Shown here piece by piece: positions 1 through 64,000 of a DNA stretch of 64,000 bases. A program made the translations under genes and the position numbers. How positions within the stretch are numbered: position 1 is the first letter of the stretch; each line of letters begins with the position of its first letter. A model generated the notes under the pieces. The model had not been told where the DNA came from. It was given only the letters and a program-made list of their open reading frames with translations, and did not search any database. Source of the stretch: Helicobacter cetorum (GTDB taxonomy: Bacteria > Campylobacterota > Campylobacteria > Campylobacterales > UBA6016); the NCBI GenBank assembly GCA_022729705.1, contig DZAX01000007.1:1868-65867 (forward strand). Direction: 5' to 3'.

Positions 1-309
1 TTTGTACTTGGATTATCGTTTGCTCTTGGTTGGACGCCATGCGTAGGGCCAATTTTTGCGGCTATAGTGTTTAAAGCCGCACAAGAGCCGTCTACTTCTA
101 TTTGGCTTCTCGTCGTATATGCCGCCGGTCTTGCCGTGCCGTTTTTGCTTACGGCGATACTAACGGGCTTTATGTTGAAGTTTCTTGCGAAAATAAAAAG
201 ATACTTTAGGATTATAGAGATAGTCGCTGGTCTTTTTCTTGTTATTTTGGGAGTCGCTATCGCAACAGGTGGTATCGGCAAAATAACAGCGCTGTTTACC
301 GGAGGGTGA
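1..309 (+). CDS. ccdA: Cytochrome c biogenesis CcdA/DsbD-beta family protein (5' partial)
   Basis: Frame 1 from base 1 reads FVLGLSFALGWTPCVGPIF, the conserved WTPCxGP motif; hydrophobic C-terminus. Confidence 0.9.
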   Translation, partial: FVLGLSFALGWTPCVGPIFAAIVFKAAQEPSTSIWLLVVYAAGLAVPFLLTAILTGFMLKFLAKIKRYFRIIEIVAGLFLVILGVAIATGGIGKITALFTGG

Positions 310-310
310 G

Positions 311-520
311 ATGCTAAAAAAGAGCATGTTTTTGCTACTGTTTGCCATTTGCGCGTTTGGCGTGCAGATGAAAGAGGGTGCTTTTAAAAAAGACGAACTT
401 TTGATAAACGAGATAAACACTAAGTTTGTGGTGGTAGAGGTGAATAATTGGAATAAAAAATTTAGAGCTTTTGCAACTCCTACGTTTTATTTTTTGGATA
501 AAAATGAAAATAAGATTTAA
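311..520 (+). pseudogene. Remnant of an exported thioredoxin-fold (SoxW/DsbD-gamma-like) protein lacking the CxxC segment
   Basis: Signal peptide, INTKFVVVEV and ATPTFYFLDK cis-Pro loop motifs, no CxxC, only 69 aa, directly after ccdA. Confidence 0.55.
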
Positions 521-559
521 AAATCCTAAAAGACGCTCAGACAAGGAAGTAACAACTAC

Positions 560-1795
560 ATGCTTATCAAAAACGCCGTAATTTATGACAAAAAAACAGA
601 GGAAAAAGCGGATGTTCGGATAGAAAATGGGCGGATAAAAGAGATAGCCGCATATCTAAAAAAAGCGGAAAATGAGCCAACGATAGAGGCGGAGGGGCTT
701 TATCTGATGCCGGGAATTATAGATATAGGCGCAAGTATTGGCGAGGGTGTACAAGATATTTATAAAGCTTTAAAGAAACTATCTAATTTTGCCATCAAAG
801 GCGGCGTTACAACTGTTGCCGTTCAGCCGGATACGCCTATTAACACCGAAATCGGACTAGACTATTTTTTTTCAAAATCAAAAGAGCTCTCTCTTTGCTC
901 CCTAACCGCTATCGCATCCGCCACAGAAAACAACAATTGCGAAAAGTTAAACAATATGGCGATAATCTACAAAAACGGCGCAGTTGGTGCGTTTGCGCCG
1001 TCGTTTGCCAGCTCAAATGTGCTTGTTCGTTCTATGGAGTATGCAAAGATGTACGATAAGCCGCTTTTTGTGAGTTGCTCAAACAAAAGTCTTGATAAGG
1101 GGGCACTAATGCACGACGGCGCCGTGTCATTTTCGATGGGGCTTGGCGGTTTTAGCGTAGTCTCAGAGAGTAGCGAGATGGCAAAAGTCGTGGATATAGC
1201 CTCTTATATTGGCTCAAAGCTTGTGGTGCGGTCGCTTTCTAGCGAAAAGTCGGCGGCTATAGCAAGAGAGGCGAAAGAGCGATATAAAAACATATTTTTT
1301 GACGTCTCCTTGCACCATCTTGTTTTGACGGATGAGAGTTGCAGAGGCTACAATAGCTACGCAAAAAACTTTCCGCCGTTAAGAGAGGAGCGCGACAAAG
1401 AGTCTTTGGTTGCGGCGGTTTCTAGCGGTGTTATCGATGTGATAAGCTCCGGACACAGACCCGCCTCAAGGGTCGCCAAAGATGTATCGTTTGAAGAAGC
1501 GTCTTTTGGGATTGAGTCGTTGGAGTTTTTTGCGCCCGCACTATACGCATTGGCGCTAGAAAAAAATATTACCCTGTCAAAAATAAGCGAACTTACCAGT
1601 TTTAATCCCTCTCGCCTGCTTGGGCTTAACTCAAAAGGCTTAATAAAAGAGGGTTTTGACGCCGATATGTTTTTGTTTGACCCAAACGCCGCCACTGATT
1701 CGCCGCACGCCAACTCCCCATACGGGGCGGTCAAGCTAAAAGGTGTTGTCACGCATACCTTTAAAGACGGGGAGGTGAGATTTGTCGTTAGCTAA
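560..1795 (+). CDS. Dihydroorotase-like amidohydrolase, probably non-catalytic (PyrC'-type)
   Basis: MLIKNA...MPGIID, GGVTTV, PPLR, NPSRLLGL, GFDAD motifs; DxHxH replaced by DIGAS. Confidence 0.8.
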   Translation: MLIKNAVIYDKKTEEKADVRIENGRIKEIAAYLKKAENEPTIEAEGLYLMPGIIDIGASIGEGVQDIYKALKKLSNFAIKGGVTTVAVQPDTPINTEIGLDYFFSKSKELSLCSLTAIASATENNNCEKLNNMAIIYKNGAVGAFAPSFASSNVLVRSMEYAKMYDKPLFVSCSNKSLDKGALMHDGAVSFSMGLGGFSVVSESSEMAKVVDIASYIGSKLVVRSLSSEKSAAIAREAKERYKNIFFDVSLHHLVLTDESCRGYNSYAKNFPPLREERDKESLVAAVSSGVIDVISSGHRPASRVAKDVSFEEASFGIESLEFFAPALYALALEKNITLSKISELTSFNPSRLLGLNSKGLIKEGFDADMFLFDPNAATDSPHANSPYGAVKLKGVVTHTFKDGEVRFVVS

Positions 1796-2591
1796 CGGAG
1801 CTGAGAAGGGTTTGGCACTGATAGGTTCGCCGTTTGTATCGGCGTATAAAAATGTCGCCGTATTGGGCTCTTTTTGTCTTTTTAATATAAAACTTATCCC
1901 GATGGTTTTTCAAAGACCTTTTCGCGTAAAAGAGATTTTTTATGAGATAGAGCGTATAGGGGTCAATTCAGGCTCCATTATCATTTTGACCGCTGTGTTT
2001 ATGGGGCTTGTGCAAGCGATACAGATATATCAGGGTTTTCATAGATTTGGTATGGAAAATATGATGGGGTACACGATATTTTATGCGCTTGGCAAAGAGT
2101 TGGCGCCGGTTGTAGCCGCTTTGATGGTGACAAGTCGCGCCGTTAGCTCAATGGCGGCGGAGCTTGGCACAATGAGAGTAACCGAGCAGATAGACGCTAT
2201 TGATACTCTTGCGGTTGACTCCAAAAAATATCTTGTTATTCCAAAAATTATAGCCGCCACGCTCGCTCTGCCGATACTTACCGCCGTCTTTAACGTATGT
2301 GCCAACTTAGCCTCTTTTGCTATAGCCACAACGGCGCTAGACGTAAACCCAACGTCATATCTAACAACAATTAAGCAGTACGCCGAGTTTGGGGATTTTA
2401 TGACCGGACTTATAAAAGCGGGCGTATTTGGATTTTTGATAAGCTCGATAGGGGCGTATTGCGGCTACCACGCCTCAGGCGGCGCAAGAGGGGTTGGACA
2501 GGCTACGACCATAGCTGTTGTCGCCTCTTCTGTAACCATTCTTGTGGCTGATTACTTTTTAGCGTCTTTGCTTATAGCGCTTGGGTATTAA
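1782..2591 (+). CDS. mlaE: MlaE-family ABC transporter permease
   Basis: ELAPVVAALM...AAELGTMRVTEQIDA, GARGVGQATT motifs. Confidence 0.88.
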   Translation: MSLANGAEKGLALIGSPFVSAYKNVAVLGSFCLFNIKLIPMVFQRPFRVKEIFYEIERIGVNSGSIIILTAVFMGLVQAIQIYQGFHRFGMENMMGYTIFYALGKELAPVVAALMVTSRAVSSMAAELGTMRVTEQIDAIDTLAVDSKKYLVIPKIIAATLALPILTAVFNVCANLASFAIATTALDVNPTSYLTTIKQYAEFGDFMTGLIKAGVFGFLISSIGAYCGYHASGGARGVGQATTIAVVASSVTILVADYFLASLLIALGY

Positions 2592-3508
2592 TGATGAGTT
2601 CTTCTATTTTTGGTCCGGTGCTCTCTCGTAGATTTGGACTCTCTCTTGGCGTCGACCTCGCGGGGGAGGGGGTCAAAAAATGCAACTATGATTGTCTTTA
2701 TTGCGAGCTTCCAAAAGCTGTAAAAGTATCCACAATAGAGGGTGCCAAAGAGCCGCAAGAGATTGTAAAAGAAGTAAAAGCCGCCTTGGTGCGTCACCAT
2801 GATATAGACTTTATCACCATAACGGCAAACGGCGAACCTACGCTATATCCAAAGCTTGTTATGTTGGCGACGCTTATAAATCAAATAAAAGGTTCCAAAA
2901 AACTTCTTATCCTCTCAAACGGCTCAACAATTTGCGACCCCCAAACAAGAGAGGCTTTAGGGCTTTTTGATGTTGTTAAACTCTCTTTGGACTCAGCGCT
3001 GGACGCTAGTTTTAAAAAAATAGACAGACCTCTTGGCGTTAGCCCAAAAGAGCTGATAGCGTGCATGAAGAGCTTTAGGGATGAATTTGATAAAACGCTT
3101 GTACTGGAGACGCTTTTTGTAAAAAGCGTCAACGACTCCAAAGAGGATATAGAAGCTTTAAATTTGGCGTACAAAGAGATAAAACCAGACAGAATAGACC
3201 TAAGCACGATAGACCGTCCACCGGCGTACAATGTGGCAAAGATAACCGATGAAGAGCTAAGGGGGATAGCTGCGACGCTAGACGCTAATTTGATGGTAAG
3301 CGTTGCGAGTAGAAAAAATGAAACCTCCAAAACAAGGGCGTTTTCTAAAAAAGAGCTACTCTATATGTTAAAAAACCGTCCATTTAGCTCCTTTGATATA
3401 GAGGCGCTTTATGATGAAGGCTCAAAAGAGCTCTTCAAAGAGATGCTAAGGGATGGGCAAATTAAAGAGCAAGAGGTTGCCGGAACTAGATTTTATTGGA
3501 GTTTTTAA
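2591..3508 (+). CDS. Radical SAM protein
   Basis: IFGPVLSRRFGLSLGVDL, CNYDCLYC, GEPTLYP. Confidence 0.9.
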   Translation: MMSSSIFGPVLSRRFGLSLGVDLAGEGVKKCNYDCLYCELPKAVKVSTIEGAKEPQEIVKEVKAALVRHHDIDFITITANGEPTLYPKLVMLATLINQIKGSKKLLILSNGSTICDPQTREALGLFDVVKLSLDSALDASFKKIDRPLGVSPKELIACMKSFRDEFDKTLVLETLFVKSVNDSKEDIEALNLAYKEIKPDRIDLSTIDRPPAYNVAKITDEELRGIAATLDANLMVSVASRKNETSKTRAFSKKELLYMLKNRPFSSFDIEALYDEGSKELFKEMLRDGQIKEQEVAGTRFYWSF

Positions 3509-4094
3509 CGATTGCAATACCCATGTTTTCAAAGTTTTTTACTATAAATTCTAATTTTGCAATCCATCCGGCTTGGAAAGCTGATATATCCCCTTGTTTT
3601 TTAAAACCCTGCAGTGCGACTCCTATATCCGGCGTAGCTATTTTTTGTATCGGCGCAAAATTAAAATCCAAGGTTACGCACTCTTTTGTGTCATTTCTGC
3701 AAAAAGAGGCAAATTCTGTGATTTTTGCTCCAAACTCAAGCCTATTTGATCTATCAAACAACCCGCCTATGCCGCCAAAGCCGCCCTCGTCGCCAGCGCC
3801 AAAAATCGCTCCGAATACAAGCGCAAAAACTCCGGTAGTTCCTACTTCTTTATTATCCCTTAGGGAGACTTGAATCTCTCCTCTTACAGGCTCTGATGCG
3901 CCGTAAAGAGCTTTGGCGACGGCAAGTGAAGACAAATATGCCGTAAGGACGGTAGGGCAGGCGTGACCCGTTAGTTTTGCAATATACTCAAAATCATACT
4001 CTATAACGCCACCTTCAAAACTACCTAAAAACTCAGATAACGGATCAATACACTTGATTTTTGGCGCTTTTTCGCTTATATGTCTTATGTTCAT
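3486..4094 (-). CDS. FmdE-like protein
   Basis: GHACP motif (HxCP) and GFGGIGGLFDRSNRL. Confidence 0.6.
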   Translation of the reverse strand: MNIRHISEKAPKIKCIDPLSEFLGSFEGGVIEYDFEYIAKLTGHACPTVLTAYLSSLAVAKALYGASEPVRGEIQVSLRDNKEVGTTGVFALVFGAIFGAGDEGGFGGIGGLFDRSNRLEFGAKITEFASFCRNDTKECVTLDFNFAPIQKIATPDIGVALQGFKKQGDISAFQAGWIAKLEFIVKNFENMGIAIVKNSNKI

Positions 4095-4202
4095 CGATAA
4101 AAATCCTTTTTTGAGTATATTGTATAGTTTATTGGCGACTTAATAAATGATTTATGTCAAGAGTATTATAATATCAGCTTTAAATAATAAAAGGGGAAAC
4201 TT

Positions 4203-4733
4203 ATGAGAATATTTTCTGCATTCGCATTGTTTGGCGTTTCTATCGCCGTATTTGGAGCGGATATAGATGTGCAAAAACAAAAAATGGTTGCTTTGGAGTT
4301 AAAAAAGAGTCTTGCGATGGAGCTGATTGTAAGGACAGAAAAAGATCCTTCCGCCGCCGTTCTGTTTTGCGCCAAAAACGCCACTAGGATTACAAAAGAG
4401 ATTGGGCAAAAACATAGCGTTATCATTAAAAGAGTTTCTGAAAAAAACAGAAACCCTCAGAATATACCAGATGCAGACGATCAGAAAATTATAAATGAGT
4501 TTAAGACTCTATTGGAGCAAAATAAAAAAACGCCGGAGTATTTGGTTGTAAAAAATGGCGACGCAACAAAATATTATGAGCCTATTTATACCAACCAGCT
4601 TTGTGCGGCATGCCACGGCATGGAGGATGAAATAGCCAAAGAAACTAAAGAGCAAATTAAAAAACTATATCCAAACGACAAAGCCGTCGGCTATAAAGCG
4701 GGTGAATTACGAGGATTGATGGTGGTTTGGTAA
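4203..4733 (+). CDS. Exported monohaem c protein, Tll0287/DUF3365 family
   Basis: Signal peptide, KRVSEKNRNPQN, CAACH, YPNDKAVGYKAGELRG. Confidence 0.85.
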   Translation: MRIFSAFALFGVSIAVFGADIDVQKQKMVALELKKSLAMELIVRTEKDPSAAVLFCAKNATRITKEIGQKHSVIIKRVSEKNRNPQNIPDADDQKIINEFKTLLEQNKKTPEYLVVKNGDATKYYEPIYTNQLCAACHGMEDEIAKETKEQIKKLYPNDKAVGYKAGELRGLMVVW

Positions 4734-4759
4734 TTTTTTAAGAGTTTTTGCAAAAACCC

Positions 4760-4788
4760 TTGACAAAGTTTGAAAAGTCGTATATAAT
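4760..4788 (+). promoter_or_regulatory. Consensus sigma70 promoter of the tRNA cluster
   Basis: TTGACA (4760-4765), 17-nt spacer, TATAAT (4783-4788), about 35 nt upstream of tRNA-Asn. Confidence 0.85.
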
Positions 4789-4823
4789 CTCACTTCCGTT
4801 TTGGCGTCATCGTCAAAAGAGAT

Positions 4824-4898
4824 TCCGGATTAGCTCAGCGGTAGAGTAGGTGACTGTTAATCACTTGGTCGCAGGTTCGAATCCTGCATCCGGAGCCA
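4824..4898 (+). tRNA. tRNA-Asn(GTT)
   Basis: Cloverleaf, anticodon loop CT-GTT-AA, GGTTCGAATCC T-arm, CCA. Confidence 0.97.
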
Positions 4899-4918
4899 CG
4901 AAAAAAATGGAGCAATAT

Positions 4919-4993
4919 GCGGGAGTAGCTCAGTGGTAGAGCACGACCTTGCCAAGGTCGGGGCCGCGGGTTCGACCCCCGTCTCCCGCTCCA
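4919..4993 (+). tRNA. tRNA-Gly(GCC)
   Basis: GCGGGAG acceptor, loop TT-GCC-AA, CCA. Confidence 0.97.
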
Positions 4994-5013
4994 CTCGTTT
5001 CGAATGTAGTAAT

Positions 5014-5100
5014 GCGAGTGTGGTGGAATAGGTAGACACAAGAGACTTAAAATCTCTCGGACTTTTGTCCGTGCCGGTTCAATTCCGGCCATTCGCACCA
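5014..5100 (+). tRNA. tRNA-Leu(TAA)
   Basis: Loop CT-TAA-AA, long variable arm, CCA. Confidence 0.96.
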
Positions 5101-5144
5101 CAGCGTTTGATAATTTCAGCTTCTTATACTTTTTATAATATGTC

Positions 5145-5218
5145 GGCGATATAGCCAAGTGGTAAGGCAGGAGCCTGCAAAGCTCCCATCCCCGGTTCAA
5201 ATCCGGGTGTCGCCTCCA
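5145..5218 (+). tRNA. tRNA-Cys(GCA)
   Basis: Loop CT-GCA-AA, U73 discriminator, CCA. Confidence 0.96.
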
Positions 5219-5237
5219 TTTTTTTTATTTATACTAC

Positions 5238-5328
5238 GGAGAGATGGCAGAGCGGTTGAATGCAACGGTCTTGAAAACCGTCGAGGGTGATGAGCCCTTC
5301 GGGAGTTCGAATCTCCCTCTCTCCGCCA
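5238..5328 (+). tRNA. tRNA-Ser(TGA)
   Basis: GGAGAGA acceptor, loop CT-TGA-AA, long variable arm, CCA. Confidence 0.96.
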
Positions 5329-5349
5329 CAACCAATCACTCCCTTTGCT

Positions 5350-5512
5350 TGCTTAGTCCCCCCAATTTTTAGTTTCTTCTGATGATTGAACCCTCTAATT
5401 GAAGATGAAATTCTAAGAGCGGCAAGCCGCGAGAGCCGTCTACTGAAGATCTCATTTTGGGCTTTGCGCAAAATGTGAGAATTAATAGACCTGAAGAATG
5501 AGGGACTAAACG
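5350..5512 (-). mobile_element. Collapsed IS481-family remnant (both ends) with a family-B repeat inside
   Basis: GCTTAGTCCC at the left and GGGACTAAAC at the right are inverted; minus strand encodes NHQKKLK as in the larger IS481 fragments at 23082 and 50807. Confidence 0.55.
5386..5486 (+). repeat. Family-B hairpin repeat copy B1
   Basis: TTGAACCCTCT...GAGCGGCAAGCCGCGAGAGCC...CTCATTTTGGGCTTTGCGCAAAATGTGAGAATT. Confidence 0.85.
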
Positions 5513-5513
5513 C

Positions 5514-6155
5514 TTACCCCATCTTGATTTGATAAACCGTATTCTTAATCTTTCTTACAAGCCCCACCTCAATAAGTTGCTTAAAAGTAGACACAACGGT
5601 CGGCTTGCTGATGTTTAGCACCGCCATGATGTCCTCGTATGAGCCTCTATATACGCCATCTTCGTCGGCTTTTGTGTATAAGTGTTTTATTATCTCTATT
5701 TTTTTACCTCCGACAAATGTGTTGATGGCGCCTAGGAGCTTATCTCTTAGTTTTAACTCTTCGTCTTTTTGTTTTACCAGTATCGATTTTTGTATCAACT
5801 CTATCATGTCTTTGACGACTATCGGCTTTAGCAGGTATCCGTCCACTCTTAGCTTGATGGCCTCTAGTAGATACGCTGTTTCAGAGTATGCCGTGGTTAT
5901 GATGATGGTGCCTGGTTGCGTATGTTTTTTTCGTATCTCCCTGATAAGCTCTACTCCCCCTACTAGCGGCATCAGTATATCCGTAATCAAAATATCTATC
6001 TTCTCTTCTTCTAATATTTTTAGAGCCACTTCGCCGTTTTTTGCCGCAAATAGGACATCTGTAAAGTCCTCTAAAGCTATCTTCATCTGCTCCAATATCT
6101 GCGGTTCGTCCTCCACTATCAAAACACTAAGTTTTTTTATATCAAGAAATGCCAT
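5514..6155 (-). CDS. Response regulator with C-terminal HTH
   Basis: VLIVEDE, ITDILMP, TTAY, YLLKP; C-terminal ISKPTVVSTFKQL HTH. Confidence 0.92.
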   Translation of the reverse strand: MAFLDIKKLSVLIVEDEPQILEQMKIALEDFTDVLFAAKNGEVALKILEEEKIDILITDILMPLVGGVELIREIRKKHTQPGTIIITTAYSETAYLLEAIKLRVDGYLLKPIVVKDMIELIQKSILVKQKDEELKLRDKLLGAINTFVGGKKIEIIKHLYTKADEDGVYRGSYEDIMAVLNISKPTVVSTFKQLIEVGLVRKIKNTVYQIKMG

Positions 6156-7710
6156 CTCTCTCCTTTCGTAACGGAATAATTATTTTAAACATTGCGCAAT
6201 TATATCGATTATTATCAAATGTTAGCCTAATATTTTTAGCGCATGTAGAGCCCTCAAACTGCTCTTGTATGATTTTTTTACTCATATAAAGCCCTATACC
6301 CGTTCCACTTGTTTGGTGTTTGGTGGTAAAGTACGGCTCAAAAAGCCTTTTTAGAGCCGCATGGTTAATACCGCCGCCGTTGTCTATCGCTCTTAGTATC
6401 ACGCGACGCTCGCCGTTTACCTCCTTTTGGGAGAGTTTTAGATAGATTCTTCTATCCGCCGCGTCGCTTGTGCCCAGAGCGTCTATGGAGTTGTTCAAAA
6501 GATTTATCAAAACCTGCACAAAACTGTTTTTGGAGCCGATAACACACAAATTCTCATCGCATACTACGCAAATTTTTATCTCGGCTCTATTCATAGCCCC
6601 CTCAATCAAAAAAATAGCGTCGTCTACCGCTTTTTTGAGACTAAAACTAACAAACTCTTTATCGGGCTTAAAGTAGTTTCTAAACTCTTCTATTGTGTCA
6701 GACATATTTTTGGATAGAGCCAACCCCTCAATCGTCTGCTTGGATATAAACTCCGGCGTAAGTTTGCCAGCCATACTCTTTATCTCAAAGTTTTGAATGA
6801 GCATGGTTAGTGCGTTTAGCGGTTGTCTCCACTGGTGAGCGATATTTGCTATCATCTCCCCCATTGAGGCTAGTTTTGTTTGACGATGTAGTAGCTCGTC
6901 TTTTAGTCTGCTCTTTTTTATCTCCTCGCATATGCGGATTTCTAGCGATTTATTTAGCTCTACATTTTTTAAAATCAGATACGCCAGAGCGGCCAAAACA
7001 AGAAGCACGAACAGCGCAAGCCCAAAGACAATCCATACGGCAAGCCCAAACAGTGCGTCCGCTTTCTCTTTTTCAAGCAGAGCTTTTTGCAGATGGTAGC
7101 CGATTAGCTGCTCCAAATATATATTTGTGGAGTCGATAATTGAAAAAAGAGAGTTTTTTATTAGCTCCTCGGCTTTTGCTCTATCTCCTTTTTTATAAAG
7201 AGCGGTTGTACGCCCAAGCTCTACTATTAGTTTTTCTATATTCAAAGAGGCTTTGTCTTGTATCTCTTTTTCGTCCATAACTATAGAGTTTGGCGTTTGC
7301 GCCGAGGTTATGGAGAGGATAAGCGTGTTTATATAGTCAAAAAAGTTGTTTTTTTGCCGCCCAGTTTTGGAGGTGACATATTCAAGCCAGCTATGCTCCA
7401 TATTCTTTTGCAAAACGTCCAAAGCTTCATATGAGTCCTCTATCTGTGTGTCGCTATCTAGCACGTTGCGATAGGCGTTTAGGATGTTTAGCGTGTGAAC
7501 GTCTTTGATTGCTTGAAGCTTTGATATTGATATTGTCCGCATATAAAACGTGTCGTCAAAGCTGTTTTTTATTCCAAATAGCATAAGCCCTGATATTACG
7601 CCGATTAGCAGCATGCCGATGATGGTAGCGGAGAGCAAAATCTTCGCTTTCGCACCTACGGATAGATTGAGCAGGTAGTGGATTAGAGCCTCTAATTTTT
7701 TATTTGACAA
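6142..7710 (-). CDS. Sensor histidine kinase with periplasmic helical domain
   Basis: Two TM segments, H-box IAHQWRQPL, NLLNNSIDA, DNGGGI, GTGIGL. Confidence 0.93.
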   Translation of the reverse strand: MSNKKLEALIHYLLNLSVGAKAKILLSATIIGMLLIGVISGLMLFGIKNSFDDTFYMRTISISKLQAIKDVHTLNILNAYRNVLDSDTQIEDSYEALDVLQKNMEHSWLEYVTSKTGRQKNNFFDYINTLILSITSAQTPNSIVMDEKEIQDKASLNIEKLIVELGRTTALYKKGDRAKAEELIKNSLFSIIDSTNIYLEQLIGYHLQKALLEKEKADALFGLAVWIVFGLALFVLLVLAALAYLILKNVELNKSLEIRICEEIKKSRLKDELLHRQTKLASMGEMIANIAHQWRQPLNALTMLIQNFEIKSMAGKLTPEFISKQTIEGLALSKNMSDTIEEFRNYFKPDKEFVSFSLKKAVDDAIFLIEGAMNRAEIKICVVCDENLCVIGSKNSFVQVLINLLNNSIDALGTSDAADRRIYLKLSQKEVNGERRVILRAIDNGGGINHAALKRLFEPYFTTKHQTSGTGIGLYMSKKIIQEQFEGSTCAKNIRLTFDNNRYNCAMFKIIIPLRKERDGIS

Positions 7711-7930
7711 GTTGCACGCCCTCTTTGTTAAATCTCAAAAGATACACCTCTTTTATGCCCGTGTAATCTGTGTTTGTGTAGTTCAAAGTCGCATCTTCTG
7801 TTGATTTTATCTACAATCACCGCTTTTAAGAGCCGCCACAACCACTTTTGCCGCCAAAAAAACCTTCAAAAGCGACGGAGTTTGGCTTTTCATATGGGTA
7901 GTATTCGGCGTAAATCTTTTTGAACTCCTC
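7700..7930 (-). pseudogene. Frameshifted C-terminal remnant of an ABC substrate-binding protein (branched-chain/Peripla_BP_6-like)
   Basis: EEFKKIYAEYYPYEKPNSVAFEG/FLAAKVVVAALK (frameshift in T7 run) and LNYTNTDYTGIKEVYLLRF; stop overlaps the kinase start. Confidence 0.6.
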
Positions 7931-7931
7931 T

Positions 7932-7982
7932 TACTATGAAACTATAGAAGAGCTTAAAAAACACCTGATGAGTTATTTGTTG
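7932..7982 (+). mobile_element. IS481-family transposase fragment
   Basis: Encodes YYETIEELKKHLMSYLL, matching the remnants near 23218 and 50943. Confidence 0.7.
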
Positions 7983-8101
7983 AAAATTTTGATTGAATTT
8001 TGAGTATAAATTAGTTTTTGTAGAACTAATCGCAAAAACCGACACTGGTAAGAAGTAAAGAACGAGTATCGTATATTAGCCCTCTTTTTTTAAAACCTTA
8101 G

Positions 8102-8110
8102 TGCTATAAT
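8102..8110 (+). promoter_or_regulatory. Extended -10 promoter of the DUF2018-ispB-hemA operon
   Basis: TGCTATAAT 30 nt upstream of ATG 8140. Confidence 0.7.
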
Positions 8111-8139
8111 CCCATTCAAACTAACAATAGGCGTTTTTT

Positions 8140-8412
8140 ATGCAAAACTTTGACATCGACGATATGTTATTTGGCGGCACACCGCTTACAAAGCTAATCG
8201 ACATAATAGGCAACGCCAACAAAAGCATAGTAGAGGCGGAGTTGGAGAAGTTTTTATCTAGGGTCGCCGTTATGGAGACGCTATTGGAGCAAAAAGGCGT
8301 AGATGAAAAAGAGATACGCTCTTTTGGATACGAAAACCAAGACGCCATAAAAAACCAAGTGAACTCGTTGGCGCTTGGTATAACGGCGGATATACTTACG
8401 CAAAATGAGTAA
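8140..8412 (+). CDS. DUF2018-family protein
   Basis: FGGTPLTK...ANKSIVEAELEK...ILTQNE; conserved Campylobacterota position upstream of ispB. Confidence 0.75.
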   Translation: MQNFDIDDMLFGGTPLTKLIDIIGNANKSIVEAELEKFLSRVAVMETLLEQKGVDEKEIRSFGYENQDAIKNQVNSLALGITADILTQNE

Positions 8413-8833
8413 GTTTTTTTTATGGCTCTCACTTCTTTTTTTGCCGCTAATGGCGGAGGAGGGCGGAGTAGTGAGCTGGAGCTACAACGACGAGATCGAG
8501 CTAAGAAAAGACCAAGTCGCACGTTATCAAATATCTGTTGACGACAAGCTACTGATACTTGATTTTCGTTGGACGCTCTATGTCAACAAAGGGCTTGTTA
8601 TGCTCTACAAACTTGATAAGTTCCCATATCAAAACGTAATGTATAAAAACCATAAACTAGATAGATTCAAGCTAAAACTCAAAAATAGAGCCGCAAACGC
8701 ATACGAAGAGCCGTACGCCGTCATTGTGTTTAAAGATTTTGACAATAAGACAAAAAAGGCTACGTTTACAATTTTATTAAAAGACGACTATAGATCCGTT
8801 CAAGCGGAGAGAGTTTTGCCAAGGACAGATTAA
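8405..8833 (+). CDS. Exported hypothetical protein (Cj0540-like)
   Basis: Signal peptide, FRWTLY motif, synteny with ispB. Confidence 0.7.
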   Translation: MSKFFLWLSLLFLPLMAEEGGVVSWSYNDEIELRKDQVARYQISVDDKLLILDFRWTLYVNKGLVMLYKLDKFPYQNVMYKNHKLDRFKLKLKNRAANAYEEPYAVIVFKDFDNKTKKATFTILLKDDYRSVQAERVLPRTD

Positions 8834-9742
8834 TTGCTTGAAAAAGTAACAGACAAAATAGACGAAATCATTGGCGAAATAAATAACAAACGTATAAGCG
8901 AACTTTTTGCACAGGTGAGCGGCGGCAAGATGTTGCGCCCTAGGCTAATGCTAAAAATCAGCCAAAACGAGCGGATTTATGAGTTGGCGGCTATTGTGGA
9001 GCTAATCCATATAGCAAGCCTCTTGCATGACGACGTAATAGACGCTTCTTTGCTAAGACGCAAAAAACCTACCGTAAACGCCACTGATGGCGATAGAGTA
9101 GCGGTAATGCTAGGCGATGTGCTGTATTCAAAGGCGTTTTCAAAACTAGTCTCTTTTGAGCCCTGTATAGCAAAAAAGATTTCAGACGCAGTTACCACGC
9201 TTAGTCTTGGCGAAATGGAAGACGTGGAGATGTCAAAAGAGCTAAACATCGACGAAGATAGATATATAAAGATGCTATACGGCAAAACAGGTGCTCTTAT
9301 AGAAGCCGCTGCGGTATCGGCTGCAATGCTTGAGGGTATGACACACGATGGTATTGAGACGTACGCAAAAAGTCTTGGCGTCGCATTTCAGCTGATAGAC
9401 GACGTGCTTGATATTATGGCGGACGAAGAGAGCCTTGGCAAGAGACCTTTTAGCGACTTTACGGAGGGCAAAAGCACCGCTCCATACATCCATCTCTACA
9501 AAAACGGCGATGAAGAGACAAAAGGATTTTTGAGGAGTATATACAAAAAAAGAGTTAACGACGAACAAAAAGAGAAGCTAATGCAAGAGTTTCACAAGCG
9601 CGGCTCGATAGAGTACTCTTTGTCTTTAGCAAAAAATGTGACGCAACAAGGACTATCCGCCCTTCATGCGTCAAGCGTAGATGAGGCGCTAAAAATCGCT
9701 CTTACCGACACGGCAAAAAAACAGCTTTCAAGACTATTTTAA
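8834..9742 (+). CDS. ispB: Polyprenyl diphosphate synthase
   Basis: GGKMLRP, LHDDVID, FQLIDDVLD. Confidence 0.9.
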   Translation: MLEKVTDKIDEIIGEINNKRISELFAQVSGGKMLRPRLMLKISQNERIYELAAIVELIHIASLLHDDVIDASLLRRKKPTVNATDGDRVAVMLGDVLYSKAFSKLVSFEPCIAKKISDAVTTLSLGEMEDVEMSKELNIDEDRYIKMLYGKTGALIEAAAVSAAMLEGMTHDGIETYAKSLGVAFQLIDDVLDIMADEESLGKRPFSDFTEGKSTAPYIHLYKNGDEETKGFLRSIYKKRVNDEQKEKLMQEFHKRGSIEYSLSLAKNVTQQGLSALHASSVDEALKIALTDTAKKQLSRLF

Positions 9743-9748
9743 GGGCTA

Positions 9749-11047
9749 TTGATGCACTATCTTACGTTGAGCTTTTCACACAAAAACAGCGACGTCGCCG
9801 TCAGGGAAAAGCTTGCGTTTACAGAAGAGACAAAAGAGAAAACTCTCAAAACGCTCACCTCAAACCCAATTATCTCCGAGGCTCTAATACTCTCCACCTG
9901 CAATAGAGTCGAAATTTTTGTAAGCTCAAAAGACAACTCTCTTGCCGCGCCTTTTATCTTTGAAGCTCTTTGCGCCCACTCCGGACTTAGCTCCGAAGAG
10001 CTTGAGGGCAGAGCGGACGTGTTTGAAAACGAGGGGGCGGTACACCATCTTTTTGCCGTCGCAAGCTCTCTTGATAGCATAGTAATCGGCGAGACGCAGA
10101 TAGCCGGACAGATAAAGGACGCTCTTAGGTTTGCGCAAGAGAGAGGGTTTTGCGCAAATAAAATCTCACGGGTGATGCAATACGCTTTTCGTTGCGCCGC
10201 CGAGGTAAGAAATCAGACCCAAATAGCCAAAAATCCAGTCTCCGTCGCAAGTGCTGCCGTGGATAAAGCAAAAAAGATGTTAGGCTCTCTCAGCGGCGAA
10301 TGCGCCGTGGTGATAGGCACGGGAGAGATGGGTTCTCTCGCCTGCAAACACCTGTTAACCGCCGGAGCTGATGTGATACTAGTCAGTAGAAGTTTGCAAA
10401 AAGCGGTTGATATGGCGGCAGAACTTGGGACAAACGCTCGCGGAGCTGATTATTCACAGCTTAGCGCGCTTCTTAATACGCACAGACTTCTCTTTTCGGC
10501 GACTGGCGCACAACATCCAATAATTGACGATAACGGCGTTGAAAAGTGCGAGTTTCGCAGGGTTTGGTTTGATATATCAGTGCCGAGAGATATAGAGATA
10601 AGCGATTGTCACGGCGTTGAGGTGGTTACGGTTGACGATTTGCAAGATATAGTAGAGCAAAACCAGTCGCTACGAGCGGAAGAGGCTCGCATTGCGTATA
10701 GTTTAGTCGGCTCGTATACGATAGAGTTTTTCAAATGGATAAGCGTCCTTAGCGTGGATCCAATCATCAAAGAACTAAGAGAAAAAGCGCAAGCCATTGC
10801 CGAAAAAGAGATAAAAAACGCCGTCAAAAAAGGGTTTATCCAGCAAGCACAGGAAGAGGAGATTGGCAAGCTACTCCATAGTGCGTTTAAAAAGTTTTTG
10901 CACGAGCCTACCGTCAACCTAAAGGCTATTGCGAGCAGCGCCAAGCTAGACGACACGGTGGAGGCGCTCAAATACCTACACAACCTATCTAGCGACGCAA
11001 AAGAGAGTTATAAACCTGAACAATATATGGACGAGGAGAGAGGGTAG
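9749..11047 (+). CDS. hemA: Glutamyl-tRNA reductase
   Basis: LSTCNRVE, GETQIAGQ, DISVPRDI. Confidence 0.97.
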   Translation: MMHYLTLSFSHKNSDVAVREKLAFTEETKEKTLKTLTSNPIISEALILSTCNRVEIFVSSKDNSLAAPFIFEALCAHSGLSSEELEGRADVFENEGAVHHLFAVASSLDSIVIGETQIAGQIKDALRFAQERGFCANKISRVMQYAFRCAAEVRNQTQIAKNPVSVASAAVDKAKKMLGSLSGECAVVIGTGEMGSLACKHLLTAGADVILVSRSLQKAVDMAAELGTNARGADYSQLSALLNTHRLLFSATGAQHPIIDDNGVEKCEFRRVWFDISVPRDIEISDCHGVEVVTVDDLQDIVEQNQSLRAEEARIAYSLVGSYTIEFFKWISVLSVDPIIKELREKAQAIAEKEIKNAVKKGFIQQAQEEEIGKLLHSAFKKFLHEPTVNLKAIASSAKLDDTVEALKYLHNLSSDAKESYKPEQYMDEERG

Positions 11048-11049
11048 TT

Positions 11050-12774
11050 ATGAAATTTTCAAGAACGCTTATAAATACGATAAAAGATTATAAAACAGAG
11101 GGCGACGAGGGCGGACTTAGAAGTCAAGAGTATCTAACTAGAGGCGGTTTTGTGCTTCAAATCGCAAGCGGTATATATGACTTTTTGCCGCTTGGCAAGA
11201 TGATGCTTGACAATATCAAAGCTATCATCAACGAAGAGTTGACAAATGCGGGATGTATAGAGGTAGACCTTGCGTTTGTGTGCCCCGAAGAGCTTTGGCA
11301 AAAATCAGGCAGAGCTGAAAAGTACGGCAAAGAGCTTTTGAGATTAGACGATAGAAAAGGGCAAAAATTTCTCCTCTCGCCGACGTGCGAAGAGATGATG
11401 GTGGAGCTTGCCAAATCCAAAATCACAAGTTATCGCCAACTTCCAAAGAATATCTATCAGATAAAACTAAAGTTTCGCGACGAGGTGCGCCCCCGATTTG
11501 GACTGCTAAGAGGTCGTGAATTTGTAATGAAAGACGGATACTCTTTTCACGACTCACACGAGGATATGCTCAGAGAGTTTCATCTAATGGAAGAGACTTA
11601 TAAAAAGATATTTACAAGAATGGAACTAGACTTTAAAGTCGTGGAAGCCGATAGCGGTGCGATTGGCGGTAGCGGCTCAAAAGAGTTTATGGTGTTAGCA
11701 AACGCCGGAGAGGATACGCTAGCCGTATGTAAAGCGTGCGAATACGGCGCAAACGTCGAAGCGGCGAGAAGAAAACCAAAAAAACGCCCAAGGGTCGAAG
11801 TGTGCGAACCCGAAGAGGCGTATACTCCATATACAAAAACGATAGAGGAGTTGGCTGAGTTTTTTGAGACAGATAGAGGTGTTTTTGTAAAAGCCATCGT
11901 TAAAGAGGCTATTTATGAAGACGCAAAGCAAAACACTCCTGTAGTTTTTTTTGTAGCCGGAGACGATGAGCTTGAAGAGACAAAAGCCATAAATGCCGCC
12001 AAAGCTTTGGCACTGCTTGATATAGACGAAGCGGGGCTTAAAGAGAGGTATCCGGACAAAAATATTACTCTTGGGTATGTGGGGCTTGGCGTGGAGTGCG
12101 AATATTTTGTAGATATGGAGCTACTGGATAGAAACGGTATGATTATGGGCGCAAACAAAGCTGATTATCACATCAAAAACATTAGCGTCAAGGCTCCGAT
12201 TGGAAAAGTAAAAGATTTGGTTTTGGTAAAAGAGGGCGATGCTTGTCCAAAGTGCGGCGCGGATTTGTCATACGCTAAGGGGATTGAGGCGGGGCATATT
12301 TTTCAGCTTGGAACACGCTACTCTGAGCCTTTGGGGGCTAAGTTTCTTGACAAAAACGGCAAAACGCAACCGTTTATTATGGGGACGTACGGCATAGGCG
12401 TAAGCCGCCTAATTTCGGCGGTTATAGAGCAAAACTCTGATGAAAAAGGGTGTATTTTGCCCTCTTCCATAGCCCCTTTTCAGGTGGATATAATCGTCTC
12501 AAACGTCAAAGACGGCGCACAATGGGAAGCTGCAAATGGGCTATATGAAGAGCTAAAGGCGGTCGGTGTAAAAACCATACTTGATGACAGGGATGAAAGA
12601 TACGGGCATAAGATGGCGGATTTTGAGCTAATAGGTTTTCCTTATGCGCTGATAGTCGGTAAAAATATCACCGATGGCACAGTGGAGATTGTAAACAGAA
12701 AGACGCTTCAAAAAGAGCCTTACGAAGCCGCTATCGCCGCCGCAAAACTAAAAACACTAATATTGGGAGATTAA
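11050..12774 (+). CDS. proS: Proline--tRNA ligase
   Basis: FRDEVRPRFGLLRGREF, GIEAGHIFQLGT, MGTYGIGVSR. Confidence 0.97.
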   Translation: MKFSRTLINTIKDYKTEGDEGGLRSQEYLTRGGFVLQIASGIYDFLPLGKMMLDNIKAIINEELTNAGCIEVDLAFVCPEELWQKSGRAEKYGKELLRLDDRKGQKFLLSPTCEEMMVELAKSKITSYRQLPKNIYQIKLKFRDEVRPRFGLLRGREFVMKDGYSFHDSHEDMLREFHLMEETYKKIFTRMELDFKVVEADSGAIGGSGSKEFMVLANAGEDTLAVCKACEYGANVEAARRKPKKRPRVEVCEPEEAYTPYTKTIEELAEFFETDRGVFVKAIVKEAIYEDAKQNTPVVFFVAGDDELEETKAINAAKALALLDIDEAGLKERYPDKNITLGYVGLGVECEYFVDMELLDRNGMIMGANKADYHIKNISVKAPIGKVKDLVLVKEGDACPKCGADLSYAKGIEAGHIFQLGTRYSEPLGAKFLDKNGKTQPFIMGTYGIGVSRLISAVIEQNSDEKGCILPSSIAPFQVDIIVSNVKDGAQWEAANGLYEELKAVGVKTILDDRDERYGHKMADFELIGFPYALIVGKNITDGTVEIVNRKTLQKEPYEAAIAAAKLKTLILGD

Positions 12775-12776
12775 TT

Positions 12777-13622
12777 ATGCTAAAAAAAGCTCTACTTTTA
12801 AGCCTCGCCGCTTCATTGTCACTTATCGCCGCCACAAATAAAGAGATAGAAGAGTACAAAATGTCAATCTTCAAAAACTCCAAACAAGCGACCGTAAAGT
12901 CGGTTAAAGTAGTATCAAGAGAGCCTGCGGAGGGCTTTGCGGAGTGGGAAGCGGTTACCATACTTATTGAGTTTGTCATAGATAAAAACGGTAAAAAGCA
13001 AACGCTCAAAACGCCGGATACGGTGTTTGTTAGAGGCGAACTTATGGCGGATGAAATTGTAAATCTCAAAAAATTAAAAAGTGCCAAAGAGTCGTCCAAA
13101 TCAAAGGCGGACGCTTCTTTTTTTGACGCCGAACATCTAGTGGCGGGCTCCAAAGACGCTAAAAATAAGTTGCTCGTATTTAGTGACCCGCTGTGTCCGT
13201 TTTGCAGAGACATCGTGCCGGACATAATAGCCGCCGCCGTAAAACATCCATCAAAACTAGCGGTATACCACTACTCGTTTCCGCTAACGGCACTGCACCC
13301 CGCGTCTGAAGCTATCGTAAAAGCGGAGCTTAGCGTCAGAGGAGGCGTCAAAAATAGAGCGGAGTTTATGACTAAGTTATACGCCACAGAAGTTGAAGCA
13401 GAAGAGGCGGACGAGGGGAAAATAGCCGCCAAACTAAGCTCTGAACTAGGGATAAAAATCCAAAAAAGCGACATGGCAAAAAAAGAGACGATTACAGAGT
13501 ACTCCAAAGAGATGCAAGCGGCATATAAACTTCTAATCAGAGGCACCCCAACTGTGTATATAAACGGCGAGATAGACCAAACAAAAGCAAAAACACAACA
13601 ACTACTTAAAGATTTAAAATGA
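12777..13622 (+). CDS. Periplasmic DsbA/DsbC-like thioredoxin-fold protein
   Basis: Signal peptide, [18 protein letters not shown]. Confidence 0.88.
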
Positions 13623-14566
13623 AAAAACTAATCATTGCAACACGTGCGTCAAAACTGGCTCTTTGGCAGTCAAACCACATAAAAGCCATGCTTGAAGAAG
13701 CTCATCCGGGGCTTGTCGTGGAGCTAAAACCAATCAAAACAACCGGCGATAAAATCCTAGACACCCCGCTAGCGCTTATAGGCGGTAAAGGGCTTTTTAC
13801 AAAAGAGCTTGAAGAGGATATGCTAAGCGGCGGCTCTCATCTAGCCGTGCATAGCCTAAAAGATGTTCCGACAAGATTTCCCGAGGGGCTTACGCTCGCC
13901 GCCGTTACAAAAAGAGAAGACCCAAGGGATTGCTTTTTGTCGTTTAAATACGCTTCGTTATCAGAGCTTCCGCAGGGCGCCGTTGTTGGCACTACAAGTC
14001 TTAGGCGAAGAATGCAGCTAAAAGCATATCGCCCCGATCTAGCCATCAAAGACTTAAGAGGAAACGTCGATACAAGGTTAAAAAAACTTGAAGACGGGAA
14101 GTTTGACGCTATTATATTAGCGACCGCCGGAATAAAGAGACTTGGGCTAATAGAGAGCGTGAAATATGCGACCCCTATAGATAGAGAGGTCATGACTCCA
14201 TCCATGGGGCAAGCGGCTATCGGTATAGAGAGTGTGGATGATGACGAGATAATCGAACTACTCTCTGTGCTTAACGACGAAGACGCAATGATAGAGACGG
14301 CTATCGAGCGCGATTTTGTAGACGCACTAGAGGGCGGATGTCAAGTTCCGATAGGCGTAAACGCTTCTCTCAACGGCGACAATGTCGAGGTAATGGCGGT
14401 TTTGGGTATGCCGGACGGCTCTTCAATAATGAAAAAAAGCGTTACCGCTTTGGCTGAAGATTATGAAGATATTGGCGAAGAGCTTGCAAATGAGTTTTTG
14501 GCGGAGGGCGCAAGAGAGCTCTTAAACGCTGCGTGCGCTATGGGCGAGGAGATATTGAGATATTGA
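13619..14566 (+). CDS. hemC: Hydroxymethylbilane synthase
   Basis: [36 protein letters not shown]. Confidence 0.97.
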
Positions 14567-14657
14567 TGTTACACGCCAATACGAGCAAAGCCCGTCTTGG
14601 CGGCAAGGACATAAATGTCCCTGCACCCCCTGAAGCTACCCGCCAGAGGCGGGAGAG
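14561..14657 (-). repeat. Family-A triple-hairpin repeat copy A1
   Basis: Reverse complement reads CTCTCCCGCC..GGCGGGTAGCTTCAGGGGGTGCAGGGACATTTATGTCCTTGCCG-stem-GTAACATCAATA. Confidence 0.9.
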
Positions 14658-14700
14658 AGCGGCAAGCCGCGAGAGCCCTCCGCTGAGGAGCTAATTTACG
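14657..14700 (+). repeat. Family-B repeat copy B2 (partial), back-to-back with A1
   Basis: GAGCGGCAAGCCGCGAGAGCCCTCCGCTGAGGAGCTAATTT. Confidence 0.8.
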
Positions 14701-14716
14701 GCAAGGATAAGCGCTA

Positions 14717-15325
14717 GTGAAACACCAACTTCTTGAGTTTTACTCTTCTAGGAAATTTTTTTTGGATACGATAGATTCTACGCTTGTTGATAAAAGTCTA
14801 GTGTATGATAGAGAGTATGGCTTTTGCGACTCTCCGATTATGTTTATCGGTGAAGCGCCGGGGGATAATGAAGTAAAAGAGGGGAGACCTTTTTGTGGGG
14901 CGGCGGGAAAAAATCTGCACAAGCTAATAGAGGCGGCGAAGCTTGATAGGGCAAAGATAGTTATCACAAATGCTTTTGCTTTTCGGACGTTTGACCACTC
15001 CCAAAAAGGAGTAAAAAACAGAACGCCAAACAGCGCCGAACTCCTACTTGGTGCGTCGATGCTACTTTTGGAGATAAAAATCATAAAACCTAGAGTTATC
15101 GTCATACTAGGAGGAAGTGCCGAAAAGGCTATGCTAAAACTTGGCGACCAAACGCTACGAGAAGCTTTCAAAAATCTCTCAAAGCATGAGATAAAAGAGG
15201 CGTTGCATGATGGAAAAACACTGCACATAGCCAAGACACACCACCCAAGCCCTCTTGTATTCAACAGGGCGGACAAACGAGCTGAGCTATACGAGTTTTT
15301 TGGTAGGTTGCATGAGCATAAGTGA
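14717..15325 (+). CDS. Uracil-DNA glycosylase, family-4-like
   Basis: MFIGEAPG, GRPFCGAAG, ITNA, NRTP, HHPS. Confidence 0.88.
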   Translation: MKHQLLEFYSSRKFFLDTIDSTLVDKSLVYDREYGFCDSPIMFIGEAPGDNEVKEGRPFCGAAGKNLHKLIEAAKLDRAKIVITNAFAFRTFDHSQKGVKNRTPNSAELLLGASMLLLEIKIIKPRVIVILGGSAEKAMLKLGDQTLREAFKNLSKHEIKEALHDGKTLHIAKTHHPSPLVFNRADKRAELYEFFGRLHEHK

Positions 15326-16052
15326 GAGCAAAAACGCGCAATTAGGGTTTTTGTACTCTATTCTTTCGCATCTGCTGATTGCGGCTTTGTTTTATTTTTT
15401 GACGATAAACAAAAAAGATTTACCGCCAAAAGAGGAGAAAAAGACGCTTGAGCTCTCTAAGTTTCAAACAAAACCAATAGAAAAAAGCACTCCGCAAAAA
15501 GAGTCCAAACCACAAGAAAAACCAAAGCAAAGCTCCAAAACAGCGCAACGTGAAAAACCGAAAAAAACACCACAAAAAGAGCCCGCCAAAGAAGAGAGCG
15601 CCCCAAAAACCGCAAAATCACAAGAGCAAAACAAAACATTCACCAAAAAACCCGCCGACAACTCCCTGCTATCAGAGCTAAACAACGAGTTCAAATCCGC
15701 TCCAAAAGAAGCTGGCTCCCCAATCCAAAAACTTTACGGCAAAGATTTTGAAAGAATGGGCAAAGAGGAGCAAAAATTTATCAAGGACAACCTAGGCACC
15801 ATCGGTAAAATAACTGAAAAATACCTCAGGTATCCGGACGTATCCGCTAGATTAAGACAACAAGGAGCAAGCGTAGTCGAGTTTTTCTTGTATCCAAACG
15901 GCGATATTGGCGATTTGCGACTTCTTGAGGGCTCAGGATACCGTCCGCTTGACAAAAACTCAATAGAGACGATAGAGATAGCCTACAAAGACTACCCTAG
16001 ACCTAGCGTAAAGACAAAGATTAGGATATATGTGCAGTATTCGATGTATTAG
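15312..16052 (+). CDS. tonB: TonB-family energy transducer
   Basis: N-terminal TM with SxxxH, Pro/Lys-rich linker, TonB_C (YP...QG...F...G...SG...LD); ATG 15312 preferred over TTG 15255. Confidence 0.8.
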   Translation: MSISESKNAQLGFLYSILSHLLIAALFYFLTINKKDLPPKEEKKTLELSKFQTKPIEKSTPQKESKPQEKPKQSSKTAQREKPKKTPQKEPAKEESAPKTAKSQEQNKTFTKKPADNSLLSELNNEFKSAPKEAGSPIQKLYGKDFERMGKEEQKFIKDNLGTIGKITEKYLRYPDVSARLRQQGASVVEFFLYPNGDIGDLRLLEGSGYRPLDKNSIETIEIAYKDYPRPSVKTKIRIYVQYSMY

Positions 16053-16059
16053 GGGAATT

Positions 16060-16183
16060 TTTTTGTAGTGTCTTTATAAAAGGGCGATGCAGTGATTTTC
16101 ACGATATATCTCGTCTTATCGGCCGCCAAAGACGATCAATCGACACCGCCCGTTAACTTTAGTCTAAGCAAAAATAGTTCCAA
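16060..16183 (-). pseudogene. Possible histidine-phosphatase (SixA/PGM-like) remnant
   Basis: MELFLLR start and a downstream ITASPF(IRTLQ)-like motif after frameshifts; heavily deleted. Confidence 0.3.
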
Positions 16184-16184
16184 G

Positions 16185-16372
16185 TTAGTTTTTTGGCTTA
16201 AAAAGCGATGCAATATAGTCTATTATCTCACCATTTCCAGTCAGCTCCGCCGCTTCCATACGGCTAACATCAATATACTTTTGCCGTTTGGCAAGGCGGC
16301 GTTTGCCTCTTCTTTTGAGGTTATCAGCGTGTTTATTGCGCCTATGTCTTCTTTTTTTGATAGCTTCAACTA
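16185..16372 (-). pseudogene. Ankyrin-repeat protein remnant
   Basis: EAIKK/EDIGAINTLITSKEEANAALPNGKSILMLAVWK, then another frame AAELTGNGEIIDYI. Confidence 0.5.
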
Positions 16373-16567
16373 CCTCTTACGACGGGGGAGCCGCCATTAG
16401 CGAAGCGGCTAATGCAAAAGCGAAAACGATTTTTTTCACACTTTGCCTTTGAAACTGTGTCAGCGCAACGCAGTAGGTCTAGATTATAAAATGTAAATTT
16501 TTTTCTATATATGAAGCTTTTAAAGATTAATTCTGTAAAGTAATACAAATTCATACAAAGGCACGTT

Positions 16568-18151
16568 ATGCTTAAAAATATGTCTATTAAAGCAAAACTT
16601 CTACTATTTCCCTGCTTACTTGCAGTGTTGCTTATTATTATATTCAGTTTATATCATAATAAAAACAAAGAGAAGGAGTACATAACCGTTACCAATGAAA
16701 TGATGAACCGCTTGATTAACGACTATTTGGATACCCGCATAAAATTATATCAGTTGTTCAGAATACATAACGATGAAAATATTAAAAAAGCGCGGGACAA
16801 CATAGATAAAAATAAAAAACAGATAGCCGATGCAAAGATGCGTCTAAAAACAACCGAAAATCTCAATAGGATGGAAGAAAACTCAAAACTTATAGTGGAG
16901 TATGAGGAGAAGTTTAATGACTATATGAAAATAGTTGACGAAGAGCAAAAAAGCGGCATAAAGAGCGATGACAACATAACACAACTTGTAAAAGGATGGG
17001 CGGCGATAGGCGCAAAAATACAAAAAAATACCGAAGATACTAGAGAAAGCTTATTCGTCTCCCTCGAAAAAGAAGAGAAGCATCTATATACGATGATGTC
17101 TATCGGCTATATAATTATTTTTACTCTTTTTACCATTATGTCATATATTGTTATAAGACAGATTATGCGCTCAATAAGCCTGCTTCGTAATTCAATAGGC
17201 GCGTTTGACTCTCATAAAGAGCTTGGTTTTAGAGTCGTATACGATGGAAAAGACGAGATAGGCGACGCCATAAAAAGCTTTAACGCACTACTCGCAACGC
17301 TGGAAGAAACCATCAAAGACGCAAAAAAGACTTCAAACGAAAACGCTTTTGTATCGCATGAGCTTAGCGCCACAAGTGCCCAAATAGGTAAAAACGCAGA
17401 ATCGGGGGCGCAGATAGTATTTGAAGCGATAGAAGAGATAAAAACTATAAAAAATTTTATAGAGGGTACAGCCTCTATGTCGTTACATACGAAGGATGAG
17501 ATAAAAGTAGCGGTAGACAGGCTAAACGGCGCAAAAAACTCTATAACTTCTCTAAAAAATGAAGTGGACAAAGCCAGCGAAGCAGAAGCGACTCTTGCGA
17601 GACGGCTTGAGAGCATGAGCGCCGAGGCGGCGCAGGTTAAGCAGATACTTTTGGTTATCTCCGATATAGCCGAGCAAACAAATCTTTTGGCTCTAAACGC
17701 CGCCATAGAAGCGGCTAGAGCCGGAGAGCACGGCAGAGGATTTGCGGTGGTGGCGGATGAAGTGCGAAAACTTGCAGAGAGAACACAAAAAAGCCTCACA
17801 GAAATCAACGCCACCATAAACACCATAGTCCAATCTATCATAGAGGCGGCAGAACAAATGGGTGTTAACGCCAACAATATTCAAAAATTAGTAGGAGTAT
17901 CTTATAGCGTTGAAAACGACATTATAGAGACCGGAACGACAATGCAAAGCTCTATGCACTCAGTAATAGAGAGCGCCGATAACTCCGTCAAGATAGCGAC
18001 CGACGCTGAGAAAATAGTAAAACTTGTCGGCAATATAAATCTTCTAACAAGTCAAAACGTAAAAAGCGTAGAGGAGATAGCCGCAACATCAGAACATCTA
18101 TACAAACTAACGGAAAATCTAAATGAAAAACTAAATATGTTTAAATCTTAA
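16568..18151 (+). CDS. Methyl-accepting chemotaxis protein
   Basis: Two TMs, [42 protein letters not shown]. Confidence 0.96.
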
Positions 18152-18152
18152 T

Positions 18153-18419
18153 GTGCCTAAACTGGACAAGGAAGTGATTGCCGAGATGCTTCAAAATAAT
18201 GGCAAGATTGATTTGAACATAAAACCAAAAGAACAAAAGATGCTTGAACTAACGATAATTCCTAGGAGCAGGGCAATAGAGCTTGAAAAAGCAGAAAAAG
18301 AGTTTTTGGTAAAACAAAAAGCCGCACTTTGGGAGCAGGAAAACGCCGAGGCAATAAACGAGCAAAACGCTAGAGTGGCTAGACGAGGGGTGTTTGCGGA
18401 TAAGGTGAGAAAAATTTAA
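18153..18419 (+). CDS. CcdA-antitoxin-like protein (orphan); start may be ATG 18240
   Basis: C-terminus WEQENAEAINEQNARVARRGVFADKVRKI resembles the CcdA WxxENxEAI...NxxxxxxGxF toxin-binding tail. Confidence 0.6.
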   Translation: MPKLDKEVIAEMLQNNGKIDLNIKPKEQKMLELTIIPRSRAIELEKAEKEFLVKQKAALWEQENAEAINEQNARVARRGVFADKVRKI

Positions 18420-18554
18420 ATGCATGACTGGAAATGTGATGCAGCTAGATAGCCTAGATACTGCTTGCAAAAAAGAGCTCCTTGCAACAGAGCCGTAATA
18501 AAGAAGTTTTATAGTTTCAACTATATTATTACGCAGGCAAAAAAGAGCAAAAAG

Positions 18555-20276
18555 ATGGTAAGCGTCAAAGAGATTCTAACAAGTAAAAATCCAATGTTTT
18601 TTCAGAAATATCCGAAGTTTTTTACGGATTTTTCCACATTGGTACTCGCTAAGTTGCTAAAAGAGCGAGAAATAAATGATTTTTTGTCAAACAACAAGGA
18701 GACAGAGGGGCTAGACTTCGTAGACGCCGTACTGGAGAGGCTAAATTTTACCTACAAATTTTCAAGCCGTTCAAAAATCAATATTCCCTCATCGGGCAAG
18801 CTGATTATCATAGCAAACCACCCGCTAGGCGCACTAGACGCTTTGAGTCTTATACGATTTATCAGAGAGGTGAGAAGCGACGTTAAAGTGGTTGCAAACG
18901 ATATTTTGATGAGTATACCAAATTTAAAAAGTTTACTTTTGGGGTTTGATATTACAAAAAAAAGTAGCGTCAGGTCGGATATGAAAGCTATTTTAGCCGC
19001 TTTAAAAAACGAAGAGGCGGTTATTATCTTTCCGGCCGGCGAGGTGAGCAGGGCTAGACCTGTCGGCATTCGCGACACTGCGTGGGAAAGCGGCTTTTTG
19101 TATATGGCGGAAAAGTCAAAAGCCCCAATACTTCCCGTATTTATAAAAGCAAAGAACTCTTTCACATTTTACGCCGCTTCAACCGTATATAAGCCTCTTG
19201 GAATGCTACTGCTTCCGACAGAGATGATGAGGCAGAGAGGCAAAAGTCTTGAGTTTGTGGTAGGTGAGACGATACCCGCGGCAAATGTCGCAGGACTCAA
19301 AATATCAAAAGAACACAAATTAAAACTTGTCAGAAGGCACCTCCATATTGTCGGAAAAGGTAAAAAAGGGGTTTTTGAAACAGAGAGAAACGTGGCTCAT
19401 CCAGAGGAGCGAAAAAGCTTAAGAGACGAGCTCTCATCCTCAGAGCTTCTTGGGCGTACGGCTGATGATAAAATCATATATCTCTATGACTACGCAAAAA
19501 AATCAACTATCCTAAAAGAGGTAGGGCGGCTTAGAGAGATGACTTTTCGCAAAGTGGGCGAGGGTACAGGCAGACAAAGAGATACCGACGATTATGACAA
19601 ATACTATCGCCATATAGTACTTTGGGATGATAAGGAGCTAGAGGTTGTCGGCTCGTACAGAGTGGGGCAGGGGCGTGAAATTTGCGATGTCTTTGGGGTG
19701 AGCGGGTTTTATACAAACTCTCTTTTTAACTTCTCATCTGATTTTAACGAGCTTTTGCCTCACTCGATAGAGCTTGGACGAAGCTTTGTGCAATCAAAAT
19801 ATTGGGGAAGTAGAGCTCTTGATTATCTCTGGTATGGTATAGGCGCCTATCTCAAAAAACACTCGTTTGTAAAATATATGTTTGGTCCCGTTAGCCTCTC
19901 AAACTCTTATCCTGACGAGGCAAAAAAGCTACTTATATATTTTTATTCAAAATATTTTCCAGCTCCAAAAAAGTTTGCAACCTCCAAAAATCCGTTTGTA
20001 TTATCTCGCCATGAAGAAGAGGAGTTTGAGGGGTATTTTGGCTTTGAAAACTATGAAGAGGATTTTAGAAAACTAAAAAATCTACTCAAAAACTACGGCT
20101 GTATAGTGCCGGTACTATTTAAACAGTATTCCGAACTATGTGAAAAAGGAGGGGTGTATTTTAGCGATTTTGGCGTGGATCCTGATTTCGGGGATTGTGT
20201 AGACGGTTTTATTATTGTAGAGATAGACAAAATACTGCCCGCCAAGCGTGAGCGGTATATGGGAAGCTTATCTTAA
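18555..20276 (+). CDS. PlsC-type acyltransferase fused to a GNAT (Acetyltransf_5) domain (putative hemolysin/OlsF-like lipid acyltransferase)
   Basis: IANHPLGALD, FPAGEVS; EVGRLREMTFR, IELGRSFV, DPDFGDCVDG. Confidence 0.85.
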   Translation: MVSVKEILTSKNPMFFQKYPKFFTDFSTLVLAKLLKEREINDFLSNNKETEGLDFVDAVLERLNFTYKFSSRSKINIPSSGKLIIIANHPLGALDALSLIRFIREVRSDVKVVANDILMSIPNLKSLLLGFDITKKSSVRSDMKAILAALKNEEAVIIFPAGEVSRARPVGIRDTAWESGFLYMAEKSKAPILPVFIKAKNSFTFYAASTVYKPLGMLLLPTEMMRQRGKSLEFVVGETIPAANVAGLKISKEHKLKLVRRHLHIVGKGKKGVFETERNVAHPEERKSLRDELSSSELLGRTADDKIIYLYDYAKKSTILKEVGRLREMTFRKVGEGTGRQRDTDDYDKYYRHIVLWDDKELEVVGSYRVGQGREICDVFGVSGFYTNSLFNFSSDFNELLPHSIELGRSFVQSKYWGSRALDYLWYGIGAYLKKHSFVKYMFGPVSLSNSYPDEAKKLLIYFYSKYFPAPKKFATSKNPFVLSRHEEEEFEGYFGFENYEEDFRKLKNLLKNYGCIVPVLFKQYSELCEKGGVYFSDFGVDPDFGDCVDGFIIVEIDKILPAKRERYMGSLS

Positions 20277-20349
20277 AGGCGAAGCAAAATACGCTTTTGC
20301 ACAGGAAAGTCCAATCAGGACACAGATATTATAAAACAAGGAGTTACAG

Positions 20350-20541
20350 ATGGAGTGTTATCTATGCCAAAGCTCAGAAAATCTAAGTAGATATGTGGTT
20401 GACGGAGCTACTACGGTATTTGTATGCCAAGACTGTGAAGAGGAACTTCTTTTGGAAAACCATCTGGAGATTGAAGACAAGATTTATGATCAACCAATGC
20501 ACGACATACACGAGCGAGTCGCCGCATACGCATGCGCTTAA
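20350..20541 (+). CDS. Small CxxC...CxxC zinc-ribbon protein
   Basis: AGGAG RBS before ATG; CYLC and CQDC. Confidence 0.6.
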   Translation: MECYLCQSSENLSRYVVDGATTVFVCQDCEEELLLENHLEIEDKIYDQPMHDIHERVAAYACA

Positions 20542-20584
20542 GGGAGAGCTAGATTCCCGTCGTCAACAGGCGATGGACGGCTCT

Positions 20585-20616
20585 AGCTACCCGCTTACGC
20601 GGGAGAGCGTGGTAAG
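20585..20616 (-). repeat. Family-A first hairpin with a degenerate family-B start
   Basis: AGCTACCCGCTTACGCGGGAGAG followed by CGTGGTAAG. Confidence 0.6.
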
Positions 20617-20618
20617 TT

Positions 20619-21839
20619 CTATTTGTCATCCAATGTAGCTTCAGAATTCTCTTCTTGTTCTGTAGGCGAATCAAAATCAGCGTCTACAAAATCTATATGC
20701 TCTTCTATACTTTTCTGTGTTTTAGCGCCCATCTCTTTTAGTTTCTCCAGTCTTACAAGTGCTGAGCCTTTGCCTGTTGATAGAAGTCTTCTTGCGTCTT
20801 CATAGCTTTTTTGGGATCTATCAAGATTTAGCGATATTTTGTCAAATTCATTCATAAAGCTTACTATCTTGTCATATATTGCTCCCGCCTCTTTTGCTAT
20901 TAGCGCAGCGTTTTGGTTTTGACGCTCTGATCTCCATATCATGTAAACTGTTTTGAGAGTCGTCATAAGCGAGCTTGCCGTAACAAGAGCGATATTTTTC
21001 TTTAGCGCATACTCAAACAATCCTCTATCCTCCGCGATAGCGGTCATATAAGCGCCCTCCAAAGGAATAAACATAAAGACGTATTCAAACGCATTATCTA
21101 TATCTTGGTATCTTTTTTGAGACAATGAGTCTATATGTTTTTTAACGGCGGCTAGAAGCGTTTTAGCGGCGGCGTTTCTCGCCTCTTCGGAGTCTGCGTC
21201 GCAATAGTCCAGGTATGGAACAAGCGTTACTTTTGAGTCAATAACGATTTTTTTGCCCTCCGGCATATTGACGATGATGTCGGGTATGATACGCTCGCCC
21301 TCTTCTCCCGTGTGTCCGCTTTGGATTGTATACTCTTCGCCGCTTCTAAGACCGGAAGCCGCTAGGATGCCCTCAAGCACCATTTCGCCCCACATACCTC
21401 TTGTTTTTGAACGATTTTTGAGCGCATCTACTAGAGAGTTTGCTTCATCGGTTAGTTTTTGATTTTGCTCTTTTAGCTCTTTTACCGCGATAGAGAGGTG
21501 TTTTCTCTCCGCAGATTCAGCGTTGTAGGTGTCGTCTACTTTTCTTCTGAAGCTTTCAAGCTGCTCTTTTAGAGGTTTTAGTGTTGTTTCGACAGAGTTT
21601 TTGTTTTGCTCCTCTGTTTTTACCATCGCCTCGTTTGCAAGCGTTTTAAACTCCTCTTTCATCTTATCGGCATACTCTTTGGCAAACTTTGCCTCCGACT
21701 CTAGCGTTGCATTTTTGCCGACAAGAAACAGTAGTCTTGAGTTTAAATCCTCATTTTTTTTGGATAACATCAGAAAGATAGTAGCGGCCACGATAAGACC
21801 GACAAGTAGTCCGGCCGATATAAGGATAAGCGTTTCCAT
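20619..21839 (-). CDS. rmuC: DNA recombination protein RmuC
   Basis: RGMWGEMVL, PDIIV, IDSK, MFIPLEG, STGKG. Confidence 0.93.
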   Translation of the reverse strand: METLILISAGLLVGLIVAATIFLMLSKKNEDLNSRLLFLVGKNATLESEAKFAKEYADKMKEEFKTLANEAMVKTEEQNKNSVETTLKPLKEQLESFRRKVDDTYNAESAERKHLSIAVKELKEQNQKLTDEANSLVDALKNRSKTRGMWGEMVLEGILAASGLRSGEEYTIQSGHTGEEGERIIPDIIVNMPEGKKIVIDSKVTLVPYLDYCDADSEEARNAAAKTLLAAVKKHIDSLSQKRYQDIDNAFEYVFMFIPLEGAYMTAIAEDRGLFEYALKKNIALVTASSLMTTLKTVYMIWRSERQNQNAALIAKEAGAIYDKIVSFMNEFDKISLNLDRSQKSYEDARRLLSTGKGSALVRLEKLKEMGAKTQKSIEEHIDFVDADFDSPTEQEENSEATLDDK

Positions 21840-21907
21840 AGTTGCTCCAGATTAAATTTGTTGGGGTTATTTTACTCAAAATATCATTATGGGACGCACC
21901 GGCTGAT

Positions 21908-21978
21908 ATTCTCGCATTTTCAAGCATTGCTCCAAAATGAGGCTTTCATACAGACGGCTCTTGCGGCTAATCACTCTA
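21908..21978 (-). repeat. Family-B repeat copy B3
   Basis: Reverse complement ...AGCCGCAAGAGCCGTCTG...CTCATTTTGGAGCAATGCTTGAAAATGCGAGAAT. Confidence 0.8.
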
Positions 21979-21986
21979 AAGCGAGG

Positions 21987-22235
21987 TTATTTTTTACAAG
22001 GCTTCGCTTCTAAGTCTTTTTTCATACCCTCTACGCTTTTTGCGCCAAGACCTTTTACTTTTGCAAGTTCGTCTACGTTGTCAAAACATTTTGTTTTTCT
22101 ATAATCCACGATTGCCGTAGCTTTCGCCTTTCCAAGCCCTTTAACTTTTGTAAGCTCTTCTACGGGAGCAGAGTTAATATCTACAGCCGCAAACGCAAAC
22201 GCTGCGAGAGATAATAAAGCCATAATTTTTTTCAT
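21987..22235 (-). CDS. comEA: ComEA-family periplasmic HhH DNA-binding protein
   Basis: Signal peptide, VDINSA...KGLGKAKA..IVDYR...KVKGLG. Confidence 0.88.
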   Translation of the reverse strand: MKKIMALLSLAAFAFAAVDINSAPVEELTKVKGLGKAKATAIVDYRKTKCFDNVDELAKVKGLGAKSVEGMKKDLEAKPCKK

Positions 22236-22277
22236 AAAAACTCCTTTGTGATTTATTTGATTTTACTAGCAAGCCGC

Positions 22278-22964
22278 TTAATGATTTAAGTCTACAACTT
22301 TATATTCGCCAACATTCAAATCATCAACGCAAAACTCGCCAAAACTCACTCTATGAAGTCCTATTACTTTGTTTTTAGTAGCCGCAAACATCCTTTTTAC
22401 TTGATGGTAGCGCCCCTCGAAAATCTCTAGCAAGGCGATATTTGGAGCGATGACTTTTAGCTTTGCGCTGATGCAAGGTGTTTTTTCTCCGTTTAGCATA
22501 AGCTCTCCGCTAGCAAAAATATCCGCTTCATCGCCTTTTAACGGCTCTGCGAGCGTCGCTTGATACACCTTGGAAATATGCTTTTTTGGGCTTGTAAGCG
22601 AGTGATTTAAATCGCCGTCGTCGGTTAACAAAATAGCACCTGTGGTGTCGATATCCAATCTTCCCACAGTGGCAATCTTCGGATTTCTACGCTGCCATCT
22701 ATCGGGAAGTAGCGAATAAATAAGCTTGCCGCCATCGTCGTGAGAGCAGATAAAGCCTGAGGGCTTGTTTAGCAAAATAGTCAGGCTTTCGGGATCAAGA
22801 GGCTCTCCCTCAACCGTGACCTCATGATGAAAAACCTTTAAGGAAAGGTCAAAAACTCTTATTTTATTTACGCACACTTCATTGTCTTTGATAAAAAATT
22901 TTGCGCTTCTTCGCAAGCAATATCCAAGATTTGACAACAAAGCGTCAAGGCGTTTTTTTTGCAT
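22278..22964 (-). CDS. Pseudouridine synthase, RsuA family
   Basis: S4-like N-terminus, LLNKP, VGRLDIDTTG, EGRYHQVKRM. Confidence 0.9.
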   Translation of the reverse strand: MQKKRLDALLSNLGYCLRRSAKFFIKDNEVCVNKIRVFDLSLKVFHHEVTVEGEPLDPESLTILLNKPSGFICSHDDGGKLIYSLLPDRWQRRNPKIATVGRLDIDTTGAILLTDDGDLNHSLTSPKKHISKVYQATLAEPLKGDEADIFASGELMLNGEKTPCISAKLKVIAPNIALLEIFEGRYHQVKRMFAATKNKVIGLHRVSFGEFCVDDLNVGEYKVVDLNH

Positions 22965-22992
22965 ATAGATTTATCCTTGTGTAGCTCTCATA

Positions 22993-23076
22993 TAGCGGTA
23001 AGCCGCGAGAGCTGTCTGCCAAAGACCTCATTTTGGGGCAATGCTTCAAAATGTGAGAATTAATCAGATAGTTTAA
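22993..23076 (+). repeat. Family-B repeat copy B4
   Basis: AGCGGTAAGCCGCGAGAGC...CTCATTTTGGGGCAATGCTTCAAAATGTGAGAATTAATCAGATAGTTTAA. Confidence 0.85.
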
Positions 23077-23081
23077 TTGAA

Positions 23082-23272
23082 CCCTCAACTTATGGTAAGG
23101 GTTATCTTTAAAAAGCTCAGGATTTGAGTCAAACTTTCTAGGTAATGTATCATAGGGACTTTTAAACTTCAAAGCTTTCAATTTCTTTTGGTGATTGTAA
23201 TAAAGCAAGTAGCTCATCTATCGTCTCATAAGGATAAGTTTTGGTCGTAGCGTTTTTAATGGTCTCGTTAAA
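23082..23272 (-). mobile_element. IS481-family transposase C-terminal remnant
   Basis: FNETIKNATTKTYPYETID/MSYLLYYNHQKKLKALKFKSPYD...NPELFKDNPYHKLR; 23082-23218 identical to 50807-50943. Confidence 0.75.
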
Positions 23273-23320
23273 TAGACTTCTTGCAAAACTCTCTATGAAA
23301 TGAGTGCTTCAAAGAGCTAT
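23273..23320 (+). mobile_element. Putative IS5-family-like terminal segment
   Basis: TAGACTTCTTGCAAAACTCTCTATG...; inverted near-identical copy at 50960-51007 and partial at 57174; resembles IS1106-type GAGACCTTTGCAAAA ends. Confidence 0.5.
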
Positions 23321-23345
23321 AGGGTCAAAATCTATTGATTTTGGG

Positions 23346-23445
23346 AACTCATCATTTTGAAGCATTGCCCCAAAATGAGATCTTCAGCGTGAGGGCTCTT
23401 GCGGCTAGCCGCTCTAAGAATTTCAAGTTTAATCAGAGGGTTTAA
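23346..23445 (-). repeat. Family-B repeat copy B5
   Basis: Reverse complement TTAAACCCTCTGATTAA...GAGCGGCTAGCCGCAAGAGCC...CTCATTTTGGGGCAATGCTTCAAAATG. Confidence 0.85.
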
Positions 23446-23589
23446 TTAGCGCTTCGGCGAGACTCGATGCAGATAAATAAAAAGCTTGAGCGAGTGCCTT
23501 TTGGGCTTTGCTCTTGTTTATGCGTGACATCAGATAGGCTCTCAATATAAACGGCTTTTGGGTAGAATAAAAGCAAAAAAAGAGAAAAA

Positions 23590-24783
23590 ATGTATATTCC
23601 AAGAAAAAGCAAATTTGATCCAGATAAGAGCGGATATTTTGGAGAGTTTGGCGGGCGGTTTGTGCCTGAAACTTTGATGCCGCTACTTATAGACCTTGAC
23701 GAGACGTATAAAAAAATAAGATTTGACGAAGAGTTTTGGAAGGAGGCGGATTATTATCTAAAAGAGTATGTCGGACGCCCATCCTTACTCACCTACGCCG
23801 CCAATATCTCAAAAGAGCTAGGCGCAAAAATATACCTCAAAAGAGAAGATCTAAATCACACCGGAAGCCACAAGATAAACAACGTAATCTTGCAAGCTTT
23901 GGTTGCAAAAAGACTTGGCAAAACCAAGGTAATAGCAGAGACTGGAGCCGGTCAACACGGCGTTGCTACAGCTACGGCGTGTGCTCTTTTTGGTATGGAG
24001 TGTGAAGTGTTTATGGGAGCAAAAGACGTGGCAAGACAAGAGCTAAACGTCTTTCGCATGAAGCTGCTAGGCGCAAAAGTACACTCCGTAGAATCCGGCT
24101 CCAAAACGCTTAAAGACGCAATGAATGACGCAATAAGACACTGGGTCACAAATGCAAAAGACACCTACTACATGATAGGCACAGTAGCGGGTCCGCACCC
24201 ATACCCAATGATGGTTCGCGACTTTCAAGCCATCATCGGATACGAAGCAAAAGCGCAAATACTCCGCCTTGAAAGACGCTTGCCCGACATGGTAGTGGCT
24301 TGCATAGGCGGCGGAAGCAACGCTATGGGGCTTTTTAGCCACTTTTTGGAAGAAGAGGGCGTGACTTGCCTTGGCGTAGAAGCAGGCGGAAAAGGCGTAG
24401 AGACAAGCGAACACGGAGCAAGCTTGCAAAAAGGGAGAGCGGGAGTACTTCACGGACAGATGAGCTACCTACTCCAGAACGAAGACGGACAGATTGAAGA
24501 AGCGTACTCCATATCAGCCGGACTTGACTATCCGGGAATTGGTCCGGAACACGCATATCTATTTGAGAGCAAAGCGGCAAAATACGAGTCTGTGACGGAT
24601 GAAGAGGCACTGGAGGCTTTTGTATGGCTAAGCCAAAAAGAGGGAATTATTCCCGCATTTGAAAGCTCGCACGCCGTGGCGCAACTCAAAAAAATGGACA
24701 TAAAAGGCAAGCTAATTATCGTCAATATCTCCGGTAGAGGTGATAAGGATATGACACAGGCAAAAGAGATTTTGAAGTTTTGA
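23590..24783 (+). CDS. trpB: Tryptophan synthase beta chain
   Basis: [40 protein letters not shown]. Confidence 0.97.
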
Positions 24784-24867
24784 GATTTGGTTTTTGAACG
24801 GTAAAAATACAGACTATTATGCTTAAGGTTTGACCTTATGCGCTAAAAAATGCGAAGATGCGCTATT

Positions 24868-24965
24868 TCTCCGGCGAAGCCGGTAGCTTCAGGGGGTTGC
24901 AAGGGACATTTATGTCCCTGCCGCCTATACGGGCTTTGCCCGTATAGGCGCGTAACATCAATATT
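24868..24965 (+). repeat. Family-A repeat copy A2 (reference copy)
   Basis: CCGGC-GAA-GCCGG / GGGACAT-TT-ATGTCCC / CGCCTATACGGGC-TTT-GCCCGTATAGGCG / GTAACATCAATAT. Confidence 0.92.
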
Positions 24966-25613
24966 TCAGTAAATAAAAAGTAGTCGCCCATTTTCCTTTA
25001 ACCACTTTTCGCTCTCCTTATAAGTCGGCGATAGTGCGGCGACGCGCGCCCAGAAGTGGCTTGAGTGGTTGAACTCTTTTAGATGACATATTTCATGGAT
25101 TATGACGTACTCTATGACGCTTTTTGGCGCACCTACCAGCCTAATGCTAAAGTTTAATGTTTTTTTGGCTGAGCAACTTCCCCATCTACTTTTTGTGTCC
25201 CTAAAGAAGAGCTTTTCGTAGGTTATACCATAAAAGTTTGCTATATTTTCAGTTTTTTGGGTTATAACTCTTTTTGCCTCGTCTCTCAAAAACTCTCTAA
25301 AATGCTCTTTTTTTGAAAGGCTTAGCACCCCGTCTTCAAATATGTATTTTCTTCTCTGTAACGGGTTAAAAGAGATTGGCGTTTTGCTCCCTAAGTACAA
25401 AAAATGTCCGTCAAGTTCCGCTTTTTTTGCGTCAAACGAGCGTTGTCTCTCTATCATTTTGCTTAGTTTGACCACATTTGCATTGGCGAAGTCTATACAT
25501 TTTGATTCAGATAGATACGCCGGAGCGCTAATTAGCAAAGCTCCGCCCTCTTTTACCTCTATTTTGAGCCTTTTTATTTTTTTATCTCTTTTTATTTCAA
25601 TTTTTTCAAACAT
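24966..25613 (-). CDS. M48/SprT-like (YgjP/DUF45) metal-dependent hydrolase
   Basis: KSRWGSCS, YVIIHEICH...NHS..FW; start ATG 25613 (the longer ORF overlaps the divergent gene). Confidence 0.88.
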   Translation of the reverse strand: MFEKIEIKRDKKIKRLKIEVKEGGALLISAPAYLSESKCIDFANANVVKLSKMIERQRSFDAKKAELDGHFLYLGSKTPISFNPLQRRKYIFEDGVLSLSKKEHFREFLRDEAKRVITQKTENIANFYGITYEKLFFRDTKSRWGSCSAKKTLNFSIRLVGAPKSVIEYVIIHEICHLKEFNHSSHFWARVAALSPTYKESEKWLKENGRLLFIY

Positions 25614-25658
25614 TTGGTATACTCTCTCATAAATACACATTATCATCAGGATTACAAT

Positions 25659-26387
25659 ATGAGTCAAATAAAAATGATAGACCCACATACCGAAGAGTTC
25701 CAGTCGGAGCTCAAAAAGACTATAGATTTTACCGACAAAGTAATAAAACAGTTCGGCTTTGTATATAACCCCGATATGGAGATTACACAAAGCATACAGT
25801 TTGGTCTTACTAGAAATAAGTTGATTTATGACAAAAGATACTGCCCCTGTTTTTTTGTGACAGGCGATAAACAAGAGGATAGGGTATGTCCGTGTAAGCC
25901 CGCTATCGAAAACGAAATTCCATCAGAGGGGCTTTGTCATTGCGGGATATTTTGTACGCCTGAGTTTGCTGCGACAAAAGCGATGGAAGAGAGCTTGGAA
26001 GAGGCTGTGCATCAACACTCAAGAGGGCTTAAAAAAGAGGAGTGCGAGCTTCTACTTGCAAAAGCTCAAATGGACAGCGAAGAGCTGGAGGCTTTACTCG
26101 AAGCAAGAACGCTTGGAATGGTAAGCTTTAAGCTTGTGGACGTAAGAGAGTGGATGGAGTACAAAAACTTTAGAATAAGAGGCGTGGACTTCTTGGTTCC
26201 GACGACAAGCTTTTATGACTCCGTAAAAGAGTTAAACGAGTTTAAAAATGAAACTATCATAGTCTATTGCCATGTTGGCTCAAGAAGCGCTTATTGTCAA
26301 AAGACTCTAAAAGATTTGGGCTTTAAAAAAGTATCTAATTTACAAAGAGGAATAGTAAGCTACCGAGGCGAACTGGATAAAGGCTAG
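25659..26387 (+). CDS. Ferredoxin:thioredoxin reductase catalytic-type domain fused to a rhodanese domain
   Basis: YCPC, VCPC, LCHCGIF (FTR-c) and DVRE...YCHVGSRS...GI (rhodanese). Confidence 0.85.
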   Translation: MSQIKMIDPHTEEFQSELKKTIDFTDKVIKQFGFVYNPDMEITQSIQFGLTRNKLIYDKRYCPCFFVTGDKQEDRVCPCKPAIENEIPSEGLCHCGIFCTPEFAATKAMEESLEEAVHQHSRGLKKEECELLLAKAQMDSEELEALLEARTLGMVSFKLVDVREWMEYKNFRIRGVDFLVPTTSFYDSVKELNEFKNETIIVYCHVGSRSAYCQKTLKDLGFKKVSNLQRGIVSYRGELDKG

Positions 26388-26391
26388 TATT

Positions 26392-27618
26392 TTGAGTTTG
26401 GCTCAAATACTTCGCCCCTCCTCTTTGGAGGATTTTTTGGGGCAAAAACATCTGCTTGGCGCCGAGGCTCCTTTTTTGCGGCTTGTCGAGGCGGGTTCTA
26501 TTCCGCACTCTTTTTTCTTCGGTCCTCCCGGAACCGGCAAAACATCTCTCGCTCGTATTATCGCCGCAAAGTTGGAGGCTAATTTTTTTGAGTTTAACGC
26601 CACAAGCGTAAAGATAGACGACATAAGAAAAGCCGTAGACGCAAACAAAAACTCTTTTACAAAACCGCTGATTTTTATAGACGAAGTGCATAGGCTCTCA
26701 AAAACACAGCAAGAGGTGTTGCTTCCGATTATGGAGAATAAGTTTGCGCTTATAATCGGCGCCTCTACAGAAAACCCGTTTTTTTCGCTAACAGGCGGTA
26801 TTCGCTCGCGTTCTATGCTGTTTGAGTTTTTTTCGCTAACGGATGATGATTTGAGGAAGGCTCTTGCAAAAGGGTTGCAATCGCTTGGCAAAGAGGCGGA
26901 CGAGGATGCGGCGGAGTATCTCGTGCACTCTTCATCGGGCGACGCAAGAGCTATGCTAACTTTGCTGGAGTTTGCCGCAAAGCTCGAAGATAGGATTACG
27001 CTAGACATCCTCAAAAAACTTAGACCACAAGCCTTGACGGATGGAGCAGGGGAGTCTGAGACGCATTACAATCTCGCAAGCGCTCTTATCAAAAGCGTAA
27101 GAGGCTCCGATGAAAACGCCGCCGTGTATTATCTGGCGCGTCTTCTTGCTGGAGGTGAGGAGCCTCGATTTGTCGCACGCCGTCTAGCCATACTTGCCGC
27201 CGAAGACATAGGCAACGCAAATCCAAACGCCCTGCAACTAGCGAACGCCGCTTTTTCGTTGGTAGAAAAGATAGGTATGCCGGAATCCAGAATTATCCTC
27301 TCGCAACTGACGATATATCTAGCTTGCTGCCCAAAATCAAACTCCGCTTATACAGCGATAGACGATGCCTTGGCTTTGGTGGAGAGCGGCGAAATACAGC
27401 CGGTGCCGCCACATCTTAAAGACGCACATTTTGCCGGAGCAAAAACTCTTGGAAGAGGGGTGGGCTACAAGTACCCGCACGATTTTGGCGGCTGGGCGGA
27501 GCAACAATATACGCAAAAACCGCTTGATATAGTAAAGCTAAAAGATATTGGGTTTGAAAAGACGCTAAAAGAGTGGCTAGGGAAGATAAGAGTCCGCCTT
27601 ACAAACTATCCCGTATAG
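26392..27618 (+). CDS. rarA: Replication-associated recombination protein A
   Basis: GPPGTGKT, DEVHR, STENP, SALIKSVRGSD, AEDIGNA, YKYPHD. Confidence 0.95.
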   Translation: MSLAQILRPSSLEDFLGQKHLLGAEAPFLRLVEAGSIPHSFFFGPPGTGKTSLARIIAAKLEANFFEFNATSVKIDDIRKAVDANKNSFTKPLIFIDEVHRLSKTQQEVLLPIMENKFALIIGASTENPFFSLTGGIRSRSMLFEFFSLTDDDLRKALAKGLQSLGKEADEDAAEYLVHSSSGDARAMLTLLEFAAKLEDRITLDILKKLRPQALTDGAGESETHYNLASALIKSVRGSDENAAVYYLARLLAGGEEPRFVARRLAILAAEDIGNANPNALQLANAAFSLVEKIGMPESRIILSQLTIYLACCPKSNSAYTAIDDALALVESGEIQPVPPHLKDAHFAGAKTLGRGVGYKYPHDFGGWAEQQYTQKPLDIVKLKDIGFEKTLKEWLGKIRVRLTNYPV

Positions 27619-27696
27619 GAGGGTTTTTTTGTATAAGTTTTAATGGGATTGATAGTTTAAATATAAAGAAGAGACCAGCACAAGTAAAATACTTAG

Positions 27697-27772
27697 TGGT
27701 GGCTCGAGGCAGAATCGAACTGCCGACACGCAGATTTTCAGTCTACTGCTCTACCGACTGAGCTATCGAGCC
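27697..27772 (-). tRNA. tRNA-Phe(GAA)
   Basis: Reverse complement GGCTCGATAGCTCAG...CT-GAA-AA...GTTCGATTC...ACCA. Confidence 0.96.
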
Positions 27773-27822
27773 AAACTTTCTAGCGTCGCTAAAAAGGAAA
27801 CGGGATTATAATAGCCAAACAC

Positions 27823-29022
27823 TTAAACTTTACTTAAAGCTAGTACAAATTCTTTAAATTTTTCTCCGCGCTCTTTGTAGCCGCTGAATTGGTCAAGGCT
27901 TGCGGCGGCTGGTGAGAGCATTCCGACGCTGTTTATGTCCATTTTGGCGGACATTTTGGCGACCGCCGTTTGAAGTACGCCGCACTTTTCGCACGCTATA
28001 GCGTATTTGGCACACAACTCAAAAACTCTGTCTTGATTGGAACCGATAGCAAACACCTCAATACCTTTGCCTGACAAAAATTCAAATAGAGGCGTAAGCT
28101 CTTGTCCTTTATCGTCCCCACCCAAAATCAGCGCCACTCTTTTGTCTTCGTAGTTTTTGACCGCCTCTATCGTAGCGTCTAGGTTTGTAGCTTTGCTGTC
28201 ATCCACCCACAATCTGCCAAAAGCGTCTCTAAACTCCTCTTGTCTGTGACCGTCGATATTAAAAGTGTTAATAAGCTCATAATCAACTTCGTTAAATAGC
28301 ACTTTTGTGACCGATAGAGCCATTAAGGCGTCAAGCAAAAATACCCCTTTAAACTTTAGCTTTGAGCAATCTATATCAAAATACGCCGCCAAATCCTCAG
28401 CGCTCTCATAACCCACAAAAAACCCGTTTGTCGGGGTCTCTTTGTACTTTGACGGCGCGACTATCATCTCGCCCTCATTCATAGACGCAAAAGGCTTTAA
28501 CTTTGCCGCTTCATACTCCTCCATGCTTTTGTGCCAGCTCACATGATCGGGTGTTATCGGCAAAAGTAGATAGATATTTGGCTTTGCTTTTGTTGTGTAG
28601 TGCATCGTAAACGAACTGGTTTCCAGTATCCACATATTTGCATTTTCGTCCATTTGGGCGAGCGGAGAGCCTATGTTGCCCCCGACATCCGCGCCGCGCT
28701 TTTTGAGTAGATGATAAAGCATTTGCGTAGTCGTCGTCTTGCCGTTTGTGCCGCTAATCCATACGCTAAAAGGCATCGTATCAGCAAATAGGTCGTATTC
28801 GCTTATCAGGTGTTTTGCCGCTTTTGTAAGCGGGTGATGCGGCGGTATGCCGGGACTTGTTACTTCCAGCTTACTTGCGTCTGGGTCAAATAGATGAGAG
28901 GGGAAAATAGTGTTGCCTTTTTCATCCTCTTTTATCTCTTTTGTGTTGTCGTCAAATATTTTGCAACCGCCAAATCTGTCCGCTATCGCTTTTGTTGTTT
29001 TTCCGTATCCGAGTAGGGTCAT
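27823..29022 (-). CDS. murD: UDP-N-acetylmuramoyl-L-alanine--D-glutamate ligase
   Basis: SPGIP, GTNGKTTTT, ETSSF, DDSKATN, LSPAAASLDQF. Confidence 0.95.
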   Translation of the reverse strand: MTLLGYGKTTKAIADRFGGCKIFDDNTKEIKEDEKGNTIFPSHLFDPDASKLEVTSPGIPPHHPLTKAAKHLISEYDLFADTMPFSVWISGTNGKTTTTQMLYHLLKKRGADVGGNIGSPLAQMDENANMWILETSSFTMHYTTKAKPNIYLLLPITPDHVSWHKSMEEYEAAKLKPFASMNEGEMIVAPSKYKETPTNGFFVGYESAEDLAAYFDIDCSKLKFKGVFLLDALMALSVTKVLFNEVDYELINTFNIDGHRQEEFRDAFGRLWVDDSKATNLDATIEAVKNYEDKRVALILGGDDKGQELTPLFEFLSGKGIEVFAIGSNQDRVFELCAKYAIACEKCGVLQTAVAKMSAKMDINSVGMLSPAAASLDQFSGYKERGEKFKEFVLALSKV

Positions 29023-29540
29023 AGAAACTTACTTTCATAAAAATTTTTACATTCAAGAACAAGTATTTTTTCAAACATAAATTTATACCTCTGCATATTA
29101 TTAGAAATGTGTTGATGTATCTTATCTCTCGAGTTTCTAACTTTATATACAAGTATAAAAATTTGCCGCCCTGAACGATAAGCATCACAACTCAAACCGA
29201 ATTTATTTAAAAAGATACTTAGCAAATGAACAGAATCTGCCATTTTTAAAAATATACTATATTGTCTTTCTTTTTTATTGAACCACGCTAAAGGGTCGTT
29301 AACTTTTGTTAAGTCTTTAAACTCAACAAAAATCCATTTATTGCAGTTGGCGCTTATAAGCAACATATCCGCTGATTTTAATGTGCTTATGCCAAATTGT
29401 CTGCAAAAAATATCTTTAACTTTGTCGAAATTTATATACTGCCGACCATTGTCTGGACAGCATCTATCGCTAACTATATCTAAATTGTCAAATACATTTG
29501 GCAAAGTAGTAATATTTGTATTAATGGAGGCTACTACCAT
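29019..29540 (-). CDS. Hypothetical protein with a PD-(D/E)xK-like nuclease motif
   Basis: INFDKVK...KSADML...IFVEFK...KMADS; AT-rich; overlaps the ATPase stop and the murD start. Confidence 0.6.
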   Translation of the reverse strand: MVVASINTNITTLPNVFDNLDIVSDRCCPDNGRQYINFDKVKDIFCRQFGISTLKSADMLLISANCNKWIFVEFKDLTKVNDPLAWFNKKERQYSIFLKMADSVHLLSIFLNKFGLSCDAYRSGRQIFILVYKVRNSRDKIHQHISNNMQRYKFMFEKILVLECKNFYESKFL

Positions 29541-30553
29541 TCAATACTATCTATCTGCGTTTTTTCTATCGTATCAAATGGATCGGCTAGTTTTTTAAAT
29601 ATCGGCTCCAAATCATGCGTAACATCTTTTATTGTAGACATTAAGTCATATTCTGCTTTTTCGGCTAAATAAAAATTTGTTTTATCGCTGATTCCTTCTT
29701 TGTCACTATAGACCTTCAAGGCTTCAATCATATAAGGGCTATGTGAATTGACTATTACAAAAATGCCGTGTTTTGCCAATGCAATAATAAGTTCCGCATA
29801 TTTTAACTGCCAAGCTGGATGTAAATGTACTTCAGGCTCATCCAAAATTAAAACAGAATTCTCTTTGAACGAACCATTAGATATTAGTATTTGCAACAAC
29901 CCAAACATTTTAACTCCGCTAGCTGCGCATATCATCGGGATTTTGATATCAGGATTAGAATGCTTCACAAATACAAAATCATTGCTTTTTATGTCAAAAA
30001 ATAAACTACCATCTATGGTATTACCGATTTTGTCTACCAAGTCTTTCATAGGGATGTTTAATTCATCGTCATCAGAGCCTAAATCCTCACGAAATAGTCT
30101 AAAAATTAAGTCATATATGTAAAATGGCAATATTGTTTCGTAGCCTTCAGAGCTTCGCAAAGATTCAGACTCTAAAATATACCTTCCCAAAGATAGTGTT
30201 AAAGGTGCTTCAATATAAAAAATAACATCAGATAAGCGTTCATTTATTGTGGCTTTTCGTCTTTTTGTATTGCTGATACTATAGGAAATAATTGCATTGT
30301 CATCGTTGTCAAATAGTGACATGTTACCGTTTATTTTGCCAAAGGTTAAAAATTTATCGTTTGTTGTTCTAAAAACTTTTTTAAATAGTTTTCCATCGGC
30401 GTCTTCTTCTTTGCTAGCCCTATATTTTAAAAAATATAGGGCTTTTCCAACCGTACTTTTCCCCGTATCATTCTCCCCTGCAATAACCGTAAGACCATCC
30501 AGCTTTACGTCTGCGTTCTCTAGCATACCGATATTTTCTAGCTTTATTTTCAC
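29534..30553 (-). CDS. ABC-type ATPase (AAA_15/AAA_21-like)
   Basis: Walker A GENDTGKS, signature ASG, Walker B LILDEPE-HLHP, H-loop NSHSP; no TM segments. Confidence 0.88.
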   Translation of the reverse strand: MKIKLENIGMLENADVKLDGLTVIAGENDTGKSTVGKALYFLKYRASKEEDADGKLFKKVFRTTNDKFLTFGKINGNMSLFDNDDNAIISYSISNTKRRKATINERLSDVIFYIEAPLTLSLGRYILESESLRSSEGYETILPFYIYDLIFRLFREDLGSDDDELNIPMKDLVDKIGNTIDGSLFFDIKSNDFVFVKHSNPDIKIPMICAASGVKMFGLLQILISNGSFKENSVLILDEPEVHLHPAWQLKYAELIIALAKHGIFVIVNSHSPYMIEALKVYSDKEGISDKTNFYLAEKAEYDLMSTIKDVTHDLEPIFKKLADPFDTIEKTQIDSIEW

Positions 30554-30563
30554 AAAAGCTCTT

Positions 30564-31628
30564 TTATCTAATTTTTATAGTAAGCAAAGCAATAATATTA
30601 GAAAGTAAAGCGATTATCCAAAAACGCACGATTATCTTATTCTCCGCCCATTTTTTCATCTCAAAGTGGTGATGTAGCGGCGCCATCAAAAATACTCTTT
30701 TTCCGCGCGATTTGAAAGAGGCTATTTGGATGATGACCGACATTGTCTCTAGCACAAAGATAAACCCGATGACAATAAGAAGTATTTCGCTTTTTGAGAC
30801 GATGGCGATAAGACCGAGAAGGGCGCCTATTGGTAAGCTTCCGCTATCGCCCATGAATACTTCCGCCGGATTTGAGTTGTACCACAAAAATCCTAGCAGG
30901 GCGCCGGTCATTGAGAATGCGACTACGGAAAGCTCCCCTACGCCGATAATCTTTGGCATAAACAAATAGCCGCTCAAAATAGCATTTCCGGTGATGTATA
31001 CGAGTATGCCAAGGGAAATAAAAGCAAACACGCTAGGCACGGTGGCTAAACCATCTAGACCGTCCGTAATATTTACGGCGTTGCTGGCGGCTACAATTAC
31101 GAGAGCCCAAAAAGGAATAGCAAAAATACCCATATCAAAAAGTTGGTTTTTGACAAAAGGAACATAAAAAGAGCTTGGAAAATCCAAATAAAAAAAGATA
31201 AACGCAGAGATGATAAACGCTACAGAAAACTGACCATATAGCTTGCCTCTAGCGGACAATCCTAAGTCGTTTTTAGCACTTGCTATTTTGCCCAAATCAT
31301 CCGTTAGACCTATCGCCATAAACCCGAGCATTAGCAGTGCCGATGAAATCACATACATATCGTCCATTTTGGCGGATAAGATCACCGCTAGCAGAGTTGC
31401 GGACATAAAGACTATGCCGCCCATAGTGGGGGTGTTCTTTTTGCCCTGATGCGTCTCGGGCGCTAAAGCGTATATGGGTTGTTTCATTTTTTTTGATTTT
31501 GCCCAGCGTATAAAGCTTGGCATCATGGCGATTGTGAGTAAAAACGCCACAAAAAAACCTATCAAAGCCCGAACTGTAATATAGTGAAAAATATTTACGC
31601 CGTAGTAGCTATAGAGCCAATAAAACAT
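30564..31628 (-). CDS. mraY: Phospho-N-acetylmuramoyl-pentapeptide transferase
   Basis: TPTMGG, NAVNITDGLDG, FMGDSG, MAPLHHHFE. Confidence 0.97.
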   Translation of the reverse strand: MFYWLYSYYGVNIFHYITVRALIGFFVAFLLTIAMMPSFIRWAKSKKMKQPIYALAPETHQGKKNTPTMGGIVFMSATLLAVILSAKMDDMYVISSALLMLGFMAIGLTDDLGKIASAKNDLGLSARGKLYGQFSVAFIISAFIFFYLDFPSSFYVPFVKNQLFDMGIFAIPFWALVIVAASNAVNITDGLDGLATVPSVFAFISLGILVYITGNAILSGYLFMPKIIGVGELSVVAFSMTGALLGFLWYNSNPAEVFMGDSGSLPIGALLGLIAIVSKSEILLIVIGFIFVLETMSVIIQIASFKSRGKRVFLMAPLHHHFEMKKWAENKIIVRFWIIALLSNIIALLTIKIR

Positions 31629-31751
31629 TGAGCTTATCCCTCTTGTTATAAAAGCCAAATTTTAGTAAACTTTACCTAAATATGTCCGAACTTTAGTGGG
31701 GCTTGTTTTGGCTATGCCAGTCGCTTAAAGCGAATAAAAAAGGTTTTTAAG

Positions 31752-33236
31752 ATGAGAAAAAAGACGGTTTTGATAATAACGGACGGCATAGGTCACTCTG
31801 AAAAAAAAGAGTTTAATGCTTTTTACTCTGCAAACAAACCGACATACGACTATTTGTTTGCTAACGCACCTTATTCGCTTGTCAAGACGCACGGGCTAAG
31901 TGTTGGTTTGCCGGAGGGGCAGATGGGAAATAGCGAAGTTGGGCATATGACGATAGGTAGCGGAAGAATTCTCTATCAAGATCTTGTAAAAGTATCTTTA
32001 GCGTTGCAAGACGGCTCTCTTGAGGCGCATCCAAAACTCCAAGAGCTTTTCGTCTCCTGTGGCGATATACATATAGCCGGGCTTGTTTCGGATGGCGGCG
32101 TTCACTCGCACATATCTCACATAGCGGGTCTTGCAAATATAGCGAAAAAAAACGGGAAAAAAGTGTGGCTTCATGCGATAACCGACGGTAGAGACGTAAG
32201 CCCAACCTCTTCAAAAGAGTTTGTGGCAGAGCTTTTAAAAGTTTGCGGTGAAGACGTCAAGCTGGCGAGCATAAGCGGAAGATTTTACTCTATGGATAGA
32301 GACAACCGTTGGGATAGGGTTGAAAAGGGCTACATGGCTATTGCTGAGGCGACGCCAAAAACAGAGCTTGAACCGCTTGCGTATATAGACGAGGAGTATG
32401 CGAAAGATATAACCGACGAGTTTTTGACAAGTGCGGCTTTTGACGGATATGAGGGCATAAAAGAGGGTGACGGCTTTATCTTTGCAAATTTCAGAAGCGA
32501 TCGCGCTAGAGAGATAGTTACGGCTCTTGGCAAAGAGGATTTTAACGGCTTTGAAAGAGTTTACAAAAAAATAAACATGGTTACGATGACTGAATACTCA
32601 AAAGAGTTTGACTATCCAATCTTGTTTGAAAAAGACGAACCAAAAAATACATTAGCCGAAATAATTGCGGCGGCCGGCGTCTCTCAACTGCATACGGCTG
32701 AAACAGAAAAATATGCGCATGTTACTTTTTTTCTCAACGGCGGCGTAGAGACTCCATATCCTGATGAAACTAGGGTATTAATACCAAGCCCGAAAGTAAA
32801 AACGTACGACGAAAAACCACAGATGAGCGCCGAAGAGGTGGCGGACGCTGTGCTCAAAGCAATGGATGAAGAGTACGGGTTTGTGGTCGTCAATTTTGCC
32901 AACGGCGATATGGTGGGGCATACCGGTAATTTTGAGGCGGCTATAAAAGCCGTTGAAACGGTTGACGCTTGCCTTGGCAGAATAATTGAAAAAGCTAAAG
33001 AAAAAGAGTACTCCATACTTCTTACCTCTGATCACGGAAATTGCGAAGAGATGAGAGACTCCGAGGGGCATACGCTCACAAACCATACCGTTGGAAGTGT
33101 ATACTGCTTTGTTATCGACGAAGAAGTCAAAAGCGTAAAAGAGGGCGGACTAAACAATATAGCCTCAACGGTGCTTGCACTAATGGGGCTAGAAAAACCC
33201 TCAGAAATGGATGAGGCGCTGATAAAAATAAGCTAA
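31752..33236 (+). CDS. gpmI: 2,3-bisphosphoglycerate-independent phosphoglycerate mutase
   Basis: GQMGNSEVGH, DGRD, ETEKYAHVT, DMVGHTG, SDHGN. Confidence 0.97.
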   Translation: MRKKTVLIITDGIGHSEKKEFNAFYSANKPTYDYLFANAPYSLVKTHGLSVGLPEGQMGNSEVGHMTIGSGRILYQDLVKVSLALQDGSLEAHPKLQELFVSCGDIHIAGLVSDGGVHSHISHIAGLANIAKKNGKKVWLHAITDGRDVSPTSSKEFVAELLKVCGEDVKLASISGRFYSMDRDNRWDRVEKGYMAIAEATPKTELEPLAYIDEEYAKDITDEFLTSAAFDGYEGIKEGDGFIFANFRSDRAREIVTALGKEDFNGFERVYKKINMVTMTEYSKEFDYPILFEKDEPKNTLAEIIAAAGVSQLHTAETEKYAHVTFFLNGGVETPYPDETRVLIPSPKVKTYDEKPQMSAEEVADAVLKAMDEEYGFVVVNFANGDMVGHTGNFEAAIKAVETVDACLGRIIEKAKEKEYSILLTSDHGNCEEMRDSEGHTLTNHTVGSVYCFVIDEEVKSVKEGGLNNIASTVLALMGLEKPSEMDEALIKIS

Positions 33237-33255
33237 GCTGTGCATTTAAAATATA

Positions 33256-33353
33256 CTCTCCCGCTAAGCGGGTAGCTTTAGGGGGTTGTAGGGACATTTA
33301 TGTCCATGCCGTCAATACGAGCTTTGCTCGTATTGACGTTTAACATTGAATAT
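33256..33353 (+). repeat. Family-A repeat copy A3
   Basis: CCCGC-TAA-GCGGG / GGACAT-TT-ATGTCC / CGTCAATACGAGC-TTT-GCTCGTATTGACG / TAACATTGAATAT. Confidence 0.9.
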
Positions 33354-33368
33354 ATAACAAGGATTGTA

Positions 33369-34112
33369 ATGACTTTTACCGGAAAAAACGTGCTAATTAC
33401 AGGAGCTAGCAGAGGAATTGGCTCAGAAATAGCTAGATACCTTGCAAAGCAAGGATTAAAAGTATGGATCAACTACCGCTCTAGTGCTGCTGAAGCTGAT
33501 AATCTAAAAGAGGAGATTGAGGCGCAAGGGCTTAAAGCCGCTGTTATTGGTTTTGACGCAAGCGACGAAGAGGCTTTTGTGGACGCCGTAAAACTTATTG
33601 TGGACGCAGACGGAAGCCTTGATTATTTGGTAAATAACGCCGGAATAACAAATGATAAGCTATCTATTAGAATGAAAGTAGGGGAGTTTGAGAGCGTAAT
33701 AAAAGCAAATCTTACATCCGCTTTTATCGGGTGCAGAGAGGCTCTTAAGTCGATGAGCAAAAATAGATTTGGAAGCATCGTCAACATCGCCTCCATAGTT
33801 GGCGAGACGGGTAATGCAGGTCAAACTAACTATTCGGCCAGTAAAGGCGGTATGTTAGCCATGACAAAAAGTTTTGCACAAGAGGGAGCCGCTAGATTTA
33901 TTAGATTTAACAGCGTTACCCCTGGATTTATAGAGACAGACATGACAAATGAATTAAAAGAAGAGATAAAAAACCATTATATAGACAAAATTCCTTTAAA
34001 AAGATTTGGAAAACCTGTTGAAATAGCGAGTGCTGTGGCGTTTTTATTGTCGGACGAAGCTTCTTATATTACGGGCGAGACGCTAAAAGTTAACGGCGGA
34101 ATGCTAATGTAG
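33369..34112 (+). CDS. fabG: 3-oxoacyl-ACP reductase
   Basis: TGASRGIG, NNAGIT, YSASK, PGFIETDMT; AGGA RBS before ATG 33369. Confidence 0.95.
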   Translation: MTFTGKNVLITGASRGIGSEIARYLAKQGLKVWINYRSSAAEADNLKEEIEAQGLKAAVIGFDASDEEAFVDAVKLIVDADGSLDYLVNNAGITNDKLSIRMKVGEFESVIKANLTSAFIGCREALKSMSKNRFGSIVNIASIVGETGNAGQTNYSASKGGMLAMTKSFAQEGAARFIRFNSVTPGFIETDMTNELKEEIKNHYIDKIPLKRFGKPVEIASAVAFLLSDEASYITGETLKVNGGMLM

Positions 34113-34187
34113 CGTAAAAACTACTCAAAAAAGCCTGCTCGTGCGGTGCGTATTTGCTTGTTTGGAGTATAATTTTAACACTTGCTT

Positions 34188-34196
34188 TGATATAAT
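34188..34196 (+). promoter_or_regulatory. Extended -10 promoter upstream of acpP
   Basis: TGATATAAT about 32 nt before ATG. Confidence 0.6.
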
Positions 34197-34228
34197 GTTT
34201 CGTTTAAAAATTCCCTTGGGAGAGGTTT

Positions 34229-34462
34229 ATGGCTATTTTTGATGATGTAAAAGCGGTTGTTGTAGAACAACTAAATGTTGGTGTCGACGAGGTAAAACCC
34301 GAGTCTAAATTTGTAGAAGACCTTGGCGCAGATAGCCTTGATGTTGTAGAGCTTGTTATGGCGCTTGAGGAGAAGTTTGACGTTGAAATTCCAGACGATC
34401 AAGCGGAAAAAATTCAGACAGTGCAAAACGCTGTAGAGTTTATCGAAAACATTAAAAAATAA
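34229..34462 (+). CDS. acpP: Acyl carrier protein
   Basis: [14 protein letters not shown]. Confidence 0.98.
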
Positions 34463-34469
34463 ATAGATA

Positions 34470-34496
34470 AAACTCCGAATCTCTCGGAGTTTTTTT
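34470..34496 (+). terminator. Intrinsic terminator after acpP
   Basis: AACTCCGA-ATCTC-TCGGAGTT followed by a T run. Confidence 0.75.
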
Positions 34497-34519
34497 ATCT
34501 CACTTCAAATTCTTCGGAG

Positions 34520-35767
34520 ATGACAGCAGTGAAAAGAGTAGTAGTAACAGGTATAAGCATCGTATCATCTTTAGGTCAAGACGCAAAAAGTTCTTTTGAG
34601 GCTATACTAAACGGCAAGTGTGGCATCGAAAGGATTTCTTTGTTTGATCCTGAAAACTTTCCCGTGCAAATCGCCGGCGAAGTAAAAGGTTTTGACCCTA
34701 CAACTGTAATGGATGCAAAAGAGGTCAAAAAATCAGATAGATTTATTCAGCTTGGACTTAAAAGTGCAATAGACGCTTTTAAAGACTCAGGGCTTTCAAA
34801 AGACGCTATAAACGCAGAGAGGTTTGGCGTGTCTGCGGCAAGCGGAATAGGCGGCTTGCCGACTATAGAAAAAAACTCCTTAATACTCTCCGAGCAAGGA
34901 CATAGGAGAGTCTCCCCATTTTTTATTCCCTCAGCTCTTGCAAATCTTCTTGGTGGAATCACAAGTATAGAGCTTGGGCTTAAAGGGCCAAATCTATGCG
35001 CCGTAACCGCGTGCGCCGCTGGAACTCACGCTATAAACGAGGGCGTTAAGTGCATCATGCTAGGGCAAGCGGATGCGATGCTTGTGGTTGGAGCCGAGGC
35101 GGCTATTTGTCCTATAGGCATAGCCGGATTTGCATCTATGAAGGCTCTTTCAACAAGAAATGACGACCCGCAAGGTGCGTCAAGACCGTTTGATACTAGA
35201 AGAGATGGTTTTGTTATGGGCGAAGGCTCTGCGACTCTTATTTTGGAAGAGTATGAGGCGGCAAAAAAAAGAGGCGCTAATATATATGGCGAGATTATCG
35301 GATTTGGCGAAAGCGGCGACGCAAATCATATCACAACTCCGGCGCCTGAGGGCGAGGGCGCTTATAGGGCTATGCGGGCGGCGGTAGAGTTTGCGAAAGC
35401 GAAAATCGGTGATTTTAAAATAGATTATGTAAACGCTCACGGCACCAGTACAAAGTATAATGACTGGTATGAGACAATGGCTCTTAAAAAGCTCTTTGGC
35501 GGCAAAGAGAACTGCCCGCCTCTCAGCTCTACAAAAGGCGCCACGGGGCACTGCCTAGGAGCCGCTGGAACTATAGAAGCCGCTATCGCTCTTATGTCGA
35601 TGTGGGACTCCATTGCGCCGGCGACTATAAACTATACAACGCCGGATGCGGATTGCGATTTGGATTATATACCAAACAACGCTAGAGAGTTAAAAATGGA
35701 TATTGTCATGAGCAACTCTTTTGGTTTCGGCGGAACAAACGGCGTTGTTATCTTCAAAAAAGTCTAA
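34520..35767 (+). CDS. fabF: Beta-ketoacyl-ACP synthase II
   Basis: TACAAG, NAHGTST, TGHCLGA, SNSFGFGGTN. Confidence 0.96.
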   Translation: MTAVKRVVVTGISIVSSLGQDAKSSFEAILNGKCGIERISLFDPENFPVQIAGEVKGFDPTTVMDAKEVKKSDRFIQLGLKSAIDAFKDSGLSKDAINAERFGVSAASGIGGLPTIEKNSLILSEQGHRRVSPFFIPSALANLLGGITSIELGLKGPNLCAVTACAAGTHAINEGVKCIMLGQADAMLVVGAEAAICPIGIAGFASMKALSTRNDDPQGASRPFDTRRDGFVMGEGSATLILEEYEAAKKRGANIYGEIIGFGESGDANHITTPAPEGEGAYRAMRAAVEFAKAKIGDFKIDYVNAHGTSTKYNDWYETMALKKLFGGKENCPPLSSTKGATGHCLGAAGTIEAAIALMSMWDSIAPATINYTTPDADCDLDYIPNNARELKMDIVMSNSFGFGGTNGVVIFKKV

Positions 35768-35771
35768 GTAG

Positions 35772-36710
35772 TTGGCTTTTTATTTAGATTTTGAAAAAAA
35801 AATACAGCAGCTGCAAGAAGAGATAGAGCTAAGTAGCGTCAAAAAAGATTTTCACGCCGTGGAAATTTTACAAAAAGAGCTAGATAAAGAGGTCGTTAAG
35901 ACATTTAAAAATCTAAATGAGTATCAAAAGCTTCAGCTTGCCCGTCACCAAGATAGACCGTATGCGCTTGATTATATCCATTTGATAATGAGCGACGCTT
36001 ACGAGATTCATGGGGATAGACACTTTAGGGATGACGCTTCTATTGTATGCTTTATCGGCAAAATAGGCGATGTGAATTGCGTCGTAATTGGCGAAGAAAA
36101 GGGGAGGGGTACTAAAAACAAAATACAAAGAAATTTTGGTATGCCTCATCCTGAGGGCTACAGAAAAGCTCTTCGTGCGGCAAAGCTCGCCGAGAAGTTT
36201 AACCTTCCTATTTTAATGCTTATAGACACCCCCGGAGCGTACCCGGGGCTTGGAGCCGAGGAGAGAGGGCAGTCTGAGGCGATAGCTAGAAATCTTCTTG
36301 AGCTCTCCCGGATAGAAGCCATAACCATATCTATTGTTATTGGCGAGGGCGGTAGCGGCGGAGCTTTGGCTATAGGCGTAGCCGATAGGCTTGCCATGAT
36401 GAGATATAGTGTTTTTAGTGTTATATCGCCGGAGGGGTGCGCCGCAATTTTGTGGAGTGATGCTTCAAAAGTAGAGACCGCGACAAACGCTCTAAAAATA
36501 ACGCCTGACGACTTAAAATTTTTGGGCTTAATAGATGATGTCATAGATGAGCCGGTTATAGGGGCGCATAGGGACAAAGAGGGCGCCGCAGAGGCTCTAA
36601 AGGGTTATTTTCTAAGCTCCATACAAGAGCTTAGCTCTTTTGATAATGAGACAAGAAACGCTGCTAGATACAAAAAACTAATGAGTTTGGGCAGGTTTGA
36701 GGAGCGATAG
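35772..36710 (+). CDS. accA: Acetyl-CoA carboxylase carboxyltransferase alpha
   Basis: [31 protein letters not shown]. Confidence 0.97.
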
Positions 36711-36725
36711 CTAGATTGAATTTGT

Positions 36726-36770
36726 CACCGATACAAGCAAAGCTTGTATCGGTGCATAATATCAATATTT
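36726..36770 (+). repeat. Family-A 3' half (third hairpin plus terminus)
   Basis: CACCGATACAAGC-AAA-GCTTGTATCGGTG followed by CATAATATCAATATTT, between convergent accA and petC. Confidence 0.7.
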
Positions 36771-37606
36771 TAGTGAATTTCTTTAAATTTTGAGACTTTC
36801 CATAGGTATGTTATTACCGTAAGAATTGCAAAATATCCTAAAATCCATATTGCTAACGAACTTCTTTCTTCTTTTGACGGATCGCCAACTTTCTCTAAGT
36901 GTTGAATCACTTTAGCTTGCGCTTGTTCTGTGAGCCCCACTCTTGGCATAGTCGTTCCGTGAAGAAGTTTTTGCGGATCATTAATAAAGCCGTGAAGATA
37001 ATGCTCGCCCTGGGATTTTATTACCTGCGATAAGTCCGGAGGCGTTGAGCCCATATACTCTTTAATTCTAGCGTCGCCGACAACTCTTTTTACGCCGTCA
37101 TATTTGATAGAGTGACATCTTGCACACGCCTCTTCTGTTATCTGTTTTGGCGTCAAATTTTTGTTTGCGATACTATCAAAGTATGCTACAAGATGCCCTG
37201 CGTCTTCTGCTGATATGCCGAGACTTGGCATTGCATATTTACCTGGTTTTGCTTTTACCGCATTTTCAGGATTTTGAATAAAGTTGGAGAGAAAATTGTG
37301 GTCATATATAGCCGCAATATTAGATAAATCAGGCGGAACTACGCCGTATGTATTTGCCGCATCCGCATCGCTCATAGCTAGCTTTACGCCCTCTTTATTG
37401 ATTGAGTGGCAAGAGATACATTGTGTGGCGGCAATCTCTTTGCCTTTTGCCGCATTACCGGAAGTTGGCTGTTTTGGCAAATCTTTAAACGCAAAGTCCG
37501 CCGGAGTTACTTCAGGATGCATAACATGGTGTGCGTAAGGTTCAACGCCCCAATACGTAAGCCCTACAAAAAATATTAAAACAGCTAGTATTTTTAGTTC
37601 TCTCAT
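36770..37606 (-). CDS. petC: Cytochrome bc complex dihaem cytochrome c subunit
   Basis: CISCH and CARCH, PPDLS twice, N- and C-terminal TMs. Confidence 0.92.
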   Translation of the reverse strand: MRELKILAVLIFFVGLTYWGVEPYAHHVMHPEVTPADFAFKDLPKQPTSGNAAKGKEIAATQCISCHSINKEGVKLAMSDADAANTYGVVPPDLSNIAAIYDHNFLSNFIQNPENAVKAKPGKYAMPSLGISAEDAGHLVAYFDSIANKNLTPKQITEEACARCHSIKYDGVKRVVGDARIKEYMGSTPPDLSQVIKSQGEHYLHGFINDPQKLLHGTTMPRVGLTEQAQAKVIQHLEKVGDPSKEERSSLAIWILGYFAILTVITYLWKVSKFKEIH

Positions 37607-37609
37607 CTC

Positions 37610-38824
37610 CTAGCCTCTCTTTCTTTCGATATAAGTTATTAATGGAAGCACAACCAAAAGGAGTACTAAAAACGATACGGAGAATACAAAACCAATCCAT
37701 GCGTTAATACCGGTTGGAGGAAGTTTGCCGTACACGGTTAGTCCTATCATAACAAACAATAGAGCCCAAAACCAAACCGCAAACATCGGTCTCTTGTGCG
37801 CCGGTTTTACGCTAGGGCTTCTATCAAGCCACGGAAGAAGAAAGAATATAACGTTGGCTATACCAAACGCCATAAGCCCAAGGTTTGAACTAAAGAAGAA
37901 TCCTCTTAGAACTTCATAAGACCATAGAAAATACCACTCAGGATAGATGTGCGGAGGCGTTTTCATAGAGTCTGCCGGAATAAAGTTGATAGGATCCATA
38001 GCAAAGTTAAAATGGAAGAATACTAGATAGAAGAAGAATATCATGAAGCCAGAAAGAATAAAGAAGTCCTCGGCAAGAAAGGTAGGCCAAAAAGGCATAA
38101 CTTTTGAACCTTTTTTGTCTCCGGCTTTGAATTTTGCCGCTTCCGCTTCAAAATCTATCTCTTCACCCTCTTGGTTGTTAACGTGAGGAATTCTAAGAGA
38201 GTACATGTGAAGAGCTACTATACCCATAATAATTAGAGGTAAAATAACGACGTGAAGAGCAAAAAATCTAGTAAGCGTAGCGTCGGCTACAACATAGTTT
38301 CCTCTAATCCAAATAACCAAATCAGCGCCTATAAACGGAATACCGCCAAATAGGTTTGTAATAACTTGTGCCGCCCAGTAACTCATTTGACCCCATGGAA
38401 GCATATAGCCGGAAAAGCCTTCTGCGGAGAATGTTACAAAAAGAAGCATACCGCTTATCCATATCATCTCTCTACCACCCTTATATGAGCCGTAATAAAT
38501 AGCGACAAACATATGGATATAGATTACAAGAAAGACAACAGAAGCTGCAACCGCATGCACATGTCTAAAAAGCCAACCATATGCGACTTCGCGCATAATA
38601 GTTTGGTTGACGCTGTCAAAAGCAAGCGCCGTATCTGGTTTGTAGTACATTAGTAGAAACATTCCGGAAACTATAAGAAGCGTAAACAGCGTTGCAAGCA
38701 CAACGCCAAAGCTCCACAGAAAGTTGATGTTTTTTGGAATCCAATACTCAGTCATCATGACCTTTGTAAGTGCCGTAGTGTTTAATCTAGCGTCAATCCA
38801 GCTTTTATTTTTATCAATTGCCAT
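37610..38824 (-). CDS. petB: Cytochrome b
   Basis: GYMLPWGQMSYW, TLTRFFALH, PEWY. Confidence 0.97.
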   Translation of the reverse strand: MAIDKNKSWIDARLNTTALTKVMMTEYWIPKNINFLWSFGVVLATLFTLLIVSGMFLLMYYKPDTALAFDSVNQTIMREVAYGWLFRHVHAVAASVVFLVIYIHMFVAIYYGSYKGGREMIWISGMLLFVTFSAEGFSGYMLPWGQMSYWAAQVITNLFGGIPFIGADLVIWIRGNYVVADATLTRFFALHVVILPLIIMGIVALHMYSLRIPHVNNQEGEEIDFEAEAAKFKAGDKKGSKVMPFWPTFLAEDFFILSGFMIFFFYLVFFHFNFAMDPINFIPADSMKTPPHIYPEWYFLWSYEVLRGFFFSSNLGLMAFGIANVIFFLLPWLDRSPSVKPAHKRPMFAVWFWALLFVMIGLTVYGKLPPTGINAWIGFVFSVSFLVLLLVVLPLITYIERKRG

Positions 38825-38838
38825 TTATTTCCCTTCTC

Positions 38839-39351
38839 TTATGCTTTCAGCTCAGGGGCTAGTTTTTTATACTCTTCGCCCTCTTCGCCAAGCATTATTT
38901 TTGTTCCGTCTACCTTGAAAGGAGGAATAACAAGCGGTTTTGGAGGAGGTCCGAAAGTATTAACACCGTTTATGTCAAACTCGCCGCCGTGACATGCGCA
39001 CTTAAACTGCTTTGTCTCAGGCGCATACGCCGGTATACATCCAAGATGTGTACATATTGCGATTACAACGACAAAATCATCGTTTCCTACTTTGACAGTA
39101 GAGTTATTTTTTGACGCCGGCATATCCGGCGTTTTTTTGAGGATAAATACAGGTTTGCCTCTAAACTCTACCGTTCTTAACTCACCGGCTTTCATTGTAG
39201 ATACATCTACCTTGGTTACTCCTCCAGCGACTACGCTAGGAAGCGGATCCCAGGTCTTTGCCATACTATATGCCGCAGCACCGCCGCCGATACCGGCAAA
39301 AGTGCCGAGGGCGGTTAGTAAAAAATCCCTCTTCGACTCATCAACAGCCAT
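38839..39351 (-). CDS. petA: Rieske iron-sulfur subunit
   Basis: Tat-like KRDFL, CTHLGC, CACHG. Confidence 0.96.
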   Translation of the reverse strand: MAVDESKRDFLLTALGTFAGIGGGAAAYSMAKTWDPLPSVVAGGVTKVDVSTMKAGELRTVEFRGKPVFILKKTPDMPASKNNSTVKVGNDDFVVVIAICTHLGCIPAYAPETKQFKCACHGGEFDINGVNTFGPPPKPLVIPPFKVDGTKIMLGEEGEEYKKLAPELKA

Positions 39352-39470
39352 AAGATTCTCCTTATAAAATAAAAAATAGCCCATTTGACAAAATTAGCGT
39401 CAAATTTTCAAGCCTACTAATTATATTTACAAAACTGTAAATATATGATAAATTTTGAATAAATTCTACA

Positions 39471-41339
39471 TTATTTTTTTTGCAACTTAAGATATATCAA
39501 TATAACATCTGCTGCCGCAGGCGTTACGCCGCTTATCTGACTGGCTCCAAAGAGTGTTGTGGGGTTTGCTTTTTTTAGTTTTTCGACTATTTCAAAGCTT
39601 AATCCCGGCAGATCGTCATATACAAAATCTGTTGGGATCTTTACGTTTATATAGGTTTTCATCTTTTCTATCTGTTTTTGTTGCTTTTTGATGTAGTGAA
39701 AATATTTGCATTCTGTTAGGATTAGCTCTTTTATCTCATCGTCTAGCTCGGCTGTTTCCGGCAGTAGTTTGATTAGTTTTTCTTTGTCAAAACCACTTCT
39801 GCCTATAAGATTTATATAGAGCGTCTTGTCGCTGATAGGCTCCTCGCCCATCTCTTCAAGTAGCTTTAAATTCTCCCTAGAGGATGTAAAAGAGCGCTCT
39901 TCCAAATTTGCCATAAACAATGACAATATATTTTTTTTATGCAACATTTTTGCATACATATCTTCAGATACGAGTCCAATCCCATATCCGTAAGAGCTTA
40001 GTCTAATATCCGCATTATCTTCTCTCAAAAGCAGTCTATACTCCGCCCTTGACGTAAACATACGATACGGTTCGTTTGTGCCTTTGGTCACAAGGTCATC
40101 TATCAAAACGCCGATATATCCCTCTTCCCTGCCGATTACCAACGGGGCTTTATTTTTTATCTTAAGAGCCGCATTTACGCCTGCGATTAAGCCTTGCGCC
40201 GCCGCCTCTTCATATCCTGTGGTTCCGTTGATTTGTCCGGCCAGATAAAGCCCTTTTATTTTTTTTGTTTCTAGGGTATGCAAAAGCTCTGTCGGTTGCA
40301 CAAAGTCATACTCTATAGCATAGCCGTATCTGGTGATTACCGCGTTTTCAAGCCCCTCTACGCTTCGTATCATATCCACCTGCACGTCTATCGGAAGGCT
40401 CGTTGCCATACCGTTGATGTAGTATTCGTCCGCCTCTTTTGTTTGAGGCTCTACAAAGAGATGATGCCTGTCTTTATCTGCAAATCTATATATTTTATCC
40501 TCTACGCTTGGGCAGTATCTAGGTCCCACGCCTTGAATCTGTCCCGAAAAGAGTGGCGCTCTATCGAAGTTTTGCCTAATGATTTCGTGCGTGTTGTGGT
40601 TTGTGTGCGCTATATAGCAGGGAAGCTGATTTGGGTTAAAGTTTTTTTTGTCAGTTTTGAAACTAAAAGGTATTGGCGTCTCATCTCCGCCCTGAGCTTC
40701 CATTTTTGAAAAATCTATAGTTTTTGCGTCTATTCTAGGGCATGTCCCCGTCTTTAGTCGCCCCACTTCAAAACCAAGCTCTCTTAGTCTATCCGACAAC
40801 CCTTTTGCGGCAAACTCTCCAAACCTGCCAGCCTCTTTTTGAAACTCGCCAATATGAATTAAACCGTTTAAAAAAGTTCCAGTCGTAAGAACGACCGCTT
40901 TTGCGTAGTATCTATTGCCAAGCTCGGTTATTACGCCTCTTATTTCCCCGTCTTCTACGCTCAAATCAACTACTAAATCCTGCTTTGTTTCCAAGTTTTC
41001 ACTGTTTAGGCAGACGGTTTTTGCAAAATTGTTGTATTCGTCCATGTCGATTTGCGCTCTTGAACCGCGTACAGCGGGACCTTTTGCATCGTTTAGAATA
41101 CGATATTGTATGCCGCATCTGTCGGTTGCTTCACCCATAAACCCGCCAAGTGCGTCAACCTCTTTTACAAGATGTCCCTTGGCTAAGCCGCCTATCGCGG
41201 GGTTGCAACTAGTCGCGCCTATTCTGTCAATTAAAATCGTAAGCAGAAGCGTGTTAAGCCCCATTTTTGAAGACGCAAGAGCCGCTTCTATACCGGCGTG
41301 TCCCGCTCCAACTACTATTAAGTCGTAATGATGAGTCAT
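39471..41339 (-). CDS. mnmG: tRNA uridine-5-carboxymethylaminomethyl modification enzyme
   Basis: [38 protein letters not shown]. Confidence 0.97.
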
Positions 41340-41349
41340 GTGTGTCCAT

Positions 41350-41437
41350 ATTTGATGTTACGCAACGACGAACAAAGTCCGTCGTTGCTACGCTGAGCGC
41401 TTAGCTACTAAAGCTAGCCGCCGTGAGGCGGCAGAGT
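41350..41437 (-). repeat. Family-A repeat copy A8 with a substituted middle module
   Basis: Reverse complement CTCTGCCGCC..GGCGGCTAGCTTTAG...GCAACGACGGAC-TTT-GTTCGTCGTTGC-GTAACATCAAAT. Confidence 0.75.
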
Positions 41438-41535
41438 TAAGTCGTATCTGATTTATTTTTGTATAAAAAGATGAGCTTATTTTAGCAAATTTGCGCTAAT
41501 TTAGCTCTTTGCGCGCGGGCTTTGCCGCGTGCGGA

Positions 41536-41832
41536 TTAAGAGGCTCTTTGTTCGTTTGCTAGTTTGCTAAGATAGCGTTGTTTTCTTAGCTTTTTATCTG
41601 TTTTTGAGAGTTTGCAGAGGTTTGTACCCGCTTCGTACATCATTGAGCCGTTTACAAGAGAGTAGACTCTTCTTTTTGAGTCGCCAAAAGTTACTTCAAT
41701 GGTTTCATTGTCCAAAAGTACTTTTTTAACGCCGTTGTATTCGTTTAGCCCGATTCGTAGGATTTTTGTTTTGTTTTTGAAGATTTGAAGATGACTGCCT
41801 GTGGTTTTGTAGCTGATTTCGCACTCATTCAT
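41536..41832 (-). CDS. Hypothetical protein
   Basis: 98-aa ORF with a G-rich RBS-like sequence upstream and a GC hairpin (about 41510-41535) just after the stop; no recognised motif. Confidence 0.55.
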   Translation of the reverse strand: MNECEISYKTTGSHLQIFKNKTKILRIGLNEYNGVKKVLLDNETIEVTFGDSKRRVYSLVNGSMMYEAGTNLCKLSKTDKKLRKQRYLSKLANEQRAS

Positions 41833-42020
41833 ATAACTACCCCCGCCTTGTTTTTAAAAGCCCCAAATATTACTTTATCATTCCTGAAATAATGAAATTA
41901 TCGCCTTTGCTTACTCGTTTTTTTCGATATTTGGGAGTTTATTGGCGTTTTTGATAAAATTTATATTTGTTGCAATAAAAGGCGCGGCGTAAGCCATATT
42001 TAGAAAAAATAGTGCGATAC

Positions 42021-42116
42021 CTCTCCCGCATTTATGCGGGTAGCTTCAGGGGGTGCAGGGACGCTCGCGTCCTTGCCATAAATAGGGGCTTTGCCGCTAT
42101 TTATGCGTAACATCAA
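42021..42116 (+). repeat. Family-A repeat copy A4
   Basis: CCCGCAT-TT-ATGCGGG / GGACGC-TC-GCGTCC / CATAAATAGGGGC-TTT-GCCGCTATTTATG / GTAACATCA. Confidence 0.9.
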
Positions 42117-42133
42117 ATTAGACAAGGCAAAAT

Positions 42134-42877
42134 ATGAGTCAAAAAGGTATTGGTGGGCATAGGCTGGCTGTGCTTATAGACGCGGAAAACGCGCAAGCTT
42201 CTCTCGCTCCCTATCTTCTCTCGGAGATAGCCAAATACGGCGTGGCTAGCGTGAAGAGGATATATGGAGACTGGACGAAACCGCAGCTTGGCGGTTGGAA
42301 AGAGACACTTCTGACTCACTCTATACAGCCGATGCAGCAGTTTAGCTACACAACCGGCAAAAACGCCACCGATAGTGCGCTTATCATAGACGCTATGGAT
42401 TTGCTTTATACGGCAAAATTTGACGGGTTTTGTATCGTCTCCTCCGATAGCGACTTTACCAGGCTTGCCGCTAGGATAAGAGAGTCGGGGCTTGTCGTAT
42501 ACGGCTTTGGAAAGCGTCAGACGCCAAAAGCTTTTGTGGCGGCGTGCGATAAGTTTATCTACACCGAAATCTTAAAAGAGGAGAAAGAGGGAGGCGCGGA
42601 GGTTGCGCTAAAGCCAACCAAAGAGAGTCCAAAAGACGAAAAACTACGCACACTCCTATCCGTCGCCGTAGAGGATTCGGGAGATGAAAACGGCTGGGCG
42701 AACCTAGGCGCCGTGGGAAGCGAAATCAACAAATACTCTCCTGATTTTGACCCTAGAAACTATGGATTTAAAAAACTAAGCGATTTGATAAAAGCCACCG
42801 GAATGTTTGAGTTTGATGAAAGAGACCACAAAAATTCACAAACAAAAACTGTATATGTAAGATTAAGAAGAAAGTAA
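42134..42877 (+). CDS. NYN-domain (LabA/DUF88) protein with C-terminal OST-HTH
   Basis: LIDAEN, IYGDW, GKNATD, SSDSDF, FDPRNYGFKKLSDL. Confidence 0.92.
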   Translation: MSQKGIGGHRLAVLIDAENAQASLAPYLLSEIAKYGVASVKRIYGDWTKPQLGGWKETLLTHSIQPMQQFSYTTGKNATDSALIIDAMDLLYTAKFDGFCIVSSDSDFTRLAARIRESGLVVYGFGKRQTPKAFVAACDKFIYTEILKEEKEGGAEVALKPTKESPKDEKLRTLLSVAVEDSGDENGWANLGAVGSEINKYSPDFDPRNYGFKKLSDLIKATGMFEFDERDHKNSQTKTVYVRLRRK

Positions 42878-42878
42878 T

Positions 42879-42950
42879 CAAAGCCCGTGTTAGCGGCAAG
42901 GATAAATGTCCCTGCACCCCCTAAAAAGCTCCTGCGTATACGCAAGAGAG
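42879..42950 (-). repeat. Family-A repeat copy A5 (third hairpin truncated)
   Basis: CAAAGCCCGTGTTAGCGGCAAGGATAAATGTCCCTGCACCCCCTAAAAAGCTCCTGCGTATACGCAAGAGAG. Confidence 0.85.
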
Positions 42951-43015
42951 CGGCAAGCCGCGAGAGCCCTCTGCTGAAGAGCTAATTTCTGGCTTTGCCA
43001 GAAATTTGAGAATTA
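42947..43015 (+). repeat. Family-B repeat copy B6, back-to-back with A5
   Basis: GAGCGGCAAGCCGCGAGAGCCCTCTGCTGAAGAG-CT-AATTTCTGGC-TTT-GCCAGAAATT-TGAGAATT. Confidence 0.85.
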
Positions 43016-43143
43016 CATCAAAATGAGTGCAATGCCTCATTTTTGCGAAATTTAATAATAAAAAATGTATATTCTCCTACTAAGAGGTATACTTCTTACA
43101 AGAAGTCTATTAACAAAAAAGTCCCGCAAAGGAAATCTAAAAA

Positions 43144-43548
43144 ATGCTTGAGGATAAAAAATTTGACCCTAGAAAATTATCCGCATACGGAACTGTAAAA
43201 AAAATCGACCCGGGCGATACGATTATTAGAGAGGGCGATTCTGGCGAAGAGATGTATATTATTCTGCAAGGCAAAGTGACGATTGAGGTTGGCAGCATGA
43301 TAGTAGGAGAACTTGGAGGCGGCGATTTTTTTGGTGAGATGAGCTTAATAGACAAAGAGCCAAGAAGTGCCACCGTAACCGCAGCTCAAACGTCGCTTCT
43401 ATTTGTAATTAACGAAGCGAATTTTGAGAGAGTTATCGCATGGGAGCCTGAGATTGCTATGCGAATCATGAAGAGTCTCTCAAAACGCCTAAGAGACATG
43501 AACCAAGAACTGAGAAATATTTTTGATAGACAGAGACAGAGACCATAA
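43144..43548 (+). CDS. Stand-alone cyclic-nucleotide-binding domain protein
   Basis: IIREGD...MYIILQG...FFGEMSLI..EPRSATV; no HTH. Confidence 0.9.
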   Translation: MLEDKKFDPRKLSAYGTVKKIDPGDTIIREGDSGEEMYIILQGKVTIEVGSMIVGELGGGDFFGEMSLIDKEPRSATVTAAQTSLLFVINEANFERVIAWEPEIAMRIMKSLSKRLRDMNQELRNIFDRQRQRP

Positions 43549-43615
43549 GCGGCAAGTAGCGAGAGCTCTTGCGCCGAAGAGTTCATTTTGGGCTTTGTTA
43601 AAAATGCGAGAATTC
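43548..43615 (+). repeat. Family-B repeat copy B7
   Basis: AGCGGCAAGTAGCGAGAGCTCTT...TCATTTTGGGCTTTGTTAAAAATGCGAGAATT; fills the gap between two convergent stops. Confidence 0.8.
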
Positions 43616-43616
43616 A

Positions 43617-44591
43617 TTATAGTCTCCTCTCCCACTCATAAGCGCTTTTACAAATTAACTCAATGTCGTCGTATTTTGGCTTCCAGTTAAGAGTGTTTAG
43701 TATTTTTTGGTTGTTGGATATAAGCAAAGACGGGTCTCCGGCTCGTCTATCGACAAATTCAGCCACAAAGTCTACGCCGCTCACTTTTTTGACGCTCTCT
43801 ATAACCTCTTTAACGCTATAGCCTCTTCCGTATCCGCAATTGAATATATCACTTTTGCCGCCCTCTTGCAGGTAACTAAGAGCCGACAAGTGCGCCGACG
43901 CCAAATCGTCTATGTGTATATAGTCTCTTACGCAAGTACAATCTTGCGTGTCGTAATCAGAGCCGAATATAAACATCTTTTTTCTCTTGCCGCAAGCGGT
44001 TTCAGAGGCTACTTTGATAAGGTGTGTTGCGTTTGGAAATCTTTGACCGATTTGTCCGTCCATAGAGGCTCCGGCTACGTTAAAATAACGCAAAATCACG
44101 AACTTAAAAGCGCTGTTTGCCGTAGCCGTATCTTTTAGCACCTGCTCGCTCATAAGCTTGCTAAATCCATACGGATTAATCGGGGAGAGTTGACTCTCCT
44201 CGGTAACCACACCCTCCACAGGCTCCCCATAAACAGCGGCTGTAGAAGAGAAGATAAAATATTTTACACCAGCGTTTACGGCGCATTTTACAAGATTTGT
44301 CGTGTTTACCGTATTGTTCATATAGTACTTAAGCGGATTTTCAACGGACTCAGGCACGACGATACTTGCCGCAAAATGAATAATAGCGTCAAACTTTTCA
44401 TCAAGCAAAAATTTCTCAACAAAGGCAAAATCAGATAAATCAGCCCTTACAAGACGCCCAAAAAGAATAGAGTCTTCAAATCCGGTAGTTAAGTTGTCAA
44501 GGACGGTTATATCAAAGCCTCCCGCCTCGCCAAGTTGTTTTACCATATGGCTTCCTATATATCCGGCTCCGCCTGTTATGAGAATTTTCAT
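43617..44591 (-). CDS. galE: UDP-glucose 4-epimerase
   Basis: TGGAGYIGSH, SSTAAVYG, YGFSK, LRYFN, RDYIH. Confidence 0.95.
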   Translation of the reverse strand: MKILITGGAGYIGSHMVKQLGEAGGFDITVLDNLTTGFEDSILFGRLVRADLSDFAFVEKFLLDEKFDAIIHFAASIVVPESVENPLKYYMNNTVNTTNLVKCAVNAGVKYFIFSSTAAVYGEPVEGVVTEESQLSPINPYGFSKLMSEQVLKDTATANSAFKFVILRYFNVAGASMDGQIGQRFPNATHLIKVASETACGKRKKMFIFGSDYDTQDCTCVRDYIHIDDLASAHLSALSYLQEGGKSDIFNCGYGRGYSVKEVIESVKKVSGVDFVAEFVDRRAGDPSLLISNNQKILNTLNWKPKYDDIELICKSAYEWERRL

Positions 44592-45733
44592 GCGCACACC
44601 CCAAGTATTAAATTTTTATATATTTCTATTGATTTTTCTTTTGAAAAAAACTCCGCTCTTTTTGGAGCGTTTGCGCGATATTCGCTCCTTAGCGTATCAT
44701 CTTCAATCATTTTGCGCATGGCGACGGATAAAAACTTATGCGTGTCAAGTCCTACCAAAATACCATATTCCGCCCTCTCAAGCCCGCTTGCAAGCATATC
44801 GCCCATTCCGCCCAAAATCTCTCTCGGACCGCTCTTACAATCAGTGGAAATAACAGGCAAAGAACACGCCAAAGCCTCTATCAGCACAGTCGGAAGCCCC
44901 TCAAGGCGAGAGCTCATCACAAAGCAATCTGCGGCGGCAAAGTAAGAGTATGGGTTTTCGCAAAATCCAAAAAAATGGACTCTCTCATGGATTCCCATCT
45001 CAACCGCCAAAAACTTTAGCTCCCTCTCCAGCTCGCCCGCCCCAAGCACCCACAACCTGCAAAACGGTTCAAGCGCCGCAAACGCTTTAAATAAAAATGG
45101 ATAGTTTTTTGACTCCACAAGTCGCCCTGCGGTGACAAAAATAAATGAATCGCTCTGTCTGGGCTGTTTTAAAAGAGCCAAAATACGGATTTTTTGCGTG
45201 TCCACCGGATTATAAATGACTGTTATTTTATCTTTTTTTACGCCAAAATTTTGTAACAAATCGGTTTTAATTCCATTTGACACCGCAACAACGGCGTCGG
45301 CTATTTGGTAAGACATGGAGAGAGCTTTTTTTAAAATCTTCTCAGCAAAACTATCAGCGTAATAACCGGAGAGCGTCGTGTGCTCAGCGGCGATAAGCTT
45401 TAATTTTGGATAAATCAGCCTTGAGAGAGCCGCAATAATGGTCGGTCTAGAAAGACAAGAGACAACAACGTCTATGCGATTTTTTCTACAATAGCTTGCA
45501 AACACAAAAACCAGCTTGAAAATAGAGAGTGCTTTTTGCATCAAAGAGTTTTCTACGTCGTGCTTGTACAAACTAACAACCTCAACGCCAAGACTCTCAT
45601 AATTTTGAACCGGGCTTACCGTGACTATAGAGACATCAAAGTGACTCTTGAGTCCAAGCGCTAATTCTAAGGCTACTTTTTCGGCTCCTCCGCCTCCTAG
45701 CGAATATATAAAAATTACTACTTTTTTTCTCAC
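44588..45733 (-). CDS. GT4 glycosyltransferase (PglJ-like)
   Basis: SLGGGGAEK, EGLPTVLIEA, STDCKSGPREI. Confidence 0.9.
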   Translation of the reverse strand: MRKKVVIFIYSLGGGGAEKVALELALGLKSHFDVSIVTVSPVQNYESLGVEVVSLYKHDVENSLMQKALSIFKLVFVFASYCRKNRIDVVVSCLSRPTIIAALSRLIYPKLKLIAAEHTTLSGYYADSFAEKILKKALSMSYQIADAVVAVSNGIKTDLLQNFGVKKDKITVIYNPVDTQKIRILALLKQPRQSDSFIFVTAGRLVESKNYPFLFKAFAALEPFCRLWVLGAGELERELKFLAVEMGIHERVHFFGFCENPYSYFAAADCFVMSSRLEGLPTVLIEALACSLPVISTDCKSGPREILGGMGDMLASGLERAEYGILVGLDTHKFLSVAMRKMIEDDTLRSEYRANAPKRAEFFSKEKSIEIYKNLILGVCA

Positions 45734-46287
45734 ACCCTTTTCTTTATACTTGAATTTGAAATTTTAACCGCAACAATACCGCCAACCGTAATATAAGGCT
45801 CTTCTACGCTTTTTGTCACCACGGCGTTTGCGGCTACCGTCACGCCCTCGGCTATATGCACGGCGCCGATAATTTTTGCCCCTGGACCGATATAGCAGTT
45901 GTCGCCTATCGTCGGGGCGTCAGGATTTTTGAGGTCTTCGCCTATCAACACCCCCGCTCCGGCTATTGTGCAATTCTTGCCTATACGCACTTTACCGTTT
46001 ATCACTATATCTCCATAGTGCCCTAGCTCCAGTCCCGCCCCGCAAGAGTTTGGCGATATACTAAATCCAAGCCTAACGGAGGCTTGCTGAAATCTATATC
46101 TAATCCACAGCGTATAAAATTTTGAAAAAAAAGAGTTTTTGCAGTTGAGACGATACTCCAAAAGTCGCAAAAGCTTCTGAAACTTCCAAATCTCATGAAA
46201 ATATCGATCGCGAAAACCGTCCCCAACTCTTAGGACTTTTTTATCAGCCTCCAAATACTCCAAATACTCTTTTTTGTCATGAATCAT
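45730..46287 (-). CDS. Serine-acetyltransferase-like hexapeptide O-acetyltransferase
   Basis: IGKNCTI, PTIGDNCYIGPGAKIIG, AANAVVTK. Confidence 0.85.
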   Translation of the reverse strand: MIHDKKEYLEYLEADKKVLRVGDGFRDRYFHEIWKFQKLLRLLEYRLNCKNSFFSKFYTLWIRYRFQQASVRLGFSISPNSCGAGLELGHYGDIVINGKVRIGKNCTIAGAGVLIGEDLKNPDAPTIGDNCYIGPGAKIIGAVHIAEGVTVAANAVVTKSVEEPYITVGGIVAVKISNSSIKKRV

Positions 46288-47399
46288 GTATCAAGCAACT
46301 CTAAAACCGTATTTTTTACGTTTAGGGTGATACTAAAATCATCTACAGCTCTTTTTCTCCATAAAGACGGGTTTTTGATGGCATACTCAAGCTTTTCGCA
46401 TAAATCGTCAACATCGCCGCTTTTAAACACATATCTTATATCGTTTACAATAAGCCCCATGTCGCCGACATTGCTAACGACTACGGTTCGATCACAGCTC
46501 ATAGCCTCCAAAAGGCTAAGAGGCATTGCCTCGCCAAGACTTGGCAGACAAAAGATATTGATGGCGTTGTAAAATCCTCTAAGTTCGCTTATTAGCCCAA
46601 GCCATAAAAATCTATGAGAGTACTCATCCAAAATCTCTATACACTGCTCTTGTATTGTCTCATCGCCATCCCCAGCCGCTACAAACATCAGATGGGGATA
46701 CTTAGCCAAAAGCCTTTTTGCGGCTTCGGCTAAAAGCGGATACCCTTTCATTCTATCAACCCTAGCCACAATACCTATTACAAGCATATTTTTTGAAATA
46801 TGGTTTAGAGTCCTAAAAGCGTCTCCAGACGTCTCGTCCGGCTCAAAATATATGGTGTTTATACCGTTATACACAACAACCGCCTTATCCATATCAAATC
46901 CGGCTTCTTTGTGATACTCGTAAGCCGAATGGCTGACGCATATTATCTTCTCCGGATACTTTGACAAAACTTTTTGAAGCCAAAATACCATTTTGACAAA
47001 AGAGCCATAACTTCTATAGTCGATAAAGGCGGAGTGAAGCGTCCATGCAAGGTTGTATCTTTTTTTCGCAAACACCCTTGCAACTTGACTAAAGATATTC
47101 ATCTCACCTAGGTGAGAGTAGACAACATCCGGCGAAAACTCGTTTAGAGTCGATATGTATGATGAGAGAAATCCGATTACATCAAAGCGTCCGCCTTTTT
47201 CGAGATTAATATATGTAAGCCCCTGTATCTGTTTTGCGTTTTCTTCCATGACACCGCCGTACATAGTGACTAGACACACCTCAAAACGCCCCTTATCTAA
47301 GGCTTTTAAAAAAGACAACACCTGCTTTTCGGCTCCGCCTACATCAAGACACCTTATGGCGACAAGTAACCGTATTTTTTTATTTTTCCAGTTTTGCAA
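46284..47399 (-). CDS. GT4 glycosyltransferase
   Basis: GGAEKQ, YNGI, EAMPLSLLEAM, SNVG. Confidence 0.88.
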   Translation of the reverse strand: MQNWKNKKIRLLVAIRCLDVGGAEKQVLSFLKALDKGRFEVCLVTMYGGVMEENAKQIQGLTYINLEKGGRFDVIGFLSSYISTLNEFSPDVVYSHLGEMNIFSQVARVFAKKRYNLAWTLHSAFIDYRSYGSFVKMVFWLQKVLSKYPEKIICVSHSAYEYHKEAGFDMDKAVVVYNGINTIYFEPDETSGDAFRTLNHISKNMLVIGIVARVDRMKGYPLLAEAAKRLLAKYPHLMFVAAGDGDETIQEQCIEILDEYSHRFLWLGLISELRGFYNAINIFCLPSLGEAMPLSLLEAMSCDRTVVVSNVGDMGLIVNDIRYVFKSGDVDDLCEKLEYAIKNPSLWRKRAVDDFSITLNVKNTVLELLDT

Positions 47400-48441
47400 A
47401 GATTACCTTCCATTTGGCGGCTATTTTTAAAACGCCCAGTTTATCTTTTATTTTTGTCGCTTCATTTGCAATCCGCTCTCTTTTTTCATCATCTGCAATA
47501 AGCAAAGAGAGGGACGCGCTAAGAGCTCTTACGTCGCCCTCTCTTATAAGTACGCCGTCCTCGCCGTCTGTTATTATTTCAGATGGGCCAGTCTTACAGT
47601 CAAAGGCGATTGAAGCGCATCCGCAACTCATCGCTTCGCAAAGAACCATCGGAAACCCCTCCTCTCTTGATGAAAGAACAAACAAAGAGGAGATAAAATA
47701 AAAAGAGGCGACATCTTTTTGCGCGCTGGCGAGAGCTATAAACTTATTCTTAGGAGAACTTGCCGCAAGCCTCAAAAGAGCCTCTTTTTCATCCCCTTCT
47801 CCGACGATAATAAGCCGCCAATCTTTTGTATCAGCTGCGTTAAAAGCTTTGATAAGTCTCTCAAAGCCTTTTGAATGTGTCAATCTACCAACGCCTAAAA
47901 CAATTTTTTGCCGCACCGCACCGCTTGGCTCAAATGGAGTAAGCGGATTTGGCAAAACTTCCAAGCGCTTTATCTTTTTGTAGTTTACAGCGTCCGCATT
48001 TGTCAAAATAGTCACAACGCTTGATAGCGGATAAACGACTTTTCTCACAGCCCGCCAAACTCTTGACTTCAAAAAATCGTAATTACTATGTTCGCACGCT
48101 ATCACGGGAAGCCTAAGAGTTTTTGCCGCCAAAATAGAAACAATATTTGTATGCGTCAAAAAAGATACCGCCACATCGGGTTTTATCTCTTTTATCTTAT
48201 TTCTTAACTTCAAAATTCTACCAAAATTATTCAAAACCGCTTCTACCTGCGAGCTAGATACGGCTCCAAGCTCTAAATCATGTATTTTTATCTTTTTGTC
48301 AATCTCATAAAATATATCTTCACCCTCCAAAACGCAAATATCCACCTCATAGCCAGAGTTTGCAAAATGATTTGCCATAATAGACAACACCCTCTCCGCT
48401 CCGCCCATCTTTAGAGAGTGAATGACAAATAGAAGTTTCAT
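47380..48441 (-). CDS. GT4 glycosyltransferase (PglH/AmsD-like)
   Basis: GGAERV, VGRL..SKGF, EGFPMVLCEAM, FDCKTGP. Confidence 0.9.
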   Translation of the reverse strand: MKLLFVIHSLKMGGAERVLSIMANHFANSGYEVDICVLEGEDIFYEIDKKIKIHDLELGAVSSSQVEAVLNNFGRILKLRNKIKEIKPDVAVSFLTHTNIVSILAAKTLRLPVIACEHSNYDFLKSRVWRAVRKVVYPLSSVVTILTNADAVNYKKIKRLEVLPNPLTPFEPSGAVRQKIVLGVGRLTHSKGFERLIKAFNAADTKDWRLIIVGEGDEKEALLRLAASSPKNKFIALASAQKDVASFYFISSLFVLSSREEGFPMVLCEAMSCGCASIAFDCKTGPSEIITDGEDGVLIREGDVRALSASLSLLIADDEKRERIANEATKIKDKLGVLKIAAKWKVIFAKLEK

Positions 48442-49247
48442 GCACAAGCTCTAGAAACTACCACGATAGAGGGAGCAAAAGTGCTCGTAGCCGGCAAAAG
48501 CCCAAGTTTTGACTCAAAAAACCATAATAACTTAGAAAAACGCGTAAGCTGCTTATAAATCTGATAGCCGATTCCGCTCTCTCTATCTTTAAAACACCAT
48601 GACAACATCCCAAAATTAGAAGAACAGAGATAGCCGCCCCAAACAATCTCTAAGCCCGCTTTTTTGTGCGCCTCCATCAAATCGCGCAAATCGTACATTA
48701 CATGCGCATCGTAAACATCCTTGTTCCATTTTCGCATCAAAAACCCATAAATCGTTTTTTTATTATTTGGAATAAGAGTAAAAATGACGCCTTCCGGCTT
48801 TGCGAAAACGCCTATGGCTCTTAAAATATTCGGTAAATCGTGAAAATGCTCCACCACCCCATGGCTCATTACAAAATCGAATCGCGTCAACATACTTTCA
48901 GGCGGAGTAAACATATCGGCGCACACTACATCAACATCGACGCCGGCGCTTTTTGCTTTATTTGACAATCTATCGCATGCCGTCTCTACATAGTCAAGAC
49001 CAAAACAAGAGGTTGGAGTTAGCTTTTTGCAAACTTCTATCAGCGCGTCTGAATCGCCGGCTCCAACCTCCAAAACGCTTCCGCCGCCAAAATACTCTTT
49101 TATCTTTTCAAACACAAGTTTATACGGCATATTTCTAAAATCATTATAATTGATAGGGATATGCAAAACCTCTCCTCTAGCCGAGTAATACCCCTCCCAA
49201 TCCTCCGGCGTAGAGGCTCTTTCATCCAAGATTTTATTTTGCTCCAT
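48438..49247 (-). CDS. Class I SAM-dependent methyltransferase
   Basis: VLEVGAG, GLD, FDFVMSHGVVEH. Confidence 0.88.
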   Translation of the reverse strand: MEQNKILDERASTPEDWEGYYSARGEVLHIPINYNDFRNMPYKLVFEKIKEYFGGGSVLEVGAGDSDALIEVCKKLTPTSCFGLDYVETACDRLSNKAKSAGVDVDVVCADMFTPPESMLTRFDFVMSHGVVEHFHDLPNILRAIGVFAKPEGVIFTLIPNNKKTIYGFLMRKWNKDVYDAHVMYDLRDLMEAHKKAGLEIVWGGYLCSSNFGMLSWCFKDRESGIGYQIYKQLTRFSKLLWFFESKLGLLPATSTFAPSIVVVSRACA

Positions 49248-50481
49248 CGGTTCCCTTAAATTTTTTTATTTTCCACAAAAGCCCGCTAAACACCGCGACT
49301 TCTATCAACACATACAAAAAAGCCGCTCCGTGGCTTTTGGCAAAAAATACCGCAAAAATAGAGACAAACAGGGCGCCTACGGAGATAGTCAAAAAAAACA
49401 TCTTCATCTTAGAAGCCAAATCTCTAATCACAATATAGCCGCTATACATCAACGTATTTATCGCCACAAATACAGGTCCCGCCGCCATAATCATAAGTAG
49501 CGCAGCAGACTCCTCAAAGCCGCTTCCAAGCGCCAACGAGACTATAGTGTCCGCAAACACAAACACGCCTAAAGCAAGAGAACCCATAACCAAAAGAGTA
49601 ATTATAACGGCTCTTTTTATGAAAATATCAGCGTATTTTACGCTGTTTTTTGTGAGTTCTGCGATTTTTGGAAAAATAGCAGAGGATACAGGGGCAAACA
49701 GCCCCGATAAAGCCAAGACAATTTTTTGCGCTCCGACAAAAACAGCGATTTCGCTTTTGGTTGCTAAGATTGTAAGCATAAAAGCTGGGAGGTTATTGTA
49801 AAAGGCGACAGCTATATTTGCTGTAAATAGATGCCACGCTCCGTTTATGGCTTGCCTTAGCTCGTCTATGCGTGGGGCGTTAAGCGAGAGGGAGAATTTT
49901 TTGTACACATAATGGTTTGCGATAAGTGAAAAAAAAGTCCATGAGAGGGCGGATGCAAAAGAGACAAACACAATATCATCCGCTGATTTTACAAAATAGA
50001 TAGTAAGAAGTGCGCCAAAAATCTGGGCTGAGAGGCTAAACACAAGAAGCGGTAAAACCCTCTGGACGCCTTGAAAAAGCCAGGTCGGCATAAGAGCTTG
50101 CGAAAGTATAGAGAGCCACATAAAAGCGTAAAGCCAAAAAGGAGCAGAAAACACAAACGAAAAACCTATCATAATAAATAAAGAAGCGAAACCAATAGCC
50201 CCTTTAATCACAAAGACAATCATCCACAGCTTTGAGAGTGCCGCGCTGTCGTTTTTGAGCATAGCACACTCTTTTGTAGCCCAGAGATAAAAACCAAAAT
50301 CTATCAAAATCTGAATATAAGCGCCAAGAACCCAAAGCGTAGCAAGGGAGCCAAATCCGTCAACTCCAAGCGTCCTTGAGAGGTACGGCAATAGTAAAAA
50401 AGGGACTACATAGCTAAAAAGTTGCAAAAAAAGCAAAATAGAGGCGTTTTGAAACAATGCGGAGCTTTTGAGGTTTTTCAT
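49234..50481 (-). CDS. wzx: Wzx-type oligosaccharide flippase
   Basis: PYLSRTLG..GFG, IDFGF, WLFQG, many TMs. Confidence 0.88.
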   Translation of the reverse strand: MKNLKSSALFQNASILLFLQLFSYVVPFLLLPYLSRTLGVDGFGSLATLWVLGAYIQILIDFGFYLWATKECAMLKNDSAALSKLWMIVFVIKGAIGFASLFIMIGFSFVFSAPFWLYAFMWLSILSQALMPTWLFQGVQRVLPLLVFSLSAQIFGALLTIYFVKSADDIVFVSFASALSWTFFSLIANHYVYKKFSLSLNAPRIDELRQAINGAWHLFTANIAVAFYNNLPAFMLTILATKSEIAVFVGAQKIVLALSGLFAPVSSAIFPKIAELTKNSVKYADIFIKRAVIITLLVMGSLALGVFVFADTIVSLALGSGFEESAALLMIMAAGPVFVAINTLMYSGYIVIRDLASKMKMFFLTISVGALFVSIFAVFFAKSHGAAFLYVLIEVAVFSGLLWKIKKFKGTDGAK

Positions 50482-50495
50482 TCTTTATAAAGAAA

Positions 50496-50744
50496 CTATT
50501 TTTTGCAAGGTTTTACTTCCAACTCTTTTGACAACGCCTCTATAGTTTGAACGCCAAATCCGTTTACCTCTTTTAACTCAGCCACACTCTCAAAACACTT
50601 TTTCTTTCTATATTCGATTATAGAGTCCGCTTTTTTTGAGCCTATTTTTTTTATCGTCATCAACTCCTCTTTTGAGGCACTGTTTATATCTACGCTCGCG
50701 AAAGATGATACGACAAAAAACGATAAAAACAGTGTCTTTTTCAT
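50496..50744 (-). CDS. comEA: ComEA-family HhH DNA-binding protein (second paralog)
   Basis: VDINSAS...IGSKKA..IIEYR..KCF...PCKK, similar to 21987-22235. Confidence 0.85.
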   Translation of the reverse strand: MKKTLFLSFFVVSSFASVDINSASKEELMTIKKIGSKKADSIIEYRKKKCFESVAELKEVNGFGVQTIEALSKELEVKPCKK

Positions 50745-50796
50745 ACTATGGCACCTTTTTTTTGAAGTTTAAATATTCTTTGATTTTACAACCTAA

Positions 50797-50957
50797 GTGT
50801 TTAGTCCCCTCAACTTATGGTAAGGGTTATCTTTAAAAAGCTCAGGATTTGAGTCAAACTTTCTAGGTAATGTATCATAGGGACTTTTAAACTTCAAAGC
50901 TTTCAATTTCTTTTGGTGATTGTAATAAAGCAAGTAGCTCATCAAGTGTTTTTTAGC
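50797..50957 (-). mobile_element. IS481-family right end with transposase C-terminus
   Basis: LKKHLMSYLLYYNHQKKLK...NPYHKLRGLNT*, terminal TGTTTAGTCCC; 137 bp identical to 23082-23218. Confidence 0.75.
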
Positions 50958-50959
50958 AA

Positions 50960-51007
50960 ATAGCTCTTTGAAGCGCTCATTTCATAGAGAGTTTTGCAAG
51001 AAGTCTA
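50960..51007 (-). mobile_element. Putative IS5-family-like terminal segment
   Basis: Inverted copy of 23273-23320 with one mismatch. Confidence 0.5.
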
Positions 51008-51032
51008 GCATATCAGCTTTTGCGGTAACGCT

Positions 51033-51041
51033 TGCTATAAT
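51033..51041 (+). promoter_or_regulatory. Extended -10 promoter upstream of A6 and the second wzx
   Basis: TGCTATAAT. Confidence 0.5.
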
Positions 51042-51098
51042 AACGGTATTAATAACCAAAAAAGGCGACTCATTGGATGATAACTAATTTTACGCACA

Positions 51099-51196
51099 CA
51101 CTCCCCCGCATTCATGCGGGAAACTTTAGGGGGTTGCAAGGGACATTTATGTCCCTGCCGTTAATATGGGCTTCGCCCATATTAACGTATAACATA
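51099..51196 (+). repeat. Family-A repeat copy A6
   Basis: CCCGCAT-TC-ATGCGGG / GGGACAT-TT-ATGTCCC / CGTTAATATGGGC-TTC-GCCCATATTAACG / TAACATA. Confidence 0.9.
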
Positions 51197-51198
51197 AA

Positions 51199-52440
51199 AT
51201 GATTAAAAGCATAAGAACGCAAAAAAAACTGCTCTCAAATATACTCTCTCTAATGGTCTTGCAGGGCGCAAACTATATTTTGCCGCTTATCACGCTACCT
51301 TATCTTGTCATAACTCTTGGCGTGGAAAAATTCGGTATTTTGGCGTTTGCCCAAGCTATAATCACATACCTAAACACCCTTGTGGATTACGGCTTTAATC
51401 TCTCAGCCACTAGAGCCATCGCGACCAACTCGCAAGACTCCAAAAACGTCTCTTCGGTGTTTATATCCGTCATACTCATCAAGATATTTTTACTGTGTGT
51501 TTCGTTTGTGATTTTGTCTGTTTTGATAAGCTCTTTTGATCGCATCGGCTCGGAGGCTATCGTGTACTATATGGCGTTTGGCGCACTTATTGGAAATCTG
51601 CTTTTTCCGGTTTGGTATTTTCAGGGAACTGAGGATATGAAGTATATTACTTATATCAATATCCTCTCAAAGCTTCTTTTTACCGTCGCAATTTTTGTTT
51701 TTGTGCATGAGCGGGCTGATTATGCCATGGTGCCTATGCTAAACTCGCTAGGTCTTATTATCGGCGGTGCTATTGCGCTTTTTATTGCGATTAGAAGGAT
51801 AGAGTTTCATATTCCGACGTTTGAGTATGTCAAATCAATTTTTAAAGAGAGCACGTCGCTTTTTGTCTCCAACGCCTCTATCTCGCTGTTTACCGCTAGT
51901 AATACGCTGATTTTGGGGCTTTTTGCGAGTAACGCCGTTGTTGGTATATACGCTGCGATAGAAAGGTTGATGACAGCCATAAAATACTTTTACGCTCCAT
52001 TGTATCAAGGTCTTTTTCCTTGGCTTGCCAAAAAAGATAGGGTTTCTATAGTTGGATTTGTATCTAGGTTTTTCCCGTATATCGGAGTGTTTGGTCTCTT
52101 GGTTACTATCCTAATAGCCGCTTTTGCACATCCTATTTTGACGCTAATTTACCAAAACAAAACCATTGGCGACCACTATGAGGTTCTTCAAATATTTTCT
52201 CTCGTATCGGTTTTTAATGCAACAAGTATGCTTTTTAATTATCTATTTTTGAATGTTATGAGAGAGTATAAGGAGCGAATGAGAATACTGCTTATTACGG
52301 GGTTTTTTAATGTGATTAGTGGGACGATATTAGCTTACAGTTTTGGGCTAATCGGCGTCGTCTGCTCAGTTACCGCCACGGAAGCCTTGCTTCTTGTGCT
52401 TAGTTATTTAAAATTTAAATCCATAAAAAGGAGCTTGTGA
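51199..52440 (+). CDS. wzx: Wzx-type flippase (second)
   Basis: NYILPLITLPYL, VDYGFNLSATR, WYFQG. Confidence 0.9.
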   Translation: MIKSIRTQKKLLSNILSLMVLQGANYILPLITLPYLVITLGVEKFGILAFAQAIITYLNTLVDYGFNLSATRAIATNSQDSKNVSSVFISVILIKIFLLCVSFVILSVLISSFDRIGSEAIVYYMAFGALIGNLLFPVWYFQGTEDMKYITYINILSKLLFTVAIFVFVHERADYAMVPMLNSLGLIIGGAIALFIAIRRIEFHIPTFEYVKSIFKESTSLFVSNASISLFTASNTLILGLFASNAVVGIYAAIERLMTAIKYFYAPLYQGLFPWLAKKDRVSIVGFVSRFFPYIGVFGLLVTILIAAFAHPILTLIYQNKTIGDHYEVLQIFSLVSVFNATSMLFNYLFLNVMREYKERMRILLITGFFNVISGTILAYSFGLIGVVCSVTATEALLLVLSYLKFKSIKRSL

Positions 52441-52623
52441 TAAAAAAATCTTAAAATCGGTGCTGTTTTATATCACTTTGTATAAAATTTTGAAGATAAG
52501 ATATGCCGCTGTGGCGACTATGATGACGATTATTCTCAGAAGATACGGTATGTATACATGCGAAAACCACCACAAACACACTCTAGCAAAATGCGGCAAA
52601 ATTTATTAGAAAAAGAGGGAAAA
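52437..52623 (+). pseudogene. Possible collapsed GT2 glycosyltransferase remnant
   Basis: FED...GDYDDDYSQKIR resembles the GT2 EDxDy..R motif; internal stops; fills the operon gap. Confidence 0.35.
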
Positions 52624-53484
52624 ATGCAGACGCTAATATGTCTTAACACTTGCAAAAGAGCAATCGCCGTCAAGGCTATCATCTGGAGTTATGTGGAGTT
52701 TGTAAAGTCCAGAGACGATTTTTTTCTAGTTGTCGGGCTTGACGGGGACGATAAAGATACTATTAGTTATTGCAAAGAGTTTGGCATTCCTCTTGTGTAT
52801 TCTGATGAAAACGAGGGTGTTGGATTGTCAAAAAACAGAGTACTATCTACTTTTGGCGATTTTGACTACTACTTTTTTATTGAAGACGACGTTGAGCTTT
52901 TAAATCCAAAAGTGTTTGATGCGCATATCGAAGTTTCCAAAAAATCCGGCATACACCACTTCTCTTCATTTGAGAGAAAACGGATAATAGACGAAGTCGC
53001 TAGGACGGAGGTTGGGGGCTATACGATTATCCACAGCATGTTTGGCGGTGCGCCGTTTAACTTTTTTACCAAAGAGGGGCTAAAGAGTGTGGGCGGCTGG
53101 CACGATATGTTTGCGACGTATAAGCGTTTTGGGCATACGGAGCACACTTATAGATTTGTAAACGCTGGGTTGTCAAAATATCCGTTTAGCGTGATTGACG
53201 AGCTTATCGAGGGGTATCTTGGCTGGAATGACCCTATAAGCGTCACAAAAATCAAAGTTCAAACGACGGTAAATAGGGTGTTTCAAGGGGAGAGCGACTT
53301 GATGGATGAGAAGCTTTCTTATTATCCGGTAAAAACTTTATCACCGTTTCATCTGACAAAAAATCTGGATAAGTCGGGGTTTAAAAAAGATAGTTTTGCA
53401 TTTATCCATAGATGGAGATTTAAGCTTCAAATGTGTGGCTTAAACACTCTTAGACAACTAAAAAGGGCGATTGTTGCCCGCTAA
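52624..53484 (+). CDS. GT-A fold (GT2-like) glycosyltransferase
   Basis: NEGVGLSKN, FFIEDD, VGGW, HTEHTYR; GAGGG RBS before ATG 52624. Confidence 0.75.
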   Translation: MQTLICLNTCKRAIAVKAIIWSYVEFVKSRDDFFLVVGLDGDDKDTISYCKEFGIPLVYSDENEGVGLSKNRVLSTFGDFDYYFFIEDDVELLNPKVFDAHIEVSKKSGIHHFSSFERKRIIDEVARTEVGGYTIIHSMFGGAPFNFFTKEGLKSVGGWHDMFATYKRFGHTEHTYRFVNAGLSKYPFSVIDELIEGYLGWNDPISVTKIKVQTTVNRVFQGESDLMDEKLSYYPVKTLSPFHLTKNLDKSGFKKDSFAFIHRWRFKLQMCGLNTLRQLKRAIVAR

Positions 53485-54640
53485 ATGGACGGTCTTTTTG
53501 TTGGCGTTAGCTGTTTTAACGCCAATGTATGGGAGTCTATTTGGACATTTCCATGCAAACGTTGCGCTATATGGCGTGTACTTTTCCGGTCTTACCTTTT
53601 TTCTATTTGCCAACTTCAAGCAGATGCTTTTTAGCAAACTAGACGCACTTGTGCTACTTTTTAACCTTTTTTTTATCGCCTCGCTTGCATACACCGTTAA
53701 CCAAGATTTTAAAACGGAGATGATACTATTTGCGATACTCCCGCTCTTTTATTTCAATGGTAAACTGCTTATTTATACAAACTCGCACACGCTTTTTTTT
53801 AGATTTATTGTGTTAATTATTTTTGCCGTAAACGTATATGTGTTTTTAAAATTAAGCGAAAACGGCTTTAAATATCACACATACTATCGCTATTCAAGTT
53901 CTTGGCTGCTTCTTGATTATTTGACGTTGGCACTCTTTGATTTGCTTGCGGCTATCATACTTTATGCGACCAATGTTATAGCAAACAAATATATTAAAAG
54001 CGGAATAATATTGCTTTTTTTGTTTATGATACTAATATCCGGCGCTCGTTATTCGATTCTTTTTTTGGGTCTATCTCTATTTATCTTTTTTATGTTGCTT
54101 CCCGCCGCCAAAAAGCTCTCATCGGTTGTGGTTGGCGGCTCTGCGATAACTCTGATTTTGCTTGGAAGCTCAAAAATACAAGATTTGTTTGCCTATACTA
54201 TCTTTCGTATGAGCAACATCTCAAGTGGGCATGACGCTTCGCTGGACGGGCGTGAAAACGTGCTAAATCTATCCTTGGCACTTATAGACAAAAATCCAAT
54301 CTTTGGATATGGTCTCAATAGCTCAGAGGCGCTTTTGTATCCGATACCTTTTCCGCACAATATGCTAATAGAGGCGTTTTTGGAGACGGGACTTTTGAAT
54401 ACTGTGATATTAGCCACGATTGTCGGCTCTGTGCTTATCATGGGGTTAAGGCTCTTTTGGCGAAACAAAAACTACTTTAGCGGGATTTTTATTATCGACC
54501 TCTATCTTATTATGTCGCATCTAAAGTCGTTTTCGATTGCCGAGGGGAAGATGCTGTTTTTCTTTTTTGGTATCACAATGGGTTTTTATAGCGTCTATTT
54601 TAAAAAACTTCACTATCAAGGCGAGGAGCCTCAAAAATGA
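53471..54640 (+). CDS. O-antigen polymerase/ligase (Wzy_C family)
   Basis: Many TMs, SGAR, NPIFGYG, PHN..IE...ETG. Confidence 0.85.
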   Translation: MLPAKWTVFLLALAVLTPMYGSLFGHFHANVALYGVYFSGLTFFLFANFKQMLFSKLDALVLLFNLFFIASLAYTVNQDFKTEMILFAILPLFYFNGKLLIYTNSHTLFFRFIVLIIFAVNVYVFLKLSENGFKYHTYYRYSSSWLLLDYLTLALFDLLAAIILYATNVIANKYIKSGIILLFLFMILISGARYSILFLGLSLFIFFMLLPAAKKLSSVVVGGSAITLILLGSSKIQDLFAYTIFRMSNISSGHDASLDGRENVLNLSLALIDKNPIFGYGLNSSEALLYPIPFPHNMLIEAFLETGLLNTVILATIVGSVLIMGLRLFWRNKNYFSGIFIIDLYLIMSHLKSFSIAEGKMLFFFFGITMGFYSVYFKKLHYQGEEPQK

Positions 54641-55458
54641 AACTTACAATCCTAGTCGCCACGATGAACGAAAACTTAGCCTCTTTAAAAGAGAAGCTTT
54701 TGAGGCTTCCTGCACATATTGACGTTGTGATTTGCCATCAGATAACAAAAGAGCAAGACGACTTTGAGGGTGCTAAAAACGAAATTGAGGCGATACGAGA
54801 GAATATAAAAGTGGTTCAAAAGCGTGAAAGAGGATTGTCAAAAAGCAGAAACGTCGCGCTATCTGCGGTAAAAAGCGGAGTATGTCTTATCACGGACGAT
54901 GATGTGGAGTTTGACGAACATCTTTATGAGCAGATAAAAGAAGCATACGAGGCGTATCCCGATGCGGACGTAATCACGTTTCAAGCAAAAACGCCGGAGG
55001 GGGAGTTTTTCAAGCCGTACAAAAACGAATCGTTTGTTCATGCGATGAAGAGCGCCGCTAAAGTCTCGTCGATTGAGATTAGCTTTAAGGCGGAGTCTAT
55101 CGGCAAAAGCGGTGTTTTTTTTGATGAGAGATTTGGGCTTGGCTCTTTGTATGCGACAGGGGAGGAGTATATATTTTTGGCTGATGCACTTAAAAAAGGG
55201 CTTACCCTGCGCTACTACCCAAAAACTATAGCACTCCACCCAAAAGAGAGTTCAGGCTCTGTGTTTGATGAAAAAATGTTTATAGCCAAAGGCGCGATGT
55301 TTGCCAGAGTTTTTGGCGCAAAATCTTACGCGGTCTCTTTGCTATTTGCGCTAAAAAAATATCCCAAATACAAACATAATCTAGGTTTGATAAGCGCATT
55401 TTTGCGTATGAGAGAGGGCGTGATGGCAATTATGGTTAGCGCCAAAAGCCGCTCTTAA
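54637..55458 (+). CDS. GT2 glycosyltransferase
   Basis: LVATMN, RGLSKSRN, TDDD, FDERFGLG..GEE. Confidence 0.88.
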   Translation: MKLTILVATMNENLASLKEKLLRLPAHIDVVICHQITKEQDDFEGAKNEIEAIRENIKVVQKRERGLSKSRNVALSAVKSGVCLITDDDVEFDEHLYEQIKEAYEAYPDADVITFQAKTPEGEFFKPYKNESFVHAMKSAAKVSSIEISFKAESIGKSGVFFDERFGLGSLYATGEEYIFLADALKKGLTLRYYPKTIALHPKESSGSVFDEKMFIAKGAMFARVFGAKSYAVSLLFALKKYPKYKHNLGLISAFLRMREGVMAIMVSAKSRS

Positions 55459-55541
55459 TATCGCCGTTAGAGAGTTTAGTTTATAATCCTTCTCTTTTTT
55501 ATTTTACAAAAATATACCTTCTTATTTGAGGCAAACGATAT

Positions 55542-55697
55542 ATGTTTAAAAAGTTTAGCTCCGTGTTTTATGTTGCTATTGTAGCTGCGCTGTTTTTGGC
55601 GGGATGCGGCTACAAAGGCGCCCCGGTCTACAAAGAAAATAACAAAACGATAGACTACAACGTAACCCAAAGCTCTGATAGTTCGAGCCGGATGTGA
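55542..55697 (+). CDS. Small lipoprotein, LptM/YifL-like (51 aa; not in ORF track)
   Basis: MFKKFSSVFYVAIVAALFLAG-CGYKGAPVY; lipobox LAGC; TGA overlaps the nadB GTG. Confidence 0.7.
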   Translation: MFKKFSSVFYVAIVAALFLAGCGYKGAPVYKENNKTIDYNVTQSSDSSSRM

Positions 55698-57133
55698 TTG
55701 ACGTTCTTATTATTGGAGCCGGCGTAGCCGGACTCTATACGGCTATTAATCTTCCAAAAAACCTAAAAGTTTTAGTTTTGTCAAAAAGCGAACCATCCGC
55801 CTCAAACACCTACTTAGCGCAAGGCGGCGTGGCTGTCAGTAAAAGCGAGACGGACGTCGCTTTGCATATAGAAGACACAATAAAAGCCGGCGCCGGACTT
55901 TGCGACAAAGAAGCGGTAGAAATCTTATGCAAAAACAGCATGAAAGAGATTAAAAACCTGATAAATATGGGTATGCGCTTTGACGAAAACGACAGAGGCG
56001 AACTGATGCTTACAAAAGAGGCGGCGCACTCCACTCCTAGGATACTGCACGCCGATGGGGACGCTACAGGCAGGGCTTTGTCTGAATTTTTGTATGAAAA
56101 ATCTCCTTGTGAGATAAGAGACCATACCGTGGTTGTGGATTTGCTTATTGATGAGGGCGTATGCTATGGTGTGACCGTGCTTACAAAAGATGAAAAATTA
56201 GAAAATATCTACGCAAAAAAGGTGATTATAGCAAGCGGCGGAGTCGGCTCCTTGTACAAATACAGCACAAACGACACCTCAATATCAGCAGACCTACACG
56301 GCGTAATAGTCGAAAAAGGCGGAGTTTTGCAAGATATGGAGATGATGCAGTTTCACCCTACCGTCTACCACGACCCGCGTTATGCTAGAAAAGTGCTTTT
56401 GACCGAGGCGTTAAGAGGCGAGGGTGCGTATGTGGTGGATGATGAGGGTAGGCGGTTTTTGTTTGATTATGACGAGAGGGGCGAGCTTGCTCCTAGGGAC
56501 ATACTATCAAGAGCGGTCGCTGACTATATAAAAAAAAGCTCCAAAAAAGCGTATCTCTCGTTTGATGTCTTCGATAAAGAGTTTTTTGTGCATAGATTTC
56601 CAAATATCTACTCAAACATGAAGAGCCTAGGTTTTGACCTACCGCATGACAATGTGCCGATATATCCGGCTTTTCACTACTCTATCGGCGGCATCAAGTG
56701 CTCTCTTGACACAAGAGCTCATGGTATCGGTAATCTTTTTGTGGTAGGCGAAGCTGCGTCAAACAGAGTTCACGGCGCAAACCGACTAGCAAGCAACTCT
56801 TTATTAGAGGGGCTCGTATTTGGCAAAATAGCCGCCGAAAGAATAGCTTCCGAGAGTTTTGAAGACAAACAAAAAGAGTTTGAGCCGACAAAAGAGCTAC
56901 TCTTTAAAAGCGGCGATACGCTCATTAAAGACGAAATAAGAGAGCTAATGTGGAATGATGCGTCTATCGCAAGAAACGTAAAAGACCTAACGACGGCCGA
57001 TGAGCGACTAGAGGAGCTGATATTCTCAAAACCGGGTAGAATGGCTAGACTGAGGCTAAAAGTAGCGCAAAATATTGCTAGGGCGGCACTAAGTAGAAAA
57101 GAGTCTATGGGAGCGCATTGTATAGGCTTTTAA
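55694..57133 (+). CDS. nadB: L-aspartate oxidase
   Basis: GAGVAG, AQGGVA, QFHPT, TEALRGEG, ELAPRD, VHGANRLASNSLLE. Confidence 0.94.
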   Translation: MIDVLIIGAGVAGLYTAINLPKNLKVLVLSKSEPSASNTYLAQGGVAVSKSETDVALHIEDTIKAGAGLCDKEAVEILCKNSMKEIKNLINMGMRFDENDRGELMLTKEAAHSTPRILHADGDATGRALSEFLYEKSPCEIRDHTVVVDLLIDEGVCYGVTVLTKDEKLENIYAKKVIIASGGVGSLYKYSTNDTSISADLHGVIVEKGGVLQDMEMMQFHPTVYHDPRYARKVLLTEALRGEGAYVVDDEGRRFLFDYDERGELAPRDILSRAVADYIKKSSKKAYLSFDVFDKEFFVHRFPNIYSNMKSLGFDLPHDNVPIYPAFHYSIGGIKCSLDTRAHGIGNLFVVGEAASNRVHGANRLASNSLLEGLVFGKIAAERIASESFEDKQKEFEPTKELLFKSGDTLIKDEIRELMWNDASIARNVKDLTTADERLEELIFSKPGRMARLRLKVAQNIARAALSRKESMGAHCIGF

Positions 57134-57173
57134 AGCTGATATTTTAAAAAGTTATTTGGAAATTTGGGGGCAT

Positions 57174-57227
57174 TGGACTTCTTGCAAAACCCTCTATTAT
57201 ACCTGAAGAATGGGGGGGGCTAAACGC
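57174..57227. mobile_element. IS5-like end fused to an IS481-like left end
   Basis: GACTTCTTGCAAAACCCTCTAT followed by ACCTGAAGAATGGGGGGGGCTAAACG (compare 5489-5512). Confidence 0.5.
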
Positions 57228-57240
57228 CTAAGCAACTCTC

Positions 57241-57281
57241 CTTTGCAACCCCCCAAAAGTTACCCGCGCGCACGGGAGTGT
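57241..57281 (-). repeat. Family-A repeat copy A7 (5' half)
   Basis: Reverse complement ACACTCCCGTGCGCGCGGGTAACTTTTGGGGGGTTGCAAAG. Confidence 0.7.
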
Positions 57282-57353
57282 AAAATAAGCTATGACTTGC
57301 CCAAAAATTAGCTTTTTTTCGCTAACATTACGAAAAAACGGGGGTTAAACGAC

Positions 57354-57905
57354 ATGAGAATAAGATCCGCGCATGCTCCCTACATAGCAAATAAAATCAG
57401 TTTGGATCTCTTTAATAGCGGTCTTGCACAGATGAAGCAGGGTATGGAGCCGATAAAAGCCGTTTGCCTTAAAGTAATAGACGACGACCTCGACCTTGAA
57501 GCTTCCGTGGATGAGAAAGTAAGAAAGCTTTTGGAACAAAATGAAGATGAGATAGAGTTTCTTAGCCCAGATAGAAGACAACTTTTTTGGATGGTAAAAC
57601 GAAAAGTAGCCGGAGAGATGGGGCTAATTCTAGAGCAAGAGGAGCGTTTTAACTCTATGGCTCACAAAATACTCGACGAAATCTGGAATGAAGATTTAGC
57701 CGATTACAATGTAACAGAAACGAGAATAAAGACTGTTATAGTAAAGGCTATGCTTGATTTTGTAAAAAGTCAGGACGCAATCGAAGACTCAGTAAAAGAA
57801 AAAGTACGAAACTACAAACGCAACCTAACAGAGGGAAGCGAAGAGTATGAGATAGTTGTGCAAAAACTTTATGAAGATGAACTAACAAAGAGAGGGATGT
57901 TGTGA
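57354..57905 (+). CDS. DUF507-family protein
   Basis: HAPYIANKI, LFWMVKR, GSEEYE..Y..EL.KRGM; conserved upstream of carA. Confidence 0.8.
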   Translation: MRIRSAHAPYIANKISLDLFNSGLAQMKQGMEPIKAVCLKVIDDDLDLEASVDEKVRKLLEQNEDEIEFLSPDRRQLFWMVKRKVAGEMGLILEQEERFNSMAHKILDEIWNEDLADYNVTETRIKTVIVKAMLDFVKSQDAIEDSVKEKVRNYKRNLTEGSEEYEIVVQKLYEDELTKRGML

Positions 57906-59020
57906 GAGTAGCTCTTTATCTGCAAAACGGCGTATATTTGGAAGGCTCCTCTTTTGGGGCTGAGGGAACAAGCGTAGGCGAGATTGTGTTTAACACCTCC
58001 CTTACCGGCTATCAAGAGATTATTTCAGACCCTAGCTATGCGGGACAGTTTATCACCTTTACAATGCCGGAAATCGGCAATGTAGGCGTAAATGAAGATG
58101 ACAACGAAAGCAGAGGCGTATACGCAAAAGCGGTGATAGTAAGAAACTATCAAGCCGACTACTCAAACTTTAGAGGAACTGAAAATCTATCTGAGTATCT
58201 AAAAAAACACGGAATTATCGGTATTTGTAGCATAGACACTAGATTTTTGACTAAGATTATGAGAGAAGAGGGCGCAATGCCGGCTATCGCCTCCACGGAG
58301 TGTTTTGACAAAGAGGAGCTTGCAAAAAAACTTGCAAATAGCCCAAAAATCGGCGACATCAACTACATCAAAGAAGTAAGCTCAAAAGAGGCTTACACGC
58401 ACACCCAAGCGGCGTGGAACGAGATGAGTTTTTGTTACAAAGAGCCGCAAAATGAGCTTAAAAAAATCATCGCTTACGATTTTGGCGCAAAACTAAACAT
58501 TCTAAACGAGCTAACCGAAGCGGGGGCTTGCGTAGAGGTGGTTCCGCACCACACAAAAGCGGACGGCGTTATCGAAAAGTTTAGAAGCGGCGAGATTAAA
58601 GGAGTGTTTTTGTCAAACGGCCCTGGGGATCCTCTTGTGCTCACCGAAGAGGTTGCGGAGATTAAAAAGCTTATTGAGGCGGATATTCCGATATTTGGTA
58701 TCTGTCTTGGTCATCAGCTTCTATCGATAGCGTTTGGGTATGAGACGTACAAGCTAAAATTTGGTCACCACGGCGGCAACCACCCTGTAAAAAACCTAAA
58801 AACAGGCGGCGTAGAGATAACGGCGCAAAATCACAACTACAATGTGCCCGATGAGATACTAGAAGTCGCGGAGCCGACGCATATCAATCTATTTGACAAC
58901 ACGATAGAGGGGCTTAGGTACAAAAACAAAAAAGTGTTTAGCGTGCAGTTTCACCCTGAAAGCTCGCCGGGACCGCATGAAAGTAAATATTTGTTCAGAG
59001 AGTTCGTAGAGAATATTTAA
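57902..59020 (+). CDS. carA: Carbamoyl-phosphate synthase small chain
   Basis: GEIVFNT, DPSY, SNGPGDP, GICLGHQ, QFHPE. Confidence 0.97.
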   Translation: MRVALYLQNGVYLEGSSFGAEGTSVGEIVFNTSLTGYQEIISDPSYAGQFITFTMPEIGNVGVNEDDNESRGVYAKAVIVRNYQADYSNFRGTENLSEYLKKHGIIGICSIDTRFLTKIMREEGAMPAIASTECFDKEELAKKLANSPKIGDINYIKEVSSKEAYTHTQAAWNEMSFCYKEPQNELKKIIAYDFGAKLNILNELTEAGACVEVVPHHTKADGVIEKFRSGEIKGVFLSNGPGDPLVLTEEVAEIKKLIEADIPIFGICLGHQLLSIAFGYETYKLKFGHHGGNHPVKNLKTGGVEITAQNHNYNVPDEILEVAEPTHINLFDNTIEGLRYKNKKVFSVQFHPESSPGPHESKYLFREFVENI

Positions 59021-59766
59021 TGCTCTACACTCTCTTTTCGCCCTCCGAAGCCAAAGACGAGGGCGGTGCCCTCCCCTGCTTAAACTCAAAATCTTTTATT
59101 TTTCCGCTTCTTTATGAAAAACGTCTTGAATTACTACAAAAATTTGAAAATTACAAAAATAGACTAAACGAAAAAGAGCTTTTAGAGTTTTTTGAGCTAA
59201 AGTCGCTTTGTGAGACGAGCGAGCTTAGAGGCAGTGTCTTTGAGCTTCAAACGCAAAAAGCGATTCTTAGATATACGGGGGTAGCATATAAAGCTCTTGA
59301 TTTTTATTCGCTGGACAATCATGCAAAAGAGTATCTATTTAATCAAGTCGTTATCTTCTCAAACCTCTTTGGAGCCGTGCTGGCGCAAGATGAAATACCA
59401 AACTACAAACTAAAGCAAGGCGCAAAAATAGACGGGATAGACGCCGCAAAATACTACAGCAAAGAGTTTTCGACTTCCCTTGACGCTACGTTTGAGGGGT
59501 GCGAGATTTTGGATTTGCGCGCCGGATACTATGAGAAGTTTTATAAACCAAAAGTAAAAACGCTAAAGCCAAAGTTTTTAAAAAATGGCAAGATAGTAAG
59601 CCACAACGCAAAAGAGTATAGAGGGCTTTTTTTGAGAGAGGCGGCTATCGCCAAAGCAGCCAATATCGACGACATAATGAAAATAAATATAAAAAATCTC
59701 AAACTCATAGAAGTAATAGAGGTAAAAAACTACATAGAACCAATCTTCGAAACTAATCATTATTGA
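59020..59766 (+). CDS. yaaA: YaaA/DUF328 family protein
   Basis: FSPSEAK, RYTGVAY, SNLFG, IPNYKLK, VSHNAK.YRG. Confidence 0.8.
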   Translation: MLYTLFSPSEAKDEGGALPCLNSKSFIFPLLYEKRLELLQKFENYKNRLNEKELLEFFELKSLCETSELRGSVFELQTQKAILRYTGVAYKALDFYSLDNHAKEYLFNQVVIFSNLFGAVLAQDEIPNYKLKQGAKIDGIDAAKYYSKEFSTSLDATFEGCEILDLRAGYYEKFYKPKVKTLKPKFLKNGKIVSHNAKEYRGLFLREAAIAKAANIDDIMKINIKNLKLIEVIEVKNYIEPIFETNHY

Positions 59767-59787
59767 CAACAAACGGTTACAAAGCTA

Positions 59788-59796
59788 TGTTATACT
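59788..59796 (+). promoter_or_regulatory. Extended -10 promoter of the hox operon
   Basis: TGTTATACT about 48 nt before hoxE ATG. Confidence 0.5.
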
Positions 59797-59843
59797 TACA
59801 AGGTGTAAAATAAAGAAAACTACTCCCAAAAAAGGTTTTAGAT

Positions 59844-60335
59844 ATGCTGTTGTCAGTGAAGCCTCAAGCACCAAACGACCCGCGCTACAAAGCCCTAGAC
59901 AGAGCAATGAAAAAGCTAGGCTATGCCAAATCCTCGCTAATAGAGTCCCTGCACGCCGCACAAGAAGCTTTCGGCTTTTTGGACGACGAACCTATGAAAT
60001 TTGTGGCGGCATCTTTGCGTCTTCCACTCTCAAAAGTGTACGGCGTAGCGACTTTTTATCACTACTTTACGCTAAAGCCATCCGGCGAACACACATGCGT
60101 AGTCTGCACAGGAACCGCCTGCTATATCAAAGGCACAAACAAAATTGTGGACGGCGTATGCAAAAAGTATAAGATAAAAGCCGGAGACACGACAAAAGAC
60201 GGTAAGCTATCTCTAATGACCGCTAGATGTATCGGCTGTTGCGGTATCGCTCCAGCGGCCGTATTTGACGGCGAAGTATTGGGAACTTTGGACGCCGACA
60301 AAACACTACAAAAAATTGAAGGTATGCTCGCATGA
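59844..60335 (+). CDS. hoxE: Bidirectional hydrogenase diaphorase subunit HoxE
   Basis: [26 protein letters not shown]; first gene of hoxEFUYH. Confidence 0.9.
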
Positions 60336-61939
60336 TAACGCATATAGAAGAGCTAGAAGAGATAACGGCAAAAGTAAAAGCCGAAGAAGAGAGACTTGAA
60401 GAGATAATATCGGTTTGTACGGGAACAGCATGTATTGCGGTTGGAAGCGATAAATTGCTAGAAAGTATTAGAAGTGAGCTCGCCAAAAGCGGGCTTAGCA
60501 ACTACAAAGCAAAAGGCGTGGGTTGCAAAGGGCTATGCTCCAGAGGTCCGCTTGTCACTCTTGATAAAAAAGGCGAACTATACGAGGGGCTTGTTTCGGA
60601 TGAAGCGGAAGCTTTTGTAAAAGCCATATCTGAGAAAAAAAGCTACGAGCCGCGTCTTGGCGATATAAACGCAAGCTTTTTTAACAAGCAGAAAAAAATA
60701 GTACTTGAAAACTCCGGCGTAATAGACCCTGAAAATATAGAGGAGTATATCGCAAGAGGCGGTTATAGTGCGCTACTTAAAGCCATTATAGAGATGAGCC
60801 AAAACAGCGTAATCGACGAGGTGAGAAATAGCGGACTTAGAGGACGCGGCGGCGGCGGTTATCCGACGGGACTAAAATGGCAAACGGTCGCAAAATCAGC
60901 GGGAGCTCAAAAGTATGTGGTATGCAACGGCGACGAGGGGGATCCGGGCGCATTTATGGATAGAAGCGTTATGGAAGCCGACCCGCATAGAGTGCTAGAG
61001 GGTATGGCGATAGCGGGATATGCGATAGGCGCCGACACAGGTTATCTGTATGTGAGAGCGGAGTATCCTTTGGCGGTCAAAATGCTTAAAAAAGCGATAA
61101 AAGACGCCCAAAAATGCGGACTTCTAGGCAAAAATATAGCGGGTACAAACTTTAGTTTTCACGTCGAAGTACGTCTTGGTGCGGGGGCTTTTGTGTGCGG
61201 CGAAGAGACTGCATTGCTTGCCTCAATAGAGGGTAAAAGAGGTATGCCTCGTCCTCGTCCTCCGTTTCCGGCGATGAAAGGGCTCTTTGGCAAGCCGACG
61301 CTGATAAACAATGTAGAGAGTTTTGCAAATATCGCACCTATCGTCAGACACGGAGCCTCTTATCTAAACTCTATAGGCACAGAAAAAAGCAAAGGCACGA
61401 AAGTATTTGCGCTAACCGGCAATATCGTAAACGCCGGAATCGTAGAGGTGCCAATGGGTATGAGCCTACGCGAAATCGTATTTGATATAGGCGGCGGCAT
61501 AGCAAGCGGCAAAGCGTTTAAAGCGGTTCAAACGGGTGGGCCATCGGGCGGTTGTATTCCGGCTGAGCATCTTGATTTGCCTGTGGATTATGACTCTTTG
61601 GTCTCTATCGGCTCCATGATGGGCTCTGGGGGCATGATAGTCATGGATGAGAGTTCAAATATGGTGGATGTGGCTAGATTTTTTATGGAGTTTTGTATGT
61701 CTGAGTCTTGCGGCAAATGCGTGCCTTGTCGCGTAGGAACAGTACAAATGCACAACCTGCTGGGCAAAATCATAGACGGCAAAGCGGATGGTTGCGATAT
61801 GGAAAATCTTGAAAAACTATGCCACACGGTAAAGGCCACAAGCCTTTGCGGACTTGGTCAATCGGCACCAAATCCGATACTTAGCACAATGAAGTTTTTT
61901 AGGTCGGAATATATGGAATTTGAAGCGTGCGAGAGGTAG
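60332..61939 (+). CDS. hoxF: Diaphorase flavoprotein HoxF
   Basis: N-terminal 2Fe-2S thioredoxin-like domain, [36 protein letters not shown]. Confidence 0.93.
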
Positions 61940-61942
61940 AAA

Positions 61943-62659
61943 ATGGGTGATATTAAAACACTAAAAATAAACGGCATAGACGTAAGCGGCGCTGGAAATG
62001 AAACCATATTGGAGATAGCCAGACAAAACAATATCTTTATCCCGACTCTTTGCTACCTGGAGGGCTTAAGCGCATACGGCGCTTGTAGACTCTGCCTTGT
62101 GGAGGTAAAAGGCTCAAACAAGCTTCTTACGGCTTGTACATCTTTTATTGAAGAGGGCATGGAAGTAACAACTGAAACTGAAAAATTAAAAGATTACCGC
62201 AAAACAATACTTAGCATGATGTTTTCGGAGAGAAATCACACTTGTTCGGTATGCGTTACAAACGGTGATTGCGAGCTTCAAGATATGGCGGTAACTCTTG
62301 AAATGGAACACTCAAGCGTAAACTATCTGTATCCAAAAGTAGAAGTAGATGCTTCACATGAGGAGTTTATGCTTGATCACAATAGATGTATTCTCTGCGC
62401 TAGATGTATCAGAGTGTGCGACGAGATAGAGGGCGCACACGTTTGGGATGTGAAAAATAGAGGCATAAACGCAAGAGTCATCACAGGCTTCAACCAACCA
62501 TGGGGCGAGACAGACACATGTACGACGTGCGGCAAATGCGTAGCCGTATGCCCGACGGGAACGCTCACGCACAAAGGCAGATCCGCCGGAGAAGAGCACA
62601 AAAATAGAGCGTTGCTATTAAATCTACTAAGAGTTCGGGAGGGCGTCAATGAAGCTTAA
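61943..62659 (+). CDS. hoxU: Diaphorase Fe-S subunit HoxU
   Basis: IPTLC...CRLC, HTCSVC, CILCARC, CTTCGKCVAVCP. Confidence 0.92.
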   Translation: MGDIKTLKINGIDVSGAGNETILEIARQNNIFIPTLCYLEGLSAYGACRLCLVEVKGSNKLLTACTSFIEEGMEVTTETEKLKDYRKTILSMMFSERNHTCSVCVTNGDCELQDMAVTLEMEHSSVNYLYPKVEVDASHEEFMLDHNRCILCARCIRVCDEIEGAHVWDVKNRGINARVITGFNQPWGETDTCTTCGKCVAVCPTGTLTHKGRSAGEEHKNRALLLNLLRVREGVNEA

Positions 62660-63182
62660 GTTTGCCACAGTTTGGCTTGATGGATGTTCGGGATGTCATA
62701 TGAGTTTTCTCGATATGGATGAAAAACTGTTTGAACTAAATGATAGAGTAGAAGTGGTCTGCTCGCCGTATGTGGATGCAAAAGAGTTCCCGCAAGGGGT
62801 AGACCTTGTGCTAGTAGAGGGTGCGGTAAGCGGCGAAGAGGATATACACAAACTCAAAAAGATAAGAGAGAGAGCCAAAAAGATAGTAGCTTTCGGAGAC
62901 TGCGCCGTAACGGGCAACGTAACGGCTATGCGTAACATTTGCGGACTTGAAGAGGCGTTTCATACGGCCTATATTGAAAATGCAACTATAACCTCTGATA
63001 GCTTTCCCGCCGCTGTACTTCCGGTACAGCTAGAAAATGTCGTACCGCTAAACGAAGTGGTTCATATAGACTACTTTTTGCCCGGCTGCCCTCCTCCCGC
63101 CGCCGCTATCGAAGAGCTACTTTTTGCGCTTCTTGACGGTAGAGAACCAAATATCGCACACCTAACACGTTTTGGGAAGTAA
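62649..63182 (+). CDS. hoxY: [NiFe]-hydrogenase small subunit HoxY
   Basis: WLDGCSGCHMS, GDCA, PGCPP. Confidence 0.93.
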   Translation: MKLKFATVWLDGCSGCHMSFLDMDEKLFELNDRVEVVCSPYVDAKEFPQGVDLVLVEGAVSGEEDIHKLKKIRERAKKIVAFGDCAVTGNVTAMRNICGLEEAFHTAYIENATITSDSFPAAVLPVQLENVVPLNEVVHIDYFLPGCPPPAAAIEELLFALLDGREPNIAHLTRFGK

Positions 63183-63185
63183 AGA

Positions 63186-64000
63186 ATGAAAAAAATAACG
63201 ATAGATCCGGTAACAAGAATAGAAGGTCACGCCAAAATAACCATAGATATTGACGACGCGGGTAATGCGGTAGACGCAAAAATACATGTAACGCAATTTC
63301 GCGGATTTGAGAAGTTTTGCCAGGGTAGACCCTTTGGCGAAATGCCATCTCTTATGGCTAGAACATGCGGTATCTGTCCTGTAAGCCACTTAGTATCAGG
63401 CGCAAAAGCGGGCGATGGGCTACTTAGCGTCAAAGTACCAAAGACCGGCGCAAACCTAAGGCGCATTATTAATTTGGCGCAAATCATGCAATCCCACAGC
63501 CTAAACTTTTTTCATCTATCAAGCCCCGATATACTACTAGGTTTTGACGCCGACCCTAAAGATAGAAACATCTTTTATTTAATGAGCAAAGAGCCCGCTA
63601 TCGCCAAAATGGGTATAGGCTTAAGAGCGTTTGGTCAAGGAATCATAGAGCTTTTAGGTAAAAAGAGAATACATCCGGCATGGATAGTACCCGGGGGCGT
63701 AAACGCTCCGTTAGACCCGGCTCACAGAGAAGAGATACTCTCCAAGATAGATGAAAAAAAACAAGACGCGTTAAAAGCGATAGAACTATTCAAATCAAAA
63801 CTATCGTCGTTTCCAAACGAAATAGCCGCTTTAGCAAACTTTGACACACTGTTTATGTCGATGATTGGCAAAGACGGCGAACTTGACCACTACGACGGCA
63901 AGATAAAGTTTATTGACGCAAAAGGCGCCACTATAGCCGAAAACCTAGAACCGTCCGACTATCAAAGCTACATTGGCGAAAAAGTAGAGGATTTTAGCTT
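63186..64000 (+). CDS. hoxH: [NiFe]-hydrogenase large subunit HoxH (3' partial)
   Basis: MKKITIDPVTRIEGHAKI, FRGFEKF, RTCGICPVSH (L1 motif); open to the window end. Confidence 0.93.
   Translation, partial: MKKITIDPVTRIEGHAKITIDIDDAGNAVDAKIHVTQFRGFEKFCQGRPFGEMPSLMARTCGICPVSHLVSGAKAGDGLLSVKVPKTGANLRRIINLAQIMQSHSLNFFHLSSPDILLGFDADPKDRNIFYLMSKEPAIAKMGIGLRAFGQGIIELLGKKRIHPAWIVPGGVNAPLDPAHREEILSKIDEKKQDALKAIELFKSKLSSFPNEIAALANFDTLFMSMIGKDGELDHYDGKIKFIDAKGATIAENLEPSDYQSYIGEKVEDFS

Follow-up and report, generated by a model that had tools for sequence, protein, structure and literature searches.

The ERIC (IRU) elements of the Enterobacteriaceae and Vibrionaceae have a sequence that is unusually conserved between genera. 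In the Correia elements of Neisseria (CREE/NEMIS), the terminal repeats themselves form a hairpin and the target duplication is TA; we know of no transposase for them in the genomes that carry them. REP sequences are not known to have terminal inverted repeats or to duplicate their target, and we are likewise aware of no HUH element that makes terminal inverted repeats or 7-bp target-site duplications. The palindromic elements derived from IS200/IS605 have no inverted repeats and no duplication, insert 3' of a fixed 4–5-nt word, and show a replication-direction bias. For sulfur-oxidising Campylobacterota, we know of no described repeat families. According to passages in PMC10969869, ERIC/IRU elements are MITEs of ~127 bp whose transcripts form stable hairpins able to alter the fate of the carrier mRNA, and Correia transcripts are cleaved by RNase III.

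The repeat analysed here, family A, is a small non-coding mobile element (MITE) with ~150 copies in its genome, and its unusual trait is a set of three internal hairpins kept paired via compensating mutations. The original prediction, made from the 64,000-nucleotide window (the whole stretch of DNA that was analysed), was of a non-autonomous multi-copy element of ~95 nt. The first part was borne out by at least 149 copies without a transposase gene. A covariance model found 149 matches at E ≤ 1e-3 across the genome, a lower bound in that 150 of 929 candidates were scored with it, and a profile search of the whole genome gave 168 matches at E < 1e-5, with 125 of the 168 near full length. This copy number is far above chance, and the copies are essentially all intergenic. 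The predicted length fits the span of the three-hairpin core, but complete non-coding copies extend over 115–145 bp, with a left terminal repeat upstream of the 'CTCT' that opens the core. Seven copies and four fragments had been predicted in the window, and all were found where expected, the fragments as weak profile matches. They are as follows (window position equals the position on contig C64 minus 1867):

24830–24961, + strand: complete copy, 132 bp, with left terminal repeat TTGACCTTATGC, a spacer, the core (24867–24961) and right terminal repeat GCGTAACATCAA
51084–51198, + strand: complete short copy, 115 bp, with left repeat CTAATTTTACGC directly before the core (51101–51198) and right end GTATAACATAAA
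33256–33349, + strand: core copy between gpmI (stop at 33236) and fabG (start in the 33370 region), left repeat not recognisable
42021–42116, + strand: core copy, ~18 nt upstream of ORF 42134–42877, whose hairpin 2 is GGGACGC/GCGTCC
14563–14657, − strand: core copy, its 5' end adjoining a family B copy at 14656–14724
41348–41440, − strand: variant copy in which another short palindrome stands in for hairpin 2, while hairpins 1 and 3, the beginning of the linker and the terminal repeat on the right are retained
42879–42945, − strand: copy truncated in hairpin 3, without tail, its 5' end adjoining family B at 42947–43015
36723–36771, + strand: solo hairpin 3 (CACCGATACAAGC/GCTTGTATCGGTG) and tail (CATAATATCAA), profile E 0.56, recognisable by eye
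57235–57281, − strand: fragment with hairpin 1 and linker only, profile E 0.26, recognisable by eye
23503–23535, + strand: fragment with the 3' arm of hairpin 3 and tail GCGTGACATCAG, profile E 0.79, recognisable by eye
20582–20611, − strand: possible fragment of the hairpin 1 region, a weak profile match (E 1.6)

The variant with the other hairpin 2 occurs at two further sites in the genome, and two other strains hold 567 other letters at the spot of the solo hairpin 3. Family A sits at gene boundaries, and one copy supplies a duplicated start codon: the 51084–51198 element is flanked by ATGATAA (51077–51083) and ATGATTA (51199–51205), and the ATG of ORF 51199–52440 lies inside this right flank copy. 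The complete copy at 24830–24961 has no recognisable 7-bp duplication (1/7 flank match).

Family A resembles ERIC/IRU in kind only, both being intergenic MITEs whose copy number is very variable between species; it differs in host group, in having three separate hairpins with conserved linkers rather than one long imperfect palindrome, and in its 7-bp duplication at TTAnTAA-like sites. With Correia elements it shares being short, abundant and non-coding, with terminal inverted repeats, a target duplication and, as we would predict for family A, co-transcription with neighbours, but its hairpins are internal, in a core that varies in a compensatory way. Abundant intergenic hairpins, compensatory stem changes, mosaics with other repeat modules and inverted doublets are common to family A and REP/BIME/REPIN sequences, whereas family A has no RAYT link and does have terminal inverted repeats and target duplications. 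In Rfam searches, only tRNAs reached the gathering score within the 64-kb window and none of seven element copies from five genomes matched at E ≤ 1, and a literature search found no published description of family A, so the suggestion that it was not a described repeat held.

The assignment to MITEs follows from 12-nt terminal inverted repeats (CTGAYSTTAYGC on the left and GCRTAACATCAG on the right of full-length copies) and from insertion at AT-rich sites with a 7-bp target duplication. In G013, a complete genome of another family than the source genome, the left repeat was found in 60 of 81 copies, the right in 62, and both in 49. With a fixed register, the 7-bp flanks were identical at 6 or 7 positions in 23 of these 49 two-ended copies (11 perfect), compared with 1.7% when flanks were re-paired at random, and the target consensus was T-T-A-n-T-A-A. 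Among 151 copies in the source genome, 107 had the right repeat, 28 the left (a pattern matched by ~7% of random windows by chance) and 25 both, with flanks matching at 6 or 7 of 7 positions in 7/25 two-ended copies versus 1.5% in controls. Most copies here therefore have a core and no left end, and those without the left repeat showed no duplication next to 'CTCT' (2.9% versus 8.3% in controls). Nine repeat pairs 117–321 bp apart with perfect 7-bp duplications were observed in other genomes (loci L024–L160), including Sulfurovum and Sulfuricurvum MAGs. G013 also holds a second, different non-coding element of 269 bp, which has the same ends and perfect duplications at all seven of its copies (7/7), and because of this one enzyme seems to serve both elements.

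The mover is presumably a transposase, although the enzyme itself was not found in our searches: no pair of such ends enclosed a transposase gene, whether in this genome, the complete G013 chromosome or the loci screened for repeat pairs (L081–L160 and L024–L160). From the repeats and the duplication we infer a DDE-type enzyme supplied from elsewhere. The terminal repeat starts CTGATG/CTGAC, presumably like the outside ends of IS10 and IS50, which we treat as a lead only, and we likewise take the symmetric target consensus to resemble that of IS10/IS50 (IS4 family). The duplication, however, is 7 bp and not 9, and PF01609 was absent from G013 and below threshold in this genome.

In the window copies at 14563–14657 (−), 24867–24961 (+), 33256–33349 (+), 42021–42116 (+) and 51101–51198 (+), the core reads CTCT, hairpin 1, TAGCTTYAGGGGG(T)TGCA, hairpin 2, GCC, hairpin 3, GTAACATCAA. 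Hairpin 2 is a paired stem as predicted, but longer than had been described, being closed by GCA/TGC that covaries to GTA/TAC. Over 25 copies and 25 pairs, 93.8% of cells were paired, compared with 34.7–50.5% when partners were slid by 1–3 columns. Double-sided changes were seen in 16/25 pairs, and the observed values were reached by 0/500 column shuffles, a control that ignores the relatedness of copies; the claim that stems are rewritten yet stay paired is thus confirmed. The 5' arm of hairpin 3 comes in 51 versions among 86 distinct copies, the commonest arms each being common to 7–11 copies, and single pairs show 3–5 pair types. Conservation of the unpaired linkers (AGCTTYAGGGGG..GCA, GCC and the GGGCTTTGCYC tip) extends across bacterial families, and in G013, G009 and G024 they are unchanged around a hairpin 1 of unrelated sequence that is still a hairpin. 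The single-stranded linkers include a purine-rich AGGGGG and a pyrimidine-rich CUCUCC, able to pair together. In the terms of the original prediction, covariation was present in larger alignments, ~150 copies were found beyond the window's handful, and no known family matched.

Mismatches within the stems were predominantly of one type. In this genome, G.T/T.G cells numbered 135 and A.C/C.A cells 27, and in G013, where the alignment is imperfect, the counts were 131 and 17, with 74 and 10 in hairpin 3 alone. However, 78 of the 135 G.T cells fall at two positions that were probably inherited from master copies, so that the asymmetry counts few independent events. The top strand folded better than the bottom strand in 4/5 window copies, and both strands folded well above shuffles (z −3.5 to −7.2).

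The reading that we favour, and hold to be somewhat probable, is a MITE whose three-hairpin core is under selection as a folded top strand, most likely as RNA. The element ends and the 7-bp duplication near TTAnTAA would reflect movement by the DDE-type enzyme, and the core stems would be rewritten with compensating changes, linkers being kept and mismatches being almost all G.T on one strand. Such selection would follow transcription of the element, either from its own promoter or in read-through transcripts, and copies without the left terminal repeat are probably immobile while still keeping the core. Strand-specific selection, perhaps on RNA, is suggested by the conservation of linkers across families, the excess of G.T over A.C, and the retention of the core despite loss of the left end.

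A stronger version of this reading, which we put forward tentatively, is that the core may be a functional strand-specific structured RNA carried as transposon cargo under purifying selection across several Campylobacterales families. Such cargo could be a regulatory RNA encoded by the element, comparable to IS10 with its antisense RNA; alternatively, it could be a ready-made untranslated-region module kept by the host after mobility was lost, which would explain why the left end is missing and the core and linkers are retained in most copies. Should the core act as RNA, family A would show cleanly, in nature, how a transposon disseminates a structured regulatory module, with ~150 within-genome replicates and cross-family comparisons usable for testing. 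Should it not, the family is still a useful marker for typing strains and dating bursts of transposition in these uncultured populations.

Rather less probable is an ordinary MITE with a functionless core, the pairing having come from a few palindromic master copies and from templated strand-switch repair or gene conversion. Terminal repeats and duplications of this type are what a plain MITE has, subfamilies would predict that the commonest hairpin 3 arms are common to 7–11 copies each, and good folding of both strands and near-random orientation to genes also suit such an element. The original prediction had argued that passive decay would not give covariation of this kind; that is reasonable but not proven, and several master copies or templated palindrome repair are possible contributors. 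Templated correction, however, predicts perfect Watson-Crick pairing on both strands, against which stands the excess of G.T over A.C here and likewise in the second genome. Also against a functionless core, the unpaired linkers are unchanged between GTDB families that have an entirely different hairpin 1. Neutral decay would also not predict a core kept in 151 copies with the left repeat in 28.

We consider it very improbable that family A is a REP/REPIN-like or IS200/IS605-type element moved as folded ssDNA by a Y1 HUH transposase (RAYT or TnpA). HUH-type movement (REP/RAYT, IS200/IS605 or IS91) had been proposed in the original prediction and is disfavoured by the 12-nt terminal inverted repeats and 7-bp duplications. 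The genome does have three PF01797 genes, and folding is strand-specific; many head-to-head inverted pairs lie 40–150 nt apart (as read from match coordinates, without a chance comparison), the left inverted repeat is missing from most copies here, and hairpin 2 shares 5-bp stems with the hairpins flanking a RAYT-like gene, all in favour of such an element. A RAYT or Y1 gene flanked by copies had also been envisaged, but what flanks the RAYT-like gene (contig C72) is a separate set of hairpins, confined to that locus with five occurrences, and none of the Y1 genes has a family A copy beside it. Among 40 related genomes, close relatives of the RAYT-like protein were found only in G021 and G040, both without the element, while the other Y1 protein was found in 3/13 genomes with the element and 9/27 without. 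Replication-strand bias was absent from the complete G013 chromosome (48 versus 45), and in this genome there was no association with local GC skew (50 versus 50 among 100 copies in clear-skew regions). An IS200/IS605-derived palindromic element was rejected on the inverted repeats, the 7-bp duplications and the lack of replication-direction bias; a REP/REPIN with RAYT was rejected on the RAYT-like gene not being flanked by family A and on the lack of co-occurrence across genomes.

Least credible is a family of structured small-RNA genes or cis-regulatory RNA motifs that stand alone and are not mobile DNA. Covariation with G.U tolerance, conserved single-stranded linkers with their pairable AGGGGG and CUCUCC, and a position 15–25 nt upstream of a ribosome-binding site in many copies would speak for it. 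As a sole explanation it is already contradicted by the target duplications, and further opposed by the terminal repeats, presence and absence between strains and species, ~150 copies in either orientation to genes, patchiness across families, and the lack of Rfam matches at E ≤ 1; an RNA role that accompanies mobility belongs to the reading we favour.

Orientation relative to neighbouring genes was near random (45 sense versus 33 antisense, from crude gene calls), and a role in host read-through transcripts is therefore not favoured. Many copies were seen 15–25 nt upstream of a ribosome-binding site.

The element spreads between sulfur-oxidising Campylobacterota genomes, and even close strains differ by its gain or loss. 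The check for empty sites suggested by the original prediction was carried out at one orthologous site, between gpmI and fabG, which was empty in 8/8 same-genus genomes, with the gpmI stop 2–3 nt before the fabG ATG. The block 33240–33348 is also missing from a contig of a near-identical strain (99.4% identity over 3.2 kb). Family A is carried by 14/41 related genomes, comprising all 8 of the same genus and, patchily, four other GTDB families; in one genus, one species had 70 matches and the other had none. A motif scan additionally matched Sulfuricurvum, Sulfurimonas, Sulfurovum and other Campylobacterales records. These carriers are environmentally important sulfur oxidisers, and with a total of ~15–20 kb in a 2.2-Mb genome, family A will break assemblies and confuse the annotation of small ORFs and intergenic regions. 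We also observed that two of the window copies, at 14563–14657 (−) and 42879–42945 (−), adjoin the second repeat family (B).

The seven copies and four fragments of family A, the three-hairpin repeat originally proposed in the window, were all recovered at their places, the fragment at 20582 as a weak profile match (E 1.6). The source assembly (G000; 2.19 Mb, 75 contigs, G+C 40.6%), in which the window is contig C64:1868-65867, was searched with a profile made from five window copies, which returned 168 hits with E<1e-5, 125 of them near full length. A covariance model made from 25 copies gave at least 149 matches with E<=1e-3 among the 150 of 929 candidates that were scored, so copies outside the window are far from few. 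Across 41 related genomes, the model found family A in 14; these include every one of the eight same-genus genomes, and the remainder belong to four other GTDB families. Our main comparison genome, the complete chromosome G013 from another family (2.25 Mb, G+C 56%), carries 63-93 copies, the number varying with the search used. A plasmid collection searched for family A gave no match. The gpmI stop precedes the fabG ATG by just 2-3 nt in each of the eight same-genus genomes, leaving this suggested empty site without an insert, while the G000 gap is ~130 nt and holds the copy at 33256. A metagenome contig (99.4% identity, 3.2 kb) connects 33239 with 33349 via ten other letters; this is not a clean empty site and was therefore not used to define the ends.

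The ends were defined in G013, where a short palindrome, GACGTTACGC-AAAA-GCGTAACGTC, lies 5' of the core. Its left arm is the reverse complement of the family A tail, GCGTAACATCAG, and the two thus form 12-nt terminal inverted repeats, with CTGAYSTTAYGC as the terminal-repeat word. Both ends were present in 49 of 81 G013 copies. We compared the 7 nt just outside each end, using flanks re-paired at random as the control. In G013, 23 of the 49 pairs matched at 6 or 7 of 7 positions, 11 of them perfectly, against 1.7% after random re-pairing, and the duplicated target reads T-T-A-n-T-A-A. Among 151 G000 copies, the right end was found in 107, a recognisable left end in 28 (the pattern matches ~7% of random windows by chance), and both in 25. 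Seven of these 25 had flanks matching at 6 or 7 positions (controls, 1.5%). Perfect duplications also surround complete copies in Sulfurovum, Sulfuricurvum, and other Campylobacterales loci, and a motif scan gave a hit in one complete Sulfurimonas genome. The anatomy of family A is that of a MITE. Two complete copies lie in the window:

24830-24961, complete copy of 132 bp, duplication not visible
51084-51198, complete copy of 115 bp, flanks ATGATAA / ATGATTA, the right flank including the ATG that starts the following ORF

Cores also occur in tandem, two or three at a spacing of ~106 nt. In the first locus below, one terminal-repeat pair encloses all the cores and the flanks agree at 6 of 7 positions.

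L108 (Sulfuricurvum MAG) 6335-6692, tandem cores
G000 C16:15875-16149, tandem cores
G000 C41:7027-7294, tandem cores

In G000, the core outlives the left terminal repeat. Excision of the left palindrome was dropped as the origin of such one-ended copies because 7-bp duplications adjoining their CTCT were not enriched. About ten copies of 129-141 nt (e.g., G000 C70:18404-18537) carry a 35-nt additional hairpin in the conserved linker that joins hairpin 1 to hairpin 2; this extra hairpin reads CCCATCGCC-GGTT-GGCGATGGG in that copy and may be another small palindromic insert. Window positions 36709-36769 hold a solo hairpin 3 and tail only; contigs from two other strains (runs X6 and X8) carry 567 other letters in place of these 59 nt.

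The compensatory stem changes claimed for the core were borne out. Standard pairs filled 93.8% of cells in an alignment of 25 copies by 25 pairs, falling to 34.7-50.5% when partners were slid by 1-3 columns. Both sides had changed at 16 of the 25 pairs (72 cells), and none of 500 column shuffles, a control that treats copies as independent of relatedness, equalled the observed pairing and covariation values. RNAalifold supports the three-hairpin pairing and adds to hairpin 2 a closing helix, GCA/TGC, which itself switches to GTA/TAC. Across 86 distinct near-full copies, we counted 1874 Watson-Crick cells, 135 G.T/T.G (78 of them from two positions), 27 A.C/C.A, 25 other mismatches, and 3 gaps, and hairpin 3 had 51 distinct 5' arms. 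The bias toward G.T among mismatches on one strand was seen in G000 and G013 alike. Stems are replaced across families: hairpin 1 arms read CCCGC/GCGGG in G000 and TCGAAATC/GATTTCGA in G013, with yet other arms in the related genomes G009 and G024. Constant throughout are the unpaired AGCTTTAGGGGG..GCA, the GCC, the hairpin 3 tip, and the tail. Both strands of the window copies fold far above shuffles, with the top strand more stable than the bottom in four of five.

Conservation of the core is greater than a plain MITE needs. Given the replacement of stems around constant linkers, the G.T bias, the stability of the top strand, and a core that outlasts the left repeat, our reading is selection that would act on the top strand in its folded form, with RNA as the simplest case. 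A serious rival is that the core is neutral and reflects a few palindromic master copies together with templated repair. By crude ORF calls, family A neighbours were co-directional in 45 sense and 33 antisense cases, convergent in 33, and divergent in 12, which counts against a role in host transcripts. Selection on a folded top strand is our preferred reading over neutrality. A promoter in the left part was rejected as a general feature, since -10-like words 5' of some G000 copies are missing in G013.

From the inverted repeats, the fixed-length duplication, and the symmetric target, we infer that a DDE-type enzyme would mobilise family A. A second, non-coding element of G013 is unrelated to family A apart from identical terminal repeats, extended to ~20 nt:

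G013 334174, 456262, 1281100, 1556501, 1912471, 1983219, and 2053409, seven copies of a 269-bp element

Its interior is palindromic and rich in G+C, and all seven copies have a perfect 7-bp duplication, which suggests a single, recently active transposase for the two elements. No transposase gene was found between a pair of family A ends in G000, in G013, or in the fetched loci that were screened for such pairs. Where repeat pairs stood 0.9-3 kb apart in G000 and fetched loci, the genes inside were ordinary ones, namely a glycosyltransferase, NuoA, and ribosomal protein S20. Of two split copies enclosing a gene, one was broken by a 1.1-kb element and the other was an internal gap. At G000 C10:10915-12047, a family A copy has a 1.13-kb element inserted in its linker; the inserted element is bounded by terminal inverted repeats of ~140 nt and has two small ORFs of 80 and 156 codons, the latter of which looks membrane-bound. 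An IS4-type transposase (PF01609) was absent from G013 and below cut-off in G000, and was rejected as mobiliser, the hits in the related genomes G002 and G005 having no family A ends nearby.

The original prediction had folded single-stranded DNA moved by an HUH (Y1) enzyme. This is disfavoured by the duplications, by Y1 loci without family A, by the lack of co-occurrence, and by unbiased orientation. None of the three PF01797 loci in G000 is flanked by family A; they comprise a 247-residue Y1-HTH protein and the following two:

G000 C72:14325-15044 (L003), RAYT-like Y1 gene, placed between restriction-modification genes resembling type I HsdS and HsdR
G000 C48:30880-32862 (L001), IS605-type element, tnpA broken by a TGA codon, tnpB intact (378 residues)

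The RAYT-like gene has its own REP-like hairpin, GCGGGRCTNAAGYCCCAC, whose five copies all lie at that locus and nowhere else in G000, and close relatives of its protein occur in G021 and G040, both without family A. Hairpin 2 shares a stem of only 5 bp with the RAYT hairpins (GGGAC/GGGGC). The IS605-type element lies ~20 nt from a family A copy, yet its end hairpins are unrelated. The Y1-HTH protein was present in 3 of 13 genomes with family A versus 9 of 27 without. Orientation was unbiased relative to replication in G013 (48 to 45) and to local GC skew in G000.

Integron attC, dif-like sites, and TnpB guide-RNA scaffolds, whose words we take the tail to resemble, are disfavoured by dispersal, both orientations, and duplications. 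Within the window, tRNA was the only Rfam family to reach its gathering score, and family A is without an Rfam match. A full-text literature search on repeats and MITEs in these taxa gave nothing relevant among the matches listed, and the searched passages of a 2024 review of prokaryotic MITEs do not mention Campylobacter, Helicobacter, sulfur-named genera, or "epsilon" (PMC10969869). Family A is real and abundant, and represents an apparently undescribed addition to an established class of element.

The window holds other repeats and genes. In repeat family B, AGAGCGGCAAGCCGCGAGAGCC precedes a hairpin, CATTTTGGGC..GCCCAAAATG:

5416-5484, 14656-14724, 22992-23060, and 42947-43015, family B
21915-21979 and 23353-23417, family B, inverted
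4824-5325, plus strand, five clustered tRNA genes
27700-27772, minus strand, sixth tRNA gene

Family B copies at 14656, 42947, and several other genome sites directly adjoin a family A core at its 5' end. The 290-bp segment at 23060-23350, enclosed by inverted B copies, has an ORF of 90 codons. A 137-nt stretch is 100% identical at 23082-23218 and 50807-50943, the former within a small minus-strand ORF between two inverted B repeats.
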